A stretch of DNA of 63,000 nt, filler included, from an uncultured Methanosarcinales archaeon (lineage in GTDB: Archaea > Nanobdellota > Nanobdellia > Woesearchaeales > BS150m-G63), in assembly GCA_964630685.1 (NCBI GenBank). It is 4 parts of 4 records of this genome, joined end to end, with 100 filler letters (N's around TTAATTAATTAA, not from the genome) between each part and the next. Parts side by side here need not be neighbours in the genome. Positions count along the whole stretch, not along the records: positions 1 to 26,629 come from CAZVVW010000012.1; positions 26,730 to 47,743 come from CAZVVW010000014.1; positions 47,844 to 61,312 come from CAZVVW010000016.1; 1 more part is not named here. The stretch is one strand, 5' to 3'. The translations under genes and the position numbers were made by a program. The notes below the pieces were generated by a model that was not told the origin of the DNA, did no database searches, and was given only the letters and a program-made list of their open reading frames with translations. Below are positions 1 to 63,000 of the stretch, in pieces. How positions within the stretch are numbered: position 1 is the stretch's first letter; each line of letters begins with the position of its first letter.

Positions 1-718
1 CCCAACCAACAGGATTTGATAATATTCCGAAAGCCGCTAAAGCTATTCCTCCTGCCCCCACACCCACTGCAATCCACCCTCCCTTTCCTGCCGTGGTCTG
101 ACCTTTAAAATGTTCAGCTATCATTTTCATGTTATCGTCTCCTTTTGCGTACAAGAAAATGGTTGAATAAGTTTTTGAGGTATCCAAAAAATCTCCTTCA
201 AACGAAATTGGGTCCCCTGTTTCTGGGGCTACTTCATGTGCTCTTGGAGTGTCATAATTCATGAGATAATCGATATAAGTTATTCCTTTTCCTCCCGGAA
301 TTTTTTTGGTTGTTAGATATTCTGAAAAACCTTCTAAATTTTGGTTTTGGTGTTTGAAAGAAATTATGTGGCAGATTGAACAGTAAATGGTTTCTTTATC
401 TCCAAAAAGGTTTGCTTCCCCCCTAGCGAATTGGTCCCAACAATCATACATTGATTTTGCTAATTGGTATTTTGCTTTTTCTTGATCTTTTGTTTTTATT
501 TTTAATTCTTGTGTGGGGCATTTTATTTCTGTGTTCATTGATATTTTTCCAAATTTAGTGAAATCATGAGCCATTACACTTTGTTTACAAATTTGTTTTG
601 TAGAACCAGAATCCATTGATGCAAATAACTCTGATTGAAAAATAAGTAATATAAAAAGAATTGCAAGAGTTAGTATTATTAAAAGAAGATATTTATTCAT
701 TATTGCTTTTTTGTTCAT
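1..718 (-). CDS. Class III signal peptide (pilin-like) protein, 5' part; continues at 47844..48059 (about 292 aa in total)
   Basis: Hand translation MNKKA|IMNKYLLLIILTLAIL...CKQSV...AKSMYDCWDQFARGEANLF...YCSICHII; paralogous to 844..1923; open to the window edge; not in the ORF track. Confidence 0.85.
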   Translation of the reverse strand, partial: MNKKAIMNKYLLLIILTLAILFILLIFQSELFASMDSGSTKQICKQSVMAHDFTKFGKISMNTEIKCPTQELKIKTKDQEKAKYQLAKSMYDCWDQFARGEANLFGDKETIYCSICHIISFKHQNQNLEGFSEYLTTKKIPGGKGITYIDYLMNYDTPRAHEVAPETGDPISFEGDFLDTSKTYSTIFLYAKGDDNMKMIAEHFKGQTTAGKGGWIAVGVGAGGIALAAFGILSNPVGW

Positions 719-741
719 TTTGTTTTTTAAAATGAATAAAA

Positions 742-818
742 CTTTAAGACTTTTGGGTTGCCTAAAAGGCAACACTGAAGACGGAGGCTTTAGCCGAAAT
801 TTTCTGTCTTATTGTTTT
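742..818 (-). repeat. Structured ~75-bp intergenic repeat, copy 1 (upstream of a pilin-like gene)
   Basis: Near-identical to 2384..2456 and 49544..49620; TAAGAC/GTCTTA terminal stem and GTTGCC-loop-GGCAAC hairpin. Confidence 0.9.
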
Positions 819-843
819 GTTCATTTTTGGTTTTAATGATTGA

Positions 844-1923
844 TTAGTTTACAATTAAAGAACAGTAAGGTACTTCTTTATACTCAGGATCATCTGTGGT
901 ACAATCTTCGACGCATATCTGTTGTTCTTCTGAAAATGGAATATAGGGGGGTAATAATTGTATGCCTCCAATACCACAATCCTCACAAGCTTCGAATGCC
1001 TTATCTGCTGTCGCATATCCTATCCCGACCCCTGCCCCCACAATGGCTAAAGTGGTGATTATTCCTCCAAGTACTGAGCTTCCTAAAACAGTTAGACTAA
1101 TGGAGGCTCCACCAGTAAATGGAGAGAGAATCACCCCCCCAACCACTAAAACAACCGCACCGACAACTCCTGCTATTTTCCAAAAAGTGTTTTTTACTTT
1201 ATACCTATACATATTTATAAAAATAGTTGAACCAGGAATAAACAGTTCATATTCTAATTGGGATCTTACATCTTCAGAAATTTCTGGAGGTTCTTCATTA
1301 AATAAATATTCATAATAAGTTTTATCGCTATGTTTGGTGTTGTGTTCTGTCAAATACAATTTTTCTGTGGTTACCATGTATTTGGGAATATTTTCTTTGG
1401 CTATATCTTTTGCTTCTGTTTCGGAAATTCCTTTTTTTTCCATTAAATAAGTGTGGTTTAAATCGTTTGTATGTGATAAAATAAATCTTTCTAGTTTTTT
1501 ATCAAATTTTATTGTTTTACATAAAAGACAGTAGTTTTTGTTTTTATCATCCCAGTTGGAAAAAGGATCCATCTTACCTTCCCCTACCATATACCAACAT
1601 TCTGCCATTGCATCTGCTATTCTTTTGTGTGCTTTATCTTGATTTATTTCTCCATTTTCTACTATGTCTTTTTTGTAGAGAATAAATTCCTGTCTTGGAC
1701 AATTAAGATTATTTAATGGCTTTCCAGCACCAGTCATTGTTGGTATTTTTTTAGATTGTGCTGCTGCAATAATGCTTGTTCTGCAATTTTCTATATCTCC
1801 CCCCTTAGTTATTACTTTTCCTGCGCCCATGACAAATACACCTATAATAAAAGCAGCAGATAGAATTAGAATGATCTTAGTTAATGACTTTGGAGCCATT
1901 GATGTACCTCTTTTGTTTTTCAT
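844..1923 (-). CDS. Class III signal peptide protein with a C-terminal Gly-rich hydrophobic hairpin
   Basis: KNKRG| leader + hydrophobic helix; conserved Cys pattern (AMAECW..., YCLLC); segment IAGVVGAVVLVVGGVILSPFTGGAS...GAGVGIG. Confidence 0.85.
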   Translation of the reverse strand: MKNKRGTSMAPKSLTKIILILSAAFIIGVFVMGAGKVITKGGDIENCRTSIIAAAQSKKIPTMTGAGKPLNNLNCPRQEFILYKKDIVENGEINQDKAHKRIADAMAECWYMVGEGKMDPFSNWDDKNKNYCLLCKTIKFDKKLERFILSHTNDLNHTYLMEKKGISETEAKDIAKENIPKYMVTTEKLYLTEHNTKHSDKTYYEYLFNEEPPEISEDVRSQLEYELFIPGSTIFINMYRYKVKNTFWKIAGVVGAVVLVVGGVILSPFTGGASISLTVLGSSVLGGIITTLAIVGAGVGIGYATADKAFEACEDCGIGGIQLLPPYIPFSEEQQICVEDCTTDDPEYKEVPYCSLIVN

Positions 1924-1986
1924 TTTACGAACTTTTTGGATTCAAAAAGGGGGGTTTTATGATTTTTTAGTCTTGTTGTTTTTATT

Positions 1987-2088
1987 CTAGGGGGTTAGGA
2001 TTGTTTTTGATACTCTAAAGACAATTATCCCTATGGCAATTATACTGATTATAGAAAGGATTAAAATTGTCAGCTCTTTTATTGTCAT
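1987..2088 (-). CDS. Putative 33-aa hydrophobic micro-protein (pilin-helix-like)
   Basis: MTIKELTILILSIISIIAIGIIVFRVSKTILTP*; fills the gap between co-oriented pilin genes. Confidence 0.5.
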   Translation of the reverse strand: MTIKELTILILSIISIIAIGIIVFRVSKTILTP

Positions 2089-2126
2089 AAATTAAACTTA
2101 ATAAGGGGAGTATTTAATATTTTTGG

Positions 2127-2366
2127 TCAACCCGTGACATTTAAGCAACAATATTTGTATGTTGAGTCTTTCATTGGAATCGGTGCAAAATCTCCGCAAG
2201 CTGATGCTGTTGTTGAAGGTGTTCCGCCTTTTGCTCCACAATCTTCAATTCCTGAACTAAATTTACCCATTCTTCCAGAGAAAATTACTGCGAGGATTAT
2301 AAGAACTAGTAAAGCTATTGCAGCTAAAATGATTATATTTAAAGATAATCCTTGTGCTTTTTTCAT
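2127..2366 (-). CDS. Small type IV pilin-like protein (79 aa)
   Basis: MKKA|QGLSLNIIILAAIALLVLIILAVIF; C-terminal Cys (YCC); start moved to the ATG because the upstream extension is the repeat. Confidence 0.9.
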   Translation of the reverse strand: MKKAQGLSLNIIILAAIALLVLIILAVIFSGRMGKFSSGIEDCGAKGGTPSTTASACGDFAPIPMKDSTYKYCCLNVTG

Positions 2367-2383
2367 TTTATTATGAAATAAAT

Positions 2384-2456
2384 CTTTAAGACTTTTGGGT
2401 TGCCGAAAAGGCAACACTGAAGACGGGGGCTTTCTCCGAAATCTTCTGTCTTATTG
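2384..2456 (-). repeat. Structured intergenic repeat, copy 2
   Basis: Same core as 742..818 and 49544..49620. Confidence 0.9.
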
Positions 2457-2503
2457 CTTTTTTTGTTTTATGTTTTAGTAAATAAAAAATAAAAAATAAA
2501 AAA

Positions 2504-2761
2504 TTAGCTTACTGTAAGACAGCATTGCATATCTGGATCTACTTTATTATCTGCATCATAACATTTCCATGTTGGATGTTGTGTGAGTCCTTCCCCACAT
2601 TCTTCAATACAACTTCCACCTTGTTTTTCACAGTTACTTGTTTCTGAACCCCATTTACCCATTCTTCCAGTAAAAATTACTGCAAGGATGACTAGAACTA
2701 ATAAAACAAGTGCAGCTATAATGATCGTGTTTAATGATAGACCTTGTGCTTTTTTATTCAT
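2504..2761 (-). CDS. Small type IV pilin-like protein (85 aa), candidate major pilin
   Basis: MNKKA|QGLSLNTIIIAALVLLVLVILAVIF; GAGGTGA RBS upstream; paralogue of 2127..2366. Confidence 0.9.
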   Translation of the reverse strand: MNKKAQGLSLNTIIIAALVLLVLVILAVIFTGRMGKWGSETSNCEKQGGSCIEECGEGLTQHPTWKCYDADNKVDPDMQCCLTVS

Positions 2762-2835
2762 GTAATCACCTCGGTTTAATTGTGATATTGTTTTAATAAC
2801 TACGGAATATTTAAAGTTTTCTATAAGAATAAGAA

Positions 2836-3369
2836 TTATTTGCACATATGAAATTTAAGTTCTAATGTACCCACATAGGTTGGCAAAGGTTGATTTGCAG
2901 ATTCCCAAACAGTACAATTTCCTTGTTCTATAAAAATTAAATCGTTTTGTTGAGTTGTTGCTAAGAATTGATATCTACGGTTTCCACCTAAATTTATCAT
3001 AAAATTGTTCAGAATTGTGTTTATTTGTTGTTCTGCATACGCGCATGATGCTTGGCCTGAACAAGTTATCCCTCCAGGATAAGATTCTGCACAATCTTTT
3101 AGTAGTTCTGATAAATCTAGATTTCTACAATCTGTATTTACATCTATCATCGAACCTAAAATGTTGGAAGCTAATTCTGACCTAATGAATGTTTCTCTTT
3201 GTTGATCTGGTTTTTTTGAAATCATAAATTTAACTACAAAAAGCATCCCTATTGTTATAAAAACTATAACTATTGCTAATCCCAATATTTCTGTCTGTGA
3301 CTTTTTCATTTTATTAAAATGGAATATCTTGGAATTTGTTTGTGGTGTGTTTTTTTTTGTTTTTCTCAT
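2836..3369 (-). CDS. Pilin-like protein
   Basis: KKS|QTEILGLAIVIVFITIGMLF; start could be the downstream Met. Confidence 0.85.
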   Translation of the reverse strand: MRKTKKNTPQTNSKIFHFNKMKKSQTEILGLAIVIVFITIGMLFVVKFMISKKPDQQRETFIRSELASNILGSMIDVNTDCRNLDLSELLKDCAESYPGGITCSGQASCAYAEQQINTILNNFMINLGGNRRYQFLATTQQNDLIFIEQGNCTVWESANQPLPTYVGTLELKFHMCK

Positions 3370-3389
3370 TGTTTTGTTTAATTTTTTAT

Positions 3390-3890
3390 TTATTTGAAAG
3401 TGTAATATTTTATTCTTAATAATCCAATTCCATATCTTCCAGGATAAGGGGAGGGATAGAAAATTGATACTGGAACAAATGTACTAAAATATTGGTCTGA
3501 AGTTACCCCTTCATAAATAAGTTCATAAGATGTGGTTGTAGGGTATATTTCTGCTATCTCTATCATAGTGTTAGAAAAAACTGATTGATAATATTGCGCT
3601 CTTTCTGAGGCAATTATTTTGAATGCTTCTAATTTGAGTTTATCTATGCAAAGAGTTTTTGTGATATTTTCTGCAGTACATTTTAATTCTGGGAGGAATG
3701 AAATTGTTTGAGCGACATCGATGGACTTTTTTTCTTCCATTTTTTCTAATCTTGATTGAAAACTTTTTCTTTCCATATTCGCATAAAAGAAAATTCCAAA
3801 AAATAATATCATAAAAAACACTATTAAGACTGCGATGGTTTCCCCCATCTTCATTTGTGCTTTTTTCGTTCTTCTTGTTTTTGATTTCAT
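3390..3890 (-). CDS. Pilin-like protein
   Basis: KKA|QMKMGETIAVLIVFFMILFFGIFFY. Confidence 0.85.
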   Translation of the reverse strand: MKSKTRRTKKAQMKMGETIAVLIVFFMILFFGIFFYANMERKSFQSRLEKMEEKKSIDVAQTISFLPELKCTAENITKTLCIDKLKLEAFKIIASERAQYYQSVFSNTMIEIAEIYPTTTSYELIYEGVTSDQYFSTFVPVSIFYPSPYPGRYGIGLLRIKYYTFK

Positions 3891-3902
3891 TTTTTGGTTA
3901 TT

Positions 3903-4976
3903 CTAATAAATTAATGTGCAAGATTTTTCTTGTGTATCTTTATTAGCACTTCTTAATGTTTGTATTGAATTACTTATCTGTAATATATTTGAATCAAAAA
4001 AAGTTATTGAATTTTCCACTATGGTGCTTAATCCATTATTGTTTATATCATAAGTGCCTTTACATCTGCTAGGGGTTTGAGGGTCATTGTAAAGTGCTTC
4101 TGACCTTGCTTTAAGGAGATTAGATATTAAATGTAATCTATTAAATGCTTTTTGCATATTACATTTGTAAAAATTATAAGAATCTGAAAAGATTGATGCG
4201 TATGCTTCTGAGTCTGAGATATAATGGATATAATCTTCTAATTCAAATAAGTTGTCGTCTGTGAAATAATAGAAACTTATTTGTTTTGATGATGTGTCTA
4301 TCTTTACTGCATTTATATTTGAAGGATTTGCTGATGACAAAATTTCATCTGAAACTGTAAATGTTGTTGGATCCGAATCAAAAAATATAAATTTAAAATT
4401 GTGGTTCCCATCATCCCCTTCTTGTTGGGCTGTGTTGATAGTTCTCAAATATTTATTTGTTTTTTCTGGGAATTTATTATAAAAATTGTTTGTTGAATCA
4501 GAAGATCCCACAAAAATATATTTTATATCTGTCCCTGTTATGTATAAAAAATTAGTTACATAAAAAGGAATATTCCAAGAAAGTGTCCATGAAAGGATTT
4601 TTTTTCCATATAATTCCGATGGTGCAAAAATTATTTGGGCTGGTGTTTTTTCGTTCACCCCTGTTTCTCCAATAGAATATTCCGAATAACAACTCGGCGT
4701 ATCTGATTCATCAAAATCAGTACATGTTGTAAAATCACAGATAAAATTAAGGGTTGTTTGAGGTATATCGATGTCTAATTGTCTTGCCTGAGAAAGTGTT
4801 GCTCCAGTAAAAATGGATTTTAATTCTGTTTTTACTGTTAATGCAATATTCATCTGAGATTTTTCTTTTTGGGTACCAACTAAATTAATGAAAAAAAGGA
4901 GAATTACTCCTCCTGCTATTAATACAAATATCCAATTAAACGATACTTCTACTGCTGCTTTTTTTGTTTTTTTCAT
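3903..4976 (-). CDS. Pilin-like protein (357 aa)
   Basis: KKA|AVEVSFNWIFVLIAGGVILLFF. Confidence 0.85.
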   Translation of the reverse strand: MKKTKKAAVEVSFNWIFVLIAGGVILLFFINLVGTQKEKSQMNIALTVKTELKSIFTGATLSQARQLDIDIPQTTLNFICDFTTCTDFDESDTPSCYSEYSIGETGVNEKTPAQIIFAPSELYGKKILSWTLSWNIPFYVTNFLYITGTDIKYIFVGSSDSTNNFYNKFPEKTNKYLRTINTAQQEGDDGNHNFKFIFFDSDPTTFTVSDEILSSANPSNINAVKIDTSSKQISFYYFTDDNLFELEDYIHYISDSEAYASIFSDSYNFYKCNMQKAFNRLHLISNLLKARSEALYNDPQTPSRCKGTYDINNNGLSTIVENSITFFDSNILQISNSIQTLRSANKDTQEKSCTLIY

Positions 4977-5003
4977 AATATTTTTATTTGTGTTTTAATT
5001 TGA

Positions 5004-5561
5004 TTATTCTATTTCGGATAATTTAGCTTTTCCCCCTACACCTTCTAATCTTACTTTTACTTTGGATCCTTTTACTTCAGGACAAATATATCCTGGACTA
5101 TCTATCTGGATTAAATGTTGTCCATTGGATTCAACTAAATAAAATTCTTTTGCTAGATCTTTTATTAAGAAAACGTTTGCGCTGTCATCTTGCCAAGCTT
5201 CATAAACTAGTGGGTGGAGTGATTCTATGCTTGGGTCTGCCCCTTTATCGAGATCTATAAAACAGACTTCATCGTACCCTTCTGGAACTTTGAATTCTGG
5301 TGCCCTAACAGTACCATAATCGTTGCTTACTTTTTCTACAGCATTCCTAACATCTGTTTTGAAACCAATTAAATCTACTTGTTTTGCTCTTTCCCTCATC
5401 TTACCTATGCTTTTATACCCATATAATAAAACAAGTCCAATCACTATCATAGAAAGCACGTAAACAAATATCTGTGCCTGTATCTGTGCTTTTTTAGATG
5501 TTTTTTTTCTTGAAAAAATTCTAAATTCTTGGTTTTGGTTGTGTTGGTTTTTATTTTTCAT
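5004..5561 (-). CDS. Pilin-like protein
   Basis: KKA|QIQAQIFVYVLSMIVIGLVLLYGY; GGTGAT RBS precedes the ATG at 5561. Confidence 0.85.
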   Translation of the reverse strand: MKNKNQHNQNQEFRIFSRKKTSKKAQIQAQIFVYVLSMIVIGLVLLYGYKSIGKMRERAKQVDLIGFKTDVRNAVEKVSNDYGTVRAPEFKVPEGYDEVCFIDLDKGADPSIESLHPLVYEAWQDDSANVFLIKDLAKEFYLVESNGQHLIQIDSPGYICPEVKGSKVKVRLEGVGGKAKLSEIE

Positions 5562-5575
5562 CTTATCACCCATTA

Positions 5576-8500
5576 TTATTTTTTCTTTTTTGATTTTGGG
5601 GTAGGGAGTTTATTTAATGGGTCTTCTTTTTCCACTAAACTTGATAATTTTTTGAACTTTTCAGATTGTGTTGGTTTTTGTTCTTCTTTAGGGGTTTCTG
5701 GTTTTTGCTTTATTTTTGATTCTGGTTTTTCTTTTGTGAGAAGTTTATCTAATGCACTTGGTGTTTTTTCTTTTGGTTGAGTTATTTTTTTGGTTGTTGT
5801 TTTAGTTTCTTCTTTTGGTTGGGTTTTTTCTTCTTCTCCAAATGCTTCAAAGAGTTTTTTCCTTTTTCTTGTTTTTATGACCCTTCCAATTGAAACTGGT
5901 TTTCTTCTTAATGGTGCTCTTGGTTGGATGGGGGCTCTTTGAGGCACTCTCTGTTGTGCTGATTGCAATTTGGGTTGTGGTTGTGCTGATTGTGGAAGCA
6001 TTTCTCTTTCTATTGATATAAATGGGGGCTTTGTTAGGATTTCTATTTTTGCATTTAATTTTATGTAAGGGGGTTGTTGGAGTAGAGATATTATTGGTTT
6101 TGCCTGTGGGCCTTGTGAAGGTGTTTGGGCGGGGGGAGTTATTACTATATAAGGTGGTTTATCTGTGAAAGAGATTATTTTTCTCATGTAAAGATAATAT
6201 CCCCCTCCACCGACTACTGCTAATAATATGAATAAGAAGATTAAGAAAGGCATTAATTTAGATTTAGGGTAATCTAACTTATTGCAAGGGTTTGTTCCTT
6301 TTTCTACTTCTTTGCCATCTTTGTGTTTATCTCCATCTGTGTCTGCTTCTTGAGGGTTTGTTCCTGAAGTGCAGAGAATACATTCTTTTTTATTTGTTAA
6401 TCCATCTTCATCGGGATCTTCATTTGGTTCTGCACAAGTTCTACAATTAAACCATTTTTGTTCACATACATCTGACATCCCATCATTGTCTGTATCTTGA
6501 AAAGGGTCTATTTTTTTACTGCATTGATTTGTTTTTAATGTGCAATTTTCACAAGAGAGCTTTCCTGATTCAAATTTATCAAAGTCAAAACAGCCCCCTA
6601 CATTTCCCCAATTAGTATCCTCACATTGTTCTCCTGGGTTGATTGTTGAATCATTACAAACTCCTGATGGTCCTGTACAATTATTTGTGTTGAATAGACA
6701 GTTTTCTCCGCAAGTTAGAATTCCTCCATTGAATCCAAAAAGGGAGCAGGTTTTTCCATCTGTTGAATTTTCACATTGCTCTCCAACATCAATAATTCCG
6801 TCTCCACAAGTCGTGAATTCTTGACAAGTGTTTGTTTTGACTGAGCAATATTCTGAAAGGCAATCTGAATCTAAGATGCATTGTTTATCTATTTCACATG
6901 GAGGACAGCTTCCTCCACAACCTATGTCTGTTTCTTCGCCATCCTTTACTGCATTTGAACAAGTATCATAAAAAATACATAATTTTGAGTCTGGATCGCA
7001 ATGTTCCGATAGACAATCTGAATTGTTCAAGCATGCTTTACCATTTGAACATCCTTGACAATTTCCTCCACAATCAATGTCTGTTTCATTTATGTTTCTA
7101 GTGTTGTCAAAACAAGAGGGTCCTGTAGATGTTGTATCACATTTATTCGAAGAATTACAATAATTGCTTAAACAATCTATGTTGTTACGGCATGTTTTGT
7201 TGTATCCACAAGGGGAACATGAGCTTCCACAATCAATGTCTGTTTCATTGAAATCTTTTGCACCATTATTACATGTTCCTATTAATAATAGTGCTAGATC
7301 TACAGTTATTCCATCACTTGTTTTTTCTGGGCTCCATAATCCTACTTTATTTTTTGCTTTAAATCTGAAATAGTAAGTTCCTTTGTCTGTAAGATTGAGG
7401 TCTCTTGCCGTTAAGTCTTCTGGACCTGATTTTTCATCTTGAACTATTGTCCAGTTTTGAATTGCCTCGTTTGGTTTGTATTCTCTGCTGTTATCTTTGA
7501 ATATGCTGTAGTTATATTCTTGGATTCCTGATTCGTTGTCTAATGCATGAAATTTTACAAATAACTTGTTTTTGTAATAAGTAAATTGACTTAAGTTTTC
7601 CATTCCTTGGATTGGATTTGAATCATTTACATAAATCAGATTTGGAGGGGATGTGTCTATTGTAAATGTTGTAGAAATTGGATTTATTAGTCCTTCTGGA
7701 GTGTTTACTAAACATTGAAAATAATAAGTGTGTGTTGCGGTTGCCAAAAGAACTGGGTTACTTATGTGGTTCTTTGTGAATGTTCCAAAAGTTCCTCCGC
7801 TTCCTGAAATTTCTTGTGTGTTATTTGAAAAATGGCATTTTGCGACTTTATTTGTAGTTAGATTAAATCTTATTGAAGCCGAAGAAAAATAAGAATTTGG
7901 TTGAGGGTGGTTAATTGTTATTTCTGCTTCTGCTTCACTTTGTACTTCTATATTTAGTGAAGAAGTTGTTGAATCTAATCTCGCTCTGTTTTTGCAGATA
8001 ACATAAAAAGTGTTTGTCTGAAAATCTATCAATTGTTGATCTGTCAGAGTTTGTGAATGAGATAATTGGTAATATTCTTCTTTTGTTTGATTTTCTCCTG
8101 TGAAAGGTGTTGATTCCTCAAATGTTGTTTGTGTTTTACTGTATGTGCAAACAGTTCTTTCGTTAGTGGTTACTTCTAGTGTTGTTAATATTGGAAATTC
8201 TGCCACATCATCTGCATGAATAGATGTTATTTCTGGAGCCGATGTATCTACATGGAATGGAAATTCTTGCATGGTTGTTTCATTGTTGTAACTGGTTTTA
8301 CATGATGCATATAATGTAGTTGTAGTTGTGCTATCAAAATTTGATAATATGTGTGTTGAATTATTTTCTGTTGTAAAAAAAGAAGTCATGTCTTCATAAT
8401 TTTTTGGAACTAGTGCGTATCTGCAATCTGAAAGAAGACTGCTTTTTATGCTTATGTTAAAAACTTCTGTCGGTGACCAGCCAAATCGTGGCTCTAATAG

Positions 8501-8842
8501 TTCTATACTTAGGGGGGGGACTTGGATGGTGAATTGTTGAGTTTTTATGTTTCCTGGATTTCCATGAATATCACTAGCCTGTATTGAAAAAATATAATTT
8601 CCTTCTGGAAGAAAAGTTAAGGGTTTATGTTTGAATGTTGTGTTGTCTGGTGAAGAATAAATTAAATTCAAATCTATTTCGTTGTTGTATGAATTTTCTA
8701 ACTTTACATCTATAGATGAAATCAATACTGGTTCATTAAAAGTTGTTGTGATTGTGGGTTGGGGGTTTTGGATCACTAAAGCATAGCAAGAGCTAACTAA
8801 AATCAAAAATAATGTTAGGATTATTGCTTTTTTTAGTTTCAT
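5576..8842 (-). CDS. Large membrane-anchored surface protein (Ig-like domains, ETDIDCGG Cys-rich repeats, TSP3-like Ca-binding repeats, TM, basic tail)
   Basis: Sec-type signal peptide; repeated ETDIDCG motifs; DTDNDGMSD/DPDEDGLTN/DTDGD motifs; TM LMPFLIFLFILLAVVGGGGYYLY. Confidence 0.85.
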   Translation of the reverse strand: MKLKKAIILTLFLILVSSCYALVIQNPQPTITTTFNEPVLISSIDVKLENSYNNEIDLNLIYSSPDNTTFKHKPLTFLPEGNYIFSIQASDIHGNPGNIKTQQFTIQVPPLSIELLEPRFGWSPTEVFNISIKSSLLSDCRYALVPKNYEDMTSFFTTENNSTHILSNFDSTTTTTLYASCKTSYNNETTMQEFPFHVDTSAPEITSIHADDVAEFPILTTLEVTTNERTVCTYSKTQTTFEESTPFTGENQTKEEYYQLSHSQTLTDQQLIDFQTNTFYVICKNRARLDSTTSSLNIEVQSEAEAEITINHPQPNSYFSSASIRFNLTTNKVAKCHFSNNTQEISGSGGTFGTFTKNHISNPVLLATATHTYYFQCLVNTPEGLINPISTTFTIDTSPPNLIYVNDSNPIQGMENLSQFTYYKNKLFVKFHALDNESGIQEYNYSIFKDNSREYKPNEAIQNWTIVQDEKSGPEDLTARDLNLTDKGTYYFRFKAKNKVGLWSPEKTSDGITVDLALLLIGTCNNGAKDFNETDIDCGSSCSPCGYNKTCRNNIDCLSNYCNSSNKCDTTSTGPSCFDNTRNINETDIDCGGNCQGCSNGKACLNNSDCLSEHCDPDSKLCIFYDTCSNAVKDGEETDIGCGGSCPPCEIDKQCILDSDCLSEYCSVKTNTCQEFTTCGDGIIDVGEQCENSTDGKTCSLFGFNGGILTCGENCLFNTNNCTGPSGVCNDSTINPGEQCEDTNWGNVGGCFDFDKFESGKLSCENCTLKTNQCSKKIDPFQDTDNDGMSDVCEQKWFNCRTCAEPNEDPDEDGLTNKKECILCTSGTNPQEADTDGDKHKDGKEVEKGTNPCNKLDYPKSKLMPFLIFLFILLAVVGGGGYYLYMRKIISFTDKPPYIVITPPAQTPSQGPQAKPIISLLQQPPYIKLNAKIEILTKPPFISIEREMLPQSAQPQPKLQSAQQRVPQRAPIQPRAPLRRKPVSIGRVIKTRKRKKLFEAFGEEEKTQPKEETKTTTKKITQPKEKTPSALDKLLTKEKPESKIKQKPETPKEEQKPTQSEKFKKLSSLVEKEDPLNKLPTPKSKKKK

Positions 8843-8879
8843 TTTTTCTGTTGTTTTTTATTTTTTTATTTTTTGTTGC

Positions 8880-9040
8880 TTGTTTTGTGATTGTTTTGTG
8901 ATTGTTTTGTNNNNNNNNNNNNNNNNNNNNNNNNNNNNNNNNNNNNNNNNNNNNNNNNNNNNNNNNNNNNNNNNNNNNNNNNNNNNNNNNNNNNNNNNNN
9001 NNNNNNNNNNTTGTTTTGTGATTGTTTTGTGATTGTTTTG
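8880..9040. repeat. 11-bp tandem repeat (TTGTTTTGTGA)n spanning a scaffold gap
   Basis: Unit visible on both sides of the N-gap 8911-9010. Confidence 0.85.
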
Positions 9041-9075
9041 TTTTGTGTTTTTTTGTTTTTATTTTACTGCTTATT

Positions 9076-12000
9076 TTATTCAATTATGATTGTTGAGTCT
9101 GGGCCTGTTGAATCTAAGATTACTTCTCCGTGTTTTATTCCTGTTTCTTGGTTTGTGCTTGTTGCCATTATTGCAAATCTATTATGGCCTTCTATTAGGG
9201 GGGTTGTTGTGCTGAATTCTTCTGTTGAGAATATTGTCTTTTGTTGTCCATTTAAGTAAAACTGTGCAGAAAGTAATTGTCCGGTGATTAATCCAGCAAA
9301 CTCTATTTCTGGTGTTGTTACAACTAAGTATTTGTAGGGGGTTGATGTGTATGGGGAAGATAAGAATATTTCTGGTATTGGATCTTTTATTTCAAACAAA
9401 GAGTTTTGCCCTTCGCCTCTGACCCCATCTGCTGTTATTGGAACCACATAAATCCTGTATTTATTTATTGGAAGTGGTTCGTAAGGGTATGCAAAATTCA
9501 ATGTTGCTTGATTTGCTGTCGTGGTTATTGTTCCAGGATCCAATAATTGTTCTTGGGTGTTGTTTAGGGTGTAAATTATGAATTCTGTCAATTGCGGAGA
9601 TGGTGTGAAGTTATTTTCTTGCAATAGTTTTGTTGAAATGGTTGTTATTGGGTTAATTATATCTCCATTAAAAGGATCTATCAATTCTGTTTTTGTACCT
9701 ATGTTATTGTAGACACCATAAATTGTTTGTTGGTTAGTGTTTGTTGCTTTGTCTTCTATTTTTAGCTCTATTTTATTTGAACCATTTGCTAAAATTGCAA
9801 CTGTGCTGAAATCTCCATCTATTGTGTGGATTGGATATAGTTGTTGTTCATCATTTACATAAATTTGGAAATTTGCTAATGGCTCTGTAGTACCACTTAT
9901 TTGAAGCACTGTTTCGTTTGTTATGAATCCGTCTAAAGGATGGATTAAATTAATGAATGGGATGGTAAAGTCTGTTGTGAAATTAAATGTGTGGGGTTCT
10001 GAAGGATTTACATTTAGTTCTACTGCATCACAATTTATTGTAAAACTGAATGTTTTGTTTTCTTCTATTTCTGTCAATTGTTGTGGGCTGTCTGATGGTC
10101 CTGACACTTTTGCTGAATGTAAGTATGTTGCTCCTGTGTGAGTTTTTGAGGCAAGTGAGTCGCTTGTTCCATAAGTATGGCTATCTAAATCATACACTCT
10201 TGAAATATATTCCCCTTGTTGTGGATTTACATCTATTGTACAGCTTGCGTTTCTGTAAGTTTCAAAAGTTATGTCTGGGTATTGGATGTTTGTGTAACCT
10301 TGAGGATTGATGTTTTTTATTTGAATTGGAAGTTCTGTGTTTACTTCTACGTCTATTTGGAAAATGTTTGCTAGGTTTCCTGCCATATCTTCACAACCAA
10401 GATAAAGTGTATGAAATCCGTTATCTAATTGGAATGTATTTGAATATCTTTGACTGCTGAATTCTAATTCATCAAAATTAGGGAATTTTTCCATGGAATC
10501 ATAATCTGGTGTTTGGCCATATTTACATCTTATCGGCTCTGGTGAAAATGCTTCTAGGTTGGTTGAGTCGCTAAGGAATAGTAGGAAAGATGCGTGTGAT
10601 GTTGTCAATTCCTGCAATTCTGCATTATATACATTTACATAAGATATTGTTGGTGGAATAGTGTCTACTTTGATTAAGAATGGTTTAGTGATGTTGTGGT
10701 CTAGTAAATCTGTACATGTTGTGGCCATTATTGTGTATTCGTTTTCTTCTAAAAAGTCTGTTATCTGAGTTTGGTGTATTCTTGAGTCTGTTGTTGTGAA
10801 ATCTAGATATCTGTAATTGCCTTCTCCGATTAGATATTCTAATGAACATGTTGCTGGCTCATGTGTAGTTATTTCTATTAAAGGGGTTGGGTCCCTTGTT
10901 GAAAGAGTTGCTGGATTGGTTACTTTGATTGTTGGTGGTGAGTGGTCTTTGATTACTAATACTGATGCATTGAATTTGTTTCCTGTTGCATCTTCTGCTA
11001 TGAGTGTTATGGTGTTATTTGTTTCTGTGTTATTTGATCCACTGTAACCATCTAAGCTTGTTATGTTTATTGTAAATTGTCCATTGTTTAGTGTTGCTTT
11101 GTTTGATGTTCTTGATGCTGAATATATTTCTATATCTTCTGTCAATAAGTAGCTTCCTAAAATTGTTAGGGTTGAAGAATCTAAAATGTAGTGGTCGTCT
11201 ACTTTGATTGCGTTTTCTATGTCGTCTATGCTTATTTCTGAACTACTAAAATCAAGATATACTGTAATTGTTCTTGTTGTTGTGTGGCCTATCTGGTCTG
11301 TAGCTGTTGCTGTGATTATTTTTTCTCCTTCTTCTGGTGTAAGTGTTAGTTGTTGAACAAAAATTCCTTGATTTATTTGGGGGTAGAATGTTGTGGTTGT
11401 GACATCTCCTGTGAATGTTATATTTGCTATGTTTAGGTCACTATACTCTCCTGAAACAGTTATTGTTGGATGGTTTACTCTTTGATTGTATGTGGAAATA
11501 GTTAGATTTGGAGGTGTTGTATCTATCAATACTGAAAAACTTCCTATATCTGAAGGATTGTCAAAATTATCTGATGCTTGATAACTCATGATAGTCATCT
11601 GATCTTGAGTGAATGTGTGGGTGTAAGGGTTAGAAACTAATATTCCATCTATTAATGGATAGCAACCAGTGACTAAACAGTATTTTAATTCTTTTATTCC
11701 GTTTGGGTCTTGTGCGCTGATTGTTGCTGTTTGGGGTGTTGATACCCAAATATTATTGTTTTGATAATCATCTGAAACTGTTGGGGCTATGTTGTCCATT
11801 TCTGTTATTACTGAAGTTTGTGCTATGTTTCCTGCTTTATCTGAAATTGTTAAGTTTATATTTTTAATTCCTATTTCTTCTGTTAGTTCAATAATTGTTT
11901 GGAATGGTGTGTATAATTCAGTGTAATCTATCTGTGTGGGCGTTACATCTCCAGTGATATTTATGTAATATGGATTGATTTCTGTATAAGATAAATTTAA

Positions 12001-15000
12001 TATTGTTATTTGATTGTTTGTTCTTGCCGGAATTGCTGCGTTTAGTGTTGGAGGAGTAATATCTATTGTAAATGGATATTGCCAATATGCTTCTTCACTC
12101 CAACTTCCATTGGGGAATTGTTTTGTTGCGTAAATTTTTAGGGTGTAGGATTCTTCTTGAAATTGGTTATTTGGTGTTGCGCTAAATTGATAGTTTGAAA
12201 GTGTTGTTAATGTGAATGGGTCATTGATTTGTTGTGTGCCTTTTTCTAATTCTATGTTTGTTACTTCTATTAGTTCAAAAGGTGAAAATGTTATCCCTAT
12301 TGTTGGTGTGGTGTGGTTTGAATAGTAGGTGTATGGAGATCCTTCTAATATTTTATTTCCAGGTATTAATTGGATGCTTGGTGGGGTAGGTGATAATCCG
12401 TCCATAAGGAATGCCCAATCTAATGATGCTGTGTTTCCTGCTTTATCTGTTGCAGAAATTGTTAAGTTGGTCCAGCCAGTTTCTAGATTTGTTGATGGAA
12501 GGTATGAGATTGTTATCTCTGAACCCTCTTCGTTTGAAGCGCATGTTGCTGAAGTGCAATTTACTGTTAGGTTTCCTATTGTTAATGTGATTGTGTCTCT
12601 GTTTATGCTTCCATGTAAGTCTGTGACTGTTGCTTCTATTAGTGGTTTTTCTTCGTTAGTGTAAGATAATGGTGAAGGGGTTAATTGGTTAAATTCTGGT
12701 GGTTGAGTGTCGTAAATAACTGTGAAGACTTCTGAATAAGTTCCATAATTTCCGCTTTCATCTAATCCTTGTGCTGCGAGATGATTGGCCCATTGATCTA
12801 ATGGAAGATTATATTCAAACCATCCTGAAGGAATTTGGGTATTGTAAATGTTTATATTTTGGGATGTTTGGCTTAAGTTTTCTTCCAATGGTGGTTGGAA
12901 TGTTATTGTGTATAATTCATCTACTCCTTCTGGATCTGAATAAAGTTCGATGTGTGTTATCTCATAATATTTGTGATTGTATTGTTTTGTGTTGGAGAAT
13001 TCTAAGAATTTTCCAACTGCAAATAAGTGTGAATAATCATTTATGATTATACTAGTTAGAGTGTCTGGAATTATTTCTCCATAAATTGAAGATTCCCAAC
13101 TTGCTATTGAAGGATTTGATTGAGAGGTCTGGGTTTGTGCAGAGATGTCCCATCCAGGATCTAAGGGATTTGGAGAGGCAATATTTTTTCTTAACAAGAT
13201 GTTTCTGTTTGGCTGCCAATCTTTATCTGCGCCAGTAATATATATTTGTGGTTGATTTGTGTATGTTAGTTCTTGTGTAGGGTCAAATATCTCTGGTGCA
13301 TCTGGACCTTCGGTATTTATTGTAAATGTTGAACCGTTTGTTATTTGGTCTCCAACTAATTGATTTAGGTCTTGGGCTTGTATTTTGAAAGTTGCTGTTG
13401 TGTGATCTAGATTTGCGTACATTGCTGTTGGAGCGATGTATAAGTTTCCTTGCCATGTTTGGGCTGACCCGGTTATGTCTGTAACTGCTGCTTTATTGCT
13501 TCCAAAACTATAATTGAAATGATCTATCTGTAATAATGGTTCGCTTGCATGGATTATTGCATTGTAAATTCCATAACCAACAGAATCCACTGTGATATTA
13601 TCTTTTTTGATTGTTATTGTGAAAGATGGTTCTGTTGTGTCTTCTACGATGAATTCCTGGCTGAACTGATATGTTTTTCCGAAAAGGTCTTTTATTTCAT
13701 AATCTACTGTGTAATTTCCAATTGTTATATCGTCTTCTAATGTGAATGTGAAAGAGTTGTTTATATGTTGCATCTGAGCTGTGGAAGAGTAAATAGATGG
13801 AACTGTGTTGGATATTGTTAATGAAATTTCATCTAAGATTGTTTGTTTGTTTGAAATAAAATTGAAGTTTATTGGGTAACTAAATTCTGCTTTTTTGCTT
13901 AATTGGTCTATTCTTTGGTTCTGGTGATTGTATATTTCTGGTGCAAATTCGGTTGTGTCTTGTACTTCTATTGTTTGTTGAAGAGTTGTTGTGCTTCCGA
14001 ATTGGTCTTGAGTATTTAATGTTAAAGAGTAGCTTCCTGGATCTAATGGTGTGGTGATTGATGGGTCGTAAGTTGCTATGTAACTGTGAGTTGATGTGAT
14101 GAAAGATTCAAAAGACTCGTTTGCTTGGAGTGCTATAGTCACTGGTGAGCTTGTGCACCCAGTTCCGGATATACATTCTAAGGTTATTGTTGTTGTACCA
14201 ACATCATCTAAAGTTTCATCATTTGGATCTCCCCATAATTCATCATTTGCTTTAAGTTCAAAAATCCACGTTTGACCATATTCTAATGATTTGATTGTGT
14301 CGCTTTGATGGTTTGTGTTTCCATAATTGTCATAGGAATTGAATTCACTAATTGTTGGGCCAAAGCTGTCTAAATATGAAGTTATTGATGTTGAAAAACT
14401 GTTTCCGACAAGGTCGTATGCTGTTGCAATTAATTGGTTGTATCCTCCAAAGAGTTCTATATTTGCTGTGAATTGTCCTAGGTTATTTTTTGTTGAAGTG
14501 TTTGCTTGTACTGATTCTGAAGTAATTCCATTTTTATCTACTGCTTTTATGAAAATACTTACTTCTGAAGTGTCGTTCCAGAGGCCCATCACTGCCTGAA
14601 TTTTTGAAGAGCTAAGAGACATGTCTATTGGAGAAGTTATACTCAAGACTGGAGGGGAATTATCTATTATGAGTTGATTGCAATTTGTTTCTTCTATGTT
14701 GTTGAATAAATCTGTCCCCCTATAACATAAATAATAAGTTCCGCTATTTGTGAATGGGTCCATATATTCTCCTGAATGTACAATATATGGTGTGCAAGGT
14801 TGTGCTGCTGTACAATATTCTATTTTAGTGCATCCAGATTCTTGTGGGGGTCCTTGGGGTTGATCTTCACATTGAAATTGGAAGAATAGTTGTTTATATG
14901 GTCTTTCCCCCATTTCAATAATTGAACCATTTGGAGAGATTGCTGAAATAGAGGATATTGGTGGAAGGTTGTCTATTGTGAAAGTTATTGTACTTGTGTC

Positions 15001-18000
15001 TTTTAGGTTTCCGTTTGGAGCATCATAACATTTGACTTCATAGATGTAGGTATCACTTTCTAAATCTTCCACTATTGCTTCATAATAATAATCTGAATTA
15101 TCTGGGATTCCTTGTGCTCCTTGGGAGGGGTTGAATGGATATTTCAATATTTTTCCCTTTTGATTATAATAACAATAATATTGGTCCCCTTTTGTTTTGA
15201 TTGAAATGTTTACGCTGTTTCCTGAAATTGTTTCCAAATTGGGAGATTCATCAAAAATCATCTGGACTCTATCTACCTCTATTGTCCAATTCTTTGTTTT
15301 GCTGTTTTGATGAAGATCTGTGCAGGTTAATGTGTATAAATAATTTGAATCTTGAAGTGTTGGATAAGTGACTTGGTGAGGTGCATCTATTTCGATTAAG
15401 GTGTTGGTTAGTTTAGTGCTTTCTGCTGGTACTAGATAATCATGGCAGAGGGCGTTTTCTGTTACTGATATGTTTATTGTTAGATCTGATGCAGATTCTG
15501 AAGAGGTTGAATTTGATAACGTGTATATTATTTCCATATCTGGCACTATTGTGTCTGTGTAGATTTCTGTTGATTTTATCTGCTCTATGTTGTTTGCGTT
15601 GTCTAAAGAGTAGTATCTTAATGTTATTAATTCTTCTTTGTTGATTAATCCAGAAGTTTCTCCTGAAAGTAGTATATTGTTATTTTCAACTTCTGTGTTT
15701 GGGCAACAGGTTTCTCCTATACAATAATATGTTTTATTTGCTCCACTGTAATCTAAAGGCGAAAATACTAGTGTATATCCTGCGTGATTGATATAGGAAG
15801 GTTTATTTGATATTAATGTGTTTGGGGCTGTGTTATCTTTTAAGCAAGTTTGATCTGCTTCACAATCTTCTATGTTATCTGCATCCCCATCTTTTATACA
15901 TTTGTTATTATCCCATTTGCACCTTCCAAGTTTACAATTGTCTTGGCTAAAAGTTAGATTTTCACTGCTTCCGCAACTACTTTGGGGGTTGCCGAATTCT
16001 ATTAAAGATTCTCCTACACAATCCTCTCTTGATATATAAGATTCACAAGTTGTTTCTGTTGCGCAAGAAATACAAGTTGTTTGGTTGGTGTCTGAATAAC
16101 ATTTACCTAATTTAGAGCAAACATCATGGGTGCATGCAGTATTTTCAAATACATCTCCTTGAGGTCCACAGAGATTACAATAATCTGTTCCTTGATAATC
16201 TTCTGCGTAACAGATTCCTTTTCCTAATCTTCCAAAATAATCTGTTGAATCGTACCATTTACAATCTAGATTGTTTCTGTCTCCAGCGTAACAATTATCT
16301 TCTAAACAGGCTTGTTCTGTTTTGTAATCATAACAAGACATATCTGTATCGCAATTTAGACATCTATCTACTGAAGTCCAAAAATCTTGATATGAATCAT
16401 AATAACAATACCTTTGTTGTAGCTGTTCGGGTTGGGTTTTATCTTCTAGACAACCCAGCTGATTCATTTCATAATATGCATCATAATATAATCCAAATAT
16501 GTTTCCTTGTCCTAGTCCTGTTCCTGGGCAATTTGCTTGTGCATCTGTACACCATGTTTCATCTTCTGCTTGTTGACAAAGAGAATTGTTTCCTTGTGCT
16601 GTGATACAATCCCCATTTGGAGAATTTCTCATTATTCCATCCCATAATACTGGTTTGTTTGTTGCATCACAAACAACTCTTTTAGTTTCTTCCATACACC
16701 AAGATTCGTCATAAAATTTTCCTTCACAATCTGAAGAACCTATATCCATTGTTATTAGATTACTTGTTGAGGTTATTCCATAATTTGAGTATGCAAGAAT
16801 ATGATATTCATAACTCGTGTTCCATTCTACTGTTGTATCTATGTAAGTGAATTGGGTGTTTAGTGTTGTGTGGATGTGTTCTCCATTTCTGTAAATCTCA
16901 AATCTGTCTACTTGATCTGGACAAGGTTGTTGCCAGTTTAATGTTAGATCTTTTATTCCTCTAGATTGGTTTGCTGAAATAAATGGTTCTGCAAGAGATG
17001 TTTCTGAACATTCTACATAAATTGGAGTTAATGTGAAATTATTTGACTGAAGTTCTGAAGGAAGAATGTTTAGTGTTGTGGTTGCATAAGAGTATCCTGG
17101 TTTTGAAACTAATAAAGAGTATTGGCCTGATGGGGCTTGAATAAGGTAATTCCCGTTGTAGATTGTTGATGTCGAGTATGTTTGAGTTGTTTCTGTTAAA
17201 GTAAATGAAAGTGTTACTGCTTCAATTCCTGTTATATTTATTTCTTCTGTGACATAACCTGTGAATGTCCCGTAGGCTATACAAGGATCGTTTGACTGAT
17301 GATATATTCCTTCACAACAATAACCATTTGATTGATTTGTGTTATTTACATCTAGAAATTGGTTTCCACATTGACACATTGTTCCAGAAGAATTTGTGAG
17401 GTCTGTGTTTGTTATTGGTTCATTGTTCAATGCTCCGTTATGGCAAGGAGGTATTTGTTCAACAGTGGTGTTACAACAACCATAACTAGAATCATCGTAA
17501 TTGCTTGCTGCACAGAGGTCTACTCCATCTATTGTTAGGGTTGTGCCGTCTACTGCACTACATTGATAATTCCAAGAATAACAATCTCCCCCTGCAGTTA
17601 GACAAGATGTGGGACATAAACAATCGTTGGTACAAAGTCCTGGGCATGGGCCTAAGTCGTTATCACATTGTTCCCCTAAATCTAATTCATTGTTTCCACA
17701 AAGTTGTTCTGGGGAAAGTGCTGTTAATGTAAAATTGTGTTCTGTAATTATTCCTCCAACTATTTCTACTGGATCTGTTTTTGATTCGTGATTGTCTGCT
17801 ATTGCTGTTATCTCGTGGTCTCCAATTGTTATGTCTGTTAAAGTATATTTTCCTGTGAGTGTTGTAAATATCCCTCCATTAGCCCAATAGATGTATGCAG
17901 AAACTGGATTTCCTTCTGTGTTTTTGATGTATCCTATTAAGGTTCCCTTATCTGTTGCTCCTGGCGTTAATGTTATATTTAAGTAAGTTGTTTCATTGAA

Positions 18001-18702
18001 ATTTATTGTTGTGTTGCTGATTTGGTTTGGTTGGAATCCTGTTGCAAGTGCTTCTATGTAATGTGTTCCTGTTGGAACTTCTTCTAAAAGATATTCTCCC
18101 AATACGTTAGTAAAAGTTGATATGCCTGAAACTATTATTTGTGTGTTTGGTATTTGTGCAGATGTTGTTTCATCAGACACTATTCCTGTGAGGGTTCCTG
18201 TTACTGTTTGACCAATCAAGCAGAGATTGTTACACTCTTCTTCAATCATTCCTGGATGGAACTGAGTATCTGGATAGAGTTCATACGGGGAACAATCCAT
18301 CTCTGATTTAACTTCACAAAAACCAATATTATTTTCAGATGTTAAGTAAACACAACAGCCAGTTCCACATTCTGGTGCAGAGTCACATGTGTATGTTGGT
18401 GCTAAATCATTGATGAAAGTAAATGCGTAATTACAATCTTTGTAAGGTGTTATTTCACAAGTTTGAAGACAACACCCTTGCCATTCACATTGGGTTTGTG
18501 CACAAGGAGTTGTTGGGTCAAAGATTCCTTCCCCACAAGTTGCTTCTCCACAACATTCCTGTGCTGAGGCTACATCTTGACAAAAATTACTTGGATGGAA
18601 ACAACAAGTGTAATCTAAAGAGTTTGTTTTGGGGAGGATTAATAATAGTGTTAATATTATTAAAAATACATTGATACCCCTTTTTATTGTTTTACTATTC
18701 AT
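9076..18702 (-). CDS. Giant secreted adhesin-like protein (3208 aa): Cys-rich N-terminus, carboxypeptidase-regulatory-like, FN3 and many Ig-like repeats
   Basis: Signal peptide; GTLTGIVSD/GTLIGYIKN modules; repeated D-x-x-P-P...D-x-A-G-N Ig-type motifs. Confidence 0.85.
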   Translation of the reverse strand: MNSKTIKRGINVFLIILTLLLILPKTNSLDYTCCFHPSNFCQDVASAQECCGEATCGEGIFDPTTPCAQTQCEWQGCCLQTCEITPYKDCNYAFTFINDLAPTYTCDSAPECGTGCCVYLTSENNIGFCEVKSEMDCSPYELYPDTQFHPGMIEEECNNLCLIGQTVTGTLTGIVSDETTSAQIPNTQIIVSGISTFTNVLGEYLLEEVPTGTHYIEALATGFQPNQISNTTINFNETTYLNITLTPGATDKGTLIGYIKNTEGNPVSAYIYWANGGIFTTLTGKYTLTDITIGDHEITAIADNHESKTDPVEIVGGIITEHNFTLTALSPEQLCGNNELDLGEQCDNDLGPCPGLCTNDCLCPTSCLTAGGDCYSWNYQCSAVDGTTLTIDGVDLCAASNYDDSSYGCCNTTVEQIPPCHNGALNNEPITNTDLTNSSGTMCQCGNQFLDVNNTNQSNGYCCEGIYHQSNDPCIAYGTFTGYVTEEINITGIEAVTLSFTLTETTQTYSTSTIYNGNYLIQAPSGQYSLLVSKPGYSYATTTLNILPSELQSNNFTLTPIYVECSETSLAEPFISANQSRGIKDLTLNWQQPCPDQVDRFEIYRNGEHIHTTLNTQFTYIDTTVEWNTSYEYHILAYSNYGITSTSNLITMDIGSSDCEGKFYDESWCMEETKRVVCDATNKPVLWDGIMRNSPNGDCITAQGNNSLCQQAEDETWCTDAQANCPGTGLGQGNIFGLYYDAYYEMNQLGCLEDKTQPEQLQQRYCYYDSYQDFWTSVDRCLNCDTDMSCYDYKTEQACLEDNCYAGDRNNLDCKWYDSTDYFGRLGKGICYAEDYQGTDYCNLCGPQGDVFENTACTHDVCSKLGKCYSDTNQTTCISCATETTCESYISREDCVGESLIEFGNPQSSCGSSENLTFSQDNCKLGRCKWDNNKCIKDGDADNIEDCEADQTCLKDNTAPNTLISNKPSYINHAGYTLVFSPLDYSGANKTYYCIGETCCPNTEVENNNILLSGETSGLINKEELITLRYYSLDNANNIEQIKSTEIYTDTIVPDMEIIYTLSNSTSSESASDLTINISVTENALCHDYLVPAESTKLTNTLIEIDAPHQVTYPTLQDSNYLYTLTCTDLHQNSKTKNWTIEVDRVQMIFDESPNLETISGNSVNISIKTKGDQYYCYYNQKGKILKYPFNPSQGAQGIPDNSDYYYEAIVEDLESDTYIYEVKCYDAPNGNLKDTSTITFTIDNLPPISSISAISPNGSIIEMGERPYKQLFFQFQCEDQPQGPPQESGCTKIEYCTAAQPCTPYIVHSGEYMDPFTNSGTYYLCYRGTDLFNNIEETNCNQLIIDNSPPVLSITSPIDMSLSSSKIQAVMGLWNDTSEVSIFIKAVDKNGITSESVQANTSTKNNLGQFTANIELFGGYNQLIATAYDLVGNSFSTSITSYLDSFGPTISEFNSYDNYGNTNHQSDTIKSLEYGQTWIFELKANDELWGDPNDETLDDVGTTTITLECISGTGCTSSPVTIALQANESFESFITSTHSYIATYDPSITTPLDPGSYSLTLNTQDQFGSTTTLQQTIEVQDTTEFAPEIYNHQNQRIDQLSKKAEFSYPINFNFISNKQTILDEISLTISNTVPSIYSSTAQMQHINNSFTFTLEDDITIGNYTVDYEIKDLFGKTYQFSQEFIVEDTTEPSFTITIKKDNITVDSVGYGIYNAIIHASEPLLQIDHFNYSFGSNKAAVTDITGSAQTWQGNLYIAPTAMYANLDHTTATFKIQAQDLNQLVGDQITNGSTFTINTEGPDAPEIFDPTQELTYTNQPQIYITGADKDWQPNRNILLRKNIASPNPLDPGWDISAQTQTSQSNPSIASWESSIYGEIIPDTLTSIIINDYSHLFAVGKFLEFSNTKQYNHKYYEITHIELYSDPEGVDELYTITFQPPLEENLSQTSQNINIYNTQIPSGWFEYNLPLDQWANHLAAQGLDESGNYGTYSEVFTVIYDTQPPEFNQLTPSPLSYTNEEKPLIEATVTDLHGSINRDTITLTIGNLTVNCTSATCASNEEGSEITISYLPSTNLETGWTNLTISATDKAGNTASLDWAFLMDGLSPTPPSIQLIPGNKILEGSPYTYYSNHTTPTIGITFSPFELIEVTNIELEKGTQQINDPFTLTTLSNYQFSATPNNQFQEESYTLKIYATKQFPNGSWSEEAYWQYPFTIDITPPTLNAAIPARTNNQITILNLSYTEINPYYINITGDVTPTQIDYTELYTPFQTIIELTEEIGIKNINLTISDKAGNIAQTSVITEMDNIAPTVSDDYQNNNIWVSTPQTATISAQDPNGIKELKYCLVTGCYPLIDGILVSNPYTHTFTQDQMTIMSYQASDNFDNPSDIGSFSVLIDTTPPNLTISTYNQRVNHPTITVSGEYSDLNIANITFTGDVTTTTFYPQINQGIFVQQLTLTPEEGEKIITATATDQIGHTTTRTITVYLDFSSSEISIDDIENAIKVDDHYILDSSTLTILGSYLLTEDIEIYSASRTSNKATLNNGQFTINITSLDGYSGSNNTETNNTITLIAEDATGNKFNASVLVIKDHSPPTIKVTNPATLSTRDPTPLIEITTHEPATCSLEYLIGEGNYRYLDFTTTDSRIHQTQITDFLEENEYTIMATTCTDLLDHNITKPFLIKVDTIPPTISYVNVYNAELQELTTSHASFLLFLSDSTNLEAFSPEPIRCKYGQTPDYDSMEKFPNFDELEFSSQRYSNTFQLDNGFHTLYLGCEDMAGNLANIFQIDVEVNTELPIQIKNINPQGYTNIQYPDITFETYRNASCTIDVNPQQGEYISRVYDLDSHTYGTSDSLASKTHTGATYLHSAKVSGPSDSPQQLTEIEENKTFSFTINCDAVELNVNPSEPHTFNFTTDFTIPFINLIHPLDGFITNETVLQISGTTEPLANFQIYVNDEQQLYPIHTIDGDFSTVAILANGSNKIELKIEDKATNTNQQTIYGVYNNIGTKTELIDPFNGDIINPITTISTKLLQENNFTPSPQLTEFIIYTLNNTQEQLLDPGTITTTANQATLNFAYPYEPLPINKYRIYVVPITADGVRGEGQNSLFEIKDPIPEIFLSSPYTSTPYKYLVVTTPEIEFAGLITGQLLSAQFYLNGQQKTIFSTEEFSTTTPLIEGHNRFAIMATSTNQETGIKHGEVILDSTGPDSTIIIE

Positions 18703-18890
18703 TTTAATTTTTTCTTTTTCTTGTTTTTGTCCTCTTCAAACTCTATATACCATTTATCTTTTTTAGAATCATATTTGAAAATTACGTTGTGTTTTTTTGA
18801 TTTATCAACTTTAAATAGGAGTGGCATAGGAATTGTTGTCTCGAAAGAGCTACCTCGAGTGTACAATTTCCTCTTTATTTCAAATGACAT
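18699..18890 (-). CDS. AbrB/SpoVT-like small DNA-binding protein
   Basis: RKLYTRGSSFETTIP swapped-hairpin-like motif; stop overlaps the ATG of the 3208-aa gene. Confidence 0.7.
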   Translation of the reverse strand: MSFEIKRKLYTRGSSFETTIPMPLLFKVDKSKKHNVIFKYDSKKDKWYIEFEEDKNKKKKKLK

Positions 18891-18893
18891 ATT

Positions 18894-18948
18894 TTACTTA
18901 TTTAATTACTTATATTTTTACTTATTTTTTACTTATCTATTTACTTAT
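18894..18948 (-). promoter_or_regulatory. Five phased TTACTTAT direct repeats (candidate operator array)
   Basis: Copies at 18894, 18906, 18918, 18929, 18941, between a TATA-like box (~18972-18981) and the AbrB-like start. Confidence 0.55.
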
Positions 18949-19003
18949 ATATTATTTATTAGAACTTATGATATATTTAAACTTTTCTAAGAATTAAATG
19001 TGG

Positions 19004-21163
19004 TTAACGGCAACCGTCTGATTGATTGACATAAGAGTAAACGCAATTGCTTGGACAGTAGTTTCCTGTTGAAACAACTGTTATTTCTACAGGTCCATTG
19101 CACATATTTCCCCTATTAGCACATTTTACTTTAATTTGTCTTTTGAATAATTCTTTCATGTCGTCTGTGCTTGAGAGTCCTGTTGAAGGATTTATGTTTT
19201 GCGCTGATATTATTCCTGCGGGATCGATGTGTCTTGGGTCAGAAGAGTTGAAGTTGAAAAGACAACCATAATCAGTTAATTCATAGCAAGGTTCTCCTGT
19301 TTTAACAGAACCGTAAGTTGAGCCATCTGTCCCATCAGAACAACAAGTATGGTTTGCCATCAAAGGGTCGCTTGTTTGTAAATCTGGGTAAAGATCATTG
19401 GGATAATTATGGAAGGGGTATGAAGGAGAAGGATTTCTGTGAGGTATACAATTGTAAACTTCTATTTCTTTTTGGTATTGGCCGAGAGTGGATTCTTGAT
19501 TTTTTGTTTTTAATATTACTGGGTGATCTCCTATCTGTGTTGTGAACTGAGTTGGTGAATTGATGTTTCCTATGAGTAAAGGGAATTCTATTATTTCGTT
19601 TTCATAATTATAATCATATTCTTTATTTTGTTTTTCTAATTCCCATCTGAATAAAAGATTGGAAGAGCCAAAATAATCTGTTGTGAGTGATGCATTGAGT
19701 GTAAATGGGTCTTCTATAGATGCTTTATCATGTGGGATATCTGAGTAAGGTGTGCTTCCGAAGAAATATACCTTTGGTCTGTCGTCAACCATTATGCTTA
19801 CTGTTTGTTCATCTTTTAATCCAAAGAAATCGACTACTTTGATGGTTATTTCATGTGGTCCGACGTCTTCGTGTTTTGCCTGGTAGTTTGCTTTTCTATT
19901 TGTATCTTTGTAATTTGTTGAACTGTGCCAGATGTTTGTTGTTATATTAAATGATTCTTGGTGTGGTGTTGGATTATCTGCTGTTGTGGTGAATAATGTG
20001 TCATAATCTGCTTTCCAACCAGAATATTTGTAAAACATGGGTTGATTGTCTGGATCATAAGCTATAGGATCTAAGAATATTTCTTCTCCTTCTGTTACAC
20101 AGATGTTATAATATGTTCCGTCAATGTAACAATTGTCTGGATTGTAATAATCTAATGCGGGTTGTCTGTTTTTAATTGCAAATCTGAATAAATAATTGTT
20201 CCCGTCTATTTTTGAGTAGGTATCATTGATAGTGTAAATGTAGGCTGATTCATCTTTAGCTGGTTCTATAGAATATGTAAGATATGGTGTCCTTAAATCA
20301 TATGCGTCGCTGATTAGATTGAATGATATGTAGTTTATTTCTTGATTGATTATTTTTCTTGCTACATCGTACACTGATTTTAATCTTATTGGGAGTTTTG
20401 TTGAAAACGTTTGCATCTTTGTTTCTGCATCATATCCTTGGAGACTAATGATTAAAGGAAATTGTAAGTTTGTTGTCATATCTTCGTTACCTATAATTAT
20501 ATCTACTGTTGCGTTTCCTGCAGAGATGTTGTATGTTGTTAATTCTGAAACATTTATGCAGTTTTCTATCTCTTTTGCTATGAATGATTCTAATTGTTGT
20601 TCTATTGAGAATCCAGTACATTCTTCACAAAAACAATCGTAGCCTGCCCTACTGTAATTGTAAATACTACAAAGATCTGGATTTATGCTTCTTGTTGGAT
20701 CTCCTGTTGAGCCAAAAGTATAATAGGGGAGTGTGTGGGTGTAATGCTCATAACAAAAATCTCCCATCATGATTGGGGGTACATTTGCATTTGAGGTGTA
20801 ACACGGATAAAGGAAACTTGCTTCTGTGAAATAATTGTTTGGGGGATATATTTGATACGCAATTCTTTGGTTGTCTTTTGTTGTTGATGGAATGTCCCAA
20901 TCAATTATACTACCTGGTTGATCTTGAAAGAAAAAACCACCTTGAAGACTGATTGTTTTTACTGCTTTTTTTGTTGATTGGTCTAAGCATTTTTCTATGT
21001 ATCTAGTTAAAGGGGTTTTTTGGAGAAGGTCTGTATAAACCATGTCTGCTGTTTTTTTAGATCTTGTTTCAGCTATGTTCTGTGTTAGGTTGAATAAAAG
21101 CAAGAAAGCTGCTAAAAGCACTATTGCTATGAGTAAGAATATTGTAACTTGTGCTTTTTTCAT
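19004..21163 (-). CDS. Large pilin-like protein (719 aa) with PKD/Ig-like C-terminal part
   Basis: MKKA|QVTIFLLIAIVLLAAFLLLF; AYDPDN and LNASLTTD...FRW motifs. Confidence 0.85.
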   Translation of the reverse strand: MKKAQVTIFLLIAIVLLAAFLLLFNLTQNIAETRSKKTADMVYTDLLQKTPLTRYIEKCLDQSTKKAVKTISLQGGFFFQDQPGSIIDWDIPSTTKDNQRIAYQIYPPNNYFTEASFLYPCYTSNANVPPIMMGDFCYEHYTHTLPYYTFGSTGDPTRSINPDLCSIYNYSRAGYDCFCEECTGFSIEQQLESFIAKEIENCINVSELTTYNISAGNATVDIIIGNEDMTTNLQFPLIISLQGYDAETKMQTFSTKLPIRLKSVYDVARKIINQEINYISFNLISDAYDLRTPYLTYSIEPAKDESAYIYTINDTYSKIDGNNYLFRFAIKNRQPALDYYNPDNCYIDGTYYNICVTEGEEIFLDPIAYDPDNQPMFYKYSGWKADYDTLFTTTADNPTPHQESFNITTNIWHSSTNYKDTNRKANYQAKHEDVGPHEITIKVVDFFGLKDEQTVSIMVDDRPKVYFFGSTPYSDIPHDKASIEDPFTLNASLTTDYFGSSNLLFRWELEKQNKEYDYNYENEIIEFPLLIGNINSPTQFTTQIGDHPVILKTKNQESTLGQYQKEIEVYNCIPHRNPSPSYPFHNYPNDLYPDLQTSDPLMANHTCCSDGTDGSTYGSVKTGEPCYELTDYGCLFNFNSSDPRHIDPAGIISAQNINPSTGLSSTDDMKELFKRQIKVKCANRGNMCNGPVEITVVSTGNYCPSNCVYSYVNQSDGCR

Positions 21164-21178
21164 AAAGGTCCCTCTTTT

Positions 21179-24100
21179 TTATATTTTGGGTCTTAGTTTA
21201 GATGTTAGTTTTGGCCACATGTTTACCCCTTCAGGCAATCCTGAAACAACATAGTGACTTCCGCCCTGTTCTGTGCATTGAAGATAATCTGCTTCCCCTA
21301 TTGATTTATCATAAGATTCTATTGAATCACAAACATCTGCGCCAACCCCAGTATATTTTACTGTAATGTGTTCTCTTCCTGAACTTGGCCAAACATTTTC
21401 TGTTATTGCTATTATTTGTTGTTGGTTTGACACATATAATTTATTGAAATCTTTGGTGTCTTCGATGAAATTATAGGTCAAGTCAAAACCATATGTTGGT
21501 TCCCAGTCAAAAATAAAGTTAAATAAATTATTGAAGTAAGATGCTATTGTTTGGTCTGGTTCTTGGAAACTTAAAGACTCTCTTGAATAGATTATTGAGT
21601 TTGTTTTGTTGTTAAAGTAAATGTTTGATGAGCCACATTTTTGGTATGTGCTTCCACTTTCTGAACATGTTGAAGGTTCTTCAAATACGTTTAAGAAGTT
21701 TGTTGGGTCTCCGAGATTTACTTGGTGATTTATTGTTGTTCCAATTATTAAATTGTCTTCACTATATCTTACTACGCAGAAATTATTTGCAGATTCAAAT
21801 GGTTGAAGTCCTGTTCTTTCTTGTCTTGGATATTTTATGTAGTCTTCTGCGTTTGTGAAAATAGTGTAATTAAATGTGTTGAGTGTGTTTCCGTAATTGT
21901 CGCAGTAAATGGTGTATTCATCTTCTCTTTCCATTAGACTGAGTAATTGTAGTGCTAAGAATTTTGTTCTTGACGTCCATTGACCTTCTTCGCAGTAATG
22001 ATCTCCGATGTAGGTGTCTGAATCCACACATTGAGGATTACTGAATTCTTCATATATTCCAGAAGGATTTACTAAACATTGATCGTTTCTTGGGCACCAA
22101 CCAGATACTGTGTTGTCCCAGTTGTATTTTAGATATGAATAATACCATTCTCCGAATACACAACGATAACCATTTTCTACTGACCTAAATGGTGCGCTTA
22201 ATGCATTTGCATGTTGGGTTTCTATACATTGTTGTTCATCCCAACATTGAGTTGGTTCACAACACTCTGCTCTTTTGAGCCCTTCTCCAACGGGCCATTC
22301 CGTATAACTAAGGTGGGTCAGGTTTTTTCCCCCTGTTTCTTCCCATTTTTCTTCATAAGAACAGTAGTATTTTCCTACTGATTCGTCTCCTGTTTCGTCA
22401 ATTATATCACAGTAGGCGTGGTCTTGGATTAATAGCTCATTACATGTTCCATATGATGCGTAACCCGTTATTAGTGGTGTTTGTTGTTGTTGTTTTGTTG
22501 GTGGTGCGATTGGTTTGATTTGTGTGTTATAAACAACTGCACCTTCACCGCCACCTCCGCCTTTGCTTTGATCATTGTGTACTAAAACACCATTAGTAAA
22601 ATAATTTCTTGGTTCTTTTTCTAATTCTAAATTGTATTCTGTTTTGAAGTGTCCAATAGGTTGAATTATTTTAATAAACACTTGTTCTGTTTGTTTTGTT
22701 CTTTTGTTATAATAAGAGAATGGTTCTTGTTTGGTGAATGTATGTAGTTGTTTGAATTTTTCTTCTGCTGAAGAATAAAATGCATGATTTAATGTAACAT
22801 ATAATTTCTCATTATTGGAAAGAGTTAGTATTACTCCATCATCTTTGTAATCTTCATGGACTAATGGTTTTTTGACTGTATTTTTGACTAATTGAGCTGT
22901 TTCTGTATTATATGAATAAACTAAATCTCCTTTTTTTAGTTTTTCTATAGCTTTTTCTCCTTTAGGAGTTAATATTTTGGTGCCTTGCAGGAAACAGCCG
23001 CCTTCGCCGCCTCCTGAACCGCCTCCTGAACCACCACCGGAACCGCCACCGGAACCACCTCCGGAACCACCTCCGGAACCGCCTCCGGAACCACCTCCGG
23101 AACCACCTCCGGAACCACCTCCGGAACCACCTCCGCCTCCGCCACCATTAGTACATTGATCATTTGAACAAGATTGACCCTCTGAACAAATTCCACAACT
23201 TCCACCACAATCATCATCTCCACATTCTTTTCCATTACAATCTGGTTGGCAGATATCCCCACCTAAATGGGTGCATTCTCTTTCTGCTCCAGATGGCTGT
23301 AATGCATATCCTGGATTGGGGCAGTTTTTCATTGTTATTAAAAAATCATTTTCGTGTTTTCCTGCTTCTGGAAAACTTCCATCATAAGGTTTGTTTGTAT
23401 CTGTGTTATAGTATTCTGGGAAAGTATAGGGTTTTGCACCTTCTGTACATCCGCCGTATCTTCCTGAACAATGGTTGCTTAATGCTGTTTGATCGTTTAA
23501 TGCACAGCCGTGTTGGGTTCCGTTCATAACATAGACTTCTGTGTAAGTGTGATTGTCTTTGAAAACAAATGCGTTGTTTGGCTGATAAAGAGATCTAAAA
23601 CATACTCCGTTTCCTTCTGGATCGTTGTATGATTCGTAATCTGGCATTGTTTTATTGTCGTCTGCTTCAGAACAGCAGAAATTATGCGTTGTGTCTCCTT
23701 GTAAATGGTATTCATTTTTGCCTGTCCAGACGAATCCTGCAGATTCACAGGTGTTTTTATTTGTTAAGTCTAAATCTGTTGTCCAGAGAGTGCTTTGTGT
23801 AGATAATGTGCTAACTGGTTCATCACTTATGGTGGTATCTGTAAAATGTGCACAATAATATATTTTGTTTCCTGGAAATTTGAATGATTCTCCTGTTGAA
23901 AATTGAATTCCGCTTTGAGATGATCTTGCTGCCCTATCCCCATGACATTCATATATTGTATATTGTTTAGAGCTATTGGGTGGAGATGTACAAAAATAAC
24001 TTGTTTTCCATCCATCTAAGAATGTGAATCTTTTTTCGTTTTGAAAGAAATTTCCTGTGAACTGATATTGACTGGTTTCTGTTGGGCATTGGATGTTTAT

Positions 24101-25150
24101 TCCGCAACCCCACCAATTGTATCCATCAGACATTGATTCCATCCCATTTTGAGGTATGCAAGGTAAAAAAACTATGTCCCCTTCTTCATCTGCCGCGTTG
24201 TGCCAAAGGCTATTATTGTTACTTGTTTCGTGAACATTACATAAATATTGTTTTCCTGCAACTAGTTTTCCACAATCATGATAGTTATTGTATCCATCCC
24301 CATTTGAAGTAAATGTTCCATTGTGGTCTCTATCTGAATACCACATCCCATTATCATCACCACAACAGTGAGCAATGTTGTTCCATTCTCTTAAATTAGG
24401 GTTATCATTATCTACACCTAATGCGCAACCAGTACAAAACTTATCGCTGAAGTCTGGTTCGTCTACGTGTTGGTAGAGAAAATCAGGACGATAATTTGGG
24501 TCTGGTCCCTCTGTTAATCCTCTTTGAATATAATCGTCTCCACAACATTCTTCTGTTTCTGAGTCCCAATATCTTTGATAAAATGTTTTTTCTTCGTTGG
24601 ATAAATCATAACCTAATTGACATGTGGTACTGCATTGAAAGGTGTCTGCGTCAGGATCACAAAAACCAATTGTCATGTTTCTGTAATCTTGATCTACTAA
24701 TGTTTCTCCTGAAATTCCTTGAAAAACTGCGTTTTCATCACTATATGTTCCACTATAAGTGATATTATCAAACTCTTCATATAGTTCGAAAAAAAGTTTA
24801 TAATCTGAAAGGTGGTCGCTGTTGTCTGGGTCTTTCATGTATGTACAAAGAGAGTTTCCCATGGAACTATGGCAAAGATCATAAGAATCATCAAAGATGA
24901 TGACATTGGATGTGAAGTTTCCTCCTGAGATGGATTCAGGGGTTAATATTTGTAAATTAAATGCTGGGACACCTGAAAGGGTAAAGTTTGCTGATTCATC
25001 TGCTGGGTAATATTTGTATTTGAAGTATGTGTGGTTGTCTTCTGCAATTACTTCACCAACAGAATTGATCAAAAACATTAAAACAGCACAAATTAAAAAG
25101 AACTTAAAGAAAATCCGTTTCCTCTTTTTAGTGACTCCTCTTTTTTTCAT
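21179..25150 (-). CDS. Large Cys-rich secreted protein with (GGGS)n linker and internal Hint (BIL/intein-like) domain
   Basis: N-terminal hydrophobic helix; CCGDD repeats; CFLQGTKI...VTLNHAF...NYFTNGVLVHN. Confidence 0.85.
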   Translation of the reverse strand: MKKRGVTKKRKRIFFKFFLICAVLMFLINSVGEVIAEDNHTYFKYKYYPADESANFTLSGVPAFNLQILTPESISGGNFTSNVIIFDDSYDLCHSSMGNSLCTYMKDPDNSDHLSDYKLFFELYEEFDNITYSGTYSDENAVFQGISGETLVDQDYRNMTIGFCDPDADTFQCSTTCQLGYDLSNEEKTFYQRYWDSETEECCGDDYIQRGLTEGPDPNYRPDFLYQHVDEPDFSDKFCTGCALGVDNDNPNLREWNNIAHCCGDDNGMWYSDRDHNGTFTSNGDGYNNYHDCGKLVAGKQYLCNVHETSNNNSLWHNAADEEGDIVFLPCIPQNGMESMSDGYNWWGCGINIQCPTETSQYQFTGNFFQNEKRFTFLDGWKTSYFCTSPPNSSKQYTIYECHGDRAARSSQSGIQFSTGESFKFPGNKIYYCAHFTDTTISDEPVSTLSTQSTLWTTDLDLTNKNTCESAGFVWTGKNEYHLQGDTTHNFCCSEADDNKTMPDYESYNDPEGNGVCFRSLYQPNNAFVFKDNHTYTEVYVMNGTQHGCALNDQTALSNHCSGRYGGCTEGAKPYTFPEYYNTDTNKPYDGSFPEAGKHENDFLITMKNCPNPGYALQPSGAERECTHLGGDICQPDCNGKECGDDDCGGSCGICSEGQSCSNDQCTNGGGGGGGSGGGSGGGSGGGSGGGSGGGSGGGSGGGSGGGSGGGSGGGEGGCFLQGTKILTPKGEKAIEKLKKGDLVYSYNTETAQLVKNTVKKPLVHEDYKDDGVILTLSNNEKLYVTLNHAFYSSAEEKFKQLHTFTKQEPFSYYNKRTKQTEQVFIKIIQPIGHFKTEYNLELEKEPRNYFTNGVLVHNDQSKGGGGGEGAVVYNTQIKPIAPPTKQQQQTPLITGYASYGTCNELLIQDHAYCDIIDETGDESVGKYYCSYEEKWEETGGKNLTHLSYTEWPVGEGLKRAECCEPTQCWDEQQCIETQHANALSAPFRSVENGYRCVFGEWYYSYLKYNWDNTVSGWCPRNDQCLVNPSGIYEEFSNPQCVDSDTYIGDHYCEEGQWTSRTKFLALQLLSLMEREDEYTIYCDNYGNTLNTFNYTIFTNAEDYIKYPRQERTGLQPFESANNFCVVRYSEDNLIIGTTINHQVNLGDPTNFLNVFEEPSTCSESGSTYQKCGSSNIYFNNKTNSIIYSRESLSFQEPDQTIASYFNNLFNFIFDWEPTYGFDLTYNFIEDTKDFNKLYVSNQQQIIAITENVWPSSGREHITVKYTGVGADVCDSIESYDKSIGEADYLQCTEQGGSHYVVSGLPEGVNMWPKLTSKLRPKI
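22574..22996 (-). other. Hint domain (141 aa, no endonuclease), Cys1...His-Asn followed by Asp
   Basis: Block A CFLQGTKI, block B TLNH, block G VLVHN|D. Confidence 0.9.
22997..23146 (-). repeat. 12-bp coding tandem repeat encoding ~10 GGGS units
   Basis: GGAACCACCTCC-type units; local GC spike. Confidence 0.95.
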
Positions 25151-25188
25151 GGGTAAATATTTAAATAATAGGGATATATATTAATGTT

Positions 25189-26280
25189 ATGGATATTTTA
25201 TATTTATTTCTGCCGGCGATATTATTGTTGGGTGCTGTTGTTAGCTATGAAGATATAAAAATAGGCAAAATAAGAAATAAGTGGGTTGTTTTAGGGGCTT
25301 TGGTTGCTTTGTTATTATGGCTCGGGCTGTATCTCTTTAAGGTTGTGAGTCTAAATTATGTTATGTTGGTTTTTGTTTATTCTTTGGCTGCACTAGGAAT
25401 TGGTTTTTTTATATGGTTTATTGGATTATGGAGTGCAGGGGATGCCAAATTATATTTTGCTTTTAGTTTACTGATTCCTTTGTCCAGTTATAGGTATAGT
25501 GAAGGTTTTCCATTCATTACTCTTTTGGCAAATATTATCTTACCCATTTTTGTTTTTTTGGTGGTGAAAATATTAATAAAAAGTAGTTGGAATCAAAAAT
25601 TAATTGTTGTCAAAGGGATTTTGAGACCAAAAAGGCTTGGGGGTTTTGTGTTGGTAATATTTAGTCTTGTGTGGATATCTGGGTATTTGTTTCATTTAAT
25701 CAATATAAGGCCAAATTATGTTTTTAATATAATTGCTATAATGGGTTTGAATAAATTGTTGGGTGAATTGCTTAAATATAAATTTTTTAAAGAAAAGAAG
25801 ATCACTGTTACTAAATTTTTAATGGTTATTTGTATTTTAAGGGTTGTTTTTGAGTATCAATTAATTTTAACTTGGGTGTTTTGGAAGAGTTTCCTATTAT
25901 TAACTATGGGTTATGCTTTAATTAGAATGTTTATTAGTGATCTTGAAGGTATTTTTTCTAAAAAAATAGATGTGCGAAATCTGAAAGAGGGGGATGTGTT
26001 GGCAGAGATGATTACAAAAAATGGTGAAAAGAAAACAATTAGTGATTTTGGTTATTCCCAGATGGGGCAGAAAGACTCTTTATTTGAATTGGATTATTCT
26101 GGTTTAAAGGAAAATGAAATTAAAATGATAAAAAAATTATATAAAAGGAAGAAATTGATGTTTAAGAATATATTGATGCAAGAGACTATGCCCTTTGCGC
26201 CTTTTATCTTTTTAGGGGCTTTATTGACTTTGATGTTGAAAGGAAATGTAGTGGTTGTGTTGATGTTGTTCTTTTATTAG
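25189..26280 (+). CDS. Archaeal prepilin peptidase (A24 family, long EppA-like form)
   Basis: SYEDIK...IRNK, WSAGDAKL catalytic Asp motifs; many TM helices; LKEGDVLAE and PFAPFIFLG C-terminal motifs. Confidence 0.9.
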   Translation: MDILYLFLPAILLLGAVVSYEDIKIGKIRNKWVVLGALVALLLWLGLYLFKVVSLNYVMLVFVYSLAALGIGFFIWFIGLWSAGDAKLYFAFSLLIPLSSYRYSEGFPFITLLANIILPIFVFLVVKILIKSSWNQKLIVVKGILRPKRLGGFVLVIFSLVWISGYLFHLINIRPNYVFNIIAIMGLNKLLGELLKYKFFKEKKITVTKFLMVICILRVVFEYQLILTWVFWKSFLLLTMGYALIRMFISDLEGIFSKKIDVRNLKEGDVLAEMITKNGEKKTISDFGYSQMGQKDSLFELDYSGLKENEIKMIKKLYKRKKLMFKNILMQETMPFAPFIFLGALLTLMLKGNVVVVLMLFFY

Positions 26281-26318
26281 AAATGTTTAAATAGGTCTTG
26301 AATATTGATATTGTGGGG

Positions 26319-26629
26319 ATGGAAAAACTAAATAAATTGGGGAATATTGAAATTGATGATGTTAATGGATTTGCGGTATTTTCTATAAATCCAGAGATAT
26401 ATCCATTGGAATTGGTGTATTCTGCAGCATATATTATGATTGATAAAGCATTTATTATATTAGATGGTGATCCTGATAAAGAGATTTTGGTTGAAATAAG
26501 AAAAAAAACGGAGGATCAAAATTTAAATGAATTAGTTAGAGAATTTAATGAAGAACTACTAAATTATGCAACTTACAAAACTCAAACTGAAAAGAATAAG
26601 GGTATTAGGGAGATGATTCTGCAAAGAGT
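26319..26629 (+). CDS. HxsD-like protein, truncated by contig end
   Basis: INPEIYPLELVYSAAY...EFNEELLNY...IREMILQR resembles His-Xaa-Ser system protein HxsD. Confidence 0.6.
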
Positions 26630-26729
26630 NNNNNNNNNNNNNNNNNNNNNNNNNNNNNNNNNNNNNNNNNNNNTTAATTAATTAANNNNNNNNNNNNNNN
26701 NNNNNNNNNNNNNNNNNNNNNNNNNNNNN
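26630..26729. other. Artificial contig linker
   Basis: N44-TTAATTAATTAA-N44. Confidence 0.98.
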
Positions 26730-26786
<57 letters not shown>

Positions 26787-26848
26787 GAATGATTATTCAG
26801 TAAGGTTTATATATTTTACTTGTGTTGAAGGGGTTAAAGAGGTATTAA

Positions 26849-27067
26849 ATGATTAAAAAAGTTAAAAATATATTTGTATTTTTTATGAAACTTATTGTGA
26901 TTTCTCTATTTTTGATGTTTGCACTCTCCTATATTGTGTTGATTTTGTATGGCAGATTTGATATATTGTTTCCGCTGTTGATGATTTTATTTATCCCTTT
27001 GACAATTGTGAGATATATATGGAAATATCTTAAATGGAAAGAGGACAAGAGAAAGAAAAAGTTATAG
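26849..27067 (+). CDS. Small two-TM membrane protein
   Basis: Two hydrophobic segments, basic tail, GAGGT RBS. Confidence 0.65.
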   Translation: MIKKVKNIFVFFMKLIVISLFLMFALSYIVLILYGRFDILFPLLMILFIPLTIVRYIWKYLKWKEDKRKKKL

Positions 27068-27104
27068 GGTAAATTATTTAAACTCGTTCTCTTTTTGTTT
27101 TGTT

Positions 27105-27755
27105 ATGGCTAAATTAGTTGCGATAGATGAAGCTGGTAGGGGTCCGGTTATAGGTCCAATGGTTCTTTGTGGAGTTATGATGGATGATAAAGAACAGTTT
27201 AAATTGAAACTGCTTGGTGCAAGAGATTCTAAATTACTTAGTCCAGCTAAAAGAAAAGAAGTTTTTGAGATATTGAAAAAAGAAATCGATTATAAGGTGA
27301 TAGTTGTCCACCCTAAAGAAATAGATAATACTTTGTTTTCTGAAAACACTAATCTGAACTGGCTTGAAGCAGATAAATCTGTAGAGATAATAAATCATTT
27401 TAAGCCAGACAGGATTATCTTGGATTGTCCAAGTAATAATAGGGAAGCTTACGCTAAATATGTTAGAGATAGGTTAGTGAAAAAAGATGCAGAGATAAAA
27501 GCAGAGTTCAAAGCAGATAGTAAATATTTCATTGTTGGTGCTGCTTCAATTATAGCCAAAGTTACAAGAGATGAAATAATTGAGAATTTAAAGAAAAAAC
27601 ATAATATTGAATTTGGTTCTGGTTATCCTTCTGATGAAAAAACAAGAGATTTTTTAAAAAAGAATTATAATAAATACAATTTTTTTAGAAAAAGTTGGGC
27701 TTCTTATAAAAATGTAGCAATGAAGTCTTCTCAAAAAGGTTTGGGAGAATTTTAG
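27105..27755 (+). CDS. rnhB: Ribonuclease HII
   Basis: IDEAGRGPVIGP, DSKLL, AASIIAKVTRD, GSGYPSD; C-terminal PIP-like QKGLGEF. Confidence 0.97.
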   Translation: MAKLVAIDEAGRGPVIGPMVLCGVMMDDKEQFKLKLLGARDSKLLSPAKRKEVFEILKKEIDYKVIVVHPKEIDNTLFSENTNLNWLEADKSVEIINHFKPDRIILDCPSNNREAYAKYVRDRLVKKDAEIKAEFKADSKYFIVGAASIIAKVTRDEIIENLKKKHNIEFGSGYPSDEKTRDFLKKNYNKYNFFRKSWASYKNVAMKSSQKGLGEF

Positions 27756-27841
27756 TTTTTTACTCTAGAAAACTTTATAAAGGTTAACCGTCTTTAAAAT
27801 TATACTTTTTAGAGGAATTTTTTAAAAAAGGTGAGAAGAGA

Positions 27842-30800
27842 GTGACTAAGATAAAAAGCATGGTGGTGCATGGATTTAAATCCTTTGCAAAGAGAACTGA
27901 ATTAGTGTTTGATCAAGATTTTAATGTTGTTCTAGGACCTAATGGAAGCGGCAAATCTAATGTTCTTGATGCACTTTGTTTTGTACTTGGAAAACGTTCT
28001 GCTAAAGCGTTAAGAGCAGAAAAAGCTTCTAATTTAATTTATAACGGCGGAAAAAAGAAAGATCCTGCCAAAAATGCAGAAGTGAGTATGGTTTTTGATA
28101 ATTCTGAAAATGAGTTTCCTACAAAAGATAGGGAAGTTAAGATAACTCGATTAATAAGTCATAGGGGGATGTCAACATATAAAATAAATGATCAAAGACG
28201 AACTAGACAACAAATTATTGATATGCTCGCTTTGGCTAGAATAAATCCAGATGGATATAATATAATTCTACAAGGAGATATTACTAGATTTGTAGAAATG
28301 TCACCTAAAGAAAGAAGGGAAGTTATTGGCGAAATAGCCGGCATTTCTTCATATGAAGAGAAAAAACATAAAGCAATGAATGAATTGGAAAAAGTTGATA
28401 GTAAATTGGGTGAAGCAGATATTGTGTTAAAAGAAAGAGGAACTTATCTTAAAGAATTAAGAAAAGAGAAAAAACAAGCAGAGAAGTTTAGGGAATGTGA
28501 TAATAAAATTAATCAAAATCGTGCAAGTTTTCTTAATATACAGATGAATGGCAAAAAAGAGAAAATAGATTTTCTTGAGAAAAGAAAAAGAATTCATTCA
28601 AAAGAATTTGATAAATATAATGATGATATAAAAAAAATTAGAGAAGAAATCAATAAAAATAAATCTGAAATTACTGAAATAACTCAAACTGTTGAGAAAA
28701 AAGGGGATAGCAATCTTACTAAATTGAATAAGTCTATTGAAGATTTGCGTGTTGATATTGCAACAAACAAAACAAGAGTAGGTTCTTGTGAGAATGAAGT
28801 TAGTAGAATTGAAACAAGAAAAAATCAGCTTTTGAAAAATATTTCTGAATTAGATGATAAGATGAGTGGTTTGGATAATGAAGTTGATGAATTAAAAGTT
28901 AAAAAAGAAAGATTACAAAATGAAGAAAAAAATGTATTGGGAAAAATCAAGTCATTTAAGGAAAAACATAAGTTAGGAGAAGAATCTGAAAAAATAGAAA
29001 AAGAAATGGAGAATATTGATAAACAGATTGAAGAATTTCAATTGGAGTCTCAACAATTGAGAGAAAAAGAACATGAATTATTTAGGAAAAAAGATGTCAT
29101 AGGGATTCAAATAAGCACTATCGAAGAAAAAGTTGAGAAAGTTGCACAAATTCGAAAAGAACATAAAAACCAAATAAAAGAGCTAGAGGATAAAAGGGAA
29201 GATTTCAAAAAAACAACACTTGAACTTAACACTTCTTTAGATGAAGATTCTGCATTTGCTGCCCAATTAAGTAATGCAAGAAATAAGTTATTGGGCGTTA
29301 AAGAAGAGTTATCTAAAGTTTCTGCTAGAAGTGCAGGTATAAGGGAAAAATCATTAGGTAATGTTGCTGTTAATAATATTATTAAAAATAAATCAAGATT
29401 TAAGGGGGTTCATGGAGTTATTTCTGAATTAGGGGAAGTTAATTCAAAATATGCAATTGCTTTGGAAATTGCTGCTGGAGGTAGAATTAAAAGTATTGTT
29501 GTAGAAGATGATTTTGTTGCTTCAGAATGTATCAAATACCTTAAACAAAATAAATTAGGAGTTGCTAATTTTTTACCTTTGAATAAATTAAAAGAAGCTA
29601 AGGTTTCTGATGGATTTAATGGTAAAAGTGGAGTGCTTGGTTATGCTCTTGATTTAATTTCTTTTGATCCTAAATTTAAAAAAGCATTTTCTTATGTTTT
29701 TGGTAACACCCTTGTTGTAAAAGATATTGTATCTGCAAGAAATATAGGTATAGGTTCTGTAAGAATGGTTACTATTGATGGTGATTTGATTGAAGTCAGT
29801 GGAGCAATGCAAGGAGGATTCAGAAGAAGAGATAAAGCGCTTGGATTTAGGGAAAAAGAGTTGAATAAAAGTCTTGGTGAATTAAATAGTAAGTCATCTG
29901 AACTGCAAAATATAATTGATGTACTTGAAAAGAATAGGGTTGAAAATGAAACTTTAATACAAGAGTTGAGGGAAAAGAAAGCTGAACTTGAAGGAGATAT
30001 AATCAAAAGCGAAAAAAGTTTACATTTAGGTTCAGAAGATCTTGATGCTACTAAAGATTCTAAAGGTGAACTGGAAAAAGAACTGAATGATGTTGGAAAA
30101 TCATTGACAAATGTACAGTTAGAGATATCAAATAGTAATAAAAAATTAGTTGAGCTAAAAACCAGAAAACAGCAGTTAAGGGATAAAATGAGTGAAGTTA
30201 AAAATCCTACTTTGCTGGCTGAATTAAATAGTTTTGAACAAACTAGACATAAAATACGTGAAGAAATTATTAAAGTTGAAACTAATTTGAATAATAATGA
30301 ATCTCAAGTTTCTGAAATGGTTGAGAGGGAAAGAGAAAGTGCTAATAAAATTATAAAACAACATGAAAAAGAATTGATCGAGTTTAAAGAAGAAATTGAA
30401 ACTCTCCAACAAAAGATAAAAAAACAACAAAAAGAATTGTCAGAGAAAGAATCTCAAGGAAAACAACTTTATTCTAAATTCAGGGCTTTATTTGATAAAC
30501 GAACCAAACTTAGTGATGAAATTAATAAATTTGAAAATAAGATGTACTCTTTTGAGGATAAAAGTAGAACTGTTGAACAAAAAATTAATATGATTTCTTT
30601 GGATGGTGCAAAATATAAAGCAGAATTTGCAGGACTCGAAGAAGAGTTTTCCCAATATAAAGGAGTTAAATTAGTTAAAAAATCTCTCGAAGAATTGAAA
30701 AAAGAGATTAGGGATTTTGAAAGGATGAGACAGAATATAGGTTCTGTGAATATGAAAGCACTTGAGATTTATGAGGCTGTTGAGAAACGTTATAATGAAT

Positions 30801-31330
30801 TGACTGATAAAAAAGTTAAATTAGTTGAAGAGAAAAAAGAGATTTTGGGAATGATGGAAGAAATTGAAATAAAGAAAATAGAATTATTTATGAAAACATT
30901 TGAAGCACTCACTGAAAGATTCCAAGAAGTGTTTACTAGAATTTCTACTAAAGGTAGTAAAGTTTATCTGGAGTTGGAGAATAAAAAGAATCCTTTTGAA
31001 GGTGGAATGAATATCAAAGCTAAAATTACTGGAAGCAAATTTTTAGATATCAGAAGTTTGAGTGGTGGCGAGAAAACATTAACTGCGCTTGCTTTTATTT
31101 TTGCAATTCAAGAATATGATCCTGCAAGTTTCTATGTTTTGGATGAAGTAGATGCTGCGCTCGATAAACATAATTCAGAAAAGTTGGCTGGATTGATAAG
31201 GCAGTATTCTTCTAAGGCTCAGTATGTAATGATTTCTCACAACGATTCTGTTATCTCAGAAGCAGATAATCTTTATGGTGTGAGTATGGATGAGCACGGC
31301 AGAAGTAAAGTTGTTAGTTTAAAGGTTTGA
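27842..31330 (+). CDS. smc: Chromosome segregation protein SMC
   Basis: GFKSF, GPNGSGKSN, coiled coils, hinge, LSGGEK, VLDEVDAALD. Confidence 0.97.
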   Translation: MTKIKSMVVHGFKSFAKRTELVFDQDFNVVLGPNGSGKSNVLDALCFVLGKRSAKALRAEKASNLIYNGGKKKDPAKNAEVSMVFDNSENEFPTKDREVKITRLISHRGMSTYKINDQRRTRQQIIDMLALARINPDGYNIILQGDITRFVEMSPKERREVIGEIAGISSYEEKKHKAMNELEKVDSKLGEADIVLKERGTYLKELRKEKKQAEKFRECDNKINQNRASFLNIQMNGKKEKIDFLEKRKRIHSKEFDKYNDDIKKIREEINKNKSEITEITQTVEKKGDSNLTKLNKSIEDLRVDIATNKTRVGSCENEVSRIETRKNQLLKNISELDDKMSGLDNEVDELKVKKERLQNEEKNVLGKIKSFKEKHKLGEESEKIEKEMENIDKQIEEFQLESQQLREKEHELFRKKDVIGIQISTIEEKVEKVAQIRKEHKNQIKELEDKREDFKKTTLELNTSLDEDSAFAAQLSNARNKLLGVKEELSKVSARSAGIREKSLGNVAVNNIIKNKSRFKGVHGVISELGEVNSKYAIALEIAAGGRIKSIVVEDDFVASECIKYLKQNKLGVANFLPLNKLKEAKVSDGFNGKSGVLGYALDLISFDPKFKKAFSYVFGNTLVVKDIVSARNIGIGSVRMVTIDGDLIEVSGAMQGGFRRRDKALGFREKELNKSLGELNSKSSELQNIIDVLEKNRVENETLIQELREKKAELEGDIIKSEKSLHLGSEDLDATKDSKGELEKELNDVGKSLTNVQLEISNSNKKLVELKTRKQQLRDKMSEVKNPTLLAELNSFEQTRHKIREEIIKVETNLNNNESQVSEMVERERESANKIIKQHEKELIEFKEEIETLQQKIKKQQKELSEKESQGKQLYSKFRALFDKRTKLSDEINKFENKMYSFEDKSRTVEQKINMISLDGAKYKAEFAGLEEEFSQYKGVKLVKKSLEELKKEIRDFERMRQNIGSVNMKALEIYEAVEKRYNELTDKKVKLVEEKKEILGMMEEIEIKKIELFMKTFEALTERFQEVFTRISTKGSKVYLELENKKNPFEGGMNIKAKITGSKFLDIRSLSGGEKTLTALAFIFAIQEYDPASFYVLDEVDAALDKHNSEKLAGLIRQYSSKAQYVMISHNDSVISEADNLYGVSMDEHGRSKVVSLKV

Positions 31331-31332
31331 AA

Positions 31333-31749
31333 ATGAAAAAAGGGGTGTTTGTTTTAGGGGTGTTTGTTTTAATGTTATTTATTTCTGGCTGTAATGTTGA
31401 AGTTAGTGAAGAATATCCTTTTTCTTTTGGGAGGATGATTTATTCTATTAGTGATTGTGATGAAACGCGTGAAAAAAGTATGGAAAAAACAAATATTATT
31501 TTTGAGGGAGATACTATTTTGTTAGACCAATCAATAGAATATGTCTGTTGTGCAAATATCTCTTTAAATTATAGAATTGATGAAGATGTGTTAAGAATTT
31601 ATGAAGATAATAAAGGCGATATGTGTAAATGTATGTGTACTTATGATATTAAAGCTAAAATCAAAGAAAAAGGAATAAATGAGGTTGAAGTTTATGGTAT
31701 TAAATATTCTGATTGGCCTTATGAGTTTATTATTGAGAAAAAACGTTGA
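31333..31749 (+). CDS. Putative lipoprotein
   Basis: MKKG-hydrophobic-LFISG|C lipobox; YVCCA and CKCMC motifs. Confidence 0.7.
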   Translation: MKKGVFVLGVFVLMLFISGCNVEVSEEYPFSFGRMIYSISDCDETREKSMEKTNIIFEGDTILLDQSIEYVCCANISLNYRIDEDVLRIYEDNKGDMCKCMCTYDIKAKIKEKGINEVEVYGIKYSDWPYEFIIEKKR

Positions 31750-31802
31750 GGTTGTTTATTCTACATAACTTTTATAAATAGAGCATTTATCTTGTGTTGT
31801 AG

Positions 31803-32132
31803 ATGTATAAAAAGCCAAATTATAACCCAGATGAAGAAGTGTTTAGAGTTAAATTACCAAGAGGTAAAGAAGTTTTAGGAATTCTTGAAGAAAGAGTTGG
31901 TGGTTCTAGAGCTAGAGTAAAATGTTTAGATGGTAAAACTCGTATTTGCAGAATTCCTGGTAGATTAAAAAGAAGATTGTGGGTAAGAGCAGGTAATGTT
32001 ATTATTATTGAACCGTGGGAACTTGGCGGTGACGAGAAAGGAGATATTATTTATAAGTACAGGCCAAATCAAGTTGCTTGGTTAAAGAAGAACGGGCATT
32101 TGGATAAACTCTCTGATTTCAATGAGTTCTAG
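31803..32132 (+). CDS. eif1a: Translation initiation factor aIF-1A
   Basis: VKCLDGKTRICRIPGRLKRRLWVRAG...PW...KGDIIYKY. Confidence 0.95.
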   Translation: MYKKPNYNPDEEVFRVKLPRGKEVLGILEERVGGSRARVKCLDGKTRICRIPGRLKRRLWVRAGNVIIIEPWELGGDEKGDIIYKYRPNQVAWLKKNGHLDKLSDFNEF

Positions 32133-32220
32133 TTATTTATTTTAGTAATTAAAGTTTTGGGTTTATTATATTAATTAAATCGAAAAATTTATAAACTATA
32201 GTGACTATACTGACTATAGA

Positions 32221-32430
32221 ATGATTAGTACAATACAAATAAGTAAAGAATCTAAAGAACTTATTGGCTCTTTTGGCGCCAAAGAAGATACTTATGAAGA
32301 TATAATTAAAAGAATGTATAAATTGGCTGTTAAAGAACAATTGAGAGAATTTCTTATGTCATCTAAAGGTACAATCTCATTAGATGAAGCCAGAAGGAGA
32401 TTAGAAAAGAAATGGCCAAGATCGAAATAG
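32221..32430 (+). CDS. Putative antitoxin
   Basis: STIQISKE...TYEDII...ISLDEA pattern; overlaps the downstream gene. Confidence 0.7.
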   Translation: MISTIQISKESKELIGSFGAKEDTYEDIIKRMYKLAVKEQLREFLMSSKGTISLDEARRRLEKKWPRSK

Positions 32431-32753
32431 TCGAATCTTTATATTCTGAAATAGAGAAGAAGTTTAAAGAAGAATCTCATAAAATGATTGATTTATTGGA
32501 ATCTTTGGAAAACTCTCCCAAAAAAGGAAAAATCTTGGGCGTTGTTGGAGGAATAATTATTAAAGAACTAAAATATAAAAGTTTTAGATTTTATTTTATT
32601 GTAGATGGATTTAAATTAAAAATTTTATCTAAAGAGGAATTAACAGACATTTTATTAAGATTTGTCGGGATGTCTGATAAAAAACACCAACAAAAGACAA
32701 TAGATGAGATAAAATTAATTTTAGCTAAAATTGGTCCTTCTGGTTTTTCATAA
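32412..32753 (+). CDS. Putative RelE/ParE-like toxin
   Basis: SPKKGK...IKELKYKSFRFYF; paired with the upstream antitoxin-like gene. Confidence 0.6.
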   Translation: MAKIEIVESLYSEIEKKFKEESHKMIDLLESLENSPKKGKILGVVGGIIIKELKYKSFRFYFIVDGFKLKILSKEELTDILLRFVGMSDKKHQQKTIDEIKLILAKIGPSGFS

Positions 32754-32880
32754 TTACATTATAAGATTTGTTAAATTTCGTCTTAAAGGGATGCTAAAGA
32801 TTAAACCAAAAAAGTTTAATCTTTATTACCACTCTAGAATAGAAAATATTAAATATGATTTATCTTTAATTTGAGATATC

Positions 32881-33558
32881 ATGAAAAAAGATTATTTTTG
32901 GGTGGTAGGGTTTTTATTTCTTAGTTTAATTGGATTAGTTTCATTAGTTTTCTCTTTAGAAAAGAGTTTTTATCTTGAATTATTCTTTTTTGAGGTATTT
33001 GTGATTTTTGCAATCATAGTTTCTGTCGGAGTGTATAAACAAAAAAAGTGGGGATGGCCTTTAGGTTTTATATTTTTTATATTGTTTGGACTTAATTTGT
33101 TATATGTTGCTAGTTTGGTTACAATGAGCTGGTTGTTATTTTTGCTTGCTTTATTATGTTTATTGGAGATAGTGTTTTTTTTTATGAGTATGAGTGTTAG
33201 ATATGAACAAGAGGAGATTCCTAAGTATGAAGAGGAAAGAAGAGATTCCTTTTATAATGAAAGAGAGATGAGAGAGATAGAAAAAGAATTTGGGATAGAG
33301 CCCCAGTTGTATAAAAGAAAAGATGTTGAAGAACCTGAAATTAAAATAAAAAAAGAAAAAAAATTAGTAACAAAACAAAAAACAAAAATTAAATCAAAAT
33401 CTAAAAAAATAGAATTCGTTGCAAGTAAAAATTCATCAGTTTATCATGTTAAGGATTGTGTTTTTGCTAAACGAATAAAAGCAAAAGACAAGATTGTTTT
33501 TAATTCTAAAATTGCTGCAGGGAGAAAAAAGTATAAAGCGCATAGTTGTGCTAAATGA
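32881..33558 (+). CDS. Membrane protein with C-terminal Ada-like metal-binding domain
   Basis: Four N-terminal TMs; VASKNSSVYHVKDC..AKRI...YKAHSC. Confidence 0.7.
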   Translation: MKKDYFWVVGFLFLSLIGLVSLVFSLEKSFYLELFFFEVFVIFAIIVSVGVYKQKKWGWPLGFIFFILFGLNLLYVASLVTMSWLLFLLALLCLLEIVFFFMSMSVRYEQEEIPKYEEERRDSFYNEREMREIEKEFGIEPQLYKRKDVEEPEIKIKKEKKLVTKQKTKIKSKSKKIEFVASKNSSVYHVKDCVFAKRIKAKDKIVFNSKIAAGRKKYKAHSCAK

Positions 33559-33586
33559 TTTTTTAGTTACTTTTAATTATTTTTAC

Positions 33587-34042
33587 TTACTTTTTCTTTA
33601 GATAATAAAATATTAAATAAATCACTCCAATAGTGATACAAGCATCTGCTATGTTGAAGATTGGCCAGATTCGGAAGTCTATAAAATCTATTATATGTCC
33701 TCTGAAAATTCTGTCGAGTAAATTGGAGAATGCTCCTGCTAAAATTAAGGAGATGGATAATTGTGCATTTCTCGCTTTTGGAAGATGCTCCCATAAATAA
33801 AGCACTCCGCCGAGAATCATTATTGTTAGGAAAATTAAAAGAGCGTTTGTGTTTTTTAGTAGTCCAAAACCAATTCCTGTGTTTGTTGCGAGAGTTATAT
33901 AAAAAAAGTTTTTGATTATTGTTATTGGTTGATGGAAAGTTAGGTTAGATACTGCTAAATATTTAATTAATTGGTCTATTAAGATTATTAGAATTCCAAG
34001 GGGAAGAAATTTAGATTGTTTTTTTGATCTTTTTTTTACCAT
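33587..34042 (-). CDS. lspA: Lipoprotein signal peptidase (signal peptidase II)
   Basis: DQLIK, NTGIGFG, GAFSNLLDR, DFID, FNIAD. Confidence 0.93.
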   Translation of the reverse strand: MVKKRSKKQSKFLPLGILIILIDQLIKYLAVSNLTFHQPITIIKNFFYITLATNTGIGFGLLKNTNALLIFLTIMILGGVLYLWEHLPKARNAQLSISLILAGAFSNLLDRIFRGHIIDFIDFRIWPIFNIADACITIGVIYLIFYYLKKK

Positions 34043-34449
34043 CCTTTATCTTTTTTATGCGATGACTCTATATAATTTTCTATTTTTATAAGTCTTAATT
34101 TTATATTCTCCATTCCAGATTTGATGGTATCTAATTTTGATGAGATTAATTCTATGCTATTTTTTGGTAATTCTGGTGCTGGTTGAGCTCCTGCGTGTTT
34201 TCCAGGAAGATTTCCAGGGTCCTGCATTGGGGGGCTTAAGGTTGATTCTAAAGGTTTACTTAAGTCTTGATTATTAAATTCTGGTAGCTCATGTGTTTGT
34301 GCTTGTTGTTGTAAAAGATCTTTATTCATTTGGTCGCCTAAAGGATCTCCCAACCCTAAATCATCTTTTAAAGGTTCTGAACCTAATTCAGAAATATCTG
34401 GTTCCGATTCCTCTTTTTTCCAAAACATTAATTTATCTTTAAAACTCAT
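34036..34449 (-). CDS. Hypothetical protein (disordered middle, C-terminal coiled coil)
   Basis: Operonic ORF; ELISSKLDTIK...RLIKIE. Confidence 0.7.
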   Translation of the reverse strand: MSFKDKLMFWKKEESEPDISELGSEPLKDDLGLGDPLGDQMNKDLLQQQAQTHELPEFNNQDLSKPLESTLSPPMQDPGNLPGKHAGAQPAPELPKNSIELISSKLDTIKSGMENIKLRLIKIENYIESSHKKDKGW

Positions 34450-34451
34450 TG

Positions 34452-36956
34452 TTAATCACCTTTTTTGAATATTTTGTTTAATACAAATTTAATGAACCCT
34501 ATGAAACCTTTTTTAGATTCTTGGGTTTGTGCTGTTTTTGTTTCTTGTTCAGTTGTTTCTGTTGTTGTTGTTTCTGTCTCTTCCTCTGTTTCTGGAAGAG
34601 TTATGTTAATAATTGCTTTTTCTGAATAAGCAGTTATTGGTTTATTAAGATAAGTATAAGTTAATTGTGATTCTGGTAATTCAATATAATTATAGATTGG
34701 GTCTATAGTATAAAGAATTTTTCTTTTTTTGTCTGGATCCAAAGCAAAACTCCATTTTTTTCCGTCATCTTTTAATGCTATGTTTGCAGAAGTATCTCCC
34801 TGATTTTCTATATCTAAAGTTATAAGAATCGTACCTTGAGTGTATTCTGCTGTTTTAGTTATGAAAAAGAGAGGGCCTTGGATGTAACTTTTATCGATTC
34901 TTAATGTGCCTGTGTTTGAAGAAACTTGATATTCATTTCCTTGATAGTCTTTGAATTTAAGGATTGTTTCGTTTATGTAGAGAGTGCCGTTGTATTTAGG
35001 CCTTATCTGTTCTATTGCGTTAAGAATTATTTTTTCTCCAGGCCCCAAAGGGCTCGGTATCTGGAACCTTGCTTGACCTATTCTGTCTAGACCTATTTGT
35101 TTGGGAAATACTAAAGTTAGATCTTTTATTGTTTCTAATTCTCCGTTGTAAATCTCATAATCAATATTTATTAATTCGCTTATGTACATTGTTGAATCAT
35201 CAACTGTTTTTTTTATTGTTGGGGTGAGTGTTTTTTCTTCTGCTGTACTTGTTGAGGTTCCTGTTACTGTAAAAGAAGCTTGTTTTTGATAAGTGTAATT
35301 TATATTGTCTTCATAAGTCGCTGTGGTGTTTATGTAATAAGTGGTTGTTTCTGCTGTTTCTGGAATTGTTAATTGATACGAATAAACATCTCTTGTAGTT
35401 CCTTCTTCTATGTTTATTGTTCTTTCACTTTTTGTGTTAGGAACTAATAATGAAGAGCTAAAATTATCGTAAACATAGATATCTTCTAAGTCAATAATTC
35501 GGTTGTTCTTTAATGAAATTTTTACAGTAATCGTATCTCCAGGTTCGGGAGTCGTATCGCTTATTGTGTGAGTGATATCTAAAGAAGGAACTGGTTGAAT
35601 CTTCATGGTTTTTGTGTAGAGGTTATTGAACTGCTCTCCATAAGGTGTTTTATAATATGTTTCTATGTTAAATGGATAATTTGTTGTTGATTCCACAAAT
35701 GGCGCAGTTATTGTGAATTCATTTATTTTTATATTGTCTGATTTGTTTAAAGTATTGAAATAATTTCCTTGTTCGTTTGTTAGATTTGTGTCAAAATTTA
35801 TATCAACATATCTAAGTGGAATGTTGGAGTAATTGTTTTTTAGATAAACAGTTACTTTTCTTTGTCTTCCAGATTCTAATGCCTCATTGTCTTGGAGATT
35901 TGTTGTTATTTTTATTCCTTGGTCTTTTATTTCAAAATCAATTTTTTCTTCAATCTCATATCTCAAACCATCTTTTTCATATTCTCCTTCTATGAAAATA
36001 TATGATTTCCCACTTAATTTTCCTTTTAAGTCAAAAGTTAATTCATCATAAGATTCTTTGTCTAATTCCCCTGTTAATTGGAATGTGTTTGTAGTCATTT
36101 CTGAAATGGTGTTTGGATGAGTGTCTTCTACTATTAGGGAATTTGGAATATTTATTAATAAATAATTTATTGTTAATTTTTGATTGTCTAGATTTGTTAA
36201 ATTTATTGTAAGTGTGGCTTCATCATCAATATAGAATTCATTATCATCTTCTACTTCATCTTCATCAAATTCTGTTTTGATATCTAATAAATGTTCTATT
36301 GTTATGTGGAATGTATTTGATGTTTTGTTTTTTTGTTCTTTTGCATTGAAATAAGTTAGGCTTGCTTTTGAGGTTTGGTCTAATTCTTCCTTTGCTTTAA
36401 TCTCATAAGTTATTATTTCTGTATCTCCTTGGTCTATATTTTCGTTGAAAAGAATAGTGTTTGCTGAAGCTTGACAATTACTGGTGCTAATTATCCCTAT
36501 TTCATTTGGAAGAATGTCTTGGTATAATAATTCTGTCGCATCATTGTGTCCTGTGTTTTCAAGAGTTACAGTGATTGTGGTTTCATCTCCGACATATAGT
36601 TCATCTTCCTCTATTGTTCTTGCCAATGAGATGTCTGCTGTTTCTGAGTATATTTGAATTTTTACTTTGTATTCGGAAGTGTACATATCATATTCGCTTT
36701 CAGTATAACACGCCTGAATGTATGATTCATCAACACAGTCTCCTTCATAGATTATTGCATTGTAATTTCCGAATTGCAAGTATATTTTATCTGGGTTTGA
36801 ACTTGTGAAGAAAATTGAATAAGGAAGATCTCGAAGAATAAAGGTGTCTCCACTGTAGTGCCATTTGTCATGGATTTTTGTGGAAGCAGCACTCACTTGA
36901 GATGCAAGTAATATGATTGTTGTGGTTATGAGTATTGCTTTTGTTAAATTGTTCAT
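34452..36956 (-). CDS. Secreted multi-Ig (DUF11/COG1361 S-layer-like) protein
   Basis: Signal peptide; repeated VGDETTITVTLENTG / PGDTITVKISLKN modules. Confidence 0.8.
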   Translation of the reverse strand: MNNLTKAILITTTIILLASQVSAASTKIHDKWHYSGDTFILRDLPYSIFFTSSNPDKIYLQFGNYNAIIYEGDCVDESYIQACYTESEYDMYTSEYKVKIQIYSETADISLARTIEEDELYVGDETTITVTLENTGHNDATELLYQDILPNEIGIISTSNCQASANTILFNENIDQGDTEIITYEIKAKEELDQTSKASLTYFNAKEQKNKTSNTFHITIEHLLDIKTEFDEDEVEDDNEFYIDDEATLTINLTNLDNQKLTINYLLINIPNSLIVEDTHPNTISEMTTNTFQLTGELDKESYDELTFDLKGKLSGKSYIFIEGEYEKDGLRYEIEEKIDFEIKDQGIKITTNLQDNEALESGRQRKVTVYLKNNYSNIPLRYVDINFDTNLTNEQGNYFNTLNKSDNIKINEFTITAPFVESTTNYPFNIETYYKTPYGEQFNNLYTKTMKIQPVPSLDITHTISDTTPEPGDTITVKISLKNNRIIDLEDIYVYDNFSSSLLVPNTKSERTINIEEGTTRDVYSYQLTIPETAETTTYYINTTATYEDNINYTYQKQASFTVTGTSTSTAEEKTLTPTIKKTVDDSTMYISELINIDYEIYNGELETIKDLTLVFPKQIGLDRIGQARFQIPSPLGPGEKIILNAIEQIRPKYNGTLYINETILKFKDYQGNEYQVSSNTGTLRIDKSYIQGPLFFITKTAEYTQGTILITLDIENQGDTSANIALKDDGKKWSFALDPDKKRKILYTIDPIYNYIELPESQLTYTYLNKPITAYSEKAIINITLPETEEETETTTTETTEQETKTAQTQESKKGFIGFIKFVLNKIFKKGD

Positions 36957-37750
36957 TTTACGTTGTTGATTTTTTCAGATACAAAATCGAGTAAATAATC
37001 AGGTATTACTTTGATAAATTTGAAAGTGATTGTTTCTGGATAGAGCACTATATTGTCTTGACGATATTCTTCTAGAATTACCATTGGATCTTCTTGAGTT
37101 ATCTGTGCTGTTAAAAGTATAAAGATGAGCGCTTTTAATTGAGTATCTTCTTCTATGTTTAATTGAGATTTGAAATCTTCCATAAGTTGTTCTTTTTGAG
37201 ATTTAAGCTGTTCTTCTATCTGTGGCCACAATTCTTCTGGATATTTATTTAGCTGTTCTATCTTTATTTCTTCTAAAAATTTATCTGCTAATTGTTCTAT
37301 TGCATTATCCACTTCTAATAATGATAAGAGATAGTCTTTAGTGAATTCCATGTTATTGAATTCAACTATCGAGATATCTTTGAAAATATTTGAGTTTATG
37401 ATTATTAATTTGTAGCTGTTTGTTAGTATATTTTGAAGTGGTTGGTTTTGATAACTTTGGATTTGTGCAGATGTTAGAAATTCTGCATTATTTTGAAGTT
37501 CTCGAATATCTGCTATTTTAAACCCTGCAACATAATTGTTGTTGTGGGATAGGAGAAATGTTTTTTCTTCTAGGGGGAAATTGTCTTTTAATTCCATTGC
37601 ATCTAGATAAATCATAAATCCAAGAATTAATTCAATTATTAGGAAAATTCCTATTGTAAATCCAATTGTCTTAGGGATACTTTTTGTGAAAAGATATAAT
37701 AGTACTACAATTATTATGAATGTGACTGTTGAAATTATTAAAATATCCAT
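36953..37750 (-). CDS. Hypothetical membrane protein
   Basis: Two N-terminal TMs; GAGGTGA RBS. Confidence 0.75.
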   Translation of the reverse strand: MDILIISTVTFIIIVVLLYLFTKSIPKTIGFTIGIFLIIELILGFMIYLDAMELKDNFPLEEKTFLLSHNNNYVAGFKIADIRELQNNAEFLTSAQIQSYQNQPLQNILTNSYKLIIINSNIFKDISIVEFNNMEFTKDYLLSLLEVDNAIEQLADKFLEEIKIEQLNKYPEELWPQIEEQLKSQKEQLMEDFKSQLNIEEDTQLKALIFILLTAQITQEDPMVILEEYRQDNIVLYPETITFKFIKVIPDYLLDFVSEKINNVK

Positions 37751-38071
37751 TATTCACCTCTTAGAGTTCACAATTAGTTTGAAATTATTTAAACCTTATG
37801 TTTTTTTGGAAGAATGAATAACTAAATGAATAAATAAATAAATAAATAAATTGGGGGATTATATTAAGATATAGTTAGAATGTTAAATATATTTTTTAAT
37901 TAGATTATCAATACTTTCTTTTTTTCTTTGATTTTTTGTATGATTTAATACTAAAAATACTAGGGAAATATATTGGTTTGTTTTAGTTGGGTGTTTTTTT
38001 GTAATTGTTTTTATTACTATAGGGTAGAAAATATCTAAAAGTTTATATATTTAATTGTTTTTTGTCGTGTT

Positions 38072-41002
38072 ATGAGCTTAGAATATATTTTATCTGATAT
38101 TAAAATAAAGAAAAAAACACTCAATCTTAGCTTTAGGGATATTGAAAATGGAGAGAATTATCCTGATGTTTATTTTAGATGGAATCATGCTTTTGCTGTT
38201 TGGCCAAGAATAAGACCTAACAAAAGAGATGATGGAAGGATTATTGATAATTATCTCGATAGAGTTGAAGACCATTTTAAGAAACATGAAGTGTTTAAGG
38301 AATATGAGCTAAAAAGGTTTAACAGAGCATTCCCTCTTTTGCAAGTGATTGTTCCAATTTCTAAAAAAGAAAGATTAATCGATGAATTAGGAATTGTGGG
38401 ATTTAATAAAGAAGAAAGAGATGTTATCAAAGGAGTTGAGCTCCCTTCTCATTATCTTGATTATGTTAGATGGAGTTTTGGAGAGTTAGGAGATATTGTT
38501 GGGGTTGATGAAAGAGTTGTTTCTGCACTTAAAGAGAAAAAGAATATTGAATCAAAAATAAATGAATTGAATGTTGGAATCTCTGGATTATTTAGTGATA
38601 AAAATGCTGGACAGGTTACAAGACATAAAAACAAGTTACATGAACTTTTTGAGAGTTATGATGGCTCTAATTATGATGGCGTGAAAAAAGAGTTAAGTGG
38701 AAATATTTTTACTAATAGGTTGGGTGCTTTTTGGGGTGTTAGGAAAGAGATTTCTGATGCTGTTTTTGAACTTGACGAGAAGTTGAAGGAAGTGGGAGAG
38801 GACTGTAAGATAAGATTTTATGACAGAAATGAAAGACTGAAAAATAATTCTAAAAATTATGGGTTGGACATGTATTTTGATTCTAGTGAATTGGTAAAAT
38901 TTAATCGGAAAATGGGTGCTGATGATTGGCGTAATCAGAAATGGTTGTTTTTAGATATAGAGAAACCAAGATTTGATTCTCCAGAAGAGGAAGTTTCTTG
39001 GGTGAGTTTTGTTTATTATGATAATGGAGGGTTAGTAAAAGAGACACACACTCTTCGAGGTGTTGGAGTTGAAGAAGTCGATGGATATAAAATATTTGAA
39101 TATGATTCTGTTGATGAATTAGTGTTGGGGCTTAATAGATCTGTTAATAGGGAAAATCCTTTTGTGGTTTCTACATACAAGGCTTCTTTTGATTTGCCAG
39201 AACTCAGAGAAGCGTCTTCTCAGAATTTTAGTGTTGGAGTTGGAGATGAACATCCTAGGTATGTTGTTTCTGTTCCATTTTTTGAGAGAATGGGTCTTCG
39301 TGGGAGGGTTGTTTTTGATATGTTTAGTTTAGCAAGATTGATGAATCAAAATCTTCCTAACCGTAAGTTAGAGTTGGTTTCTAAACATGTTTTAGGAGAT
39401 TCTGCTTTTGGGAAATCAATAAATTATGAACAACAAAGGCAGTTAGAGGAAATTGCTATTGATGGGATTGTTAATGGTCGAAGAGGGGATGTTTTAGCGA
39501 TGATTGAAGAACATGCTGGAAAAAAGATTTCTGAAATGAATGGTGATGAATTGAAAACAAATGCTGCGCAAAAGATTGCTGAATATGTTGGTGGAGATAC
39601 AGATATTTTACCTAAGCTTTTGTTTGAGAGTGATTGGGGTAAAAATGGATTGGAATCTCTTTGTCTTTTTTCAGATATTTTTGGAACTGGGATTGAGAGG
39701 CTGACAACTTTTAATGCTATAAATGATGTTCAGAAAAGACTTTATTTTGAGAATGTTGGCATTTTTGAAGATTTTGTTTATACTCGGTGGAAAGAAGTAA
39801 TAAAACAAGAACAAAGTGAGATACAACATTTTAAGAGCCTTAAAAATAAATTACTTGTTGGTGGAAATGATAAAGGGTTACATGAAAATGTTTACCAGGT
39901 TTATATTCCTCCTTCATTGGATTCTTTGGAGTTGTTAGGGATAAGGAAAGAAGTTAAGGAGGAGATAGAGAAGTTTCCTACAACTGCTGAGAATTTACAG
40001 AAAAAATATTTCTTTGGGAATATGCTTAGTTCTTTGATGAGAGAATTTAATATTGATTATGCTGTTTATGATAAAAAAGCAAAAGCGCTTGAGAATAGTA
40101 AACATTTGCTTTTGATAACTGATAAAGAGTTTGGTGAGGTGTATAGAAGTTTGAGATGGACAATGAATCAACATTCCGATTGGGCTCTGCGTCATCTGGA
40201 AAAATGCAGTATGCGTTTTAAAACATTTGAAAAATATGTTAATATGGATGGTAATGCAGCACTTTTTGTTGCTAGCAAAAATGTTGAGATGGGGGATTTT
40301 TTTGATGCTGTTAAGAGAAGAGCTTCTGGAAAAAAACCTGAAAAAGTTGTGGAATTCAATAAAGCTTATGGAAAATTTATGGGCAAACATGTGTGTTCTC
40401 CAGAAGACTTTTGGATTAAGGTAGAAGACCATTATAAGAAAATCAATCAATTTATTGAGGATAATGGGTTAGAAGTGATTTATAAAAGTGGAAATTATGT
40501 TTATGTTAAAGGTGATGGTGAAAGTTTGAAAAAAGATGATTCTCCTTTAATTCCTGTTGATGAGATTGGAAATGTGTATGTTGCAGATCATATCTATTAC
40601 AAAGAGCATGGATATTACAAAGGAATTTCTGTTAAGAATTCTCCTTCTGATAAGATGTCTATTTATGAGATGAAATTATTTGGCGGATTTATTGATAATA
40701 TTTTGGATGGCGATAGTTCAAAAGCTATTGAAGAGTTTAAAGTTAGATTAGAAGGATTGAATGAGAGATTGCCTGTTAAAGAGATGATTTACCATACTAA
40801 ATCAAGTGATACTTATTCTGCTTTTGTTGATGGAAAGAAAAAAAGATTTGATAGTGTTGAGGAGATTGTTAATGCAGGTGTTGATTTTGATATGTATAAA
40901 AATAAAGTGCTGATAAAAGCAGAAACTTTGATTAAACCATTGGTAGGTTTGAAAGGCGCTAGAGAGATATTGTATCAAGCTGAGCAATTGAGTTTGTTTT
41001 AG
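38072..41002 (+). CDS. Divergent family B DNA polymerase-like protein: 3'-5' exonuclease motifs retained, polymerase motifs lost
   Basis: ExoI LFLDIE, ExoII YKASFDLPEL, ExoIII EYVGGD; VIYKSGNYVYV where VIYGDTDSxFV is expected; ends EQLSLF. Confidence 0.7.
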   Translation: MSLEYILSDIKIKKKTLNLSFRDIENGENYPDVYFRWNHAFAVWPRIRPNKRDDGRIIDNYLDRVEDHFKKHEVFKEYELKRFNRAFPLLQVIVPISKKERLIDELGIVGFNKEERDVIKGVELPSHYLDYVRWSFGELGDIVGVDERVVSALKEKKNIESKINELNVGISGLFSDKNAGQVTRHKNKLHELFESYDGSNYDGVKKELSGNIFTNRLGAFWGVRKEISDAVFELDEKLKEVGEDCKIRFYDRNERLKNNSKNYGLDMYFDSSELVKFNRKMGADDWRNQKWLFLDIEKPRFDSPEEEVSWVSFVYYDNGGLVKETHTLRGVGVEEVDGYKIFEYDSVDELVLGLNRSVNRENPFVVSTYKASFDLPELREASSQNFSVGVGDEHPRYVVSVPFFERMGLRGRVVFDMFSLARLMNQNLPNRKLELVSKHVLGDSAFGKSINYEQQRQLEEIAIDGIVNGRRGDVLAMIEEHAGKKISEMNGDELKTNAAQKIAEYVGGDTDILPKLLFESDWGKNGLESLCLFSDIFGTGIERLTTFNAINDVQKRLYFENVGIFEDFVYTRWKEVIKQEQSEIQHFKSLKNKLLVGGNDKGLHENVYQVYIPPSLDSLELLGIRKEVKEEIEKFPTTAENLQKKYFFGNMLSSLMREFNIDYAVYDKKAKALENSKHLLLITDKEFGEVYRSLRWTMNQHSDWALRHLEKCSMRFKTFEKYVNMDGNAALFVASKNVEMGDFFDAVKRRASGKKPEKVVEFNKAYGKFMGKHVCSPEDFWIKVEDHYKKINQFIEDNGLEVIYKSGNYVYVKGDGESLKKDDSPLIPVDEIGNVYVADHIYYKEHGYYKGISVKNSPSDKMSIYEMKLFGGFIDNILDGDSSKAIEEFKVRLEGLNERLPVKEMIYHTKSSDTYSAFVDGKKKRFDSVEEIVNAGVDFDMYKNKVLIKAETLIKPLVGLKGAREILYQAEQLSLF

Positions 41003-41364
41003 AATAAAGTTAATTGTTCGCCAGGTTTTATTTCTTTATCTTTTTGAGATTCTTCTTCAACCTTTTCTTCAAGAGATCCTAAAGTAGATTCATATTTTTT
41101 TACTCTTTTTGTTGCCGCATGATATTCTTTTTTGAAAGCATTACCGATTCTTTCAACACTGCAGTCTTTTATAGGTATTTTTGAACCTTGGCCAATATAA
41201 AGATTTCTATATTTTGTTTCTAAAGCATTTACTTTTGTTTCTACAACAGAATAATTATCATTGAATATATCATCAATTCCTCTACCGGTTCTTTCTAGGG
41301 GTTGAGCTATTCTTAAGAATTCAAGATCTTTTTGATATTTGTGCTCATTATATTCTCTTGCCAT
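40999..41364 (-). CDS. Hypothetical protein ending in EQLTLF
   Basis: 121-aa ORF, stop overlaps that of the PolB-like gene. Confidence 0.7.
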   Translation of the reverse strand: MAREYNEHKYQKDLEFLRIAQPLERTGRGIDDIFNDNYSVVETKVNALETKYRNLYIGQGSKIPIKDCSVERIGNAFKKEYHAATKRVKKYESTLGSLEEKVEEESQKDKEIKPGEQLTLF

Positions 41365-41399
41365 AGTTAATAAATGTTATTAGTAGTATATAAATTTTT

Positions 41400-41873
41400 C
41401 TATTTTTTGTTACTTTTAGGTAACAACGTATTTAGTCTTTTTTTGAAAAGGATCCAAAAGGGTTCAAAGTAGATTATTAAGAAAAATAATCCCATAAACC
41501 AAGCAACAACGTCGTAAGTTATTCTGTGCCAATAATCGCACACTAATGTTGGGCTTGAACAGGTTAGGAGTAATCCTACTTCATCTATTATGAGTCCTAG
41601 TCCTACACCTGTCAATCCTGCTGCTATTCTGTGTATGCTTTTTTTATCACTCACTAAAGCTAACCAGTTTGAGATAAATAATAGTGCGATTCCGTAATAG
41701 AAGTGATGAATGTGGTAATGTTTTACAAATAAATGTAGTTCTGGGAAAATCATTACTACTACTCTTGATAAAGTGAAAGAGAGTAAGAAAAATATACTAA
41801 TTATGAAAGGGGTTACTTTATTTCTTTTTATTATGTCTTCGTGTAATAAAGATTTAAGATCCCTTAACTTCAT
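41400..41873 (-). CDS. Membrane protein (HIHH motif family)
   Basis: YHIHHFYYG, GVGLGLIIDE, four TMs. Confidence 0.75.
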   Translation of the reverse strand: MKLRDLKSLLHEDIIKRNKVTPFIISIFFLLSFTLSRVVVMIFPELHLFVKHYHIHHFYYGIALLFISNWLALVSDKKSIHRIAAGLTGVGLGLIIDEVGLLLTCSSPTLVCDYWHRITYDVVAWFMGLFFLIIYFEPFWILFKKRLNTLLPKSNKK

Positions 41874-42244
41874 TCTACTAACACACCATTAATTGTTCCT
41901 TCTTGTCCTGGTCTGTTGGTTATTTTTGCAGGACCTTTATCTGTCTCAATTATGGTTCCTTTTGTAAGAATGTTTCGTCTAACAAAGTGTCTGTTAGCTG
42001 GACTCTTTTTTACTGTTAGAATTTTAGCTTTAATTTGTTTGTTTTTGCTTAATAGGTTGATTGTGTCTGCGTGTAAAAGTGAGGTTTTTTGATTTCCACC
42101 CCTAGTTCTTTTTGTTTTTGATTGGGTTTTTCCAACTTTAGTGTGGGTTGGAGCTCTTCCTATCTCATATTTTCTTTTTTTCCGGTAAGATATTAATCTT
42201 CCACCAGATACTTTTCTTTTTGGTCTTGTTTGTGTTATTGCCAT
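41870..42244 (-). CDS. rps8e: 30S ribosomal protein S8e
   Basis: RKVSGG, RTRGGN, RRNILTKG, NRPGQEGTINGVL. Confidence 0.97.
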   Translation of the reverse strand: MAITQTRPKRKVSGGRLISYRKKRKYEIGRAPTHTKVGKTQSKTKRTRGGNQKTSLLHADTINLLSKNKQIKAKILTVKKSPANRHFVRRNILTKGTIIETDKGPAKITNRPGQEGTINGVLVE

Positions 42245-42464
42245 TTAATTGTTGGAGTTTTGGTTGATTTAAAAAGATTTCGGTAAAACAAATGTTTTAT
42301 CGAAATCTTTATGGTTTTTCGTTAACATTTAAAACTAAAAATTTTCTATATTGTTAGTATCTAAAACAAAGTAATTTCTTGTTTAGCTAGTGTTTTTAAT
42401 AGTAAGCTTTATATATTGATTGTTTCTATCTCATTTTATTCATTTTAAATGGGGGGTTTTTAAT

Positions 42465-42692
42465 ATGGAAATGACAAGACCATTGGATACATTGAATCAA
42501 GCAAGAAACAAAAGAGTTATTGCTGAATTGAAAAACGGAAAACAGTTTGTAGGAGTTTTGAAAGCATTTGATATTCATATCAATACAGTGTTGGATGACG
42601 CTGAAGAGATGGTGAATGGAGAATCAAAAAGAAAACTTGGAACTGTATTTTTGAGAGGAGATACTATTATCTTAATAACATTAGCTGATTAA
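42465..42692 (+). CDS. Sm-like (Lsm/SmAP) protein
   Basis: RPLDTL...GVLKAFDIHINTVL...VFLRGDTI; adjacent to rpl37e as is usual in archaea. Confidence 0.93.
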   Translation: MEMTRPLDTLNQARNKRVIAELKNGKQFVGVLKAFDIHINTVLDDAEEMVNGESKRKLGTVFLRGDTIILITLAD

Positions 42693-42693
42693 A

Positions 42694-42858
42694 ATGACAA
42701 AAGGAACACCTTCTATGGGGAAAAAGTCTGGAAAGAAGAATATGATAGTTTGTAGAAGGTGTGGTGAAAGAACATATAATTTACGTAAAAAAAGATGTAG
42801 TAAGTGTGGCTATGGCAGAAGTGCTAAATTAAGAAGCTATAGCTGGCAAAAGAAGTGA
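42694..42858 (+). CDS. rpl37e: 50S ribosomal protein L37e (54 aa, absent from the ORF track)
   Basis: MTKGTPSMGKK...CRRCG...CSKCGYG...RSYSW. Confidence 0.95.
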   Translation: MTKGTPSMGKKSGKKNMIVCRRCGERTYNLRKKRCSKCGYGRSAKLRSYSWQKK

Positions 42859-43002
42859 TTCTATAGAAAGATTTTTATATAGTCTTAATTGTTTTCTTAA
42901 ATAGTATTTATGTAGTGGAAGAAGATTTTTTAGTTGTCTTTAAGCTATCATGTGGGGCAATCAGACTTTTGTCTTCAAGCCACTGCGTTCACTGACGTTC
43001 AT

Positions 43003-43089
43003 GCGGGGATGCCGGAGTGGTCAAACGGGACAGGCTTAGGACCTGTTAGCTTAGTGCTTACGGGGGTTCGAATCCTCCTCCCCGCACCA
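43003..43089 (+). tRNA. tRNA-Leu(TAG) with encoded CCA
   Basis: GCGGGGA/TCCCCGC acceptor stem, ACAGG-CTTAGGA-CCTGT anticodon arm, variable arm, GTTCGAATC T-loop. Confidence 0.96.
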
Positions 43090-43113
43090 TTTTTTTAATA
43101 TAAAAGAGGTAAT

Positions 43114-43755
43114 ATGAAAGCTGTTATATTTGATCTTGATGGTACAATCGTTAATTCTGAACCTTTACATTTTAAGACTTTTAATCGATTGTTTGCTCAG
43201 TTTAGTGTGAAGATTAAAAAGAAAGATTGGCATCTTTATACTGGGACTGGCTCTCGAAATATTCTTTCTAAAGTGTTTAAAGCTAATGGGATTAAGGAAG
43301 ATGTTGAGAAGTTTGTTGGGGTTCGTAATAGGTATTTTCATGAAGAATTGAAAAAAGGAAACTTGAAATTGATTAAAGGGTTTGGACGATTTTTTAAGAT
43401 GCTGAAAAAGAGAAGGATTGAGAGCATTATTGCTTCTAGCGGACAATATACTAATGTTAAGGTGGAGCTGAAAGCTGTTGGGTTTGAGGGTGAGAGGTTT
43501 ATTTGTTCTAAAGAGATTAAGAGATTAAAACCCAATCCTGAAATATTTTTAGTTGCAGCTGAAAAAATTGGGAGGAAGCCGTCCGAGTGTGTTGTTTTTG
43601 AAGACGCTAAAGCTGGTGTAGAAGCAGCTAAAAAGGCTGGAATGTATTGTGTTGCGATTGGCACTGATAAGAAAGAGCTTGCGAGAGCTGATTTAATTGT
43701 TAAGGATTTTTCTGAATTAAAGGTTGCTTGGATTGAAGAAGTATTGAGGGTTTAG
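43114..43755 (+). CDS. HAD-family phosphatase (beta-PGM-like)
   Basis: IFDLDGTIVNSE, KPNPEIF, VFEDA. Confidence 0.92.
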   Translation: MKAVIFDLDGTIVNSEPLHFKTFNRLFAQFSVKIKKKDWHLYTGTGSRNILSKVFKANGIKEDVEKFVGVRNRYFHEELKKGNLKLIKGFGRFFKMLKKRRIESIIASSGQYTNVKVELKAVGFEGERFICSKEIKRLKPNPEIFLVAAEKIGRKPSECVVFEDAKAGVEAAKKAGMYCVAIGTDKKELARADLIVKDFSELKVAWIEEVLRV

Positions 43756-43804
43756 CGTACATATTTCAGAAAGATTTATATATATTGTCACTTATATACT
43801 TGCT

Positions 43805-44023
43805 ATGGTAACAACTATACAAATAAGTCAAAAATTGCTTGCTATATTGAAACAGAAGAAACTCTATAATAAAGAATCTTATGAAGAAGTTATTTGGGAT
43901 GCATTAGAAGATTCTATGGAGTTATCTAACGAAACTAAAAAAAGAATTAAATTGGCTGAAAAAGATATTGAAGAAGGAAGAATTTATTCTCTTGATGAAG
44001 TTAAGAAGGAGTTAGGAATATAA
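43805..44023 (+). CDS. Antitoxin (RelB-like)
   Basis: TTIQIS...ESYEEVI...IEEGRIYSLDEVKKELG. Confidence 0.8.
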   Translation: MVTTIQISQKLLAILKQKKLYNKESYEEVIWDALEDSMELSNETKKRIKLAEKDIEEGRIYSLDEVKKELGI

Positions 44024-44271
44024 TGTGGGAATTATTTTTTACTAAAGAATCTAAAAAATTCTTGAAAAAACTTAATCGTAAAGATAAAATTAGGATAATT
44101 TCTGTTTTAGAGAGGTGCAGGGTAAGGCCTCATGCGTATGTTAAAAAATTAATTTCATCTCCTTATTTTAGGTTGAGGGCAGGAGATTATAGAATAATTC
44201 TTGATATAAATAAGGGAAAATTGTTAATAATTGTTATTGATATAGGCCATAGAAAAAATATTTACAAATAA
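44023..44271 (+). CDS. RelE/ParE family toxin
   Basis: FRLRAGDYRII...IGHRKNIY. Confidence 0.88.
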   Translation: MWELFFTKESKKFLKKLNRKDKIRIISVLERCRVRPHAYVKKLISSPYFRLRAGDYRIILDINKGKLLIIVIDIGHRKNIYK

Positions 44272-44281
44272 TTTTGGTGTA

Positions 44282-44499
44282 GATTTATTACAAGAGAATG
44301 CTTTTGTGGTATACAAATACCTAAAAGATTGATTCCTTTAAGATATATTAAAAAATATGAAGTTAAAAATTTATGGAAGTATAATCTCTCAAAAGGTTGG
44401 AGATTATTATATTCTATAGAGTCTGAAGAATTGATTATTGTGAGCATAATTCTTGAATGGTTGAATCATAAAGAATATGAAAAAAGATTCAAATACTAA
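44282..44499 (+). pseudogene. 5'-truncated, frameshifted RelE-like toxin remnant
   Basis: DLLQENA/FCGIQIPKRLIP...NLWKYNLSKGWRLLYSI...ILEWLNHKEYEKRFKY*; needs a 1-nt shift near 44300 and has no plausible start. Confidence 0.6.
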
Positions 44500-44711
44500 T
44501 GTACATAATCAAACTCTTCAATAGTTCTTTTGGGAAGACTTCCTTTTTTTGTTGTTGTTTCTTCTCCTTGGAAAGAAGGAGTTCTTCTCGTCAATAATCT
44601 TCTTACTGCATCCCTGATTAGGTCTGATTTAGTGGTGTAATGACTTTTCTTTAGAGCTTTGTTTATGTCTTGGATCATTGAGTCTGGAAGTCTTACTTGG
44701 ACGATTTTCAT
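44496..44711 (-). CDS. Ribbon-helix-helix (CopG-like) regulator
   Basis: MKIVQVRLPDSMIQDI...KSDLIRDAVRRLL. Confidence 0.8.
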   Translation of the reverse strand: MKIVQVRLPDSMIQDINKALKKSHYTTKSDLIRDAVRRLLTRRTPSFQGEETTTKKGSLPKRTIEEFDYVH

Positions 44712-44865
44712 AGTTTTTGTTGTTGTGGTATTACAAGTGTAATGCAATTGTAGTACTTAAATCTTTCGGAAAAGCGTAAGCTTTTAAGAAAGGCTTTAAG
44801 ACAAAGTCTTATTGTTTTTCGAAAAAACTTGAATGGTTTTTTGAGGAACGCTTTAAGATGAAAAT

Positions 44866-44947
44866 TTTTCTTTGCCTATAGTATATATGAGTGGTTTTAT
44901 GTGAATTTTATAGATCTATTGGTTTTTTCTGTGATTTGTGTTATTTT
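44866..44947 (+). repeat. Degenerate copy of the ~85-bp direct repeat
   Basis: CCTATAGTATATAT...TTTTCTGTGATTTGTGTTATTTT. Confidence 0.7.
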
Positions 44948-45132
44948 GGGGGTTTTTTGATTTTATTAACTGCTTTAAAATTTGTTTTTTGTTAACAAAT
45001 AATTATTAAAGGTATTTTGTTGTTAATTAAAAACAAAATTTATGTTAATGTTTTTTGTTAACAATTAAGGTTTATTTAGCTTTATTTGTTAAATGAAAAC
45101 ATTTAAATAGTTAAAGATATTGATTTAGTTGG

Positions 45133-45486
45133 ATGAATGAATTAGAAAAAACTTTTATGGAGGAATATGAGGGCGCACAAGAACAGTTGATGAAAGAGAG
45201 ATATAAAAATGCAACGATTCTTTTTTCAAAAGCTCTTTTTGCTTTGTGTGATGTATTAATAGATCTAAAATTAAAAAGATTACCTAAAAATCATGGAGAA
45301 AGATTTAGAATTTTAGAGGAATATTTTCCTAAAGTTTATTTTATTGTAGATAATTTATTTTCAGATTATACTGATGCTTATTATAAATCAATAGCAGAAG
45401 AAGTACCTAAGAAGATAAAAAATGAGATTAAAAAAATTGCAGAGTTTGAAACACTACCAAAAGAGATTAAAGAAATTATTAGATGA
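45133..45486 (+). CDS. HEPN-like domain protein
   Basis: YKNATILFSKALFA...PKNHGERF; paired with a nucleotidyltransferase. Confidence 0.7.
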   Translation: MNELEKTFMEEYEGAQEQLMKERYKNATILFSKALFALCDVLIDLKLKRLPKNHGERFRILEEYFPKVYFIVDNLFSDYTDAYYKSIAEEVPKKIKNEIKKIAEFETLPKEIKEIIR

Positions 45487-45979
45487 TAATTTATTAGATA
45501 TAATCTTTTTTGGGTCTTTTGTTAAAGGGGGAACTCCTAAAGATATAGATCTTGCTTTAATAGTGAAAGAGAAAAAAGGTTTGGATTCTGTTAAGAAAGA
45601 TTTAAGCAAAATTATTGGTGGGGAGTTAGATATACAAATAATTGATCTTGATTCTATTTATAATCAGATATGGTTAACCCTGATTAAAGAAGGATTTAGT
45701 GTTAAGAAAAATAAATTTTTGTATGGGATGTATAACATAAAACCTTTAATTTTATTTAAATATTCGCTTAAGAAATTAAATAATGTTCAAAAGGTGCAGT
45801 TTGAGAGGGGGATTAAGAAAGTTTTGGAGAAAGAAGGCTCGTTTCTTACGAGATCTGTTGTTTTGGTTCCTCTTAAATTGAAAAATGAGTTTATAGATTT
45901 TCTGAAAACATGGAATATATATTATGAAAGCCAAGAGTATGAACTAGTTCCTTTTATGCGAAAAGAAAATTTTATTTAA
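45422..45979 (+). CDS. Minimal nucleotidyltransferase (MNT) domain protein
   Basis: IIFFGSFVKG..PKDIDLALI. Confidence 0.85.
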   Translation: MRLKKLQSLKHYQKRLKKLLDDNLLDIIFFGSFVKGGTPKDIDLALIVKEKKGLDSVKKDLSKIIGGELDIQIIDLDSIYNQIWLTLIKEGFSVKKNKFLYGMYNIKPLILFKYSLKKLNNVQKVQFERGIKKVLEKEGSFLTRSVVLVPLKLKNEFIDFLKTWNIYYESQEYELVPFMRKENFI

Positions 45980-46065
45980 TTTCTTTACATATATTATATA
46001 TAGGTGGGTTTTTTAGTTTTTTTCTGTGATTTGTGTTATTTTTAGTGTTTTAATTTTTCTTAATT
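45979..46065 (+). repeat. ~85-bp direct repeat immediately after the MNT stop
   Basis: Nearly identical to 47008..47093. Confidence 0.9.
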
Positions 46066-46150
46066 TAATTGAAAACATTTCATGATTTCTAATGTTATTT
46101 TTGGTTTTCTTTAGTTAACACTTATTAATTTTAAAATTAATTATCCTTTT

Positions 46151-47008
46151 ATGACTGATTTAATTGTTTTCAACATTAAAAATAGAATTCACACTATTAG
46201 AGGAGTTCAAGTTATCTTAGATAGTGATTTAGCTGAATTGTATGGAGTTCCAGTAAAGGCATTAAATCAAGCAGTCCAAAGAAATATCTTGCGTTTTCCA
46301 AAAGATTTTACGTTTCAAATAAATAAAGAAGAATTTAATTTTTTGCGGTCACAATCTGTGACTGCAAATTCTAATTGGAGTAAAAAACGTTTTTTACCTT
46401 ATGCATTTACAGAACAAGGGGTTGCTACATTATCAAGTATCTTGAAAAGTGATAATGCTGTTAAGATTAATATTCAAATTATGAGAACTTTTGTTGCTAT
46501 GAGGAAATTCATTTCTAAAAATGCAGAAATGTTTTTTAGATTGGATAATGTTGAAAGAAAACAGATAGAGTATGATGGTAAATTTGAAAAAGTGTTTGAT
46601 GCATTGGAAACCTATGAAAAAAAGCAAGGAATATTCTTTGATGGGCAGGTGTTTGATGCATATACATTTGTTTCTGATCTTGTTCGTAGTGCTAAAGAGT
46701 TCATAATATTAATTGATAATTATGTTGATGATTCTGTTCTTACTCTCTTAAGTAAGAAAAAAGTAGATATTGGTGTTAAAATTTATACAAAGGATGTTTC
46801 TGAACAATTGATTTTAGATGTTAAAAAATTTAATTCTCAATATAAAGGTTTAGAAATTAAAAAATTTAAAGATTCACATGATAGGTTCTTAATTATTGAT
46901 TCTCAAGTTTATCATTTCGGTGCTAGTCTTAAGGATCTTGGTAAGAAATGGTTTGCTTTTACAAAGTTAGATGTTAAATCATTGGAATTATTAAAAAGAT
47001 TGAGGTGA
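46151..47008 (+). CDS. ORF6N domain protein with C-terminal PLD-like domain
   Basis: IRGVQVILDSDLAELYGV..KALNQAVQRN..RFP...PYAFTEQG; HDRFLIID...GASLKDLG. Confidence 0.9.
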   Translation: MTDLIVFNIKNRIHTIRGVQVILDSDLAELYGVPVKALNQAVQRNILRFPKDFTFQINKEEFNFLRSQSVTANSNWSKKRFLPYAFTEQGVATLSSILKSDNAVKINIQIMRTFVAMRKFISKNAEMFFRLDNVERKQIEYDGKFEKVFDALETYEKKQGIFFDGQVFDAYTFVSDLVRSAKEFIILIDNYVDDSVLTLLSKKKVDIGVKIYTKDVSEQLILDVKKFNSQYKGLEIKKFKDSHDRFLIIDSQVYHFGASLKDLGKKWFAFTKLDVKSLELLKRLR

Positions 47009-47093
47009 TTTCTTTACCTATATTATATATAGGTGGGTTTTTGGTTTTTTTCTGTGATTTGTGTTATTTTTAGTGTTTTAATTTTTCTTAATT
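47008..47093 (+). repeat. ~85-bp direct repeat immediately after the ORF6N stop
   Basis: Contains palindrome ACCTATAT-TAT-ATATAGGT. Confidence 0.9.
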
Positions 47094-47242
47094 ATTGGGT
47101 AATAACACACTTAAACGCTTAAATTTGGGGGTTTCAGATGTTCTGAAGGTTTTGATGGGTTTTTGGAGGGTTATTTTTACGAAAGCTTTATAAAGTGAAA
47201 TTGAGTTTGCGAGTTTAAGCAAACAATATGAGCTGATATTGT

Positions 47243-47396
47243 CGGAAGGGACGCTTTCCGTGATTGTGGTTCTCTTCGGAGAACAATAAGGAGATGAGTT
47301 TATCTCCATTTTGTTTAAGGCTTGTCAAAAAAGGCAAGTTTTATAAAACGTATTCTATTGTTTGCGACAGAAGAAGGAAATCAAGGATTTTCTTCG
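47243..47396 (+). promoter_or_regulatory. Multi-hairpin leader/ncRNA candidate upstream of the S-layer gene
   Basis: GTTCTC-TTCG-GAGAAC, GGAGAT/ATCTCC, CTTGTC/GGCAAG stems; TATA-like TTTATAAA at 47187. Confidence 0.5.
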
Positions 47397-47498
47397 AGTA
47401 AAACAAATAAGAGGTCTTAGGATCTTAGTTTGTGGCAAAATAGCCAAAGAACCTTAATTGGTTTAAATGCAAAATACACATGGAGGTGTGTAACAAAA

Positions 47499-47743
47499 AT
47501 GAATTTAAAAAAAGCCATAAGAAAAGTGGCTGCAGTTGGAGCAGGAATGACTATGGTTGGCGCAACCCTTATGGGTGCATTAGCAGCTAACTTAAATGAA
47601 TACCCAGCTCCCTTCGTAACAGACGGCGCATTTGATGCTGTTCTGGTCGTAGGAGACAACGCAGCACCTGTGGATATTATAGGAGTAACAGATGTAGCAA
47701 TGGCATTACAATATGGCATGACTACTGAAACAGCAGTTGAAAC
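47499..47743 (+). CDS. S-layer protein (Methanococcus-type N-terminal domain), truncated by contig end
   Basis: KKAIRKVAAVGAG..MVGATL...YPAPFV...VVGDNAAPVD; GGAGGTG RBS. Confidence 0.88.
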
Positions 47744-47843
47744 NNNNNNNNNNNNNNNNNNNNNNNNNNNNNNNNNNNNNNNNNNNNTTAATTAATTAAN
47801 NNNNNNNNNNNNNNNNNNNNNNNNNNNNNNNNNNNNNNNNNNN
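47744..47843. other. Artificial contig linker
   Basis: N44-TTAATTAATTAA-N44. Confidence 0.98.
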
Positions 47844-48059
47844 GCAGGAGGAATAGCTTTAGCGGCTTTCGGAATATTATCAAATCCTGTTGGTTGGGCA
47901 ATAGGGATTGGAGGATTACTATTCGCAGCAGGAACTTTAGTATATGATCATTTTTTCAATACAGATGTAGAATGGGCCTCATTTATTCTTTTCAGAGAAT
48001 ATGATGTAGAACAATTAAAAAACATTAAATGCGAAGTAATGCCAATAGCACAAACTTAA
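47844..48059 (+). CDS. 3' part of the gene that begins at 718(-)
   Basis: AGGIALAAFGILSNPVGWAIGIGGLLFAAG...KCEVMPIAQT*; first 55 nt are the reverse complement of 1..55, in frame. Confidence 0.85.
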   Translation, partial: AGGIALAAFGILSNPVGWAIGIGGLLFAAGTLVYDHFFNTDVEWASFILFREYDVEQLKNIKCEVMPIAQT

Positions 48060-48117
48060 CATATAATAACCCAAGCATAACACAAATAATTTAAATAAAC
48101 AAAACTTACTAAAAAAA

Positions 48118-48261
48118 ATGAAATCAAAAAAAGGGTTCGAATTTTCTTTTATGGCTAAATTAATTTTAATCTTAATGCTTTTAATAATATTTTTAGTTTT
48201 TCTCATAGTAAAATTCAAACCAAACATATTGGGTTCAATAAGTTTATTTGACGTATGGTAA
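48118..48261 (+). CDS. 47-aa micro-pilin (absent from the ORF track)
   Basis: MKSKKG|FEFSFMAKLILILMLLIIFLVFLIV...; stop overlaps the next ATG region. Confidence 0.75.
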   Translation: MKSKKGFEFSFMAKLILILMLLIIFLVFLIVKFKPNILGSISLFDVW

Positions 48262-49190
48262 TCAAAAATAAAAAAGCAGGTTTCCTAAATAGTAAATTAG
48301 GAAAAATAATTATTGTGTTAGTGGTATTAGTTGTAATTATGTCTATATTCTACCCAAAAATCTGGAGCGGATTAGAAACAGCAATGCAAACAGTTGGAAT
48401 AAATATCTGCCTCAGTTCGAGAATGAATTCTGCAACATACAATCAAGAAATAGAAAGGCATATAGATTATGAAGAGTTTGAAGAAGCAACAGATATGTAC
48501 CTAGAATATCGTCAATGTTTTTCAGACCCACAACTAACACTAAATACAGAAAATACAGAGATATTAGCAGAACTCGTATGTAAAAAAGGATATTTCAATT
48601 ATTCTTCAGAAATATACAACCACCTTTCTTCAGAAAACCCTTCGGAAACAGAAAAAACTTGTTTGACCCTAGAAAACATCCAAGATTTCCACAATAGAAG
48701 AAAAAACAAAGACTCACTAGAACTATTAGAACAATTAGAAATACTAGATTATGAAGTTCCTTCATGGAATTTATTAATAGCGGAAGCATATCTTGCTTCA
48801 GAAAAATATGAAGACTCATACGAATCCGCGTACTATAATTCTTGGGATTTAGAAGATTTAACAACAGATCAAAAAGAAAAAATAAAAGAAATAGTAGAAA
48901 ACATTTACACTTCAATAATAGCAAAAAAAATGGTAGATATTTATGATGATTCAGAATCCTTTTGTATATATCGGACAACATATTTTCCTTATACCACAAT
49001 CTCTTTAGGGGATTTATCAGACGCTACAACTGAACAAGGAAAAAGCATAGCAATTGGAGGAGATGAATCTCATTTAGAAATGGGAGAAGATTTAACTGGA
49101 TGTTATACAATAAAATCCGATTCAGAAAAAGTGATGATTGAAGATTATTGCGCATCACATTGTAATGAAATAATGGAATATACATCATAA
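48255..49190 (+). CDS. Pilin-like protein with helical (TPR-like) body
   Basis: KKA|GFLNSKLGKIIIVLVVLVVIM; LLIAEAYLASEKYEDS. Confidence 0.75.
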   Translation: MVIKNKKAGFLNSKLGKIIIVLVVLVVIMSIFYPKIWSGLETAMQTVGINICLSSRMNSATYNQEIERHIDYEEFEEATDMYLEYRQCFSDPQLTLNTENTEILAELVCKKGYFNYSSEIYNHLSSENPSETEKTCLTLENIQDFHNRRKNKDSLELLEQLEILDYEVPSWNLLIAEAYLASEKYEDSYESAYYNSWDLEDLTTDQKEKIKEIVENIYTSIIAKKMVDIYDDSESFCIYRTTYFPYTTISLGDLSDATTEQGKSIAIGGDESHLEMGEDLTGCYTIKSDSEKVMIEDYCASHCNEIMEYTS

Positions 49191-49216
49191 AAAAAGAAAA
49201 TAAAAAAACACCAAAA

Positions 49217-49501
49217 ATGAAAAATAAAATAATGAACAAAAAAGCACTAGTTTCAAGAACAATAGTTTTAATGACTTTGGGAATAATAGTCTTAATTATT
49301 CTAATTATACTTTTTTCAGGAAAAGCGAGTATTTTTTCAAAAGGTGTAGGTGGAATTTGTACAGATCAAGAAGGAACATGTTATTATCCTACAGCAGAAT
49401 GTCCTGAAGAGAAACCAATAAAAATGATGGCAAAAGGATGCCCATCAAATGAAACAGATACTGAGAAAAAATCTGGATTTTGTTGCACTTCTTTAGGATA
49501 A
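49217..49501 (+). CDS. Small pilin-like protein
   Basis: NKKA|LVSRTIVLMTLGIIVLIILIILF; Cys-rich head ending FCC. Confidence 0.85.
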   Translation: MKNKIMNKKALVSRTIVLMTLGIIVLIILIILFSGKASIFSKGVGGICTDQEGTCYYPTAECPEEKPIKMMAKGCPSNETDTEKKSGFCCTSLG

Positions 49502-49543
49502 ACAAAAACAAAACAAAAGAAAGCTTAACAAAACAAAATGAAC

Positions 49544-49620
49544 AAAACAATAAGACAGAAGATTTCGGCTAAAGCACCCATCTTCAGTGTTGCCTTTTAG
49601 GCAACCCAAAAGTCTTAAAG
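49544..49620 (+). repeat. Structured intergenic repeat, copy 3
   Basis: Same core; identity with copy 1 extends through the next gene's MNKKAI codons. Confidence 0.9.
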
Positions 49621-49643
49621 CTTTATTCATTTTAAAAAACAAA

Positions 49644-49874
49644 ATGAACAAAAAAGCAATAACCACACAAACAATAATTTTATTAGTATTAATTCTCATA
49701 GTAGTAGTAACTTTTTTGTTTTTCTTTTCGAGTCAAGCAAATATTTTTTCAAAAGGAACAATGAGTTGCGAATCAAAAGAAGGCGTGTGTATGAATGTCA
49801 CAGAATGTGAAGGCATTATTTCAAATTTCAAATGCACTAAATCAGAATATGCATGTTGCATAAAAATGACTTAG
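49644..49874 (+). CDS. Small pilin-like protein (76 aa)
   Basis: MNKKA|ITTQTIILLVLILIVVVTFLFFF; ends ACC. Confidence 0.85.
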   Translation: MNKKAITTQTIILLVLILIVVVTFLFFFSSQANIFSKGTMSCESKEGVCMNVTECEGIISNFKCTKSEYACCIKMT

Positions 49875-49911
49875 CAAAATTTATATAGTATATTCAATTA
49901 AATTTAGTAAA

Positions 49912-50394
49912 ATGAATAAAAGAGGATTTACAACAGAAGGAAAAATAGGTGGAATTGCGTTAGTTCTAGTTGCAGTGGTGGTGATGTTATTTATTTTTCA
50001 AGGTCCTGCAAAAGCAGCAAATCTAGAATTCATATCACAGACACAAATAAAAGTAAAATTAGATAAATGTACTTTTGATGCAGAACAGGCATATTCTAAA
50101 GGAATTTCATTTTCAGATACAGATGACGATGGACACCCAAATACTTGTGATATTTGTTTAGGTGTAGATCCTGGAGCAAATACTGAAGATGGACAAAATG
50201 ACTTAGATGATGATTTAGATGGTATGCCAAACGATTGCGACAAAGATGCTTATAATCCCAACGAATTCACCTGTTTAGATTATAGGGTGTGGGATAAACA
50301 AAACAATAAATGGTTAAATGCTTGTTGTACAGAACTTGCAGGAGACAATAATTTTAAAATAAGTCCCAACCTCATCTGTAAAAAAGTAACCTAA
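49912..50394 (+). CDS. Pilin-like protein with TSP3-like Ca-binding repeats
   Basis: MNKRG|FTTEG...; DTDDDGHPNTCD, DDDLDGMPNDCD. Confidence 0.8.
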   Translation: MNKRGFTTEGKIGGIALVLVAVVVMLFIFQGPAKAANLEFISQTQIKVKLDKCTFDAEQAYSKGISFSDTDDDGHPNTCDICLGVDPGANTEDGQNDLDDDLDGMPNDCDKDAYNPNEFTCLDYRVWDKQNNKWLNACCTELAGDNNFKISPNLICKKVT

Positions 50395-50395
50395 G

Positions 50396-52255
50396 ATGGA
50401 TTTCTTTAACCAAAAAAAGGCATTTATGGGACTTTCTTTATCTCAAATGGTGGGCATAATATTAGTTATACTAATCTTTATTCCGTTTACAAGTTTATTT
50501 GCAAAAACATTCAACACTTTTTTTGGAGGGGAAAACCCATCCATAGAAAATTTTCGCTCACTCACAGAAAAGGTTCAAGAATTACTTCTAAATCCAGATA
50601 TGGTTGCAATAGAAACAAACTTCCCTTATTTTATTAGGGACAATGATTATGTTATAGTTGCTTTCGATTATGAATGGTATGGAGATGGCACAGATTCTAC
50701 AGAAGATAATGTCCCTTATGGTCCATTTGAATCAAATCTATGTCACGATGAAGGAATAAGGAGGCCAATGGAATGTTTAGATAAAGCTTGTTTGTGTATT
50801 TATGAAGACACAGCAGTAAATGATTTCATGGAAGGGGGAGATCCAGCACCAATAGAATGTGTTCCATTCGGAAATAATCTCTTCTTTTCAGGTGCAGAAG
50901 GTTACCCAGATTATTTAGAAGATAAAGACGGAACTAACGATGGATATAAAAAAGAATTCATTGAAGACACAATTAATTTTACAAACCTAACAAAATTAGA
51001 TTATGAGTTTTTTGTAATCTATGGAGAATGCGGAAATTCAGGATGTAAGGTTTATGAAAATAATGATTGTGATGAGGAATTTAATCAATTTGACGCAAGA
51101 AAACTTTACATAGAAAAATATTATGATTTAGATAGTCATAAAACTCATATACTCATCGCAGTTCAAGAAGGCAAAATAAATCAAAGGGCAGAAAACGCAT
51201 CAAAATTAATAGAAGCATTAAGAGAATCAGAACAAATGGTTGTACAAACCCCTTTATCTGAAATGCCAATAACTGGCCCGCCAACAATTTCCAATGAAAC
51301 AATAAAAAGAATACTTGAAAGTGCAAGTTCTCCAGCAGTCATAGCATATCAAGCATTTTATGATTTTGGAGTTCAATATGATATAGATCCGGCATTTGCA
51401 TTAGCATTTTTCAGACATGAATCAAATTATGGAACATCCAATAACTGGGTCGGAAAACCATCAATTTGCCTACCTAATAGTTCTAATAATATTGGAAATA
51501 TAAAATACACTCAAAGTTGTACAAACAATTATGGCGCAACAAATTGTAAGGGATTCTGCCATTATCCTACATGGGAAAAAGGAATTGAAGCATGGTACTC
51601 ATTGATTAAAAATAGTAATCATTATGTTGCTGGAGGGAGAGAGACTATCGCAGAAATACTTCCAGTATATGCTCCATCAAGCGATAACAACAATATTCCA
51701 GAATATATTACAGCAGTATCAGATTCAGTATCTTCTTATCGAGAGTTAGAACCCAACATAGAATTAAGACTAGTATCTATTGATTCAAACGAGGTTTCTT
51801 GCACCGGACAATGTAAATTAACACAAGAAGCATATGTTAAATTAATTGAAGCAAATAATATAGCAAAACAACAAGGAAGAGAATTGCGCGTATATTCTTC
51901 TTATAGAACTCCGGAACACCAAAGGACTCTTTTCTTAAATGGCGATTGCAATAGGCAAATGGTCGCAGGCCCAACAGTAGATTCATCAGAGTGTAGTATG
52001 AATAATCCAATAATTCAAAATTTAAATAATTTTAACGGCCCACATACTACTGGAGGGGCAGTAGATTTAAGGTTCGAAGACACTTCCTGGGATGATATGA
52101 CTACAGCAGATAAACAACAATTAGAAGATGTGATGTATCAAGTAGGGTGGGTAAGATACGCAAATGAATGGTGGCATTTTGAATACGAAACTATTAGGTG
52201 GGCAAGAGCAGACACTAATAATGATGGTTTTCCAGATCAATCAGCATTGGTATAA
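50396..52255 (+). CDS. Pilin-like protein fused to a GH73/lysozyme-like glucosaminidase and an M15 (VanX/VanY-like) peptidase
   Basis: KKA|FMGLSLSQMVGIILVILIF; IDPAFALAFFRHESNYG...NNIGNI...YPTWEKGI...YAP; SSYR, HTTGGAVD, EWWHF. Confidence 0.85.
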   Translation: MDFFNQKKAFMGLSLSQMVGIILVILIFIPFTSLFAKTFNTFFGGENPSIENFRSLTEKVQELLLNPDMVAIETNFPYFIRDNDYVIVAFDYEWYGDGTDSTEDNVPYGPFESNLCHDEGIRRPMECLDKACLCIYEDTAVNDFMEGGDPAPIECVPFGNNLFFSGAEGYPDYLEDKDGTNDGYKKEFIEDTINFTNLTKLDYEFFVIYGECGNSGCKVYENNDCDEEFNQFDARKLYIEKYYDLDSHKTHILIAVQEGKINQRAENASKLIEALRESEQMVVQTPLSEMPITGPPTISNETIKRILESASSPAVIAYQAFYDFGVQYDIDPAFALAFFRHESNYGTSNNWVGKPSICLPNSSNNIGNIKYTQSCTNNYGATNCKGFCHYPTWEKGIEAWYSLIKNSNHYVAGGRETIAEILPVYAPSSDNNNIPEYITAVSDSVSSYRELEPNIELRLVSIDSNEVSCTGQCKLTQEAYVKLIEANNIAKQQGRELRVYSSYRTPEHQRTLFLNGDCNRQMVAGPTVDSSECSMNNPIIQNLNNFNGPHTTGGAVDLRFEDTSWDDMTTADKQQLEDVMYQVGWVRYANEWWHFEYETIRWARADTNNDGFPDQSALV

Positions 52256-52297
52256 ACAACAAAAATTATATAAACTAATTTCTTTACAACACACAGT

Positions 52298-53350
52298 ATG
52301 AAAAAAAGAGGGCAGATTACTCATGAGATTTATTTTATCATGATGGAAGTGTTTATAGCACTTGCAGTAGCATTTTTTCTTTTCAAATATGTTAATCTAG
52401 TGGTTGAAGATACAACTTTAGAAAGAACAATCTTATCAAGAGACTTAGCTCTTCTTTCAAACACAGTTTATTCCGCACCAGGAAATTTAGTTTACACATA
52501 TGAAAGTAGAACAAATCTTTCAATGTTTGATTACGCATTTACTAAAAAACCTCCCCTGATGGAACCACAATTAACAGTGCTTCAGCAAGGAGTTGCCGAA
52601 CTTTCTTACCCATTTGTATTAAACAATCTTTTTGCAAGAGATATAGGTAAATCTGATAAACACACTGTTTTTTCTCCTCAAGAAATATTATTTCAAAAAG
52701 AAGAACAAGAAATAACAGTCAAAAAAGAATTAACCCCTCATTTGGAGGGGGCGGTTTGCCCGGTTCTAGATACAAAAAAAACAAACACGACAACATTAAA
52801 GGTACTTTTAGATCCTGGAAAAGATTATGAAAATCCCGGAGCAAATAATACAGCACTCAATTTAATAGAATACAAAATAACCATTGATATTTCAAAAGAA
52901 ATAGGAAGGCTGTTACAACAAAATTTTCCAAATATAGTTTTTACGAGAGAGAACACAAAATCTAACTTAACAGAAAGATTAACAAAAATAAAATTAGAAA
53001 ATGCAAACATAACTCTAAGCATCCATACAGGAGATTACCAACCTACAAAACCAAATACATTTAAGATGTATTATAATTCAAAATCCAACAAAAAAAAAGA
53101 AATCCAAAAATTAGCTTGTTTTATTTCTAATGAAATATCAGGGCAGACCACACTCAAAACAACAACCCTCCCATTAGAAATAGAAACACTACCAGATTTA
53201 GATTCAAGAAGAATATTAACACCCACAAGCAAGATTCAACTATATCTAGAAGTTGGGAATATTCAAGCATATGCAAATAATAACCCTTTACTCGATTACC
53301 CCCAAATATCCAATGCAATAAAAGACGCAATTGAATTGTATCACAGATAA
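52298..53350 (+). CDS. Pilin-like protein fused to an N-acetylmuramoyl-L-alanine amidase (Amidase_3) domain
   Basis: MKKRG|QITHEIYFIM; VLLDPGK, IEY, VFTRE, LTER, LSIHT, YLEVGNI. Confidence 0.8.
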   Translation: MKKRGQITHEIYFIMMEVFIALAVAFFLFKYVNLVVEDTTLERTILSRDLALLSNTVYSAPGNLVYTYESRTNLSMFDYAFTKKPPLMEPQLTVLQQGVAELSYPFVLNNLFARDIGKSDKHTVFSPQEILFQKEEQEITVKKELTPHLEGAVCPVLDTKKTNTTTLKVLLDPGKDYENPGANNTALNLIEYKITIDISKEIGRLLQQNFPNIVFTRENTKSNLTERLTKIKLENANITLSIHTGDYQPTKPNTFKMYYNSKSNKKKEIQKLACFISNEISGQTTLKTTTLPLEIETLPDLDSRRILTPTSKIQLYLEVGNIQAYANNNPLLDYPQISNAIKDAIELYHR

Positions 53351-53351
53351 G

Positions 53352-53933
53352 ATGAAAACAAAAATAAACCACATAAAAGGAAAAAAAGGCTTATTCACTT
53401 TTAACATGGTATATATGATACCTAGATTAATTTTCTTAATAATAGTTCTCTTTTCAGTCATCATGCTTGTAGGGATGTTCCTAAAGATACATGCAGATAC
53501 TTTTTATGTGGAAGCAGACCTCTTTGCCCAAAGCTTAATTTATTCTCCTCACGGAATATCCTATTATAATCCTTTGTTGTATAAGGTTCAGCCAGGAATA
53601 ATAGATAAAACAGAATTCACATCTGGAATTATAGAATCCAGAATAAACAATAATTCTTTTTATTATGGTAAACAAAACAAACACATCGCAGCAAAAATAA
53701 CTTTAACTAGTGTGGATAATTCCACAAACCACACAATTTACTATAATGAGGGGAGAGGGAAAGCATATGGATATAAATTTTGGAACCCCATAGCTAAAGC
53801 GGAAATAGAAGGAAAGGGCGCAGCAAGATATTTGCCAAAAATAATACCTACCCTAATAAAGGAATCATCAGGCCACAATGTAATTTACATTCCAGGAAGC
53901 ATATCATTTGAAATCACAATGCCCAACAAATAA
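53352..53933 (+). CDS. Pilin-like protein
   Basis: KKG|LFTFNMVYMIPRLIFLIIVLFSVIML. Confidence 0.8.
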   Translation: MKTKINHIKGKKGLFTFNMVYMIPRLIFLIIVLFSVIMLVGMFLKIHADTFYVEADLFAQSLIYSPHGISYYNPLLYKVQPGIIDKTEFTSGIIESRINNNSFYYGKQNKHIAAKITLTSVDNSTNHTIYYNEGRGKAYGYKFWNPIAKAEIEGKGAARYLPKIIPTLIKESSGHNVIYIPGSISFEITMPNK

Positions 53934-53991
53934 AATAATTAAAATAATCAAAAAAAACAAAACAAAAATAAATAACAATCAAAAAGAAAAA

Positions 53992-55542
53992 ATGAAATCA
54001 AAAAAAGCATTCATAGCATCTACCTTGATAGATTTTTATGCCTTTGTAGTCTTCATATTAGTTGTTTTAATCTTTTTTGTAATTTTTCTATTAATGAAAG
54101 GTTGTGATGGATCACCCTCTTTAGACGATGTGCCACATCAAAAATTAAACGTAGATTCTAATTATGTTCTTTTAACTTGGTTAAAAAATCCATTAGATTC
54201 ACAAACAAGATCAGCAATCTCAAAAATTTATAAGATAAATCAAATAAATAGTTTTTCAAATGGCCACACAACAAAAGTACTTAATTTTTCAAAACAACAA
54301 AACTATACTTTTTTTTTGAATGCCTCTCCACGTATAATCTACAGTAATGCAACAATAGATTTAGGGGAACTATTTTCTTTTACCAATAATCATATAGCAT
54401 TCGTTTTAGCTAACTCAGATCCTAAAATAAAAGAATGGGAAAATCTATGTAAAATATTATCAACAACAATACTCCCTTATAGAATATTAAAAAAATATAC
54501 TAGCTCATTCACATATGGGTTAAGAGATAATGAAGGTACGTCCTGTTTAGATAAAACAGTTCCACTAATTGAAGAACAATGGAAAAATGCAACACTTTTT
54601 ACGATGAAAAATCATAACTGGGACAATAATACTCCCCCAAAAAATATGCTTGTTTTAGTATCAGATAAATGTATAAATTATTCTCCTCAAGACTCCATTT
54701 CTGAAGAAATTCAAGAAACCGCAATAGCCAAGAATATATCAATATGGCAGATGTATAGAAGCAACGACCCTCAAGAAATTAAAGATTGTAAAGACAAACA
54801 TAACCAATTAAGTCAGATGGGGGGAGAGTTTTTCACATACAACAACACGATTAATTTTACAGACCACATTCAAAATAAAATATTGGAAATATCTAATGAT
54901 CGATCAGAGATTTCTATATCTGTTGATTTTGGAACTGATGCCAAGATCGATTTTAAAAGTAACAATACATTTAATCACACTACACTTGAATTCAAGAAAG
55001 CACTAAATACATACACCACAAAGAAGTGTACCCCAAATACAAAATGTCTATTCCCTATAAAGATTTCAGGAAAAAAAGGTAGTTTTTCTTTAGGTAATAT
55101 ACAAGTACAAAAAACATTAGGGGATGCTAAAAAGAGGATTAGAAGTAATTTAAAAAAGGCAAATATCGCAGATTTAATAGCATTCAGTCAAACAGACGAA
55201 GATTTAGAAGAATTAAGAGGCGAAAACATAAATTCTTTTTTTAACAACGCATATCATGATTGGTGGCATTTAATAATCAATTATCCAGATGGAACAAAAG
55301 AAGAATATGGTCACAGTTACACAGCAGATACCATCCCTTCAATTATTTTAGCTGCAACAATGAGGGTAGGTCTTTTTCCAATACTTCCAGCAGGATTAAG
55401 TTATGTATATGATTATTCAATTCTCCCAGAATCGGAAAAAATAAACATCAATCAATCAATACCTTCATTGAATAAAGATCCAATAAACATAGAGTTTTCA
55501 AATTGGGTAATAACATATGCTTCATTAATTCCTTTTACTTAA
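53992..55542 (+). CDS. Large pilin-like protein, possible degenerate vWA-like domain
   Basis: MKSKKA|FIASTLIDFYAFVVFILVVLIFF; LVLVSD...AIAKNISI...QMGGEFF. Confidence 0.75.
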   Translation: MKSKKAFIASTLIDFYAFVVFILVVLIFFVIFLLMKGCDGSPSLDDVPHQKLNVDSNYVLLTWLKNPLDSQTRSAISKIYKINQINSFSNGHTTKVLNFSKQQNYTFFLNASPRIIYSNATIDLGELFSFTNNHIAFVLANSDPKIKEWENLCKILSTTILPYRILKKYTSSFTYGLRDNEGTSCLDKTVPLIEEQWKNATLFTMKNHNWDNNTPPKNMLVLVSDKCINYSPQDSISEEIQETAIAKNISIWQMYRSNDPQEIKDCKDKHNQLSQMGGEFFTYNNTINFTDHIQNKILEISNDRSEISISVDFGTDAKIDFKSNNTFNHTTLEFKKALNTYTTKKCTPNTKCLFPIKISGKKGSFSLGNIQVQKTLGDAKKRIRSNLKKANIADLIAFSQTDEDLEELRGENINSFFNNAYHDWWHLIINYPDGTKEEYGHSYTADTIPSIILAATMRVGLFPILPAGLSYVYDYSILPESEKININQSIPSLNKDPINIEFSNWVITYASLIPFT

Positions 55543-55654
55543 AACTATAAAAAAGAAAAACTAAAAGAAAAATAAAAACAAATAAAACAAAGCAACACTA
55601 AACAATGGACAATTTACAATAAACAATAAACAACAAATAAAACTAACAGAAAAA

Positions 55655-56359
55655 ATGAAATCAAAAAACAAAGAGATTCAAAAAATCTCTCAGCATTTTA
55701 ATTTCAAAAAAATGAAATCAAAAAAAGCAATGATATTTAATATATCTTTAGTAGTTATAACTATAGTCGTACTTTCAACAGCATTCATTGCAATAAATAA
55801 TAAAATAGAAAAAGTAAAAAACCAAGAACCTATTGGAACAAAACAATACCAATTAATAACAACCTATCAAGAAGCAGAAAAAGCACAATTCTATATAGAA
55901 CAATCAGCAAAGTACCATATACTAGAAATCAAAAAACAATTAATAAAAAAAAGTGGAAGTATCCAAAACAAGGAATACATTCAAAATTTTACAAATTTTT
56001 TAGAAAAAAAATTAAATAACTCGCTTTCATTATATCCTTATAAAAATATAATTGTCCCTTTACTCAATAATTATGAAATATCATTTACTGAAGAAAACAC
56101 TTTATTAACAGCAGCGGCAAAAGAGGACATGGTTTTATCTCATTTATATGGAGAATATCATTTAAATCCATCTTTCATCCAAGATTTTAGTTTATGTGGA
56201 GATGGAGTAAAAGAAGGGAATGAAGAATGTGACGATGGGATTGATGACGCAAATGAATTATTTATAACAACAAACCCATTTAATCCAGACACAGATGGAG
56301 ATGGAATAACAGATGGAGAGGAATTGTCTAACGGAACAAATCCCATTAGCCCCAATTAA
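55655..56359 (+). CDS. Pilin-like protein with C-terminal TSP3-like repeat
   Basis: KKA|MIFNISLVVITIVVL; CGDGVKEGNEECDDG; DTDGDGITDGEE..GTNP; start may be the downstream Met. Confidence 0.8.
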   Translation: MKSKNKEIQKISQHFNFKKMKSKKAMIFNISLVVITIVVLSTAFIAINNKIEKVKNQEPIGTKQYQLITTYQEAEKAQFYIEQSAKYHILEIKKQLIKKSGSIQNKEYIQNFTNFLEKKLNNSLSLYPYKNIIVPLLNNYEISFTEENTLLTAAAKEDMVLSHLYGEYHLNPSFIQDFSLCGDGVKEGNEECDDGIDDANELFITTNPFNPDTDGDGITDGEELSNGTNPISPN

Positions 56360-56448
56360 TCTTAAAATCTTAAAAAATAGGGTATTCTAATTTCTATTCT
56401 TAATAACACAAAAATATAAATACAATAACTTAAACCAAAATCAATACA

Positions 56449-57666
56449 ATGATAAATATGCCATACCCAACAATAATTGAAAAAATAAAAGAGGGCTCAG
56501 GACTTTCAGAAACAGAAATAACTCAAAAAATAGATAAAAAACTCAAGCAACTTTCAGGATTAATTTCAAAAGAAGGCGCAGCACATATTCTAGCAAACGA
56601 ACTCGGAATAAAAATATTTGAGATTCCAAAAAACATCCAAATTAAAGATATTCTAGAGGGGATGCGTAGCATAGATATTGCAGGAAAAGTACAACAAATC
56701 TACGAAGTAAGAGATTTTGAGACCGAAAAAGGAAAAGGAAAAGTTGGATCTTTCATGATGGCAGATGAAACCGGCTCAATTAGAGTTGTATGTTGGTATG
56801 ATCAAACAGAAACAATAGAAAAATTAACAAAAGACCTCACAATAAGATTGGTTGGAGGATATGTAAGAACAAATAATAACAAAAAAGAGATCCACCTCAA
56901 CGAAAGAAGTAAAGTTATATTCAACCCAAAAGGAGTCACAATTGGAGAAGTAAAATCATTTACTTCAACAAGAAAAAAATTATCAGAATTAACCGAAAAC
57001 GCAAGTGAAGTAGAAGTTTTAGCAACCATTGTTCAAGTATTTGAGCCAAGATTCTTTGAAGTTTGTCCAGAATGTAATAGGAGAGCAAGACAAAGAGAAG
57101 ATGGATTTTTTTGTGAAGAACACAACAAAGTAACACCAACATACTCTTATGTATTAAACTTATTGTTAGACGACGGAACAGACACAACTAGAACAATATT
57201 TTTCAGCAAACAATTGGAAAATTTAATTGGAAAAACAAAAGAAGAAATTCTTACTTACAAAGAAAACATCTCAGATTTTGAACAAATAAAAACAGACCTT
57301 CTTGGAAAAACAATAAAAGTAATCGGAAGAGTCAAGAAAAACGAAATGTTTGACAGATTAGAAGTAATATCTCAATTAGTTTTTACAGATATAGATCCTG
57401 AAAAAGAAATAAAAAGATTAGCAGAAACCCAAACAACAGCAAATTCAACAGAATCACCAACAGAAAAATCCACAACAGAATCAACTACTCAAGAATCAAC
57501 ACAAGAACCAATCAAAGAATCAACACAAGAATCAACTCTTGAAGAACCAAAACCATTAGAAGAAGCAATAGAAACAATAACAGAACCAATAGAAACACAA
57601 AACACAACAGAATCAACAGAAGAAAAACCAACTACTGAATCAACAACAGAACAAGATGCTGTTTAA
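56449..57666 (+). CDS. rpa: Replication protein A (OB folds + Zn ribbon, acidic tail)
   Basis: GLISKEGAAHILA, DETGSIRVVCW, CPEC...CEEH, LDDGT. Confidence 0.9.
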   Translation: MINMPYPTIIEKIKEGSGLSETEITQKIDKKLKQLSGLISKEGAAHILANELGIKIFEIPKNIQIKDILEGMRSIDIAGKVQQIYEVRDFETEKGKGKVGSFMMADETGSIRVVCWYDQTETIEKLTKDLTIRLVGGYVRTNNNKKEIHLNERSKVIFNPKGVTIGEVKSFTSTRKKLSELTENASEVEVLATIVQVFEPRFFEVCPECNRRARQREDGFFCEEHNKVTPTYSYVLNLLLDDGTDTTRTIFFSKQLENLIGKTKEEILTYKENISDFEQIKTDLLGKTIKVIGRVKKNEMFDRLEVISQLVFTDIDPEKEIKRLAETQTTANSTESPTEKSTTESTTQESTQEPIKESTQESTLEEPKPLEEAIETITEPIETQNTTESTEEKPTTESTTEQDAV

Positions 57667-58138
57667 AACCCACATAGCTTTTGCATTATTGATTTCTTTA
57701 TATTTTTTTCATTATTTCACCACCCCACCAATATTATCAATTTTAATAATTCTCTTTGCATCACTTATTCCAGATTTAGATACAATCAATTCAAAAATAT
57801 CAAAGATAAACCCCTTAAGAAAACTAACAAAATATATATTCAAACACAGAGGGATGCTCCACTCTTTATTCACACCAATTTTAATCTACTTAATTATTTA
57901 CATAATTCACAAAGAAATAGCACTATTAATTGCAATAGGGTACACATCCCACCTCTTCCTAGATTCTTTTACAAAACAAGGAATAAAACCATTCTACCCA
58001 CTAACAAACTTAAAATTTAAAGGAAACACCACCACAAATAGCATAATCGAGAAGCTTTTATTCTGGATAATTGCAATATTAATCCTACTTAAATTCTTCA
58101 CTCCCCACTGGACATTTGTGCGTAAGCTATTTAAATAA
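57656..58138 (+). CDS. YdjM-family membrane-bound metal-dependent hydrolase
   Basis: KTH, LIPDLD, HRGMLHS, SHLFLDSFT. Confidence 0.88.
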   Translation: MLFKTHIAFALLISLYFFHYFTTPPILSILIILFASLIPDLDTINSKISKINPLRKLTKYIFKHRGMLHSLFTPILIYLIIYIIHKEIALLIAIGYTSHLFLDSFTKQGIKPFYPLTNLKFKGNTTTNSIIEKLLFWIIAILILLKFFTPHWTFVRKLFK

Positions 58139-58267
58139 AGCCCACTTTATACTATTTAGCTGTTAGAAAACAGCGAACTCCACTCTCTGGGGCCACGAAA
58201 TACATCGCGAGCCCATAATTTAAGGAGGGTATGAAATAAAATGCGAATAGCAAAGGAGGTGGTTTAG

Positions 58268-58570
58268 ATGGAAAAATCTGAAACCCCAAACAACACACCT
58301 GAAAAAAAGTTTAGTACAGGAGTGATAAGTGCTACAATCTGGAAAAACTCCGGCACATCAAAAAAAGGAGAACCAGTAGAATTTAGGACGATTTCTTTAC
58401 AGAGACGTTACACAGATAAAGATGGAAATTGGCAGTCAACCAATTCTTTAAGAATTAATGACTTACCCAAAGCCACCTTGGTATTAAACAAGGCATACGA
58501 ATACATTGTTCTAAAAGAACAAGCAGATTCTTCGGATACTAATGAAATTTCTGAAGAAATTGTATATTAA
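58268..58570 (+). CDS. Small conserved protein, possible PC4/SpoVG-like nucleic-acid-binding fold
   Basis: PEKKF..G.ISATIWKN...RRYTDKDGNWQST.SL..NDLPK; strong GGAGGTG RBS. Confidence 0.7.
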   Translation: MEKSETPNNTPEKKFSTGVISATIWKNSGTSKKGEPVEFRTISLQRRYTDKDGNWQSTNSLRINDLPKATLVLNKAYEYIVLKEQADSSDTNEISEEIVY

Positions 58571-58664
58571 TTGAAAAATTGGGTGCTTATCACTTAGGAA
58601 TTTTCGGAAAATCTTCCTAAATTCATTTAAAGATAAGCACTCTTTATTATTTTAGGTGATAATC

Positions 58665-59660
58665 ATGGAAAAAGAAAAACAAGAAAAAGAACAATCAAAA
58701 CAAGAACCAACAACAATCACAAAGAAAAAGGAAATATCTATTTTAGATTTGCCCGGCGTTGGAGCTGCAACAGCAGAAAAATTAAAGAGTTTTGGATTCA
58801 CAACTTTAATGTCTATCGCAGTAGCTTCTCCAGGACAACTCATGGATGTTTCAGGCTTAACAGAAAGTGCAGCAAGAAAAGTAATCAATTTTGCAAGAAA
58901 TGCAATGGATATGGGTTTTGAATCCGGAAGCGATCTATTAAAAAGAAGAGCATCTGTACAGAAAATAAATGTAGGATCTGAATCTTTCAACCAATTAATG
59001 GGCGGAGGATTTGAATCTGGAGTAATAACAGAGTGTTTTGGAGAATATGGTTCAGGAAAAACACAAATAGCTCATTTATTGGCAGTAAATGTCCAAAAAC
59101 AAATACCTAATGCAGAAGCAGTTTATATTGATACAGAAAACACATTTAGGCCAGAGAGATTAATTCAATTAGCAGAAGGTGCAGGACTAAATCCTGAAAA
59201 AGTATTGAAGCACGTTAAAGTTGCTAGAGCATATAATTCAGACCACCAATTATTACTCGCGGAAAAAGTGGAAGATATGCTTAAAGAAGATGAAACCAAT
59301 ATAAAAGTAGTGATAATAGATTCATTAACTTCCCATTTCAGAGCAGAATTTATTGGAAGAGGCACTTTAGCAGAAAGGCAACAAAAACTTAACAAACATA
59401 TGCACACCTTATTAAAGATAGCAGATGTTTATAATGTTTTAGTTTATGTGACTAACCAAGTGATGGCAAAGCCAGATACTTTTTTTGGAGATCCAACACA
59501 AGCAATTGGCGGACATGTAGTCGCACATTCATCTGCTTTTAGAATCTATCTAAGAAAAGGCAAAAAAGGTAGTAGGGTAGCAAAACTTGTAGATTCTCCA
59601 AATTTACCTGATGGCGAATGTAACTTTATGGTCGAAACAGAAGGTCTAAGAGACCTTTAA
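58665..59660 (+). CDS. radA: DNA repair and recombination protein RadA
   Basis: HhH DLPGVG, GEYGSGKTQ, YIDTENTFRPER, GRGTLAERQQ, TNQV. Confidence 0.97.
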   Translation: MEKEKQEKEQSKQEPTTITKKKEISILDLPGVGAATAEKLKSFGFTTLMSIAVASPGQLMDVSGLTESAARKVINFARNAMDMGFESGSDLLKRRASVQKINVGSESFNQLMGGGFESGVITECFGEYGSGKTQIAHLLAVNVQKQIPNAEAVYIDTENTFRPERLIQLAEGAGLNPEKVLKHVKVARAYNSDHQLLLAEKVEDMLKEDETNIKVVIIDSLTSHFRAEFIGRGTLAERQQKLNKHMHTLLKIADVYNVLVYVTNQVMAKPDTFFGDPTQAIGGHVVAHSSAFRIYLRKGKKGSRVAKLVDSPNLPDGECNFMVETEGLRDL

Positions 59661-59782
59661 TTTTTTCTTTTTTATTCAATTTTACAAACCACTAAAAAGC
59701 ATAATTTTAAAAATACATTCTTATTATTCTGAGTCCAAGGCACACTATTGTGCTTTAATATATTAGATAGGTGAAATAAAAT

Positions 59783-60208
59783 ATGTATGGAAATCAAGGT
59801 GGCTTTCAGCCAAGAAGTTTTGCTCCAGTTAATGTTGGAGATGAAGTAGACGTAAAGATAGAAGCAGTAGGAGATAAAGGCGACGGTATTGCAAAGATTA
59901 AAGGCTTTGTTTTATTCATACCCAATGCCAAAGAAGGAGAAGAAGTTAAAGTAAAGATTACTAAAGTTCTTCGAAGAGTCGGTTTTGCAGAAGTAGTTGG
60001 AGCAGGATCTGCACCAGCAGAAGAACCTGCACCAGCAGAAGAACCTGCACCAGCAGAAGAACCTGCACCAGCAGAAGAAACAGAAGAACCTGCACCAGCA
60101 GAAGAAACAGAAGAACCTGCACCAGAAGCTGAAGCTGAACCTAAAGCAGAAGAAGAAGCACCAAAAGATACAGAAGATTTTGGTGAAGATTTAGAAGAAG
60201 CAAAATAA
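59783..60208 (+). CDS. Single TRAM domain RNA-binding protein with acidic EEPAPA repeat tail
   Basis: VKIEAVGDKGDGIAKIKGFVLFIP; 18-bp coding repeats at ~60010-60130. Confidence 0.9.
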   Translation: MYGNQGGFQPRSFAPVNVGDEVDVKIEAVGDKGDGIAKIKGFVLFIPNAKEGEEVKVKITKVLRRVGFAEVVGAGSAPAEEPAPAEEPAPAEEPAPAEETEEPAPAEETEEPAPEAEAEPKAEEEAPKDTEDFGEDLEEAK

Positions 60209-60327
60209 ACATCTTTTTCTAATTTTTTCTTTTTTTTATTTTCAAATCAATAAGAAACACTAAAAATTAATCTATATTCTGCACTATATAAATCTTTTTA
60301 TACCAATTTAGCTAAAACAATAACAAT

Positions 60328-60615
60328 ATGGAAAGTAAAACCTTAAATTTATTGGTAACACTCACTGCATTTGCATTTGTTAGTGCTTTCTTATTTACTT
60401 TTTCTTGTACAGGCAATGGCGAAACATTAGCAGGTCAAGCATACTCGACACAAAACTGCGTTTATTGTGCAGAATACTGTGGAAATGTACACACACAAGA
60501 AGGGGGAACAATAATTTCTTCTTCAACCACCAATATCAAAGCATTATCAGAAGGATGTACAGGAGATTTCACATGGGCACCAGCAAACACAGATGTTAAA
60601 TTATGCTGTAAATAA
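60328..60615 (+). CDS. Small secreted Cys-rich protein
   Basis: N-terminal hydrophobic helix, LAGQAY, terminal CCK. Confidence 0.65.
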   Translation: MESKTLNLLVTLTAFAFVSAFLFTFSCTGNGETLAGQAYSTQNCVYCAEYCGNVHTQEGGTIISSSTTNIKALSEGCTGDFTWAPANTDVKLCCK

Positions 60616-60843
60616 ACTCTTTTTAGAATTCTGTTTGAAAAGACCACTAAAAGATTTACAAGAATAAATTCTTTTTTATTTAATATTATTTTAATATTTT
60701 AAGGTATTCCTTTTGTTTGTATGATGCAACCTAACAGTCAAAATAAATTTAATCTATTGTACAGTACAACAAGCACCACTCACCTTTATGTTAGCAGGTG
60801 GAAAAGATAAGTTTGGGGAGATAAATGAAAAATCTTATGAGTG

Positions 60844-61311
60844 TTAAATATAACATGTACATTCTCCACATTCTTGACAATTGTGCCAAGTACCACTACT
60901 CTGAATTAAATAATTATCAAATCGCCCGTTATAAACACTTGCGTAATTAGTACATGAAGTTCCATATTTATTAGAACAATAAGAAGTAGTAAAATCAAAA
61001 CCCATCAATTTACAAAAATGCTTGCAATCATCACCTCCACCATCACCCCTAGAACCCACTATATCATATTGTGATGAGGCGCCATCCCTTATGTGTGGGT
61101 TAGTTAAAAGAACATAATTTGAGCCCATAATACAATCAGAATAAGATGCCCTCTCATCCTCTAACTGTGTATTACTCTCCCTTACCCATACACTTCTTGG
61201 AGGGCACCACACTGTTAACACTGGAACATTATCTAAACCAACAGTGATATCACCTTCAACAGTTAAATCATCTTTAACAGTTAAATCTCCTCTGATTTCA
61301 GCATTTGCCCC
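60844..61311 (-). CDS. 3' part of a surface protein (beta-helix-like repeats + Cys-rich C-terminal domain), truncated by contig end
   Basis: Frame open to the gap: AEIRGDLTVKDDLTVEGDITV..., then DDCKHFCKLMGF...CQECGECTC. Confidence 0.7.
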   Translation of the reverse strand, partial: GANAEIRGDLTVKDDLTVEGDITVGLDNVPVLTVWCPPRSVWVRESNTQLEDERASYSDCIMGSNYVLLTNPHIRDGASSQYDIVGSRGDGGGDDCKHFCKLMGFDFTTSYCSNKYGTSCTNYASVYNGRFDNYLIQSSGTWHNCQECGECTCYI

Positions 61312-61312
61312 A

Positions 61313-61412
61313 NNNNNNNNNNNNNNNNNNNNNNNNNNNNNNNNNNNNNNNNNNNNTTAATTAATTAANNNNNNNNNNNNNNNNNNNNNNNNNNNNNNNN
61401 NNNNNNNNNNNN
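61313..61412. other. Artificial contig linker
   Basis: N44-TTAATTAATTAA-N44. Confidence 0.98.
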
Positions 61413-61505
61413 GAGACTATATGTCCGTTAGGACTGAGGGGGAGTCCAGATTTTTTGTTTCTTTTTTTTTAAAAAAGAAAATAGAGGGAGCTTTTATGTT
61501 AAGGT

Positions 61506-62756
61506 TTAATCAAAGTTTCTTACTAATTTGAATAAACTCCAAAATGGATGCGAGAAAAATCTCTTATAGTATTTATTTATCATCTTGGAATCTTCGTGTA
61601 TCTCTTTTTTAGCAATAATTAATGAATATTTTTTGTTAATATTAGCCCATGCTTTTGTCATTTCAGATTTATTTTCTGGACCAAATATTTCATTTTTGTC
61701 AGATTTTCTAAATATTCCAAAATTAATTGTTAACCAAAGTGAAATAAATCTAACTCCTAAAAAATTTTCACTTTTAGAATCAATTAGTGAAGGAATGAAT
61801 AGTTTGGGCATGATAAGTTCTAAATTATCTAGGTTACCTAAAACAAATGCCATATTCCATGAAGTATATAGACTATCCCACTCTTGACTTGTTTCTATTG
61901 TTGGGAAAAAACTGCTGTTAGTATATGATTTATAAAACGCATTTTTATTTTCAGGAATTACAACTTTTCTTTCAAATATTGTTTTTGGACGATTAACTTT
62001 TAGATCTTCACATAAAGTGTGTGCACACAAAGCATTTGCATTAAAACCATTCTTGTATTCTGTTATTCCTGCTTCATATATATTTATTCTCACTAGTTCA
62101 TTAATGTGTTGAATGTGGTTTTGCTTAATTGGTGATAGTAATCTATATTCAATATAGTTTATTTGCTCATCTCTATAAAGGTTTTTTAGTTCCTCTTTTT
62201 GTAATTGAGTTTTTGATAAACCTCTTTGAAGTTTAAAATATACTAAAAAAGGGTCAAGTGAGAATGGTTTTGCTATATCAAAAAAATGAGGCGAAATCTT
62301 TAATGCGTTTATAAAAGTTCTAAAAGGATGTTGAGTATTCAAACCAAGTTCTTTTTCTTTTTTCTTATAGTGATTTTGAACTTCAATAAAAAAATTATGA
62401 TCATTGCACATAGTTACAGTAAAAGCTTCAAGGATGTATGCAACATGAACTGCTTTAATTATATTTTTTGATGGCTTAAACCATTTCTTCTTGTTTCCTA
62501 TTTCTAGGAATTCAATTATTGCAGGATGTTTTTTTAGAAACGCTTTTTTGATAATCCGAAACATAGAATCTAATCTCTTGGGTTTGGTTTTACTTTCTTG
62601 AAGAAATTTATTTATGATTTTATTCTTAGTTTTGAAATCATCTAATCTTACTTCTTTTAGAATCTCTTTTATGGTTGTAGGATTAGTTGTCAAATCACTT
62701 GATAAACCAAGCAATGAAAATGATTTTTCAATAACCTCTTTTTTAGTTTTTTCCAT
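61506..62756 (-). CDS. Hypothetical protein (416 aa)
   Basis: Long ORF; no motif recognised. Confidence 0.75.
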   Translation of the reverse strand: MEKTKKEVIEKSFSLLGLSSDLTTNPTTIKEILKEVRLDDFKTKNKIINKFLQESKTKPKRLDSMFRIIKKAFLKKHPAIIEFLEIGNKKKWFKPSKNIIKAVHVAYILEAFTVTMCNDHNFFIEVQNHYKKKEKELGLNTQHPFRTFINALKISPHFFDIAKPFSLDPFLVYFKLQRGLSKTQLQKEELKNLYRDEQINYIEYRLLSPIKQNHIQHINELVRINIYEAGITEYKNGFNANALCAHTLCEDLKVNRPKTIFERKVVIPENKNAFYKSYTNSSFFPTIETSQEWDSLYTSWNMAFVLGNLDNLELIMPKLFIPSLIDSKSENFLGVRFISLWLTINFGIFRKSDKNEIFGPENKSEMTKAWANINKKYSLIIAKKEIHEDSKMINKYYKRFFSHPFWSLFKLVRNFD

Positions 62757-63000
62757 TATATATAGTTAATAATTTGAGTAATTTATAACTTTTGCTTTTT
62801 TAAATGAGAATAGTAAGATGATAGAAGCCCCATTTTAATAAATTTCTTTTACGAAGTAAAAGGCAATATGTGCGTAGCACCTGGACTCCCCCTCTTTTGC
62901 TTCTTTTTCTAAAAGAAGAATGAGATTTAGACTAGTGAAAATTTAATTGCGTATAACATCGGGCTTAAGGGAAGTTTTTTGCGTAGCAAAAAATTTGGGA

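Follow-up and report, generated by a model that had tools for sequence, protein, structure and literature searches.

The DNA analysed here (the window, 63,000 nt in all) comprises contigs C12 (1-26629), C14, C16 (47844-61312) and C25 of a genome (G000) that is 96.6% complete, with spacers between them. It cannot be read as a single contiguous stretch, as 26730-47743 and 61413-63000 are other contigs. A preliminary description had joined 1..26280 to 47844..56359 to give a pilin locus of about 35 kb with nearly all its genes on one strand, and this is borne out. C12 and C16 begin with a common 55-mer that occurs nowhere else in the genome, the open reading frame running from 775 to 1 on C12 continues in frame to 48059 on C16, and in a genome of the same genus (G001) both halves lie on a single contig in identical order, with the S15 orthologue intact at 292 aa. 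The joined locus, from the A24 peptidase gene up to 56359, is ~34.7 kb long. All its genes run in one direction apart from the divergent peptidase gene. Besides the peptidase it encodes 19 proteins with class III leaders and three that are large and exported, as follows.

25189..26280, + strand: A24 prepilin peptidase, 363 aa, divergent; aspartate motifs D22 and D85; seven predicted TM segments
21179..25150, - strand: Cys-rich large exported protein, 1323 aa, with Gly-Ser linker and Hint domain (about 719-860)
19004..21163, - strand: S3, 719 aa, class III leader KKA/QVTIF; conserved slot
9076..18702, - strand: giant exported protein, 3208 aa, 96 Cys; candidate adhesin
5576..8842, - strand: large exported protein, 1088 aa; may serve as membrane anchor, with a TM near the C-terminus (863-881) followed by a cytoplasmic tail
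5004..5573, - strand: S8, core subunit, class III leader
3903..4976, - strand: S9, core subunit, 357 aa, class III leader; without Pfam family
3390..3890, - strand: S10, core subunit, class III leader; full-length paralogue of S23 (alignment spanning 146 columns)
2836..3369, - strand: S11, core subunit, class III leader
2504..2761, - strand: S12, small Cys-rich, 85 aa, class III; tandemly expanded family, candidate major pilin
2127..2366, - strand: S13, small, 79 aa, class III; paralogue of S12
844..1923, - strand: S14, atypical class III leader, Cys-conserved head, Gly-rich hydrophobic hairpin (250-295)
1..718, - strand: S15, 5′ part, class III leader; paralogue of S14
47899..48059, + strand: S15, 3′ part on C16, in frame across the 55-nt overlap
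48118..48261, + strand: S16, 47-aa peptide of Flp-like size, class III leader and helix only; conserved slot
48255..49190, + strand: S17, variable-cargo slot, atypical class III leader
49217..49501, + strand: S18, small Cys-rich, class III
49644..49874, + strand: S19, small Cys-rich, 76 aa, class III
49912..50394, + strand: S20, acidic Asp-rich repeats, class III
50396..52255, + strand: S21, class III leader, GH73 glucosaminidase (320-412) and M15/VanY peptidase (474-597) domains
52298..53350, + strand: S22, N-terminal helix of 55 residues, beta head and Amidase_3 domain (169-329); class III leader
53331..53933, + strand: S23, core distal subunit, class III leader
53908..55542, + strand: S24, class III leader, conserved N-domain and lineage-specific insert
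55655..56359, + strand: S26, terminal subunit, class III, N-domain followed by TSP3 repeat only
56449..59660, + strand: RPA, YdjM, a 100-aa gene and RadA; neighbours conserved on the downstream side, without clear membership of the apparatus

A scan for sigma-70-type promoters, a model ill-suited to archaea, gave no excess over shuffled sequences.

The class III leaders were scored by a strict rule, K or R followed by G, A or S and then a hydrophobic helix. Seventeen genes of the locus pass, and in two more (844-1923 and 48255-49190) the basic-G/A site is present with two lysines soon after, which gives the 19 originally estimated. The strict rule also matches two of the giant proteins, the leaders of which look Sec-type by eye. 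Matches are found in 19 of 25 ORFs of the locus (by hand count) and in 74 of 919 in the rest of the genome (p ~1e-15), and the commonest residue at +1 is Gln.

The A24 peptidase lies divergently at the head of the locus as first described, with both aspartate motifs in place. Its match to Arc_PepC is weak (E 1e-4), and the seven TM segments are assigned by hydropathy; a second A24 gene lies on C2. Using a single query, the locus-type peptidase was found in 18 of 61 genomes, and in 6 of the 25 A24 loci tested it and the Hint-slot gene are arranged head-to-head. The Hint domain of the 1323-aa protein is a lineage-specific insert, with Hint motifs in one of eight orthologues of that slot. The three large exported proteins had been regarded as giant adhesins. 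They are indeed present, but a role as adhesin is suggested for the 3208-aa protein only, from its CarboxypepD_reg, Big_13 and Glucodextran_B (Ig-like) domains; its orthologues range from 900 to 5000 aa. No peptidoglycan-hydrolase family was found on the 34 giant proteins scanned; 11 more, each divided between two sequence pieces, lay outside the scan.

The block is widespread. Within the phylum the S9 family is present in 226 of 251 genomes, the S14/15 family in 220 and the S26 N-domain in 211. The S9 family forms 2209 clusters at 50% identity, and in the ESM Atlas S9 matches only unnamed Nanobdellota clusters; S14 has no usable named match there. A contig scan for relatives gave one true relative only. 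Gene order persists in 22 relatives selected through marker hits, and in 20 further genomes S9-S11 occur together in 19, with the distal block no more than 20 kb downstream in 14; the loci come from ranked hit lists and are thus a non-random sample in which kin are not independent. A lack of conserved gene order had been named as one observation that would count against an organelle. The order is conserved across many families, so that this objection does not apply.

No T2SSE or T2SSF match is present in the window, in agreement with the reported absence of an assembly ATPase or TadC-like gene. Elsewhere in the source genome three ATPase loci exceed the T2SSE cut-off, on C6, C15 and C8; those on C6 and C15 have pilins of their own, and no pilin adjoins the C8 pair. 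The latter consists of a VirB11-like ATPase (C8:11073-13373, T2SSE E 9e-16) with a 730-aa fused platform directly behind it (C8:13379-15571), for which the T2SSF match is weak and under the cut-off (E 8e-4). The platform gene is present in 60 of 61 genomes. In loci from other taxonomic orders its orthologues, each a single gene of 700-740 aa, lie 4 kb or less from S14/15 in 14 of 16 cases, and in nine loci the two are co-oriented and less than 200 bp apart. The adjacent ATPases there are 53-61% identical to that of C8, compared with 24-34% to those of C6 and C15. Among eight genomes of the window's own order that were viewed from the platform side, none had the motor genes beside the block. 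The search for a motor in the genome, suggested at the outset, thus leads through gene linkage in other orders to the C8 pair, and on this comparison of sequences it is very likely that the VirB11-like ATPase and fused platform of C8 drive the block from elsewhere in the genome. The C6 and C15 loci are less likely partners because they have their own pilins, and because the block-linked genes elsewhere are orthologues of those on C8. Four features of the T4F superfamily are present: subunits with a class III leader and hydrophobic N-terminal helix, an A24 peptidase with two aspartates and, in trans in this genome, a VirB11-like ATPase and TadC-like platform.

This linkage bears on the alternative that the leaders serve as membrane anchors or form a short pseudopilus, displaying enzymes on the surface in the manner of a bindosome with no extended filament. 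Such a reading draws on the separation of motor and block in the window's order, on an E at +5 that is outside the eight commonest residues there, and on background from a 2026 survey (PMC13705601), the available part of which records class III leaders on substrate-binding proteins in genomes lacking a T4F locus, with 1376 such archaeal binding proteins. It also draws on the fold of S11, modelled as a long N-terminal helix with a sheet of four strands. The best match is a Cache-type sensor domain (Z 8.4, background level) and no solved pilin is found among the best 50, an absence that does not prove a different fold. Profiles of S11 and S14/15 gave nothing under E 0.1 against the PDB, NCBIfam named no pilin among 25 proteins, and the block proteins belong to no Pfam or NCBIfam pilin family. 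Against simple anchoring stand the dedicated ATPase and platform linked directly to the block in those other orders, the many cargo-free subunits in fixed order (S8-S11, S16, S23) and the tandem expansion of small subunits, as for major pilins. We consider anchoring unlikely. A modular pilin-type contact apparatus is supported; of the contact organelle first envisaged, the conserved order and linked motor uphold the modular pilin-type character, while filament assembly and a penetrating role are putative and the top fold matches of S11 contain no solved pilin.

The payloads listed earlier are confirmed for hydrolases, TSP3 repeats and Gly-rich hairpins. The vWA-like and PKD-like domains have no Pfam support at E<=2, and the TPR-like payload corresponds to one sub-threshold match in a G001 orthologue (E 0.13). 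The most telling feature, which the preliminary description lacked, is that the variable cargo consists mainly of predicted peptidoglycan hydrolases, drawn from many unrelated families that replace one another at fixed slots. The domains on distal subunits include M23, SLT, amidases, NlpC/P60, GH73, M15 and 3D, and the first usually begins at residue 160-270. When Pfam domains of peptidoglycan hydrolases are counted on proteins that have a leader or belong to a slot family, such cargo is found in 47 of 79 same-order loci (15/22, 5/14, 1/3 and 26/40 by set) and is absent by Pfam from the other 32, compared with 1 of 15 loci in other orders. The scan was made without G147, and five short proteins were left out of one scan; the distal block of G028 lies beyond the fetched stretch and was counted as a miss, and an NlpC/P60 domain in G282, on a following gene without recognised leader, is outside the 47. 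PHROGs named nothing among 48 unassigned cargo proteins. S26 is the main hydrolase slot in relatives and in G000 carries nothing but a TSP3 repeat behind its N-domain; in other orders it is short (233-273 aa). Since only one of the 15 other-order loci is armed and S26 is short there, wall-cutting is not the universal job of the block.

In S21 the GH73 and M15 motifs are intact in the sequence, with E342, which we take to be the catalytic Glu of GH73, and R504, H550, D557, E591 and H594, presumably the SxHxxxxxxD and ExxH motifs and upstream Arg of M15. In the S22 model an N-terminal helix of 55 residues is combined with a beta head and an amidase fold (Z 20.9), and its fold search matches are filled by the amidase domain. 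We assume that Amidase_3 uses His, Glu and His as Zn ligands together with a catalytic Glu. In S22 K175 replaces the first Zn His (DPGK), so the full ligand set of an active enzyme is absent, while E191, H243 and E318 are present; DPGH is found in only 5 of 51 long S22 proteins. No Amidase_2 was found elsewhere in the source genome.

An amidase so often degenerate could only bind, and some loci have sugar-releasing enzymes downstream (GH3 and NAGPA in G112, NAGPA in G265). Both would suit a general adhesion pilus whose hydrolases scavenge the peptidoglycan of dead cells for sugars and amino acids. Yet unrelated chemistries swap at one slot, as expected of changing targets, a filament tether would favour action confined to one cell, and most S14/15 rows retain the Gly-rich hydrophobic hairpins; we regard scavenging as improbable, a little more so than anchoring. 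The downstream genes raise another possibility, a competence-like pilus that breaches bacterial walls for DNA uptake with RPA and RadA co-regulated. RPA lies no more than 6 kb beyond S26 in 67 of 86 loci, in many cases accompanied by YdjM and RadA, but is inverted or displaced in several. ComEC (PF03772) and DprA (PF02481) were not found in the source genome, nor was any DNA-binding domain named in the 400 distal proteins scanned, and we consider DNA uptake very improbable.

We found no description of such a system in the literature. The available parts of two accounts of the archaeal T4F superfamily (Makarova et al. 2016, PMC4858521; Sivabalasarma & Albers 2026, PMC13705601) describe the same VirB11-like ATPase, TadC-like platform, A24 peptidase and class III subunits, with pilin genes likewise apart from motor genes. 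As far as the 2026 survey (PMC13705601) could be consulted, Nanobdellati pilins are scattered and mostly unassignable, whereas here an ordered block of about 19 subunits is present. In subclade 4F (PMC4858521) an S-layer-like gene lies near the locus; other-order loci have a 744-873 aa gene behind S11, two tested examples of which match S_layer_C, and G000 lacks this arrangement. System 1, or Epd, of Methanococcus maripaludis shares the many minor pilins in one operon, a longer A24 at the locus and Gln as the commonest residue at +1. However, it has two platform genes, in contrast to the one fused gene of the linked machine here; a System-1-like locus with two platform genes exists separately in G000, on C6 with its own pilins. 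The dedicated EppA peptidase of System 1 has nine TM segments, and hydropathy gives seven for the A24 peptidase of the present locus. As to the greater complexity first proposed, the 19 leader-bearing genes exceed the 11-gene Epd cluster in the consulted part of PMC13705601, and hydrolase cargo is not described for Epd in the portions of the literature examined.

The bindosome of Sulfolobales and class III substrate-binding proteins also place a functional domain on a class III leader. Here, by contrast, the cargo is predicted to be catalytic and peptidoglycan-directed and occupies fixed operon slots with no adjoining ABC transporters, and no solute-binding Pfam family was found on 400 distal proteins. 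The Kil Tad pilus of Myxococcus xanthus (PMC12075869) has interchangeable tips, but is bacterial and needs a needleless T3SS; the text of that paper does not mention peptidoglycan, and no homology to the present locus is shown. The cargo has its enzyme families in common with peptidoglycan hydrolases known from archaea (PMC12352652) and with the murein transglycosylases of DPANN (PMC8204110, PMC9723730). Woesearchaeota have already been proposed to have bacterial hosts or to be predators, yet the enzymes of those three papers are Sec/Tat-secreted or giant (median 1947 aa) in place of the pilin-like carriers found here, and 'pili' occurs 0 times in the main text of each. Module 98 of PMC8204110, of unannotated one-TM families, may include genes of the locus.

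Conserved across the phylum, and with exchangeable end domains that are predicted to cut bacterial walls in the majority of relatives studied, the block is likely a contact apparatus used to attack bacteria or feed on them. The reading that fits best is a type IV filament subsystem not described before, which would serve in host contact and, in Woesearchaeales, be armed against bacteria. We lean, with some reserve, towards the full assignment in which the 19 pilin-like proteins, three large exported proteins and peptidase form a type IV filament-type contact apparatus with predicted wall-cutting distal subunits and the C8 motor. A24 peptidases would trim the basic leaders, and the small tandemly expanded proteins (S12, S13, S16, S18 and S19) would build the shaft, with S8-S11 and S22-S26 as two minor-pilin-like complexes. 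The giant proteins may hold the target cell. S21, S22 and S26 would be adaptors, docking in the filament by their N-terminal ~170-190 residues, and the hydrolase so presented could open the wall locally, after which the Gly-rich hairpins of S14/S15 would meet the host membrane. The machine without cargo would be ancestral in the class. That it is the core host-engagement machine of Nanoarchaeia, with swappable tips that in Woesearchaeales bear murein hydrolases of almost all chemistries for breaching living bacteria, and with a prey range readable from the cargo, we propose tentatively, as falling somewhat short of an even chance.

According to the consulted part of PMC11291902, every DPANN archaeon in culture depends on an archaeal host. 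For many Woesearchaeales the hydrolase cargo suggests that hosts or prey are bacterial, and it yields a prediction of the lineages to be expected on bacterial cells. Some 20 families that lacked annotation, and that about nine in ten of the phylum's genomes possess, are assigned, and the view of Nanobdellati pilin genes as merely scattered is corrected. A conserved surface machine with hydrolases offers a concrete, testable mechanism for the parasitism of bacteria by archaea; if this is true, the abundant Woesearchaeales would be contact-dependent parasites or predators of bacteria.

The window strings together contigs C12, C14, C16 and C25, and the preliminary description had joined the halves of the locus on C12 and C16. 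The join is correct, since the starts of the two contigs share a 55-mer found nowhere else in the genome, ORF 775->1 continues through it as far as 48059, and in G001, a relative of the same genus, the entire gene series lies on a single contig. The source genome (936 kb, 35 contigs) is 96.6% complete. The DNA at 26730-47743 (contig C14) is unrelated to the locus. It includes an equally unrelated 976-aa protein (38072-41002, +) with a stretch that is exonuclease-like by eye, for which a Pfam search gave no match. At 45133-47008 (+) a small gene, a nucleotidyltransferase-like gene (Polbeta, E 6e-5) and an ORF6N-domain gene are flanked by ~59-nt direct repeats.

In order of transcription the locus comprises the A24 prepilin peptidase (divergent), a 1323-aa protein, S3, proteins of 3208 and 1088 aa and S8-S11, then two small proteins, S14, S15, a 47-aa peptide, S17, two more small proteins, S20-S24 and S26, followed by RPA, YdjM and RadA. 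S numbers denote pilin-like subunits and their slots, proximal ones being towards the peptidase and distal ones towards S26. Intergenic gaps are mostly <100 bp. Class III-type leaders are present on 19 genes, 17 of which pass a strict rule devised for the present analysis. The leader rule matches 19 of 25 locus ORFs, compared with 74 of 919 elsewhere in the genome; two of the 19 are giants (large exported proteins) whose leaders look Sec-type. The hydrolase and TSP3 payloads recognized earlier are borne out by Pfam, and the labels TPR, vWA and PKD are without support. The Pfam assignments are:

S21: GH73 and M15/VanY
S22: Amidase_3
S26: TSP3
3208-aa protein: Ig-like domains
1323-aa protein, 21179-25150 (-): Hint domain

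The Hint domain (residues ~719-860) begins with Cys, ends with VHN and has Gly-rich linkers on both sides. It is missing from seven orthologues and is therefore a recent insert into this exported protein; the domain may self-cleave. A 63-aa gene between S3 and a giant (18699-18890, -) resembles an AbrB-type DNA-binding protein by eye, and Pfam gave no convincing match for it. A 100-N scaffold gap (8911-9010) lies within a low-complexity repeat between two giant genes that are 60 bp apart in G001. Finally, a ~70-nt structured element is present in three copies, the only ones in the genome, each immediately upstream of a class III gene:

~740-810 (-): upstream of S15
2385-2455 (-): upstream of S13
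49551-49620 (+): upstream of S19

It has an outer stem (TAAGAC...GTCTTA) and two inner hairpins, with folding z of -2.6 to -3.5. It was not found in the G001 locus, and an Rfam search gave no match; it may be a very small mobile element, or may serve to stabilise mRNA.

Single-protein searches of 61 genomes found S9 in 48, S22 in 35 and S23 in 32. Profile searches of 251 genomes of the phylum, each with a completeness of 90% or more, found S9 in 226 (50 from other orders), S14/15 in 220 and the N-domain of S26 in 211; both tallies count the source genome, the smaller set also G002 and the larger G278 and G279, all three flagged unpublished. Gene order, whose conservation the preliminary description had left to be checked, is maintained over the extent of the contigs in the first 22 relatives fetched. 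In the next 20 genomes S9-S11 are adjacent in 19, with the distal block after them in 14. The locus is real, ordered and phylum-wide. In 10 loci from other orders it is not the distal block that comes after the proximal block (S3-like, large proteins, S8-S11) but a gene of 744-873 aa, truncated to 356 aa in one; both of these genes examined gave an S_layer_C match. The start of an S-layer-like gene (S_layer_C, E 1e-5) lies at 47502-47743 (+), broken by the end of contig C14, and its homologues stand after S11 in other orders. Upstream of S8 in one relative (L098, G270:C5), a block of four genes occurs twice with identical lengths and starts, which is either a recent duplication or an assembly artefact.

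Assembly ATPase and platform genes, reported as lacking from the window, are present elsewhere in the genome. T2SSE ATPases above cut-off lie on contigs C6, C15 and C8. Those on C6 and C15 are accompanied by two platform genes and their own pilins; C8 carries a 766-aa ATPase and a 730-aa platform protein with no adjoining pilin. The C8 platform gene was found in 60 of 61 genomes. In 16 other-order genomes with the distal block, its orthologue lies <=4 kb from S14/15 in 14 (<=200 bp and co-oriented in nine), the linkage being missing in G240 and G281. The ATPases adjoining the block have 53-61% identity to that of C8, but 24-34% to those of C6 or C15. In two further other-order genomes, 4-5 kb separate the ATPase/platform pair from class III arrays behind it; another, G070, has no such array there. 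Viewed from the platform side, the block is near the platform gene in none of eight genomes of this order (Woesearchaeales). We infer a single machine, split differently among orders. The region before the orphan ATPase (C8:8029-10972) holds three membrane genes of ~190 aa and two small divergent genes. Relatives keep them together with the ATPase, and they are candidate motor accessories. Additional S3-like and S8-like class III genes lie beside large exported proteins at other places in the source genome (C1:54000-91000, C3:55539, C1:17661 and C9:7101-8460), and are possible alternative tips or adhesin modules.

An N-terminal helix followed by a beta head is the layout of a pilin. In the S11 model (pLDDT 85.8) residues 2-51 form N-terminal helices, accompanied by a sheet of four strands, and in that of S22 (pLDDT 77.5) a helix (5-59) and a beta head come before the amidase, so both models appear pilin-like. 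The best match in a fold search with S11 was a Cache-type domain at background level (Z 8.4), with no pilin among the matches listed. The alignment of S10 with S23 spans 146 columns (probability 82%); the similarity of S11 to either is limited to the leader. S14/15 has conserved cysteines, and a Gly-rich hydrophobic hairpin in most alignment rows. That the leaders are anchors, or that the proteins build a short pseudopilus, is unlikely but carries appreciable weight.

Pfam scans of 400 distal proteins revealed peptidoglycan-hydrolase families M23, SLT, Amidase_2, Amidase_3, NlpC/P60, GH73, M15/VanY and 3D, up to three combined in one protein (e.g. in G241). Hydrolases are on leader-bearing or slot-family proteins in 47 of 79 same-order loci (15/22 + 5/14 + 1/3 + 26/40), mainly at S26 (22 of the last 40), and in one of 15 from other orders, four of which have no S26 in the stretch. 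These fractions are not population rates, given that loci were chosen from ranked lists (roughly one for each family) and that related genomes are not independent. S26 is 233-273 aa in other orders, whereas its median length in this order is 553 aa. S21 retains the GH73 glutamate and M15 motifs, which we take to be catalytic. The amidase domain of S22 has the correct fold (Z 20.9, rmsd 2.3, 174 aligned), but there is lysine at the position of the first zinc histidine, and DPGH is rare among long S22 proteins (5 of 51), so to judge from sequence it may often only bind. Three multi-enzyme proteins stand at locus ends:

L151:1431-4892: NlpC/P60 and a beta-lactamase-fold domain
L086:3023-8236: GH3, phosphoesterase and NAGPA
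L166:3033-7277: Amidase_2, 3D and GDSL lipase

Use of such enzymes for scavenging dead walls seems to us rather improbable. DNA uptake could be suggested by RPA, which stands after S26 in 67 of 86 loci. Searches of the 96.6% complete source genome for ComEC and DprA found neither, however, and we consider this role very improbable.

The locus probably encodes a variant of the type IV filament family, and one that belongs neither to system 1 nor to the bindosome. No published description was found in the literature, most subscription papers lying outside the search. In the parts covered, PMC13705601 presents Nanobdellati pilins as scattered and nowhere mentions peptidoglycan, and PMC4858521 describes nanoarchaeal 4F ATPases without known pilins. 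The parts covered of PMC12352652, PMC9723730 and PMC8204110 describe archaeal or DPANN peptidoglycan hydrolases with bacterial targets proposed; pili are not mentioned there, nor in that of PMC8421398. Module 98 in the PMC8204110 supplement has 51 family rows and may include these locus families, unannotated. The Kil Tad pilus of Myxococcus xanthus (PMC12075869) would be the functional analogue.

We consider it somewhat better than an even chance that the locus encodes a type IV filament-type contact apparatus, which itself would be ancestral in the class, and whose distal adaptors in many Woesearchaeales would be loaded with, and present, predicted wall-cutting enzymes.

Follow-up and report, generated by a model that had tools for sequence, protein, structure and literature searches.

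In Gram-positive conjugation, peptidoglycan hydrolases of the PrgK/TraG type carry an N-terminal membrane helix and two or more wall-cutting domains, and open peptidoglycan locally for a surface machine. Their substrate is the wall of the producing cell itself, and an archaeon lacks such a wall. For most Woesearchaeota the host is an open question, as is the route by which DPANN archaea pass through the envelope of a partner. Within this phylum GH23 lytic murein transglycosylases (AR20; Lake A MAGs) were described, from which attack on bacterial walls was inferred (PMC9723730). Woldo and Danwoldo of Halogranum salarium are archaeal genes with bacterial peptidoglycan hydrolase (PGH) catalytic domains (including PF01832), presumed to be anti-bacterial, and the same text reports modular archaeal PGHs as prominent in Nanoarchaeota (PMC12352652). 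SPIII proteins with functional C-terminal domains, such as those of the Sulfolobales bindosome, have been proposed to functionalise type IV filament (T4F) machineries (PMC13705601; PMC3387779).

Two adjacent woesearchaeal genes, ORF1 and ORF2, were analysed in the window (the whole 63-kb stretch of DNA under study). Their products are predicted to be exported, with a short leader, rich in Lys/Arg and with [KR][GA] at its end, and then a hydrophobic helix of ~25 residues. As in the systems of PMC13705601 and PMC3387779, so far as these texts describe them, a large functional domain at the C-terminus comes after the prepilin-type leader and helix; display on a T4F-derived surface assembly is proposed there as here, and DPANN motor genes are not adjacent. 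The cargo differs: peptidoglycan-hydrolase domains take the place of the solute-binding proteins of the bindosome, no ABC transporter is nearby, and the genes lie inside a cluster of 17 pilin-like genes. If wall hydrolases are indeed mounted on a pilin-type scaffold, this would be a concrete and testable mechanism for contact-dependent access of an archaeon to bacterial cells, and would add enzymatic attack to nutrient binding among the uses of functionalised type IV filaments.

The GH23 system described in PMC9723730 differs in its domains, which here are GH73, M15 and Amidase_3. The Woldo/Danwoldo class is defined, in the text of PMC12352652, by a catalytic plus a cell-wall-binding domain and by Sec or Tat signals. 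ORF1 and ORF2 fall outside the modular archaeal PGH definition of Strock et al. 2025 because no binding domain was detected in either (Pfam, no peptidoglycan- or wall-binding domain at E<=0.1). Surveys of archaeal PGHs that require such a domain and Sec/Tat signals would miss leader-hydrolase proteins as a class. The words "peptidoglycan", "hydrolase" and "amidase" do not occur in the main text of PMC13705601, nor "pili" or "pilin" in that of PMC9723730, and no PGH is labelled "PILIN" or "SPIII" in 12 of the 13 supplementary files of PMC12352652. The literature search found no description of PGHs with pilin leaders, in agreement with the preliminary description of this DNA, which knew of none.

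An archaeal contig and its seventeen-gene locus

Translation of the window places ORF1 at 50396-52255 (+ strand, 619 aa) and ORF2 at 52298-53350 (+ strand, 350 aa). Their contig also encodes Rad51/RadA (Pfam, 275 bits) and RPA domains, in genes 0.1-2.3 kb downstream, and the gene order of the locus is matched on a 76.8-kb contig of an independent "Candidatus Woesearchaeota" MAG. The contig is therefore archaeal (Woesearchaeota), as had been supposed from RadA and RPA. Mis-binned bacterial (e.g. CPR) or viral DNA, with the genes being ordinary autolysins or endolysins, has a negligible chance of being the explanation: the domains are of bacterial type and the GH73-like relatives found have bacterial-looking architectures, but against this stand RadA, RPA and the MAG gene order, the uniform GC (the genome is at ~30% GC), and a tblastn search with ORF1 in which none of 50,697 phage records matched. 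Contamination was rejected on these grounds. A recent endolysin origin of ORF1 is likewise unsupported by the phage search. A sigma-70 and terminator scan returned fewer sites than shuffled sequences did; such a scan is not meaningful for an archaeon.

ORF1 and ORF2 are g13 and g14 of 17 consecutive co-oriented genes (g01-g17), all with class-III-like N-termini. The locus spans two contigs of the window (1-5573 on the minus strand, and 48255-56359). In our own scan of the window with an SPIII-type pattern 22 ORFs matched, including the 17 consecutive genes of the locus; all 17 were recovered in a related locus (L001). The upstream half, recognised by the pattern scan and the comparison with L001, lies at 2..5573 on the minus strand of the other contig: g01 (5573-5004), g02 (4976-3903), g03 (3890-3390), g04 (3369-2836), g05 (2761-2504), g06 (2366-2127), g07 (1923-844) and g08 (718-2). 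In all eight a hydrophobic helix comes after [KR][GAS], and the small Cys-rich g05 and g06 start KKA-QGLSLN (the hyphen marks the predicted cleavage position). On the plus strand follow g09 (48255-49190), the small Cys-rich paralogs g10 (49217-49501) and g11 (49644-49874), g12 (49912-50394), ORF1 and ORF2, g15 (53352-53933), g16 (53992-55542) and g17 (55655-56359), the last with a TSP3 repeat; these too have pilin-like N-termini. g16 in its central part and g17 at its C-terminus diverge strongly between relatives. The pilin-like locus noted in the preliminary description is thus real and larger than was seen.

ORF1: GH73-like and M15/LAS domains

ORF1 consists of a class-III-like leader with a transmembrane helix, a Cys-rich domain, a GH73-like domain and an M15/LAS peptidase domain. 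The leader and helix (aa 1-36; 50396..50503, +) read MDFFNQKKA-FMGLSLSQ and then helix; the GLSLS stretch resembles the start of g05 and g06. A public gene call starts at Met11 (P0005, 609 aa), and an ortholog with 74% identity (P0006) retains the longer MNFFNQKKAFMG start. A single homolog was found for the N-domain (aa 37-293; 50504..51274, +), and its closest counterparts in the Atlas, clusters of Nanobdellota hypothetical proteins (0.87-0.88), serve only as a lead.

In the GH73-like domain (aa 294-450; 51275..51745, +), delimited by Pfam and conserved residues, Glucosaminidase (PF01832) was matched over aa 320-412 (E=5e-7) by a narrow margin, at 30.8 bits against a cut-off of 30.2. E342 (FFRHES; nt 51419-51421) and Y425 (VYAPS) are invariant in all nine rows of the GH73-like alignment (A2); they may be the active-site Glu of GH73 enzymes and the Tyr that is conserved in their Y-A-x-D motif. 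The AF2 model of ORF1, built from a nine-row alignment, has a pLDDT of 42.6 overall, reaching 70-84 only in parts of the GH73-like domain; the N-domain (aa 33-288, pLDDT <50) and the M15 domain are poorly modelled. The top Foldseek matches of this low-confidence model are GH73 enzymes (AtlE 4pia, E=9.8e-4; LytB, Acp, Auto). Sequence searches of the PDB gave no match for the whole protein or the A2 profile, and only a chance FosB match for the GH73 part.

The M15/LAS zinc-peptidase domain (aa 469-598; 51800..52189, +) stays below the Pfam cut-offs for Peptidase_M15 (PF01427, 25.6 bits against 27) and VanY (PF02557, aa 474-597, 23.7 bits against 25). Among NCBIfam models the D-Ala-D-Ala dipeptidase PRK10178 matched over aa 469-598 with E=1.7e-12, at 47 bits against an equivalog cut-off of 176 bits. 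Judged by these scores, the domain is a significant relative that falls outside every curated subfamily. SSYR, HTTGGAVD and EWWH are all found in ORF1 and kept in P0006; presumably these are the zinc and catalytic motifs of M15/LAS (S-x-Y-R, H-x-x-G-x-A-x-D, E-x-x-H). The EWWH stretch aligns weakly to VanX (1r44, E=0.15). Between SSYR and HxxGxAxD lies a hypervariable patch (aa ~504-551; 51907..52048, +) with no blastn match to L001 and with 13% identity in a 30-column block, versus 50-93% in the other blocks. As a separate observation, the closest NCBIfam model of the domain is a dipeptidase and not a lytic endopeptidase.

ORF2 and the leader-Amidase_3 family

ORF2 has a class-III-like leader, a conserved N-domain and an Amidase_3-fold domain. 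The leader (MKKRG-QITHE) and the hydrophobic helix with Glu17 take up aa 1-36 (52298..52405, +). The N-domain (aa 40-142; 52415..52723, +) is specific to the family and contains a second helix and beta strands, with D49 and Y68 nearly invariant. The Amidase_3 fold (aa 168-349; 52799..53344, +) was identified by Pfam, Foldseek and alignment; PF01520 was matched over aa 169-329 with E=1.2e-15, at 58.4 bits against a cut-off of 27. In the AF2 model (pLDDT 91.4) helices at 4-36 and 40-59 are followed by seven strands over 64-142, all with high pLDDT. Foldseek of the whole model against the PDB gave 51 matches at E<=0.001, with Amidase_3 enzymes on top (TMt 0.7-0.8); the amidase domain dominates the search, and only amidase-domain matches were returned. 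TMt is 0.71-0.81 for 7rag, 5emi, 1jwq, 4rn7 and 7tj4, and 0.43 for full-length E. coli AmiC (4bin).

ORF2 thus shares its fold with CwlD, CwlV, AmiC and LytH (7rag, 1jwq, 4bin/5emi, 7tj4), and retains the Glu and second His ligands and the catalytic Glu (E191, H243, E318). Unlike in these enzymes, the position of the first zinc-ligand His is occupied by Lys175 (codon 52820-52822; DPGK aligns to DPGH of 5emi and 4rn7), so that the tetrad reads KEHE instead of the family consensus HEHE. The N-termini differ as well: a prepilin-like helix and a family-specific domain in ORF2, and AMIN, SH3 or a lipoprotein anchor in the others.

The ORF2 family comprises 467 clusters at 50% identity (E<=1e-3), and 130 of the 148 matches listed are 280-440 aa long. 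Judging from the alignments ORF2 is no one-off fusion and belongs to a large family with a leader, N-domain and Amidase_3 layout. The taxonomy of the family rests on Atlas leads, L001 and the window; a protein search with its profile (A3) returned seven proteins, almost nameless. Profile-profile comparison detected no relationship between this family and the relatives of ORF1.

Among 80 aligned members the full H/E/H/E set is present in 42 and degenerate in 38; the group of 10-14 rows to which ORF2 belongs is degenerate throughout. The relatives closest to ORF2 beyond its own clade show further decay of the zinc site, lacking the Glu loop and the second His. The tetrad was lost in at least seven independent changes, and catalysis therefore appears to have been repeatedly dispensable. 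Because of K175, the decayed branch and a full set in only 42/80, the cutting activity of ORF2 is doubtful; it is more likely, on this evidence, that ORF2 binds or positions peptidoglycan or plays a structural role than that it cleaves efficiently. A broader proposal gives the whole family the role of a minor-pilin-like subunit, structural or adhesive, in which the Amidase_3 fold is reused non-catalytically (as a glycan- or peptide-binding domain or a scaffold), leaving ORF1 as the only enzyme. The degenerate tetrads are in line with this, while D49, Y68, C154, C274 and E318 are each kept in 74-78 of the 80 members. Three of the four tetrad residues are still present in ORF2, however, and since 42/80 members have the full tetrad and 78/80 have E318, the alignment suggests that in a large part of the family the active-site groove is important, if not catalysis itself. 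We regard the broader proposal as possible, but lean against it.

The preliminary description had assigned GH73, M15 and Amidase_3 domains to these genes, and all the motifs it named are in the translations (KKA-FMG, KKRG-QIT, RHESNYG, YPTWEKGI, VYAPS, SSYR, HTTGGAVD, EWWH). Pfam agrees on GH73 and, together with the fold, on Amidase_3. The M15 domain stands by PRK10178 and its motifs, whereas PF01427 and PF02557 remain below their cut-offs. Structure prediction, which it had proposed as a check, succeeded for ORF2 and gave a poor model for ORF1. Its claim of three wall-cutting chemistries is weakened: ORF2 is missing one of three zinc ligands.

Leaders, and the proposed surface display and target

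By the criteria cited in PMC3387779 and PMC13705601, class-III leaders carry a charged residue at -2 and G or A at -1, and their hydrophobic helix begins no later than about residue 30. In our own pattern scan both proteins conform, with K-A before F in ORF1 and R-G before Q in ORF2. In the ORF2 family [KR][KR][GA] occurs within the first 30 residues in 72/80 members, against a background of 11/712 thirty-residue windows elsewhere in those proteins (1.5%). [KR][GA] precedes the helix in 73/80, and the helix itself is present in 80/80. By position, K3 is K/R in 67, R4 is R/K in 66 and G5 is G/A in 67 of 80 rows, and at position 17, inside the helix, a polar residue (E/Q/D) is found in 69/80. 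Other exported proteins of this genome have short Sec-type or lipobox signals instead. The class III-like leaders recognised earlier are thus corroborated by the pattern scan and by conservation in the ORF2 family. Of the synteny and leader checks proposed with them, gene order is shared with the Woesearchaeota MAG and all 17 genes recur in L001, while the leaders are recognised by pattern and not by an HMM.

Alternatively, both could be plain signal-anchor (type II) membrane proteins with an uncleaved helix, no prepilin processing and no filament. No pilin, archaellin or class-III HMM was detected by NCBIfam in 20 locus or neighbour proteins, nor a pilin family in Pfam scans of the locus genes or the 80 ORF2-family members, and no T4F motor genes are nearby. 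Lys-rich n-regions are expected at ~30% GC, and Sec-type signals of this genome also start with KKA (e.g. 5576-8842 and 47430). However, K-[RK]-[GA] is kept at the extreme N-terminus among members that are ~25% identical, the polar residue in the helix is conserved, and the pattern is common to all 17 clustered genes, four of which encode proteins of 76-94 aa that are barely more than the helix and a small Cys-rich head. A mere anchor is hard to square with these data because the motif is conserved in 72/80 members against the 1.5% background, and we consider it rather unlikely.

No T4F ATPase or platform protein was found in the 63-kb window or the 21-kb L001 locus. The reading of both proteins as pilus or pseudopilus subunits, made in the preliminary description, is thus a hypothesis. 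According to the text of PMC13705601, DPANN genomes usually have their T4F genes dispersed, so the missing ATPase is not unexpected. A candidate archaeal prepilin (A24) peptidase is encoded at 25189..26280 (+), on a different contig from ORF1 and ORF2. It is sub-threshold for Arc_PepC (22.7 bits against 23.4); Pfam Peptidase_A24 does not match it at E-values up to 10, nor does any NCBIfam or PDB entry. The predicted protein is polytopic, with YEDIKIG and SAGDAKL stretches, which we take to be the two catalytic-Asp motifs.

Archaea have no murein, so the substrate would be bacterial. The explanation we favour, with roughly even confidence, is that the wall hydrolases are anchored at the surface or mounted on T4F (bindosome-like) and that bacterial peptidoglycan is their target. 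The analysis shows which domains are present, how their motifs are conserved, how the locus is built and that its setting is archaeal; cleavage of the leaders, entry into a filament, activity and target are what we infer for ORF1 and ORF2. The proteins would be inserted into the membrane, the leader would be cut by the candidate A24-type peptidase, and the hydrophobic helix would then anchor the protein at the cell surface or feed a T4F-like assembly, much as proposed for the substrate-binding SPIII proteins in the bindosome of Sulfolobus. The four small Cys-rich proteins of the locus are candidates for filament subunits. ORF1 would be the source of the chemistry, with a GH73-type hydrolase for the glycan strand and an M15/LAS zinc peptidase for the stem peptide or the D-Ala at its end; ORF2 would bind or position peptidoglycan or be structural. 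Where the cells touch, the wall of a bacterial partner or prey would be opened locally by this apparatus. That the archaeon has a bacterial host or prey, as first suggested for this locus, is plausible, and had already been proposed from other peptidoglycan-degrading genes of Woesearchaeota in the text of PMC9723730.

Nutrient scavenging, in which free peptidoglycan debris is digested for the amino sugars and amino acids of an auxotrophic cell with no attack on a living partner, seems improbable. The nearest model of the M15 domain (D-Ala-D-Ala dipeptidase) and the absence of a toxin or pore-former in the locus would suit it, and bindosome-like display is tied to substrate scavenging in the text of PMC13705601. 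Yet no transporter or downstream catabolic gene is found in the 17-gene locus or its flanks, and the fast divergence of g16, g17 and the ORF1 loop looks more like partner recognition, which is no more than suggestive.

Returning to wall hydrolases aimed at a bacterial partner, an extended and speculative form, which we think unlikely as a whole, is that DPANN of the Woesearchaeota/Nanobdellota group build a T4F-derived "lytic bindosome" whose subunits cut or grip peptidoglycan on a filament or pseudopilus. The leader-Amidase_3 family would be the conserved core, additions specific to a lineage, like ORF1 (GH73 and M15), the cutters, and the fast-evolving g16, g17 and ORF1 loop would set partner specificity. 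As a sequence marker, the family can be looked for in metagenomes and its occurrence correlated with that of bacterial partners; if the extended form is true, its presence in a genome would mark archaeon-on-bacterium episymbiosis or predation.

Two adjacent proteins with exported-type N-termini and hydrolase domains

ORF1 (50396-52255, + strand, 619 aa) adjoins ORF2 (52298-53350, + strand, 350 aa) on the contig at 47844-61312; N spacers separate the contigs of the window at 8911-9010, 26630-26729, 47744-47843, and 61313-61412. Both ORFs lie exactly where the preliminary description placed them and all the motifs it quoted are found in their translations; the observation is real and its interpretation is supported in part. 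RPA-type OB folds and Rad51/RadA (275 bits) are encoded just downstream on the same contig, and the archaeal assignment that had been based on them therefore holds.

Both proteins have N-termini of the exported type that show the pattern of class III signal peptides (SPIII). ORF1 contains two intact-looking hydrolase domains; ORF2 has the Amidase_3 fold, and its metal site is incomplete. In Pfam, the Glucosaminidase/GH73 match of ORF1 (PF01832, aa 320-412, E=5e-7, 30.8 bits, cut-off 30.2) and the Amidase_3 match of ORF2 (aa 169-329, E=1.2e-15, 58.4 bits, cut-off 27) are above their cut-offs, in agreement with the families first assigned. For the M15 peptidase domain also ascribed to ORF1, the motifs SSYR, HTTGGAVD, and EWWH are present and aa 469-598 match a D-Ala-D-Ala dipeptidase model of NCBIfam (E=1.7e-12, 47 bits, significant but sub-threshold at a cut-off of 176), but the Pfam matches to Peptidase_M15 (25.6 bits, cut-off 27) and VanY (aa 474-597, 23.7 bits, cut-off 25) fall short. 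The nearest model is that of a dipeptidase, whereas lytic M15 enzymes cut within stems. EWWH aligns to VanX in a weak match (E=0.15).

A single full-length relative of ORF1 was found (P0006, 74% identity), encoded in L001, a related locus of another Woesearchaeon, and it keeps all three M15 motifs. Relatives of the GH73-like part are 32-42% identical and are fused to domains unrelated to those of ORF1: metallophosphatase, FGE-sulfatase, and C39-like peptidases. In their nine-row alignment (A2) Glu342 (FFRHES) and Tyr425 (VYAPS), which we take to be the residues with catalytic roles in GH73, are invariant. AF2 modelled ORF1 poorly (pLDDT 42.6, values of 70-84 being confined to parts of the GH73 region). 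Searched with Foldseek, this model nevertheless matched GH73 enzymes best (AtlE, 4pia, at E=9.8e-4, followed by LytB, Acp, and Auto); the LAS peptidases LdcB (4ox3) and Ply500 (2vo9) ranked much lower. A variable patch (aa ~504-551), flanked by the SSYR and HxxGxAxD motifs, is unalignable in DNA and 13% identical in protein between the window genome and L001. The N-terminal domain (aa 37-293) has no recognisable fold or family in Pfam, ESM Atlas, or AF2.

A pilin-like cluster of 17 genes shared by two Woesearchaea

A scan of the window for SPIII-type starts ([KR][GAS] followed by a hydrophobic window of 17 or more residues, and a Met upstream) matched 22 ORFs. Of these, 17 form a consecutive, co-oriented series of genes: nine occupy 48255-56359 (+), and the first contig holds the remaining eight at 5573-2 (-). 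The five matches outside this series comprise a Sec-like 1088-aa protein, a lipobox protein, one spurious antisense ORF, and a pair of large proteins beside the A24 peptidase candidate. The leader pattern reported for ORF1 and ORF2 thus stands, but the extent of the locus does not: it is larger, with 17 genes over two contigs. Other exported proteins of this genome bear ordinary short Sec signals or lipoboxes; the long-helix pattern is therefore more than a by-product of AT-rich composition.

The cluster is conserved in a second Woesearchaeon. L001 (contig JADHVD010000004.1, 'MAG: Candidatus Woesearchaeota archaeon') is the sole confirmed relative among 41 pattern-matched stretches of GTDB genomes. 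It carries all 17 genes in a single row followed by RPA, YdjM, and RadA, so the synteny check suggested earlier recovered the same gene order in another Woesearchaeota MAG. By blastn, window 1-5890 (reversed) corresponds to L001 5733-1 and the window from 47844 on to L001 from 5679 on, so these two contigs of the window are direct neighbours in the genome.

Among the 17 genes are four that encode proteins of 76-94 aa with 4-6 Cys; they form two paralog pairs, g05/g06 and g10/g11, and are natural candidates for filament subunits. The start of ORF1 (KKAFMGLSLSQ...) is similar to the g05/g06 N-terminus (KKA/QGLSLN...). The public gene call begins ORF1 at Met11 (P0005); the longer start was adopted because the 74% identical ortholog retains MNFFNQKKAFMG and all 16 neighbours carry a charged leader.

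Identity between the window and L001 is uneven. RadA is 90%, RPA 82%, and other locus genes 72-92% identical, while g16 (53992-55542) and g17 (55655-56359) are 43% and 36% identical to their orthologs (of the longer protein; L001 region 11663-14126 covers both). The divergence amounts in effect to replacement of the central part of g16 and of the C-terminal end of g17, and for this reason the diverged segments may be specificity or adhesin modules. The g17 protein, which has a pilin leader, also contains Asp-rich, Cys-containing thrombospondin type 3 (calcium-binding) repeats (TSP3_bac, 38 bits), and a similar DxDxDG pattern was seen by eye in g12 (49912-50394). The genes g07 and g08 (844-1923 (-) and 2-718 (-)) are paralogs. 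Their L001 orthologs (L001 3896-5894) have Gly-rich hydrophobic stretches near the C-terminus besides the N-terminal leader helix, so both ends of these proteins may be membrane-embedded.

The leader-Amidase_3 family and its zinc site

When 1.84 billion representatives were scanned in full with HMMER, 467 clusters of ORF2 relatives were found at E<=1e-3; at the stricter thresholds of E<=1e-10 and E<=1e-30 the numbers were 105 and 5. ORF2 is thus no isolated fusion but belongs to a large family with the leader-Amidase_3 layout. Among the 148 family matches listed, query excluded, 130 are 280-440 aa long (median 337.5) and 128 have [KR][KR][GA] inside the first 30 residues. The nearest ESM Atlas clusters, useful as leads only, are Woesearchaeota and Nanobdellota entries named 'hypothetical protein' (scores 0.88-0.91).

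Alignment A3 holds the 80 of 152 family sequences with a near end-to-end match; fragments, two-stretch hits, and longer fusions were omitted. Every row has an N-terminal hydrophobic helix, preceded by [KR][GA] in 73, and the remaining seven resemble truncated gene calls. The [KR][KR][GA] motif occurs in the first 30 residues of 72/80 rows, compared with 11/712 windows elsewhere in the same proteins, and 69/80 rows have E, Q or D at position 17, which lies within the helix. Amidase_3 was matched at E<=0.01 by 64 members; the same profile scan gave a pilin family match in none of the 80. Near-invariant residues (of 80 rows) are D49 (76), Y68 (74), C154 (78), D172 (72), C274 (78), and E318 (78).

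Structure prediction, proposed earlier as a check, bore out the amidase assignment. The AF2 model of ORF2 built from A3 (pLDDT 91.4, pTM 0.75) has helices at 4-36 and, after a break, 40-59, seven strands over 64-142, and an alpha/beta domain at 168-349. Foldseek found 51 PDB matches at E<=0.001, the best being CwlD (7rag, 1.2e-11), with AmiC2 (5emi), CwlV (1jwq), 4rn7, and LytH (7tj4) also leading (TMt 0.71-0.81 for the leading set). The amidase domain dominated this search; the modelled helix-plus-sheet N-terminal part is compatible with a pilin-like 'lollipop'.

In sequence alignments the DPGK of ORF2 aligns with the DPGH of solved enzymes, so Lys175 replaces the first zinc ligand; E191, H243, and E318 are retained. 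The HEHE tetrad is found in 42/80 A3 rows, and KEHE in five: the window protein, two close relatives, and two unrelated rows. The other 33 are degenerate in various ways. In the best-scoring relatives beyond the immediate clade (P0015, P0016, P0019, P0020, and P0021), both the Glu loop and the second His have disappeared. In a FastTree phylogeny computed with the four site columns removed, the details of which are unsure owing to long branches, ORF2 belongs to a group of 10 rows, all of them degenerate (support 87), inside 14 rows. The intact/degenerate label requires 19 parsimony changes, at least 7 of them on well-supported branches, compared with about 27 on average for shuffled labels. These repeated changes indicate that zinc-site loss was recurrent while the rest of the protein was conserved. 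Efficient amidase activity of ORF2 is unlikely in this genome, and a role as a binding or scaffold protein seems more likely. The third wall-cutting chemistry once proposed is accordingly doubtful here: the protein has Lys175 for the first ligand and sits in the all-degenerate group.

Proposed action, published systems, and neighbouring genes

The leaders of ORF1 and ORF2 would be cleaved by an A24 peptidase, for which the candidate is a polytopic protein at 25189-26280 (+) on another contig. It scores 22.7 against the Arc_PepC cut-off of 23.4, and beyond this sub-threshold hit no match was found in Pfam, NCBIfam, or the PDB. The processed proteins would then be retained at the surface or built into a type IV filament (T4F)-like assembly, and may act on bacterial peptidoglycan (PG) at cell-cell contact. 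The filament reading is weakened because ATPase and platform genes are missing from the 63-kb window and from the 21-kb L001 locus. Directly beside the candidate gene are two large Cys-rich proteins, 19004-21163 (-, 719 aa) and 21179-25150 (-, 1323 aa), with class-III-like leaders (MKKA/QVT… and MKKRG/VTK…); the larger has a Hint/intein-like domain.

ORF1 and ORF2 resemble known kinds of protein, SPIII-functionalised surface proteins and archaeal PG hydrolases. The closest published concept is that SPIII proteins may, through the functional domains they carry, 'functionalise' T4F machineries, whose genes are typically scattered in Nanobdellati (Sivabalasarma and Albers, PMC13705601); the available main text of that paper has no mention of peptidoglycan, hydrolase, or amidase. 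The survey of Strock et al. (PMC12352652) showed that archaea have PG hydrolases, prominent among Nanoarchaeota, and that two such enzymes from haloarchaea kill a bacterium. It demanded a wall-binding domain and reported Sec and Tat signals only, and 12 of its 13 supplementary files contain no PILIN or SPIII label on a PG hydrolase. GH23 transglycosylases and pore-forming toxins led Vigneron et al. (PMC9723730), who cite the AR20 genome, to infer predation by Woesearchaeota; the available main text of their paper has no occurrence of 'Pili' or 'pilin'. The titles and abstracts found, a partial coverage of the literature and not proof, include no archaeal PG hydrolase with a pilin leader or class-III signal. 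New here are the leader-Amidase_3 family, large and uncharacterised, whose active site has decayed repeatedly, and the 17-gene pilin-like cluster with fast-diverging members. The ORF1/ORF2 locus makes it possible to test how some DPANN archaea might interact with bacteria, but we infer every functional step of this process.

Several other features of the window were observed. A Peptidase_A8 (bacterial-type lipoprotein signal peptidase, 127.6 bits) is encoded on an archaeal contig with eIF-1A and ribosomal protein S8e. Lipobox-like N-termini (…LFISGC, …TFSC) occur on further ORFs, the set being 33587-34042 (-), 31333-31749 (+), and 60328-60615 (+); such a peptidase with lipobox-like ORFs is unusual for archaea. 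A giant predicted surface protein of 3208 aa at 9076-18702 (-) combines CarboxypepD_reg, Big_13, and Glucodextran_B domains with a signal that contains KRG. A protein with an ORF6N (KilA-N-like, phage-associated) domain (46151-47008 (+), 110 bits) is encoded close to where the neighbouring contig ends and adjoins a nucleotidyltransferase-type pair at 45133-45979.

Follow-up and report, generated by a model that had tools for sequence, protein, structure and literature searches.

The window, a stretch of 63,000 nucleotides, consists of four joined contigs. On one of these, nine class III-like genes stand in a row (48255-56359), and seven of them match a FlaFind-type pattern, that is, a basic leader, a Gly/Ala cut site and a hydrophobic helix. 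The first four (311, 89, 76 and 160 amino acids; 48255..50394, plus strand) are followed on the same strand by a set of five, here called A to E. Gene A (50396..52255; 619 amino acids) encodes a class III-like leader and an A-family carrier domain, followed by GH73 and M15 peptidase domains, and gene B (52298..53350; 350 amino acids) encodes an EppA-type leader, a pilin-like core and an Amidase_3 fold. The class III-like gene C (53352..53933; 193 amino acids) is nearly always cargo-free and mostly single-copy across the phylum. The class III-like gene D (53992..55542; 516 amino acids) extends about 350 amino acids beyond most relatives, and this extra part has no Pfam match. Gene E (55712..56359; 215 amino acids) ends in DUF4215 and TSP3-type repeats and carries no hydrolase here.

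A first, sequence-only reading had singled out A and B as two adjacent genes with class III leaders. Both ORFs and all of the motifs it quoted are present where it placed them, and the predicted leaders each precede one hydrophobic helix and fit the FlaFind-type pattern. The pair as such does not stand, being part of the nine-gene run and of the five-gene set.

The conserved downstream neighbours (56449..59660, plus strand) encode RPA, a YdjM-like protein, a 100-amino-acid ORF and RadA. The same locus continues upstream on contig C12 (1..8842, minus strand) with more class III-like genes, as indicated by their leaders and by a split gene. An EppA-like A24 peptidase with a C-terminal Arc_PepC domain (25189..26280, plus strand; E 1e-4, under the cut-off) lies at the other end of the joined locus, on a separate contig from A to E. 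Because one gene is split over two contig ends, the gene cut at position 1 ending on the A-E contig, the A-E contig and the peptidase contig abut. The T4F machinery of the window's genome (G000) comprises three ATPases over the cut-off, platform genes and two A24 peptidases, the second of them on contig C2.

The contig of A to E is archaeal, as had been expected. Contamination or mis-binning is ruled out because RPA and RadA lie on the contig, its GC content (0.314) matches the rest of the genome, and orthologs are in place in many genomes.

Leaders, cores and hydrolase domains of A and B

The leader of A (50396..50422, plus strand) has a predicted cut after Ala9 (KKA/FMG), leaving Phe rather than the EppA-type Gln at +1. 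It is followed by the carrier domain (50423..51205, plus strand), a hydrophobic helix and a Cys-containing body that is cargo-free in most relatives. The GH73 (glucosaminidase/muramidase) domain (51257..51745, plus strand) matches PF01832 at residues 320-412 (E 5e-7; 30.8 bits versus a cut-off of 30.2) and is 38-48% identical to proteins named glucosaminidase. GH73 enzymes use a catalytic Glu and a Tyr motif, and both are kept: Glu342 is invariant in 11 aligned sequences, and Tyr-Ala-Pro lines up with Tyr-Ala-Thr-Asp of a canonical member. In a tree of 72 rows, the domain groups with a mostly Chloroflexota-labelled set (95/88), and seven further domains from archaea fall elsewhere; this tree has no outgroup and its bacterial rows were picked by likeness to the query, and it gives no donor or direction.

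The M15 zinc peptidase of A (51773..52252, plus strand) retains Arg504, His550, Asp557, Glu591 and His594. The SxHxxGxAxD and ExxH motifs and the upstream Arg that characterize M15 peptidases are all invariant in six aligned sequences. The matching M15 models (VanY, Peptidase_M15 and D-Ala-D-Ala dipeptidase) are all below or near their cut-offs: PF01427 (E 1e-5) and PF02557 (E 5e-5) fall slightly short at residues 474-597, and the best NCBIfam match, the D-Ala-D-Ala dipeptidase model (E 1.7e-12), is far under its cut-off. The domain may thus belong to M15 subfamily B, C or D and act as an endopeptidase, a carboxypeptidase or a dipeptidase. A PDB sequence search with A gave no match at E up to 1, and a Pfam search found no wall-binding domain in A or B.

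The leader of B is of the canonical EppA type (KKRG/QIT), with a predicted cut after Gly5, Gln at +1 and Glu at +5. Processing by the EppA-like peptidase had been proposed for both proteins. The M. maripaludis EppA needs Gln at +1, according to the accessible text of its description (PMC4371748); the site of B fits, and that of A lacks this residue.

The core of B (52313..52735, plus strand) is predicted to form a long, kinked N-terminal helix and an antiparallel beta-sheet. Its nearest structures among 48,161 chains are type IV pilins, with weak scores: the best Z is 4.2 (PilA4, EpsI), all pilin matches have Z below 5, and 14 of the top 50 neighbours, including ranks 1, 2 and 4, are pilins or pseudopilins. 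Foldseek gave no match to this core at E 0.001, and none of the pilin models of Pfam and NCBIfam match the cassette proteins. Comparison of the B and C core profiles gave a probability of 45%, over the N-terminal 66 columns only.

The Amidase_3 domain of B (52784..53347, plus strand) is clear from its profile (PF01520; E 1.2e-15; 58.4 bits versus a cut-off of 27) and from an AlphaFold model (pLDDT 90) that matches 4rn7 (Z 22.7, rmsd 2.2 Å over 176 residues). Foldseek with this model returned amidases at all of ranks 1-34, and a PDB sequence search also returned amidases, weakly. Thus, the GH73, M15 and Amidase_3 assignments of the sequence-only reading are borne out by profiles (PF01832, PF01427/PF02557, PF01520) and by the modelled fold of B. 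Amidase_3 enzymes hold Zn by His-Glu-His and have a separate catalytic Glu. In B, Lys175 occupies the position of the first His, and Glu191, His243 and the catalytic Glu318 are kept; the same Lys-Glu-His site is found in both G000 and G018. Among relatives, the fold is present in 62 of 100 loci, the full set of Zn ligands in 16 of these 62, and Glu at the position of Glu318 in 50. Because of Lys175, the suggestion of three active wall-cutting chemistries is not supported, although the GH73 and M15 motifs are complete. The amidase head here is probably inactive or a weak murein-binding remnant, judging from its residues.

The five-gene set across the phylum

Gene C is present in 336 of 401 genomes of the phylum. 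The order ABCDE is kept in 83 of 100 loci and BCDE in 96, and the order is identical in loci picked via gene C, including those of other orders. A murein hydrolase besides the amidase of B occurs in 60 of the 100 loci (69 when that amidase is counted; hand tally), and these additional hydrolases are borne by A, B or E, or by the gene after E. The idea of pilin-like carriers with murein-hydrolase heads is thus supported and extends far beyond A and B, to loci across the phylum. Nearly all of the cargo is aimed at murein. E is the main hydrolase carrier among relatives, though not in this genome: 50 of 92 extended E proteins match SLT, M23, M15, GH73, NlpC/P60, Amidase_2, M74 or 3D. The slot differs by lineage. 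In this genome A bears the cargo, as it does in 4 of 15 other-order loci; B does so (with M23) in 2, and most have it on E or on the gene that follows. In 80 whole genomes, the cassette of about 4.6 kb accounts for 21 of 72 M23 rows as well as for 28 of 101 SLT rows; of the roughly 70% of matches outside it, only 3 of 41 examined have a convincing class III leader.

Perhaps the heads act mainly as lectins for murein, by which the archaeon holds on to bacterial cells or to biofilm, with catalysis secondary and often lost. The persistence of the amidase fold of B with decayed Zn ligands, here as well as in relatives, would fit such an adhesive tip, as would the M23 cargos, several of which lack one or both motifs (both are present in 11 of 21 under a strict pattern). 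The modules on known modular pilins are also described as adhesive. However, the GH73 and M15 domains of A retain all catalytic residues, and the Glu-Ser motif is retained in 22 of 25 SLT cargos, so mainly adhesive heads appear quite improbable. Another hydrolase is present in 7 of 16 loci with an intact B amidase and in 14 of 21 with a cargo-free B, counts in which kin are not independent.

No Pfam hydrolase was found in 11 of 15 other-order loci or in 15 of 25 same-order loci picked via gene C. The core function of the cassette therefore needs no hydrolase. The many cargo-free cassettes could suit a pilus for uptake of DNA or nucleotides, whose tip would resemble that of competence systems and share its regulation with RPA and RadA, and to which some lineages added hydrolases that free bacterial DNA. 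Of 117 loci with enough sequence after E, RPA lies within 4.5 kb of it in 94 and RadA in 54. Gene neighbourhood by itself is no proof of co-function, however, and no DNA-binding or uptake domain was found on any cargo; an uptake pilus seems very improbable.

In 11 of the 15 loci from other orders, the cassette is directly preceded by a T4F platform gene, accompanied by the ATPase in 4. This ATPase and platform are orthologs of the pair at C8:11073-15571 in G000. The strict FlaFind-type motif is found in 37-54% of slot members (A, 32 of 78; B, 34 of 93). Class III leaders in archaea also anchor non-filament proteins, as stated in the accessible part of PMC13705601. Complex prediction with the B-C-D-E cores of G001 gave weak support, scoring 0.54 versus 0.32 for the best control, in a range where passes are mostly wrong.

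It is conceivable that the helices serve only as anchors, like those of Sulfolobales substrate-binding proteins, and that the proteins form a membrane-bound ectoenzyme complex for scavenging, with murein debris or dead cells as food and neither a tip nor a living host. The weak pilin fold scores are consistent with this, as are the numerous further SLT and M23 proteins, secreted or anchored, of the same genomes, the dipeptidase match of the M15 domain, and the GH3, NAGPA, metallophosphoesterase and GDSL domains found beside E, which suit envelope breakdown. The fixed order of five distinct carriers argues against it, as does their direct linkage, seen in other orders, with T4F ATPase and platform genes, and turnover of cargo families would be expected from changing targets, not from a fixed food source. 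Scavenging of this kind is considered unlikely.

A possible tip complex with wall-cutting heads

The preferred reading, held at a probability of roughly 0.6, is that A to E are minor pilins that together form a tip complex and present exchangeable wall-cutting heads to bacteria. An A24 peptidase would cut the leaders, and the N-terminal helices would then bundle, giving the complex that initiates an archaeal type IV filament. The ATPase and platform of C8 might then push this complex out on a filament of short pilins. Hydrolase domains of bacterial origin would have been grafted onto or inserted into tip subunits, and the tip would bind and locally cut the murein of a touching bacterium, so that the archaeon reaches its host or prey. 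The working heads in this genome would be GH73 and M15 of A.

Remodelling of the cell's own wall is rejected, as no Mur ligase, transglycosylase or transpeptidase was found in G000 (96.6% complete). Pseudomurein is an unlikely target because it has no D-amino acids and no MurNAc.

Woesearchaeotal murein hydrolases and proposed bacterial hosts are already in print. In Woesearchaeota and Pacearchaeota, family fam00969 comprises murein lytic transglycosylases that are large and extracellular (Castelle et al. 2021, PMC8204110), and GH23 of this lineage is treated in PMC9723730. Like the cassette, these reports place murein enzymes on exported proteins of the lineage and propose bacterial hosts or prey. 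Compared by description, their accessible text concerns one enzyme family and does not mention pili, whereas the cassette has at least nine hydrolase families on a five-gene class III set linked to T4F machinery. Woldo (M23) and Danwoldo (PF01832), two modular peptidoglycan hydrolases from Halogranum salarium, are likewise archaeal murein hydrolases, GH73 included, of a kind reported to be prominent in Nanoarchaeota (PMC12352652). The survey by Strock et al. admitted proteins that combine a catalytic Pfam domain with one for wall binding and that have Sec/Tat signals, and "pilin" is absent from its available text (PMC12352652). Unlike that set, A and B have a class III-like leader and no wall-binding domain.

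The PilHIJK/GspHIJK tip initiation complexes, as far as their description is accessible (10.64898/2026.02.14.705861), also consist of distinct minor pilins in invariant order. Their last subunit has an insert between the N-terminal core and a conserved C-terminal part, as do 28 of 36 E proteins, and GspI/EpsI is among the nearest folds of the B core. In contrast to them, the cassette is archaeal, has five subunits without sequence similarity to theirs, and swaps catalytic cargo between slots.

The Epd pilus, known from Methanococcus maripaludis and Nanobdellati, is T4F system 1, and pilins of this system have been reported from 1990 Nanobdellati genomes (PMC4371748, PMC4858521, PMC13705601). 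It shares with the present locus an EppA-like peptidase, KG/Q-type leaders, many short pilins and large accessory proteins. The available parts of these papers report no peptidoglycan hydrolase for it, and in contrast to its EppA substrates, which have Gln at +1 and usually Glu at +5, Gln at +1 is not conserved over slots A to E (slot A, 13 of 78 proteins; slot B, 16 of 93). Among bacteria, the modular pilins of Streptococcus sanguinis (PilB with vWA, PilC with a lectin) also graft a functional module onto a pilin scaffold, and the adaptable tips of the Myxococcus Kil Tad pili tie tip variation to target contact. The modules described for these bacterial pili are adhesive, not murein hydrolases.

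No description of a pilin-hydrolase cassette was found in the open-access literature searched. The hosts of Woesearchaeota-type DPANN are a long-standing question: cultivated DPANN all live on archaea (PMC11291902, in its accessible part), and no bacterial host of the lineage was found in the literature searched. A five-gene set that this tiny, uncultured archaeon shares with its whole phylum, and whose heads are exchanged between genomes, suggests a surface filament with which bacteria are attacked or used as food. More tentatively, and at somewhat less than even odds, most Nanobdellota may have inherited the A-E tip complex and, above all in the window's order, turned it into a modular, contact-delivered wall-breaching device with at least nine hydrolase families swapped on pilins. 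A large part of the phylum might then live by parasitism or predation on bacteria, and its host range would be recorded in the cargo set.

A pilin cassette that is near-universal, mostly single-copy and equipped with murein hydrolases that can be swapped would be a concrete machine with which to probe archaeon-on-bacterium parasitism, and pilins with catalytic heads would widen the known roles of type IV filaments. Expression and assay of the heads do not require the archaeon in culture, and the cargo families may tell which walls are attacked. The invariant subunit C is a target for antibodies or probes in imaging. In the ESM Atlas, gene C matches only unnamed archaeal clusters, with DUF7287 at 0.83 as a lead only.

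Hydrolase domains of genes A and B

Gene A (window 50396-52255) encodes 619 residues and carries both a GH73 and an M15 domain, as the sequence-only reading had recognized. The GH73 part matches PF01832 slightly above the cut-off, is 38-48% identical to its best bacterial relatives (65 matches, several labelled Ktedonobacteria or Chloroflexia), and retains the invariant Glu342 and the Tyr-Ala-Pro motif. The M15 part retains Arg504, His550, Asp557, Glu591, and His594. Gene B encodes 350 residues and matches PF01520 at 58 bits. The best matches of its model (pLDDT 90, built on 49 sequences) are Amidase_3 structures at Z 22.7; other folds follow well behind, at Z 10.9. The Amidase_3 domain proposed for B is thus confirmed as a fold, but its first Zn-ligand position is occupied by Lys175, as it is in the congener G018. 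We take the GH73, M15, and Amidase_3 residues considered in A and B to be catalytic or Zn ligands. The leader of B has Gln at +1 and Glu at +5, which PMC4371748 describes for EppA substrates; the leader of A does not show this pair.

Gene D (window 53992-55542) is about 350 residues longer than in most relatives and is 42% identical to the G018 protein, against 74-82% for neighbouring genes. Its extra part has no Pfam match and is vWA-like by eye only. Gene E (window 55712-56359) is short, with DUF4215 and TSP3-type calcium repeats at its end in place of a hydrolase, and this tail is unlike that of G018 E. The source genome is exceptional solely in its loaded slots, in that A and B carry cargo and E is empty.

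Conserved arrangement and variable cargo of the cassette

Among 301 genomes belonging to the order, presumably Woesearchaeales, gene B is matched in 136, gene A in 57, and PF01520 in 49. A gene C profile is matched in 336 of 401 genomes of the phylum, other orders among them, mostly as one copy each; all of these tallies include five genomes flagged unpublished. The sequence-only reading looked to synteny among relatives, and the arrangement does recur. One hundred regions were fetched, 98 via gene B and two via gene A, and the 99 that contain gene B make up 100 loci with the window. When scored with profiles made from the window's own genes, 83 of these loci have the order A-B-C-D-E and 96 have B-C-D-E, with a median cassette span of 4.6 kb. 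The same gene order is found in 40 more loci chosen via gene C (25 from the same taxonomic order, 15 from others). RPA lies within 4.5 kb after E in 94 of the 117 loci with room. In L179 and L182 (genomes G085 and G178), an E gene with M23 cargo is relocated away from A-B-C-D, and it is A-B-C-D that TBP and MCM follow instead.

The carrier proteins differ in length across loci. Among 92 extended E proteins (at least 90 extra residues; matches counted at E ≤0.001), 50 match SLT, M23, M15, GH73, NlpC/P60, Amidase_2, M74, or 3D, one matches DUF2272, and the other 41 have only fn3 or no match. Murein-hydrolase families are matched by five of 35 extended A proteins (the window, G018, and three more), and the 78 extended B proteins include 25 with Amidase_3, one with 3D, and one with M15. 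The gene after E contributes six further hydrolase loci. By hand tally, a hydrolase besides the B amidase is present in 60 of the 100 loci, or 69 counting that amidase. In 28 of 36 scored E proteins, the hydrolase forms an insert, with the N-terminal core on one side and a conserved C-terminal part on the other. In the loci picked via gene C (a scan of 75 of the 101 proteins listed, the omitted ones being 26 RPA-sized genes after E), a Pfam hydrolase is found in 10 of 25 same-order loci, where GH25 after E is new and so is M23 carried by B. The 15 other-order loci include four with a Pfam hydrolase, on A every time and once below the cut-off. Because many cassettes are cargo-free, chiefly in other orders, lysis need not have been the ancestral role.

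Giant genes follow E in L104 (12269-16000), L246 (1126-6336), and L248 (9461-13039). They combine M23, M15, GDSL esterase, metallophosphoesterase, GH3, and NAGPA domains, and possibly target teichoic-acid linkages and O-acetylated murein.

The catalytic motif is retained in 22 of 25 SLT cargos, both M23 motifs in 11 of 21 M23 cargos (strict pattern), and an M15-type motif in four unassigned E cargos. With a purpose-built profile, 62 of 100 B proteins show the amidase fold, and the complete His-Glu-His-Glu set is present in 16. Heads that have eroded and now serve adhesion would suit the B proteins that lack the full set, less so the SLT cargos, and we consider this explanation quite unlikely.

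Carriers as putative minor pilins

The source genome has type IV filament machinery: three ATPases above the cut-off, two A24 peptidases, and platform genes. An ortholog of its platform gene at contig C8 position 13379 (44-50% identity) is found upstream of A, at a distance of a few genes, in 11 of 15 other-order loci; in four the fetched stretch extends to an ATPase ortholog as well (about 61% identical). Two more pilin clusters, each equipped with its own ATPase and platform genes, lie at C6 47113-57000, where the pilins begin KA|QAAMEF, and C15 5293-14021.

The modelled core of B (pLDDT 87) has a long, kinked helix that leads into a beta-sheet. Its best matches among 48,161 chains are PilA4 (Z 4.2, rmsd 4.6 over 94 residues), EpsI (4.2), and GspI (4.0), and pilins make up 14 of 50 rows. 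Because these Z values fall under the range that the tool deems reliable and Foldseek returned no match, the model is only suggestive of a pilin-like fold. Cores of B-C-D-E from genome G001, rather than the window's proteins, score 0.54 as a complex versus 0.32 for the best control. Of 157 solved complexes, 116 reach the mark, as do two of 215 mismatched pairs; scores of 0.60 or less account for only 18 of those 116 and for both mismatched pairs. Contact agreement across the G001 runs is at least 77%, and partner pLDDT is at least 66. These models lend weak support to B-C-D-E complex formation.

Whole-genome searches of 80 of the genomes surveyed place 21 of 72 M23 rows and 28 of 101 SLT rows (hand tallies) within the cassette or the gene after it, which together occupy well below 1% of each genome. 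Since the rest lie elsewhere, the cassette is a hotspot but not the sole site of the many murein hydrolases. Of 41 M23 or SLT proteins examined elsewhere, two are displaced E genes, one is a member of a different class III family, and the remainder have ordinary anchors or none. The cassette proteins may themselves be anchored enzymes for scavenging, a reading that we hold to be unlikely, if the strongest of the alternatives. Searches for Mur ligase, transglycosylase, and transpeptidase gave no match in the source genome; each of them was positive in 10 of 14 control genomes. A separate 333-residue membrane-anchored SLT protein (C3 12155-12478; L176) lacks a class III leader and is shared with G018.

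The best-supported reading, with a probability of roughly 0.6, is a minor-pilin tip complex with grafted, replaceable murein hydrolases. The analogy is to pilI-J-K of bacterial type IV filaments, whose order is invariant (10.64898/2026.02.14.705861). Hydrolases would have been grafted onto the tip complex and then exchanged, and filament extension would press the heads onto a bacterial wall. In the source genome, GH73 would cleave glycan, the stem peptide would be the target of M15, and the amidase of B more likely binds than cuts. On this reading, A-E would be minor pilins of type IV filaments, widespread in this DPANN phylum, whose anti-bacterial heads are catalytic and can be exchanged. What the sequence-only reading observed of leaders and wall-cutting domains stands, and its interpretation is supported in part.

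Earlier reports and genomic setting

For Woesearchaeota and Pacearchaeota, large proteins with murein transglycosylase activity were proposed, as were bacterial hosts or prey (PMC8204110, PMC9723730); pili are not mentioned in the accessible text of either. Killing of bacteria by archaeal hydrolases is shown in PMC12352652, which screened for catalytic plus binding domains and whose available sections say nothing of pilins. A 2026 census of archaeal type IV filaments finds Epd-like pilins in 1990 Nanobdellati genomes, with no mention of peptidoglycan in the accessible part (PMC13705601). The available portion of PMC4858521 has nothing on peptidoglycan in connection with these pilins, and that of a 2026 preprint on complete Nanobdellota genomes has no match for peptidoglycan or pilin. 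We found no description of a pilin-hydrolase cassette in the open literature; subscription papers and supplements may bear on it.

The source genome comprises 936,502 bases (completeness 96.6%); the window strings together four of its contigs with N runs between them, and the cassette lies on contig C16 (window 47844-61312). The contig is archaeal rather than bacterial, as had been argued from sequence: RPA and RadA, both of archaeal type, come after the cassette, and the closest Atlas clusters of gene C are archaeal throughout (labelled Candidatus Woesearchaeota or Nanobdellota). A DNA-uptake pilus tied to RPA and RadA would suit this neighbourhood, and we regard it as very unlikely. Genes A and B lie within nine consecutive genes that share a basic leader, a Gly/Ala site, and a single hydrophobic helix. 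A 292-residue gene, 88% identical to its G018 counterpart, is split between window 1-718 (minus strand) and 47880-48053 (plus strand); because its halves end both contigs, C12 and C16 abut in the genome. The pilin locus runs on via window 718-1 (minus strand) to the EppA-like peptidase at 25189.

This extended locus includes a 3208-residue protein with Ig, fn3, and carboxypeptidase-regulatory repeats (window 9076-18702, minus strand) and a 1088-residue exported protein (5576-8842, minus strand), both candidate adhesins. A 1323-residue exported protein (21179-25150, minus strand) adjoins the peptidase and has a Hint (intein-like) domain at residues 715-860. Elsewhere in the window are a small antitoxin/RelE-like pair (43805-44271) and a HEPN/nucleotidyltransferase-like pair (45133-45979), both judged by eye, and an ORF6N-domain gene at 46151.
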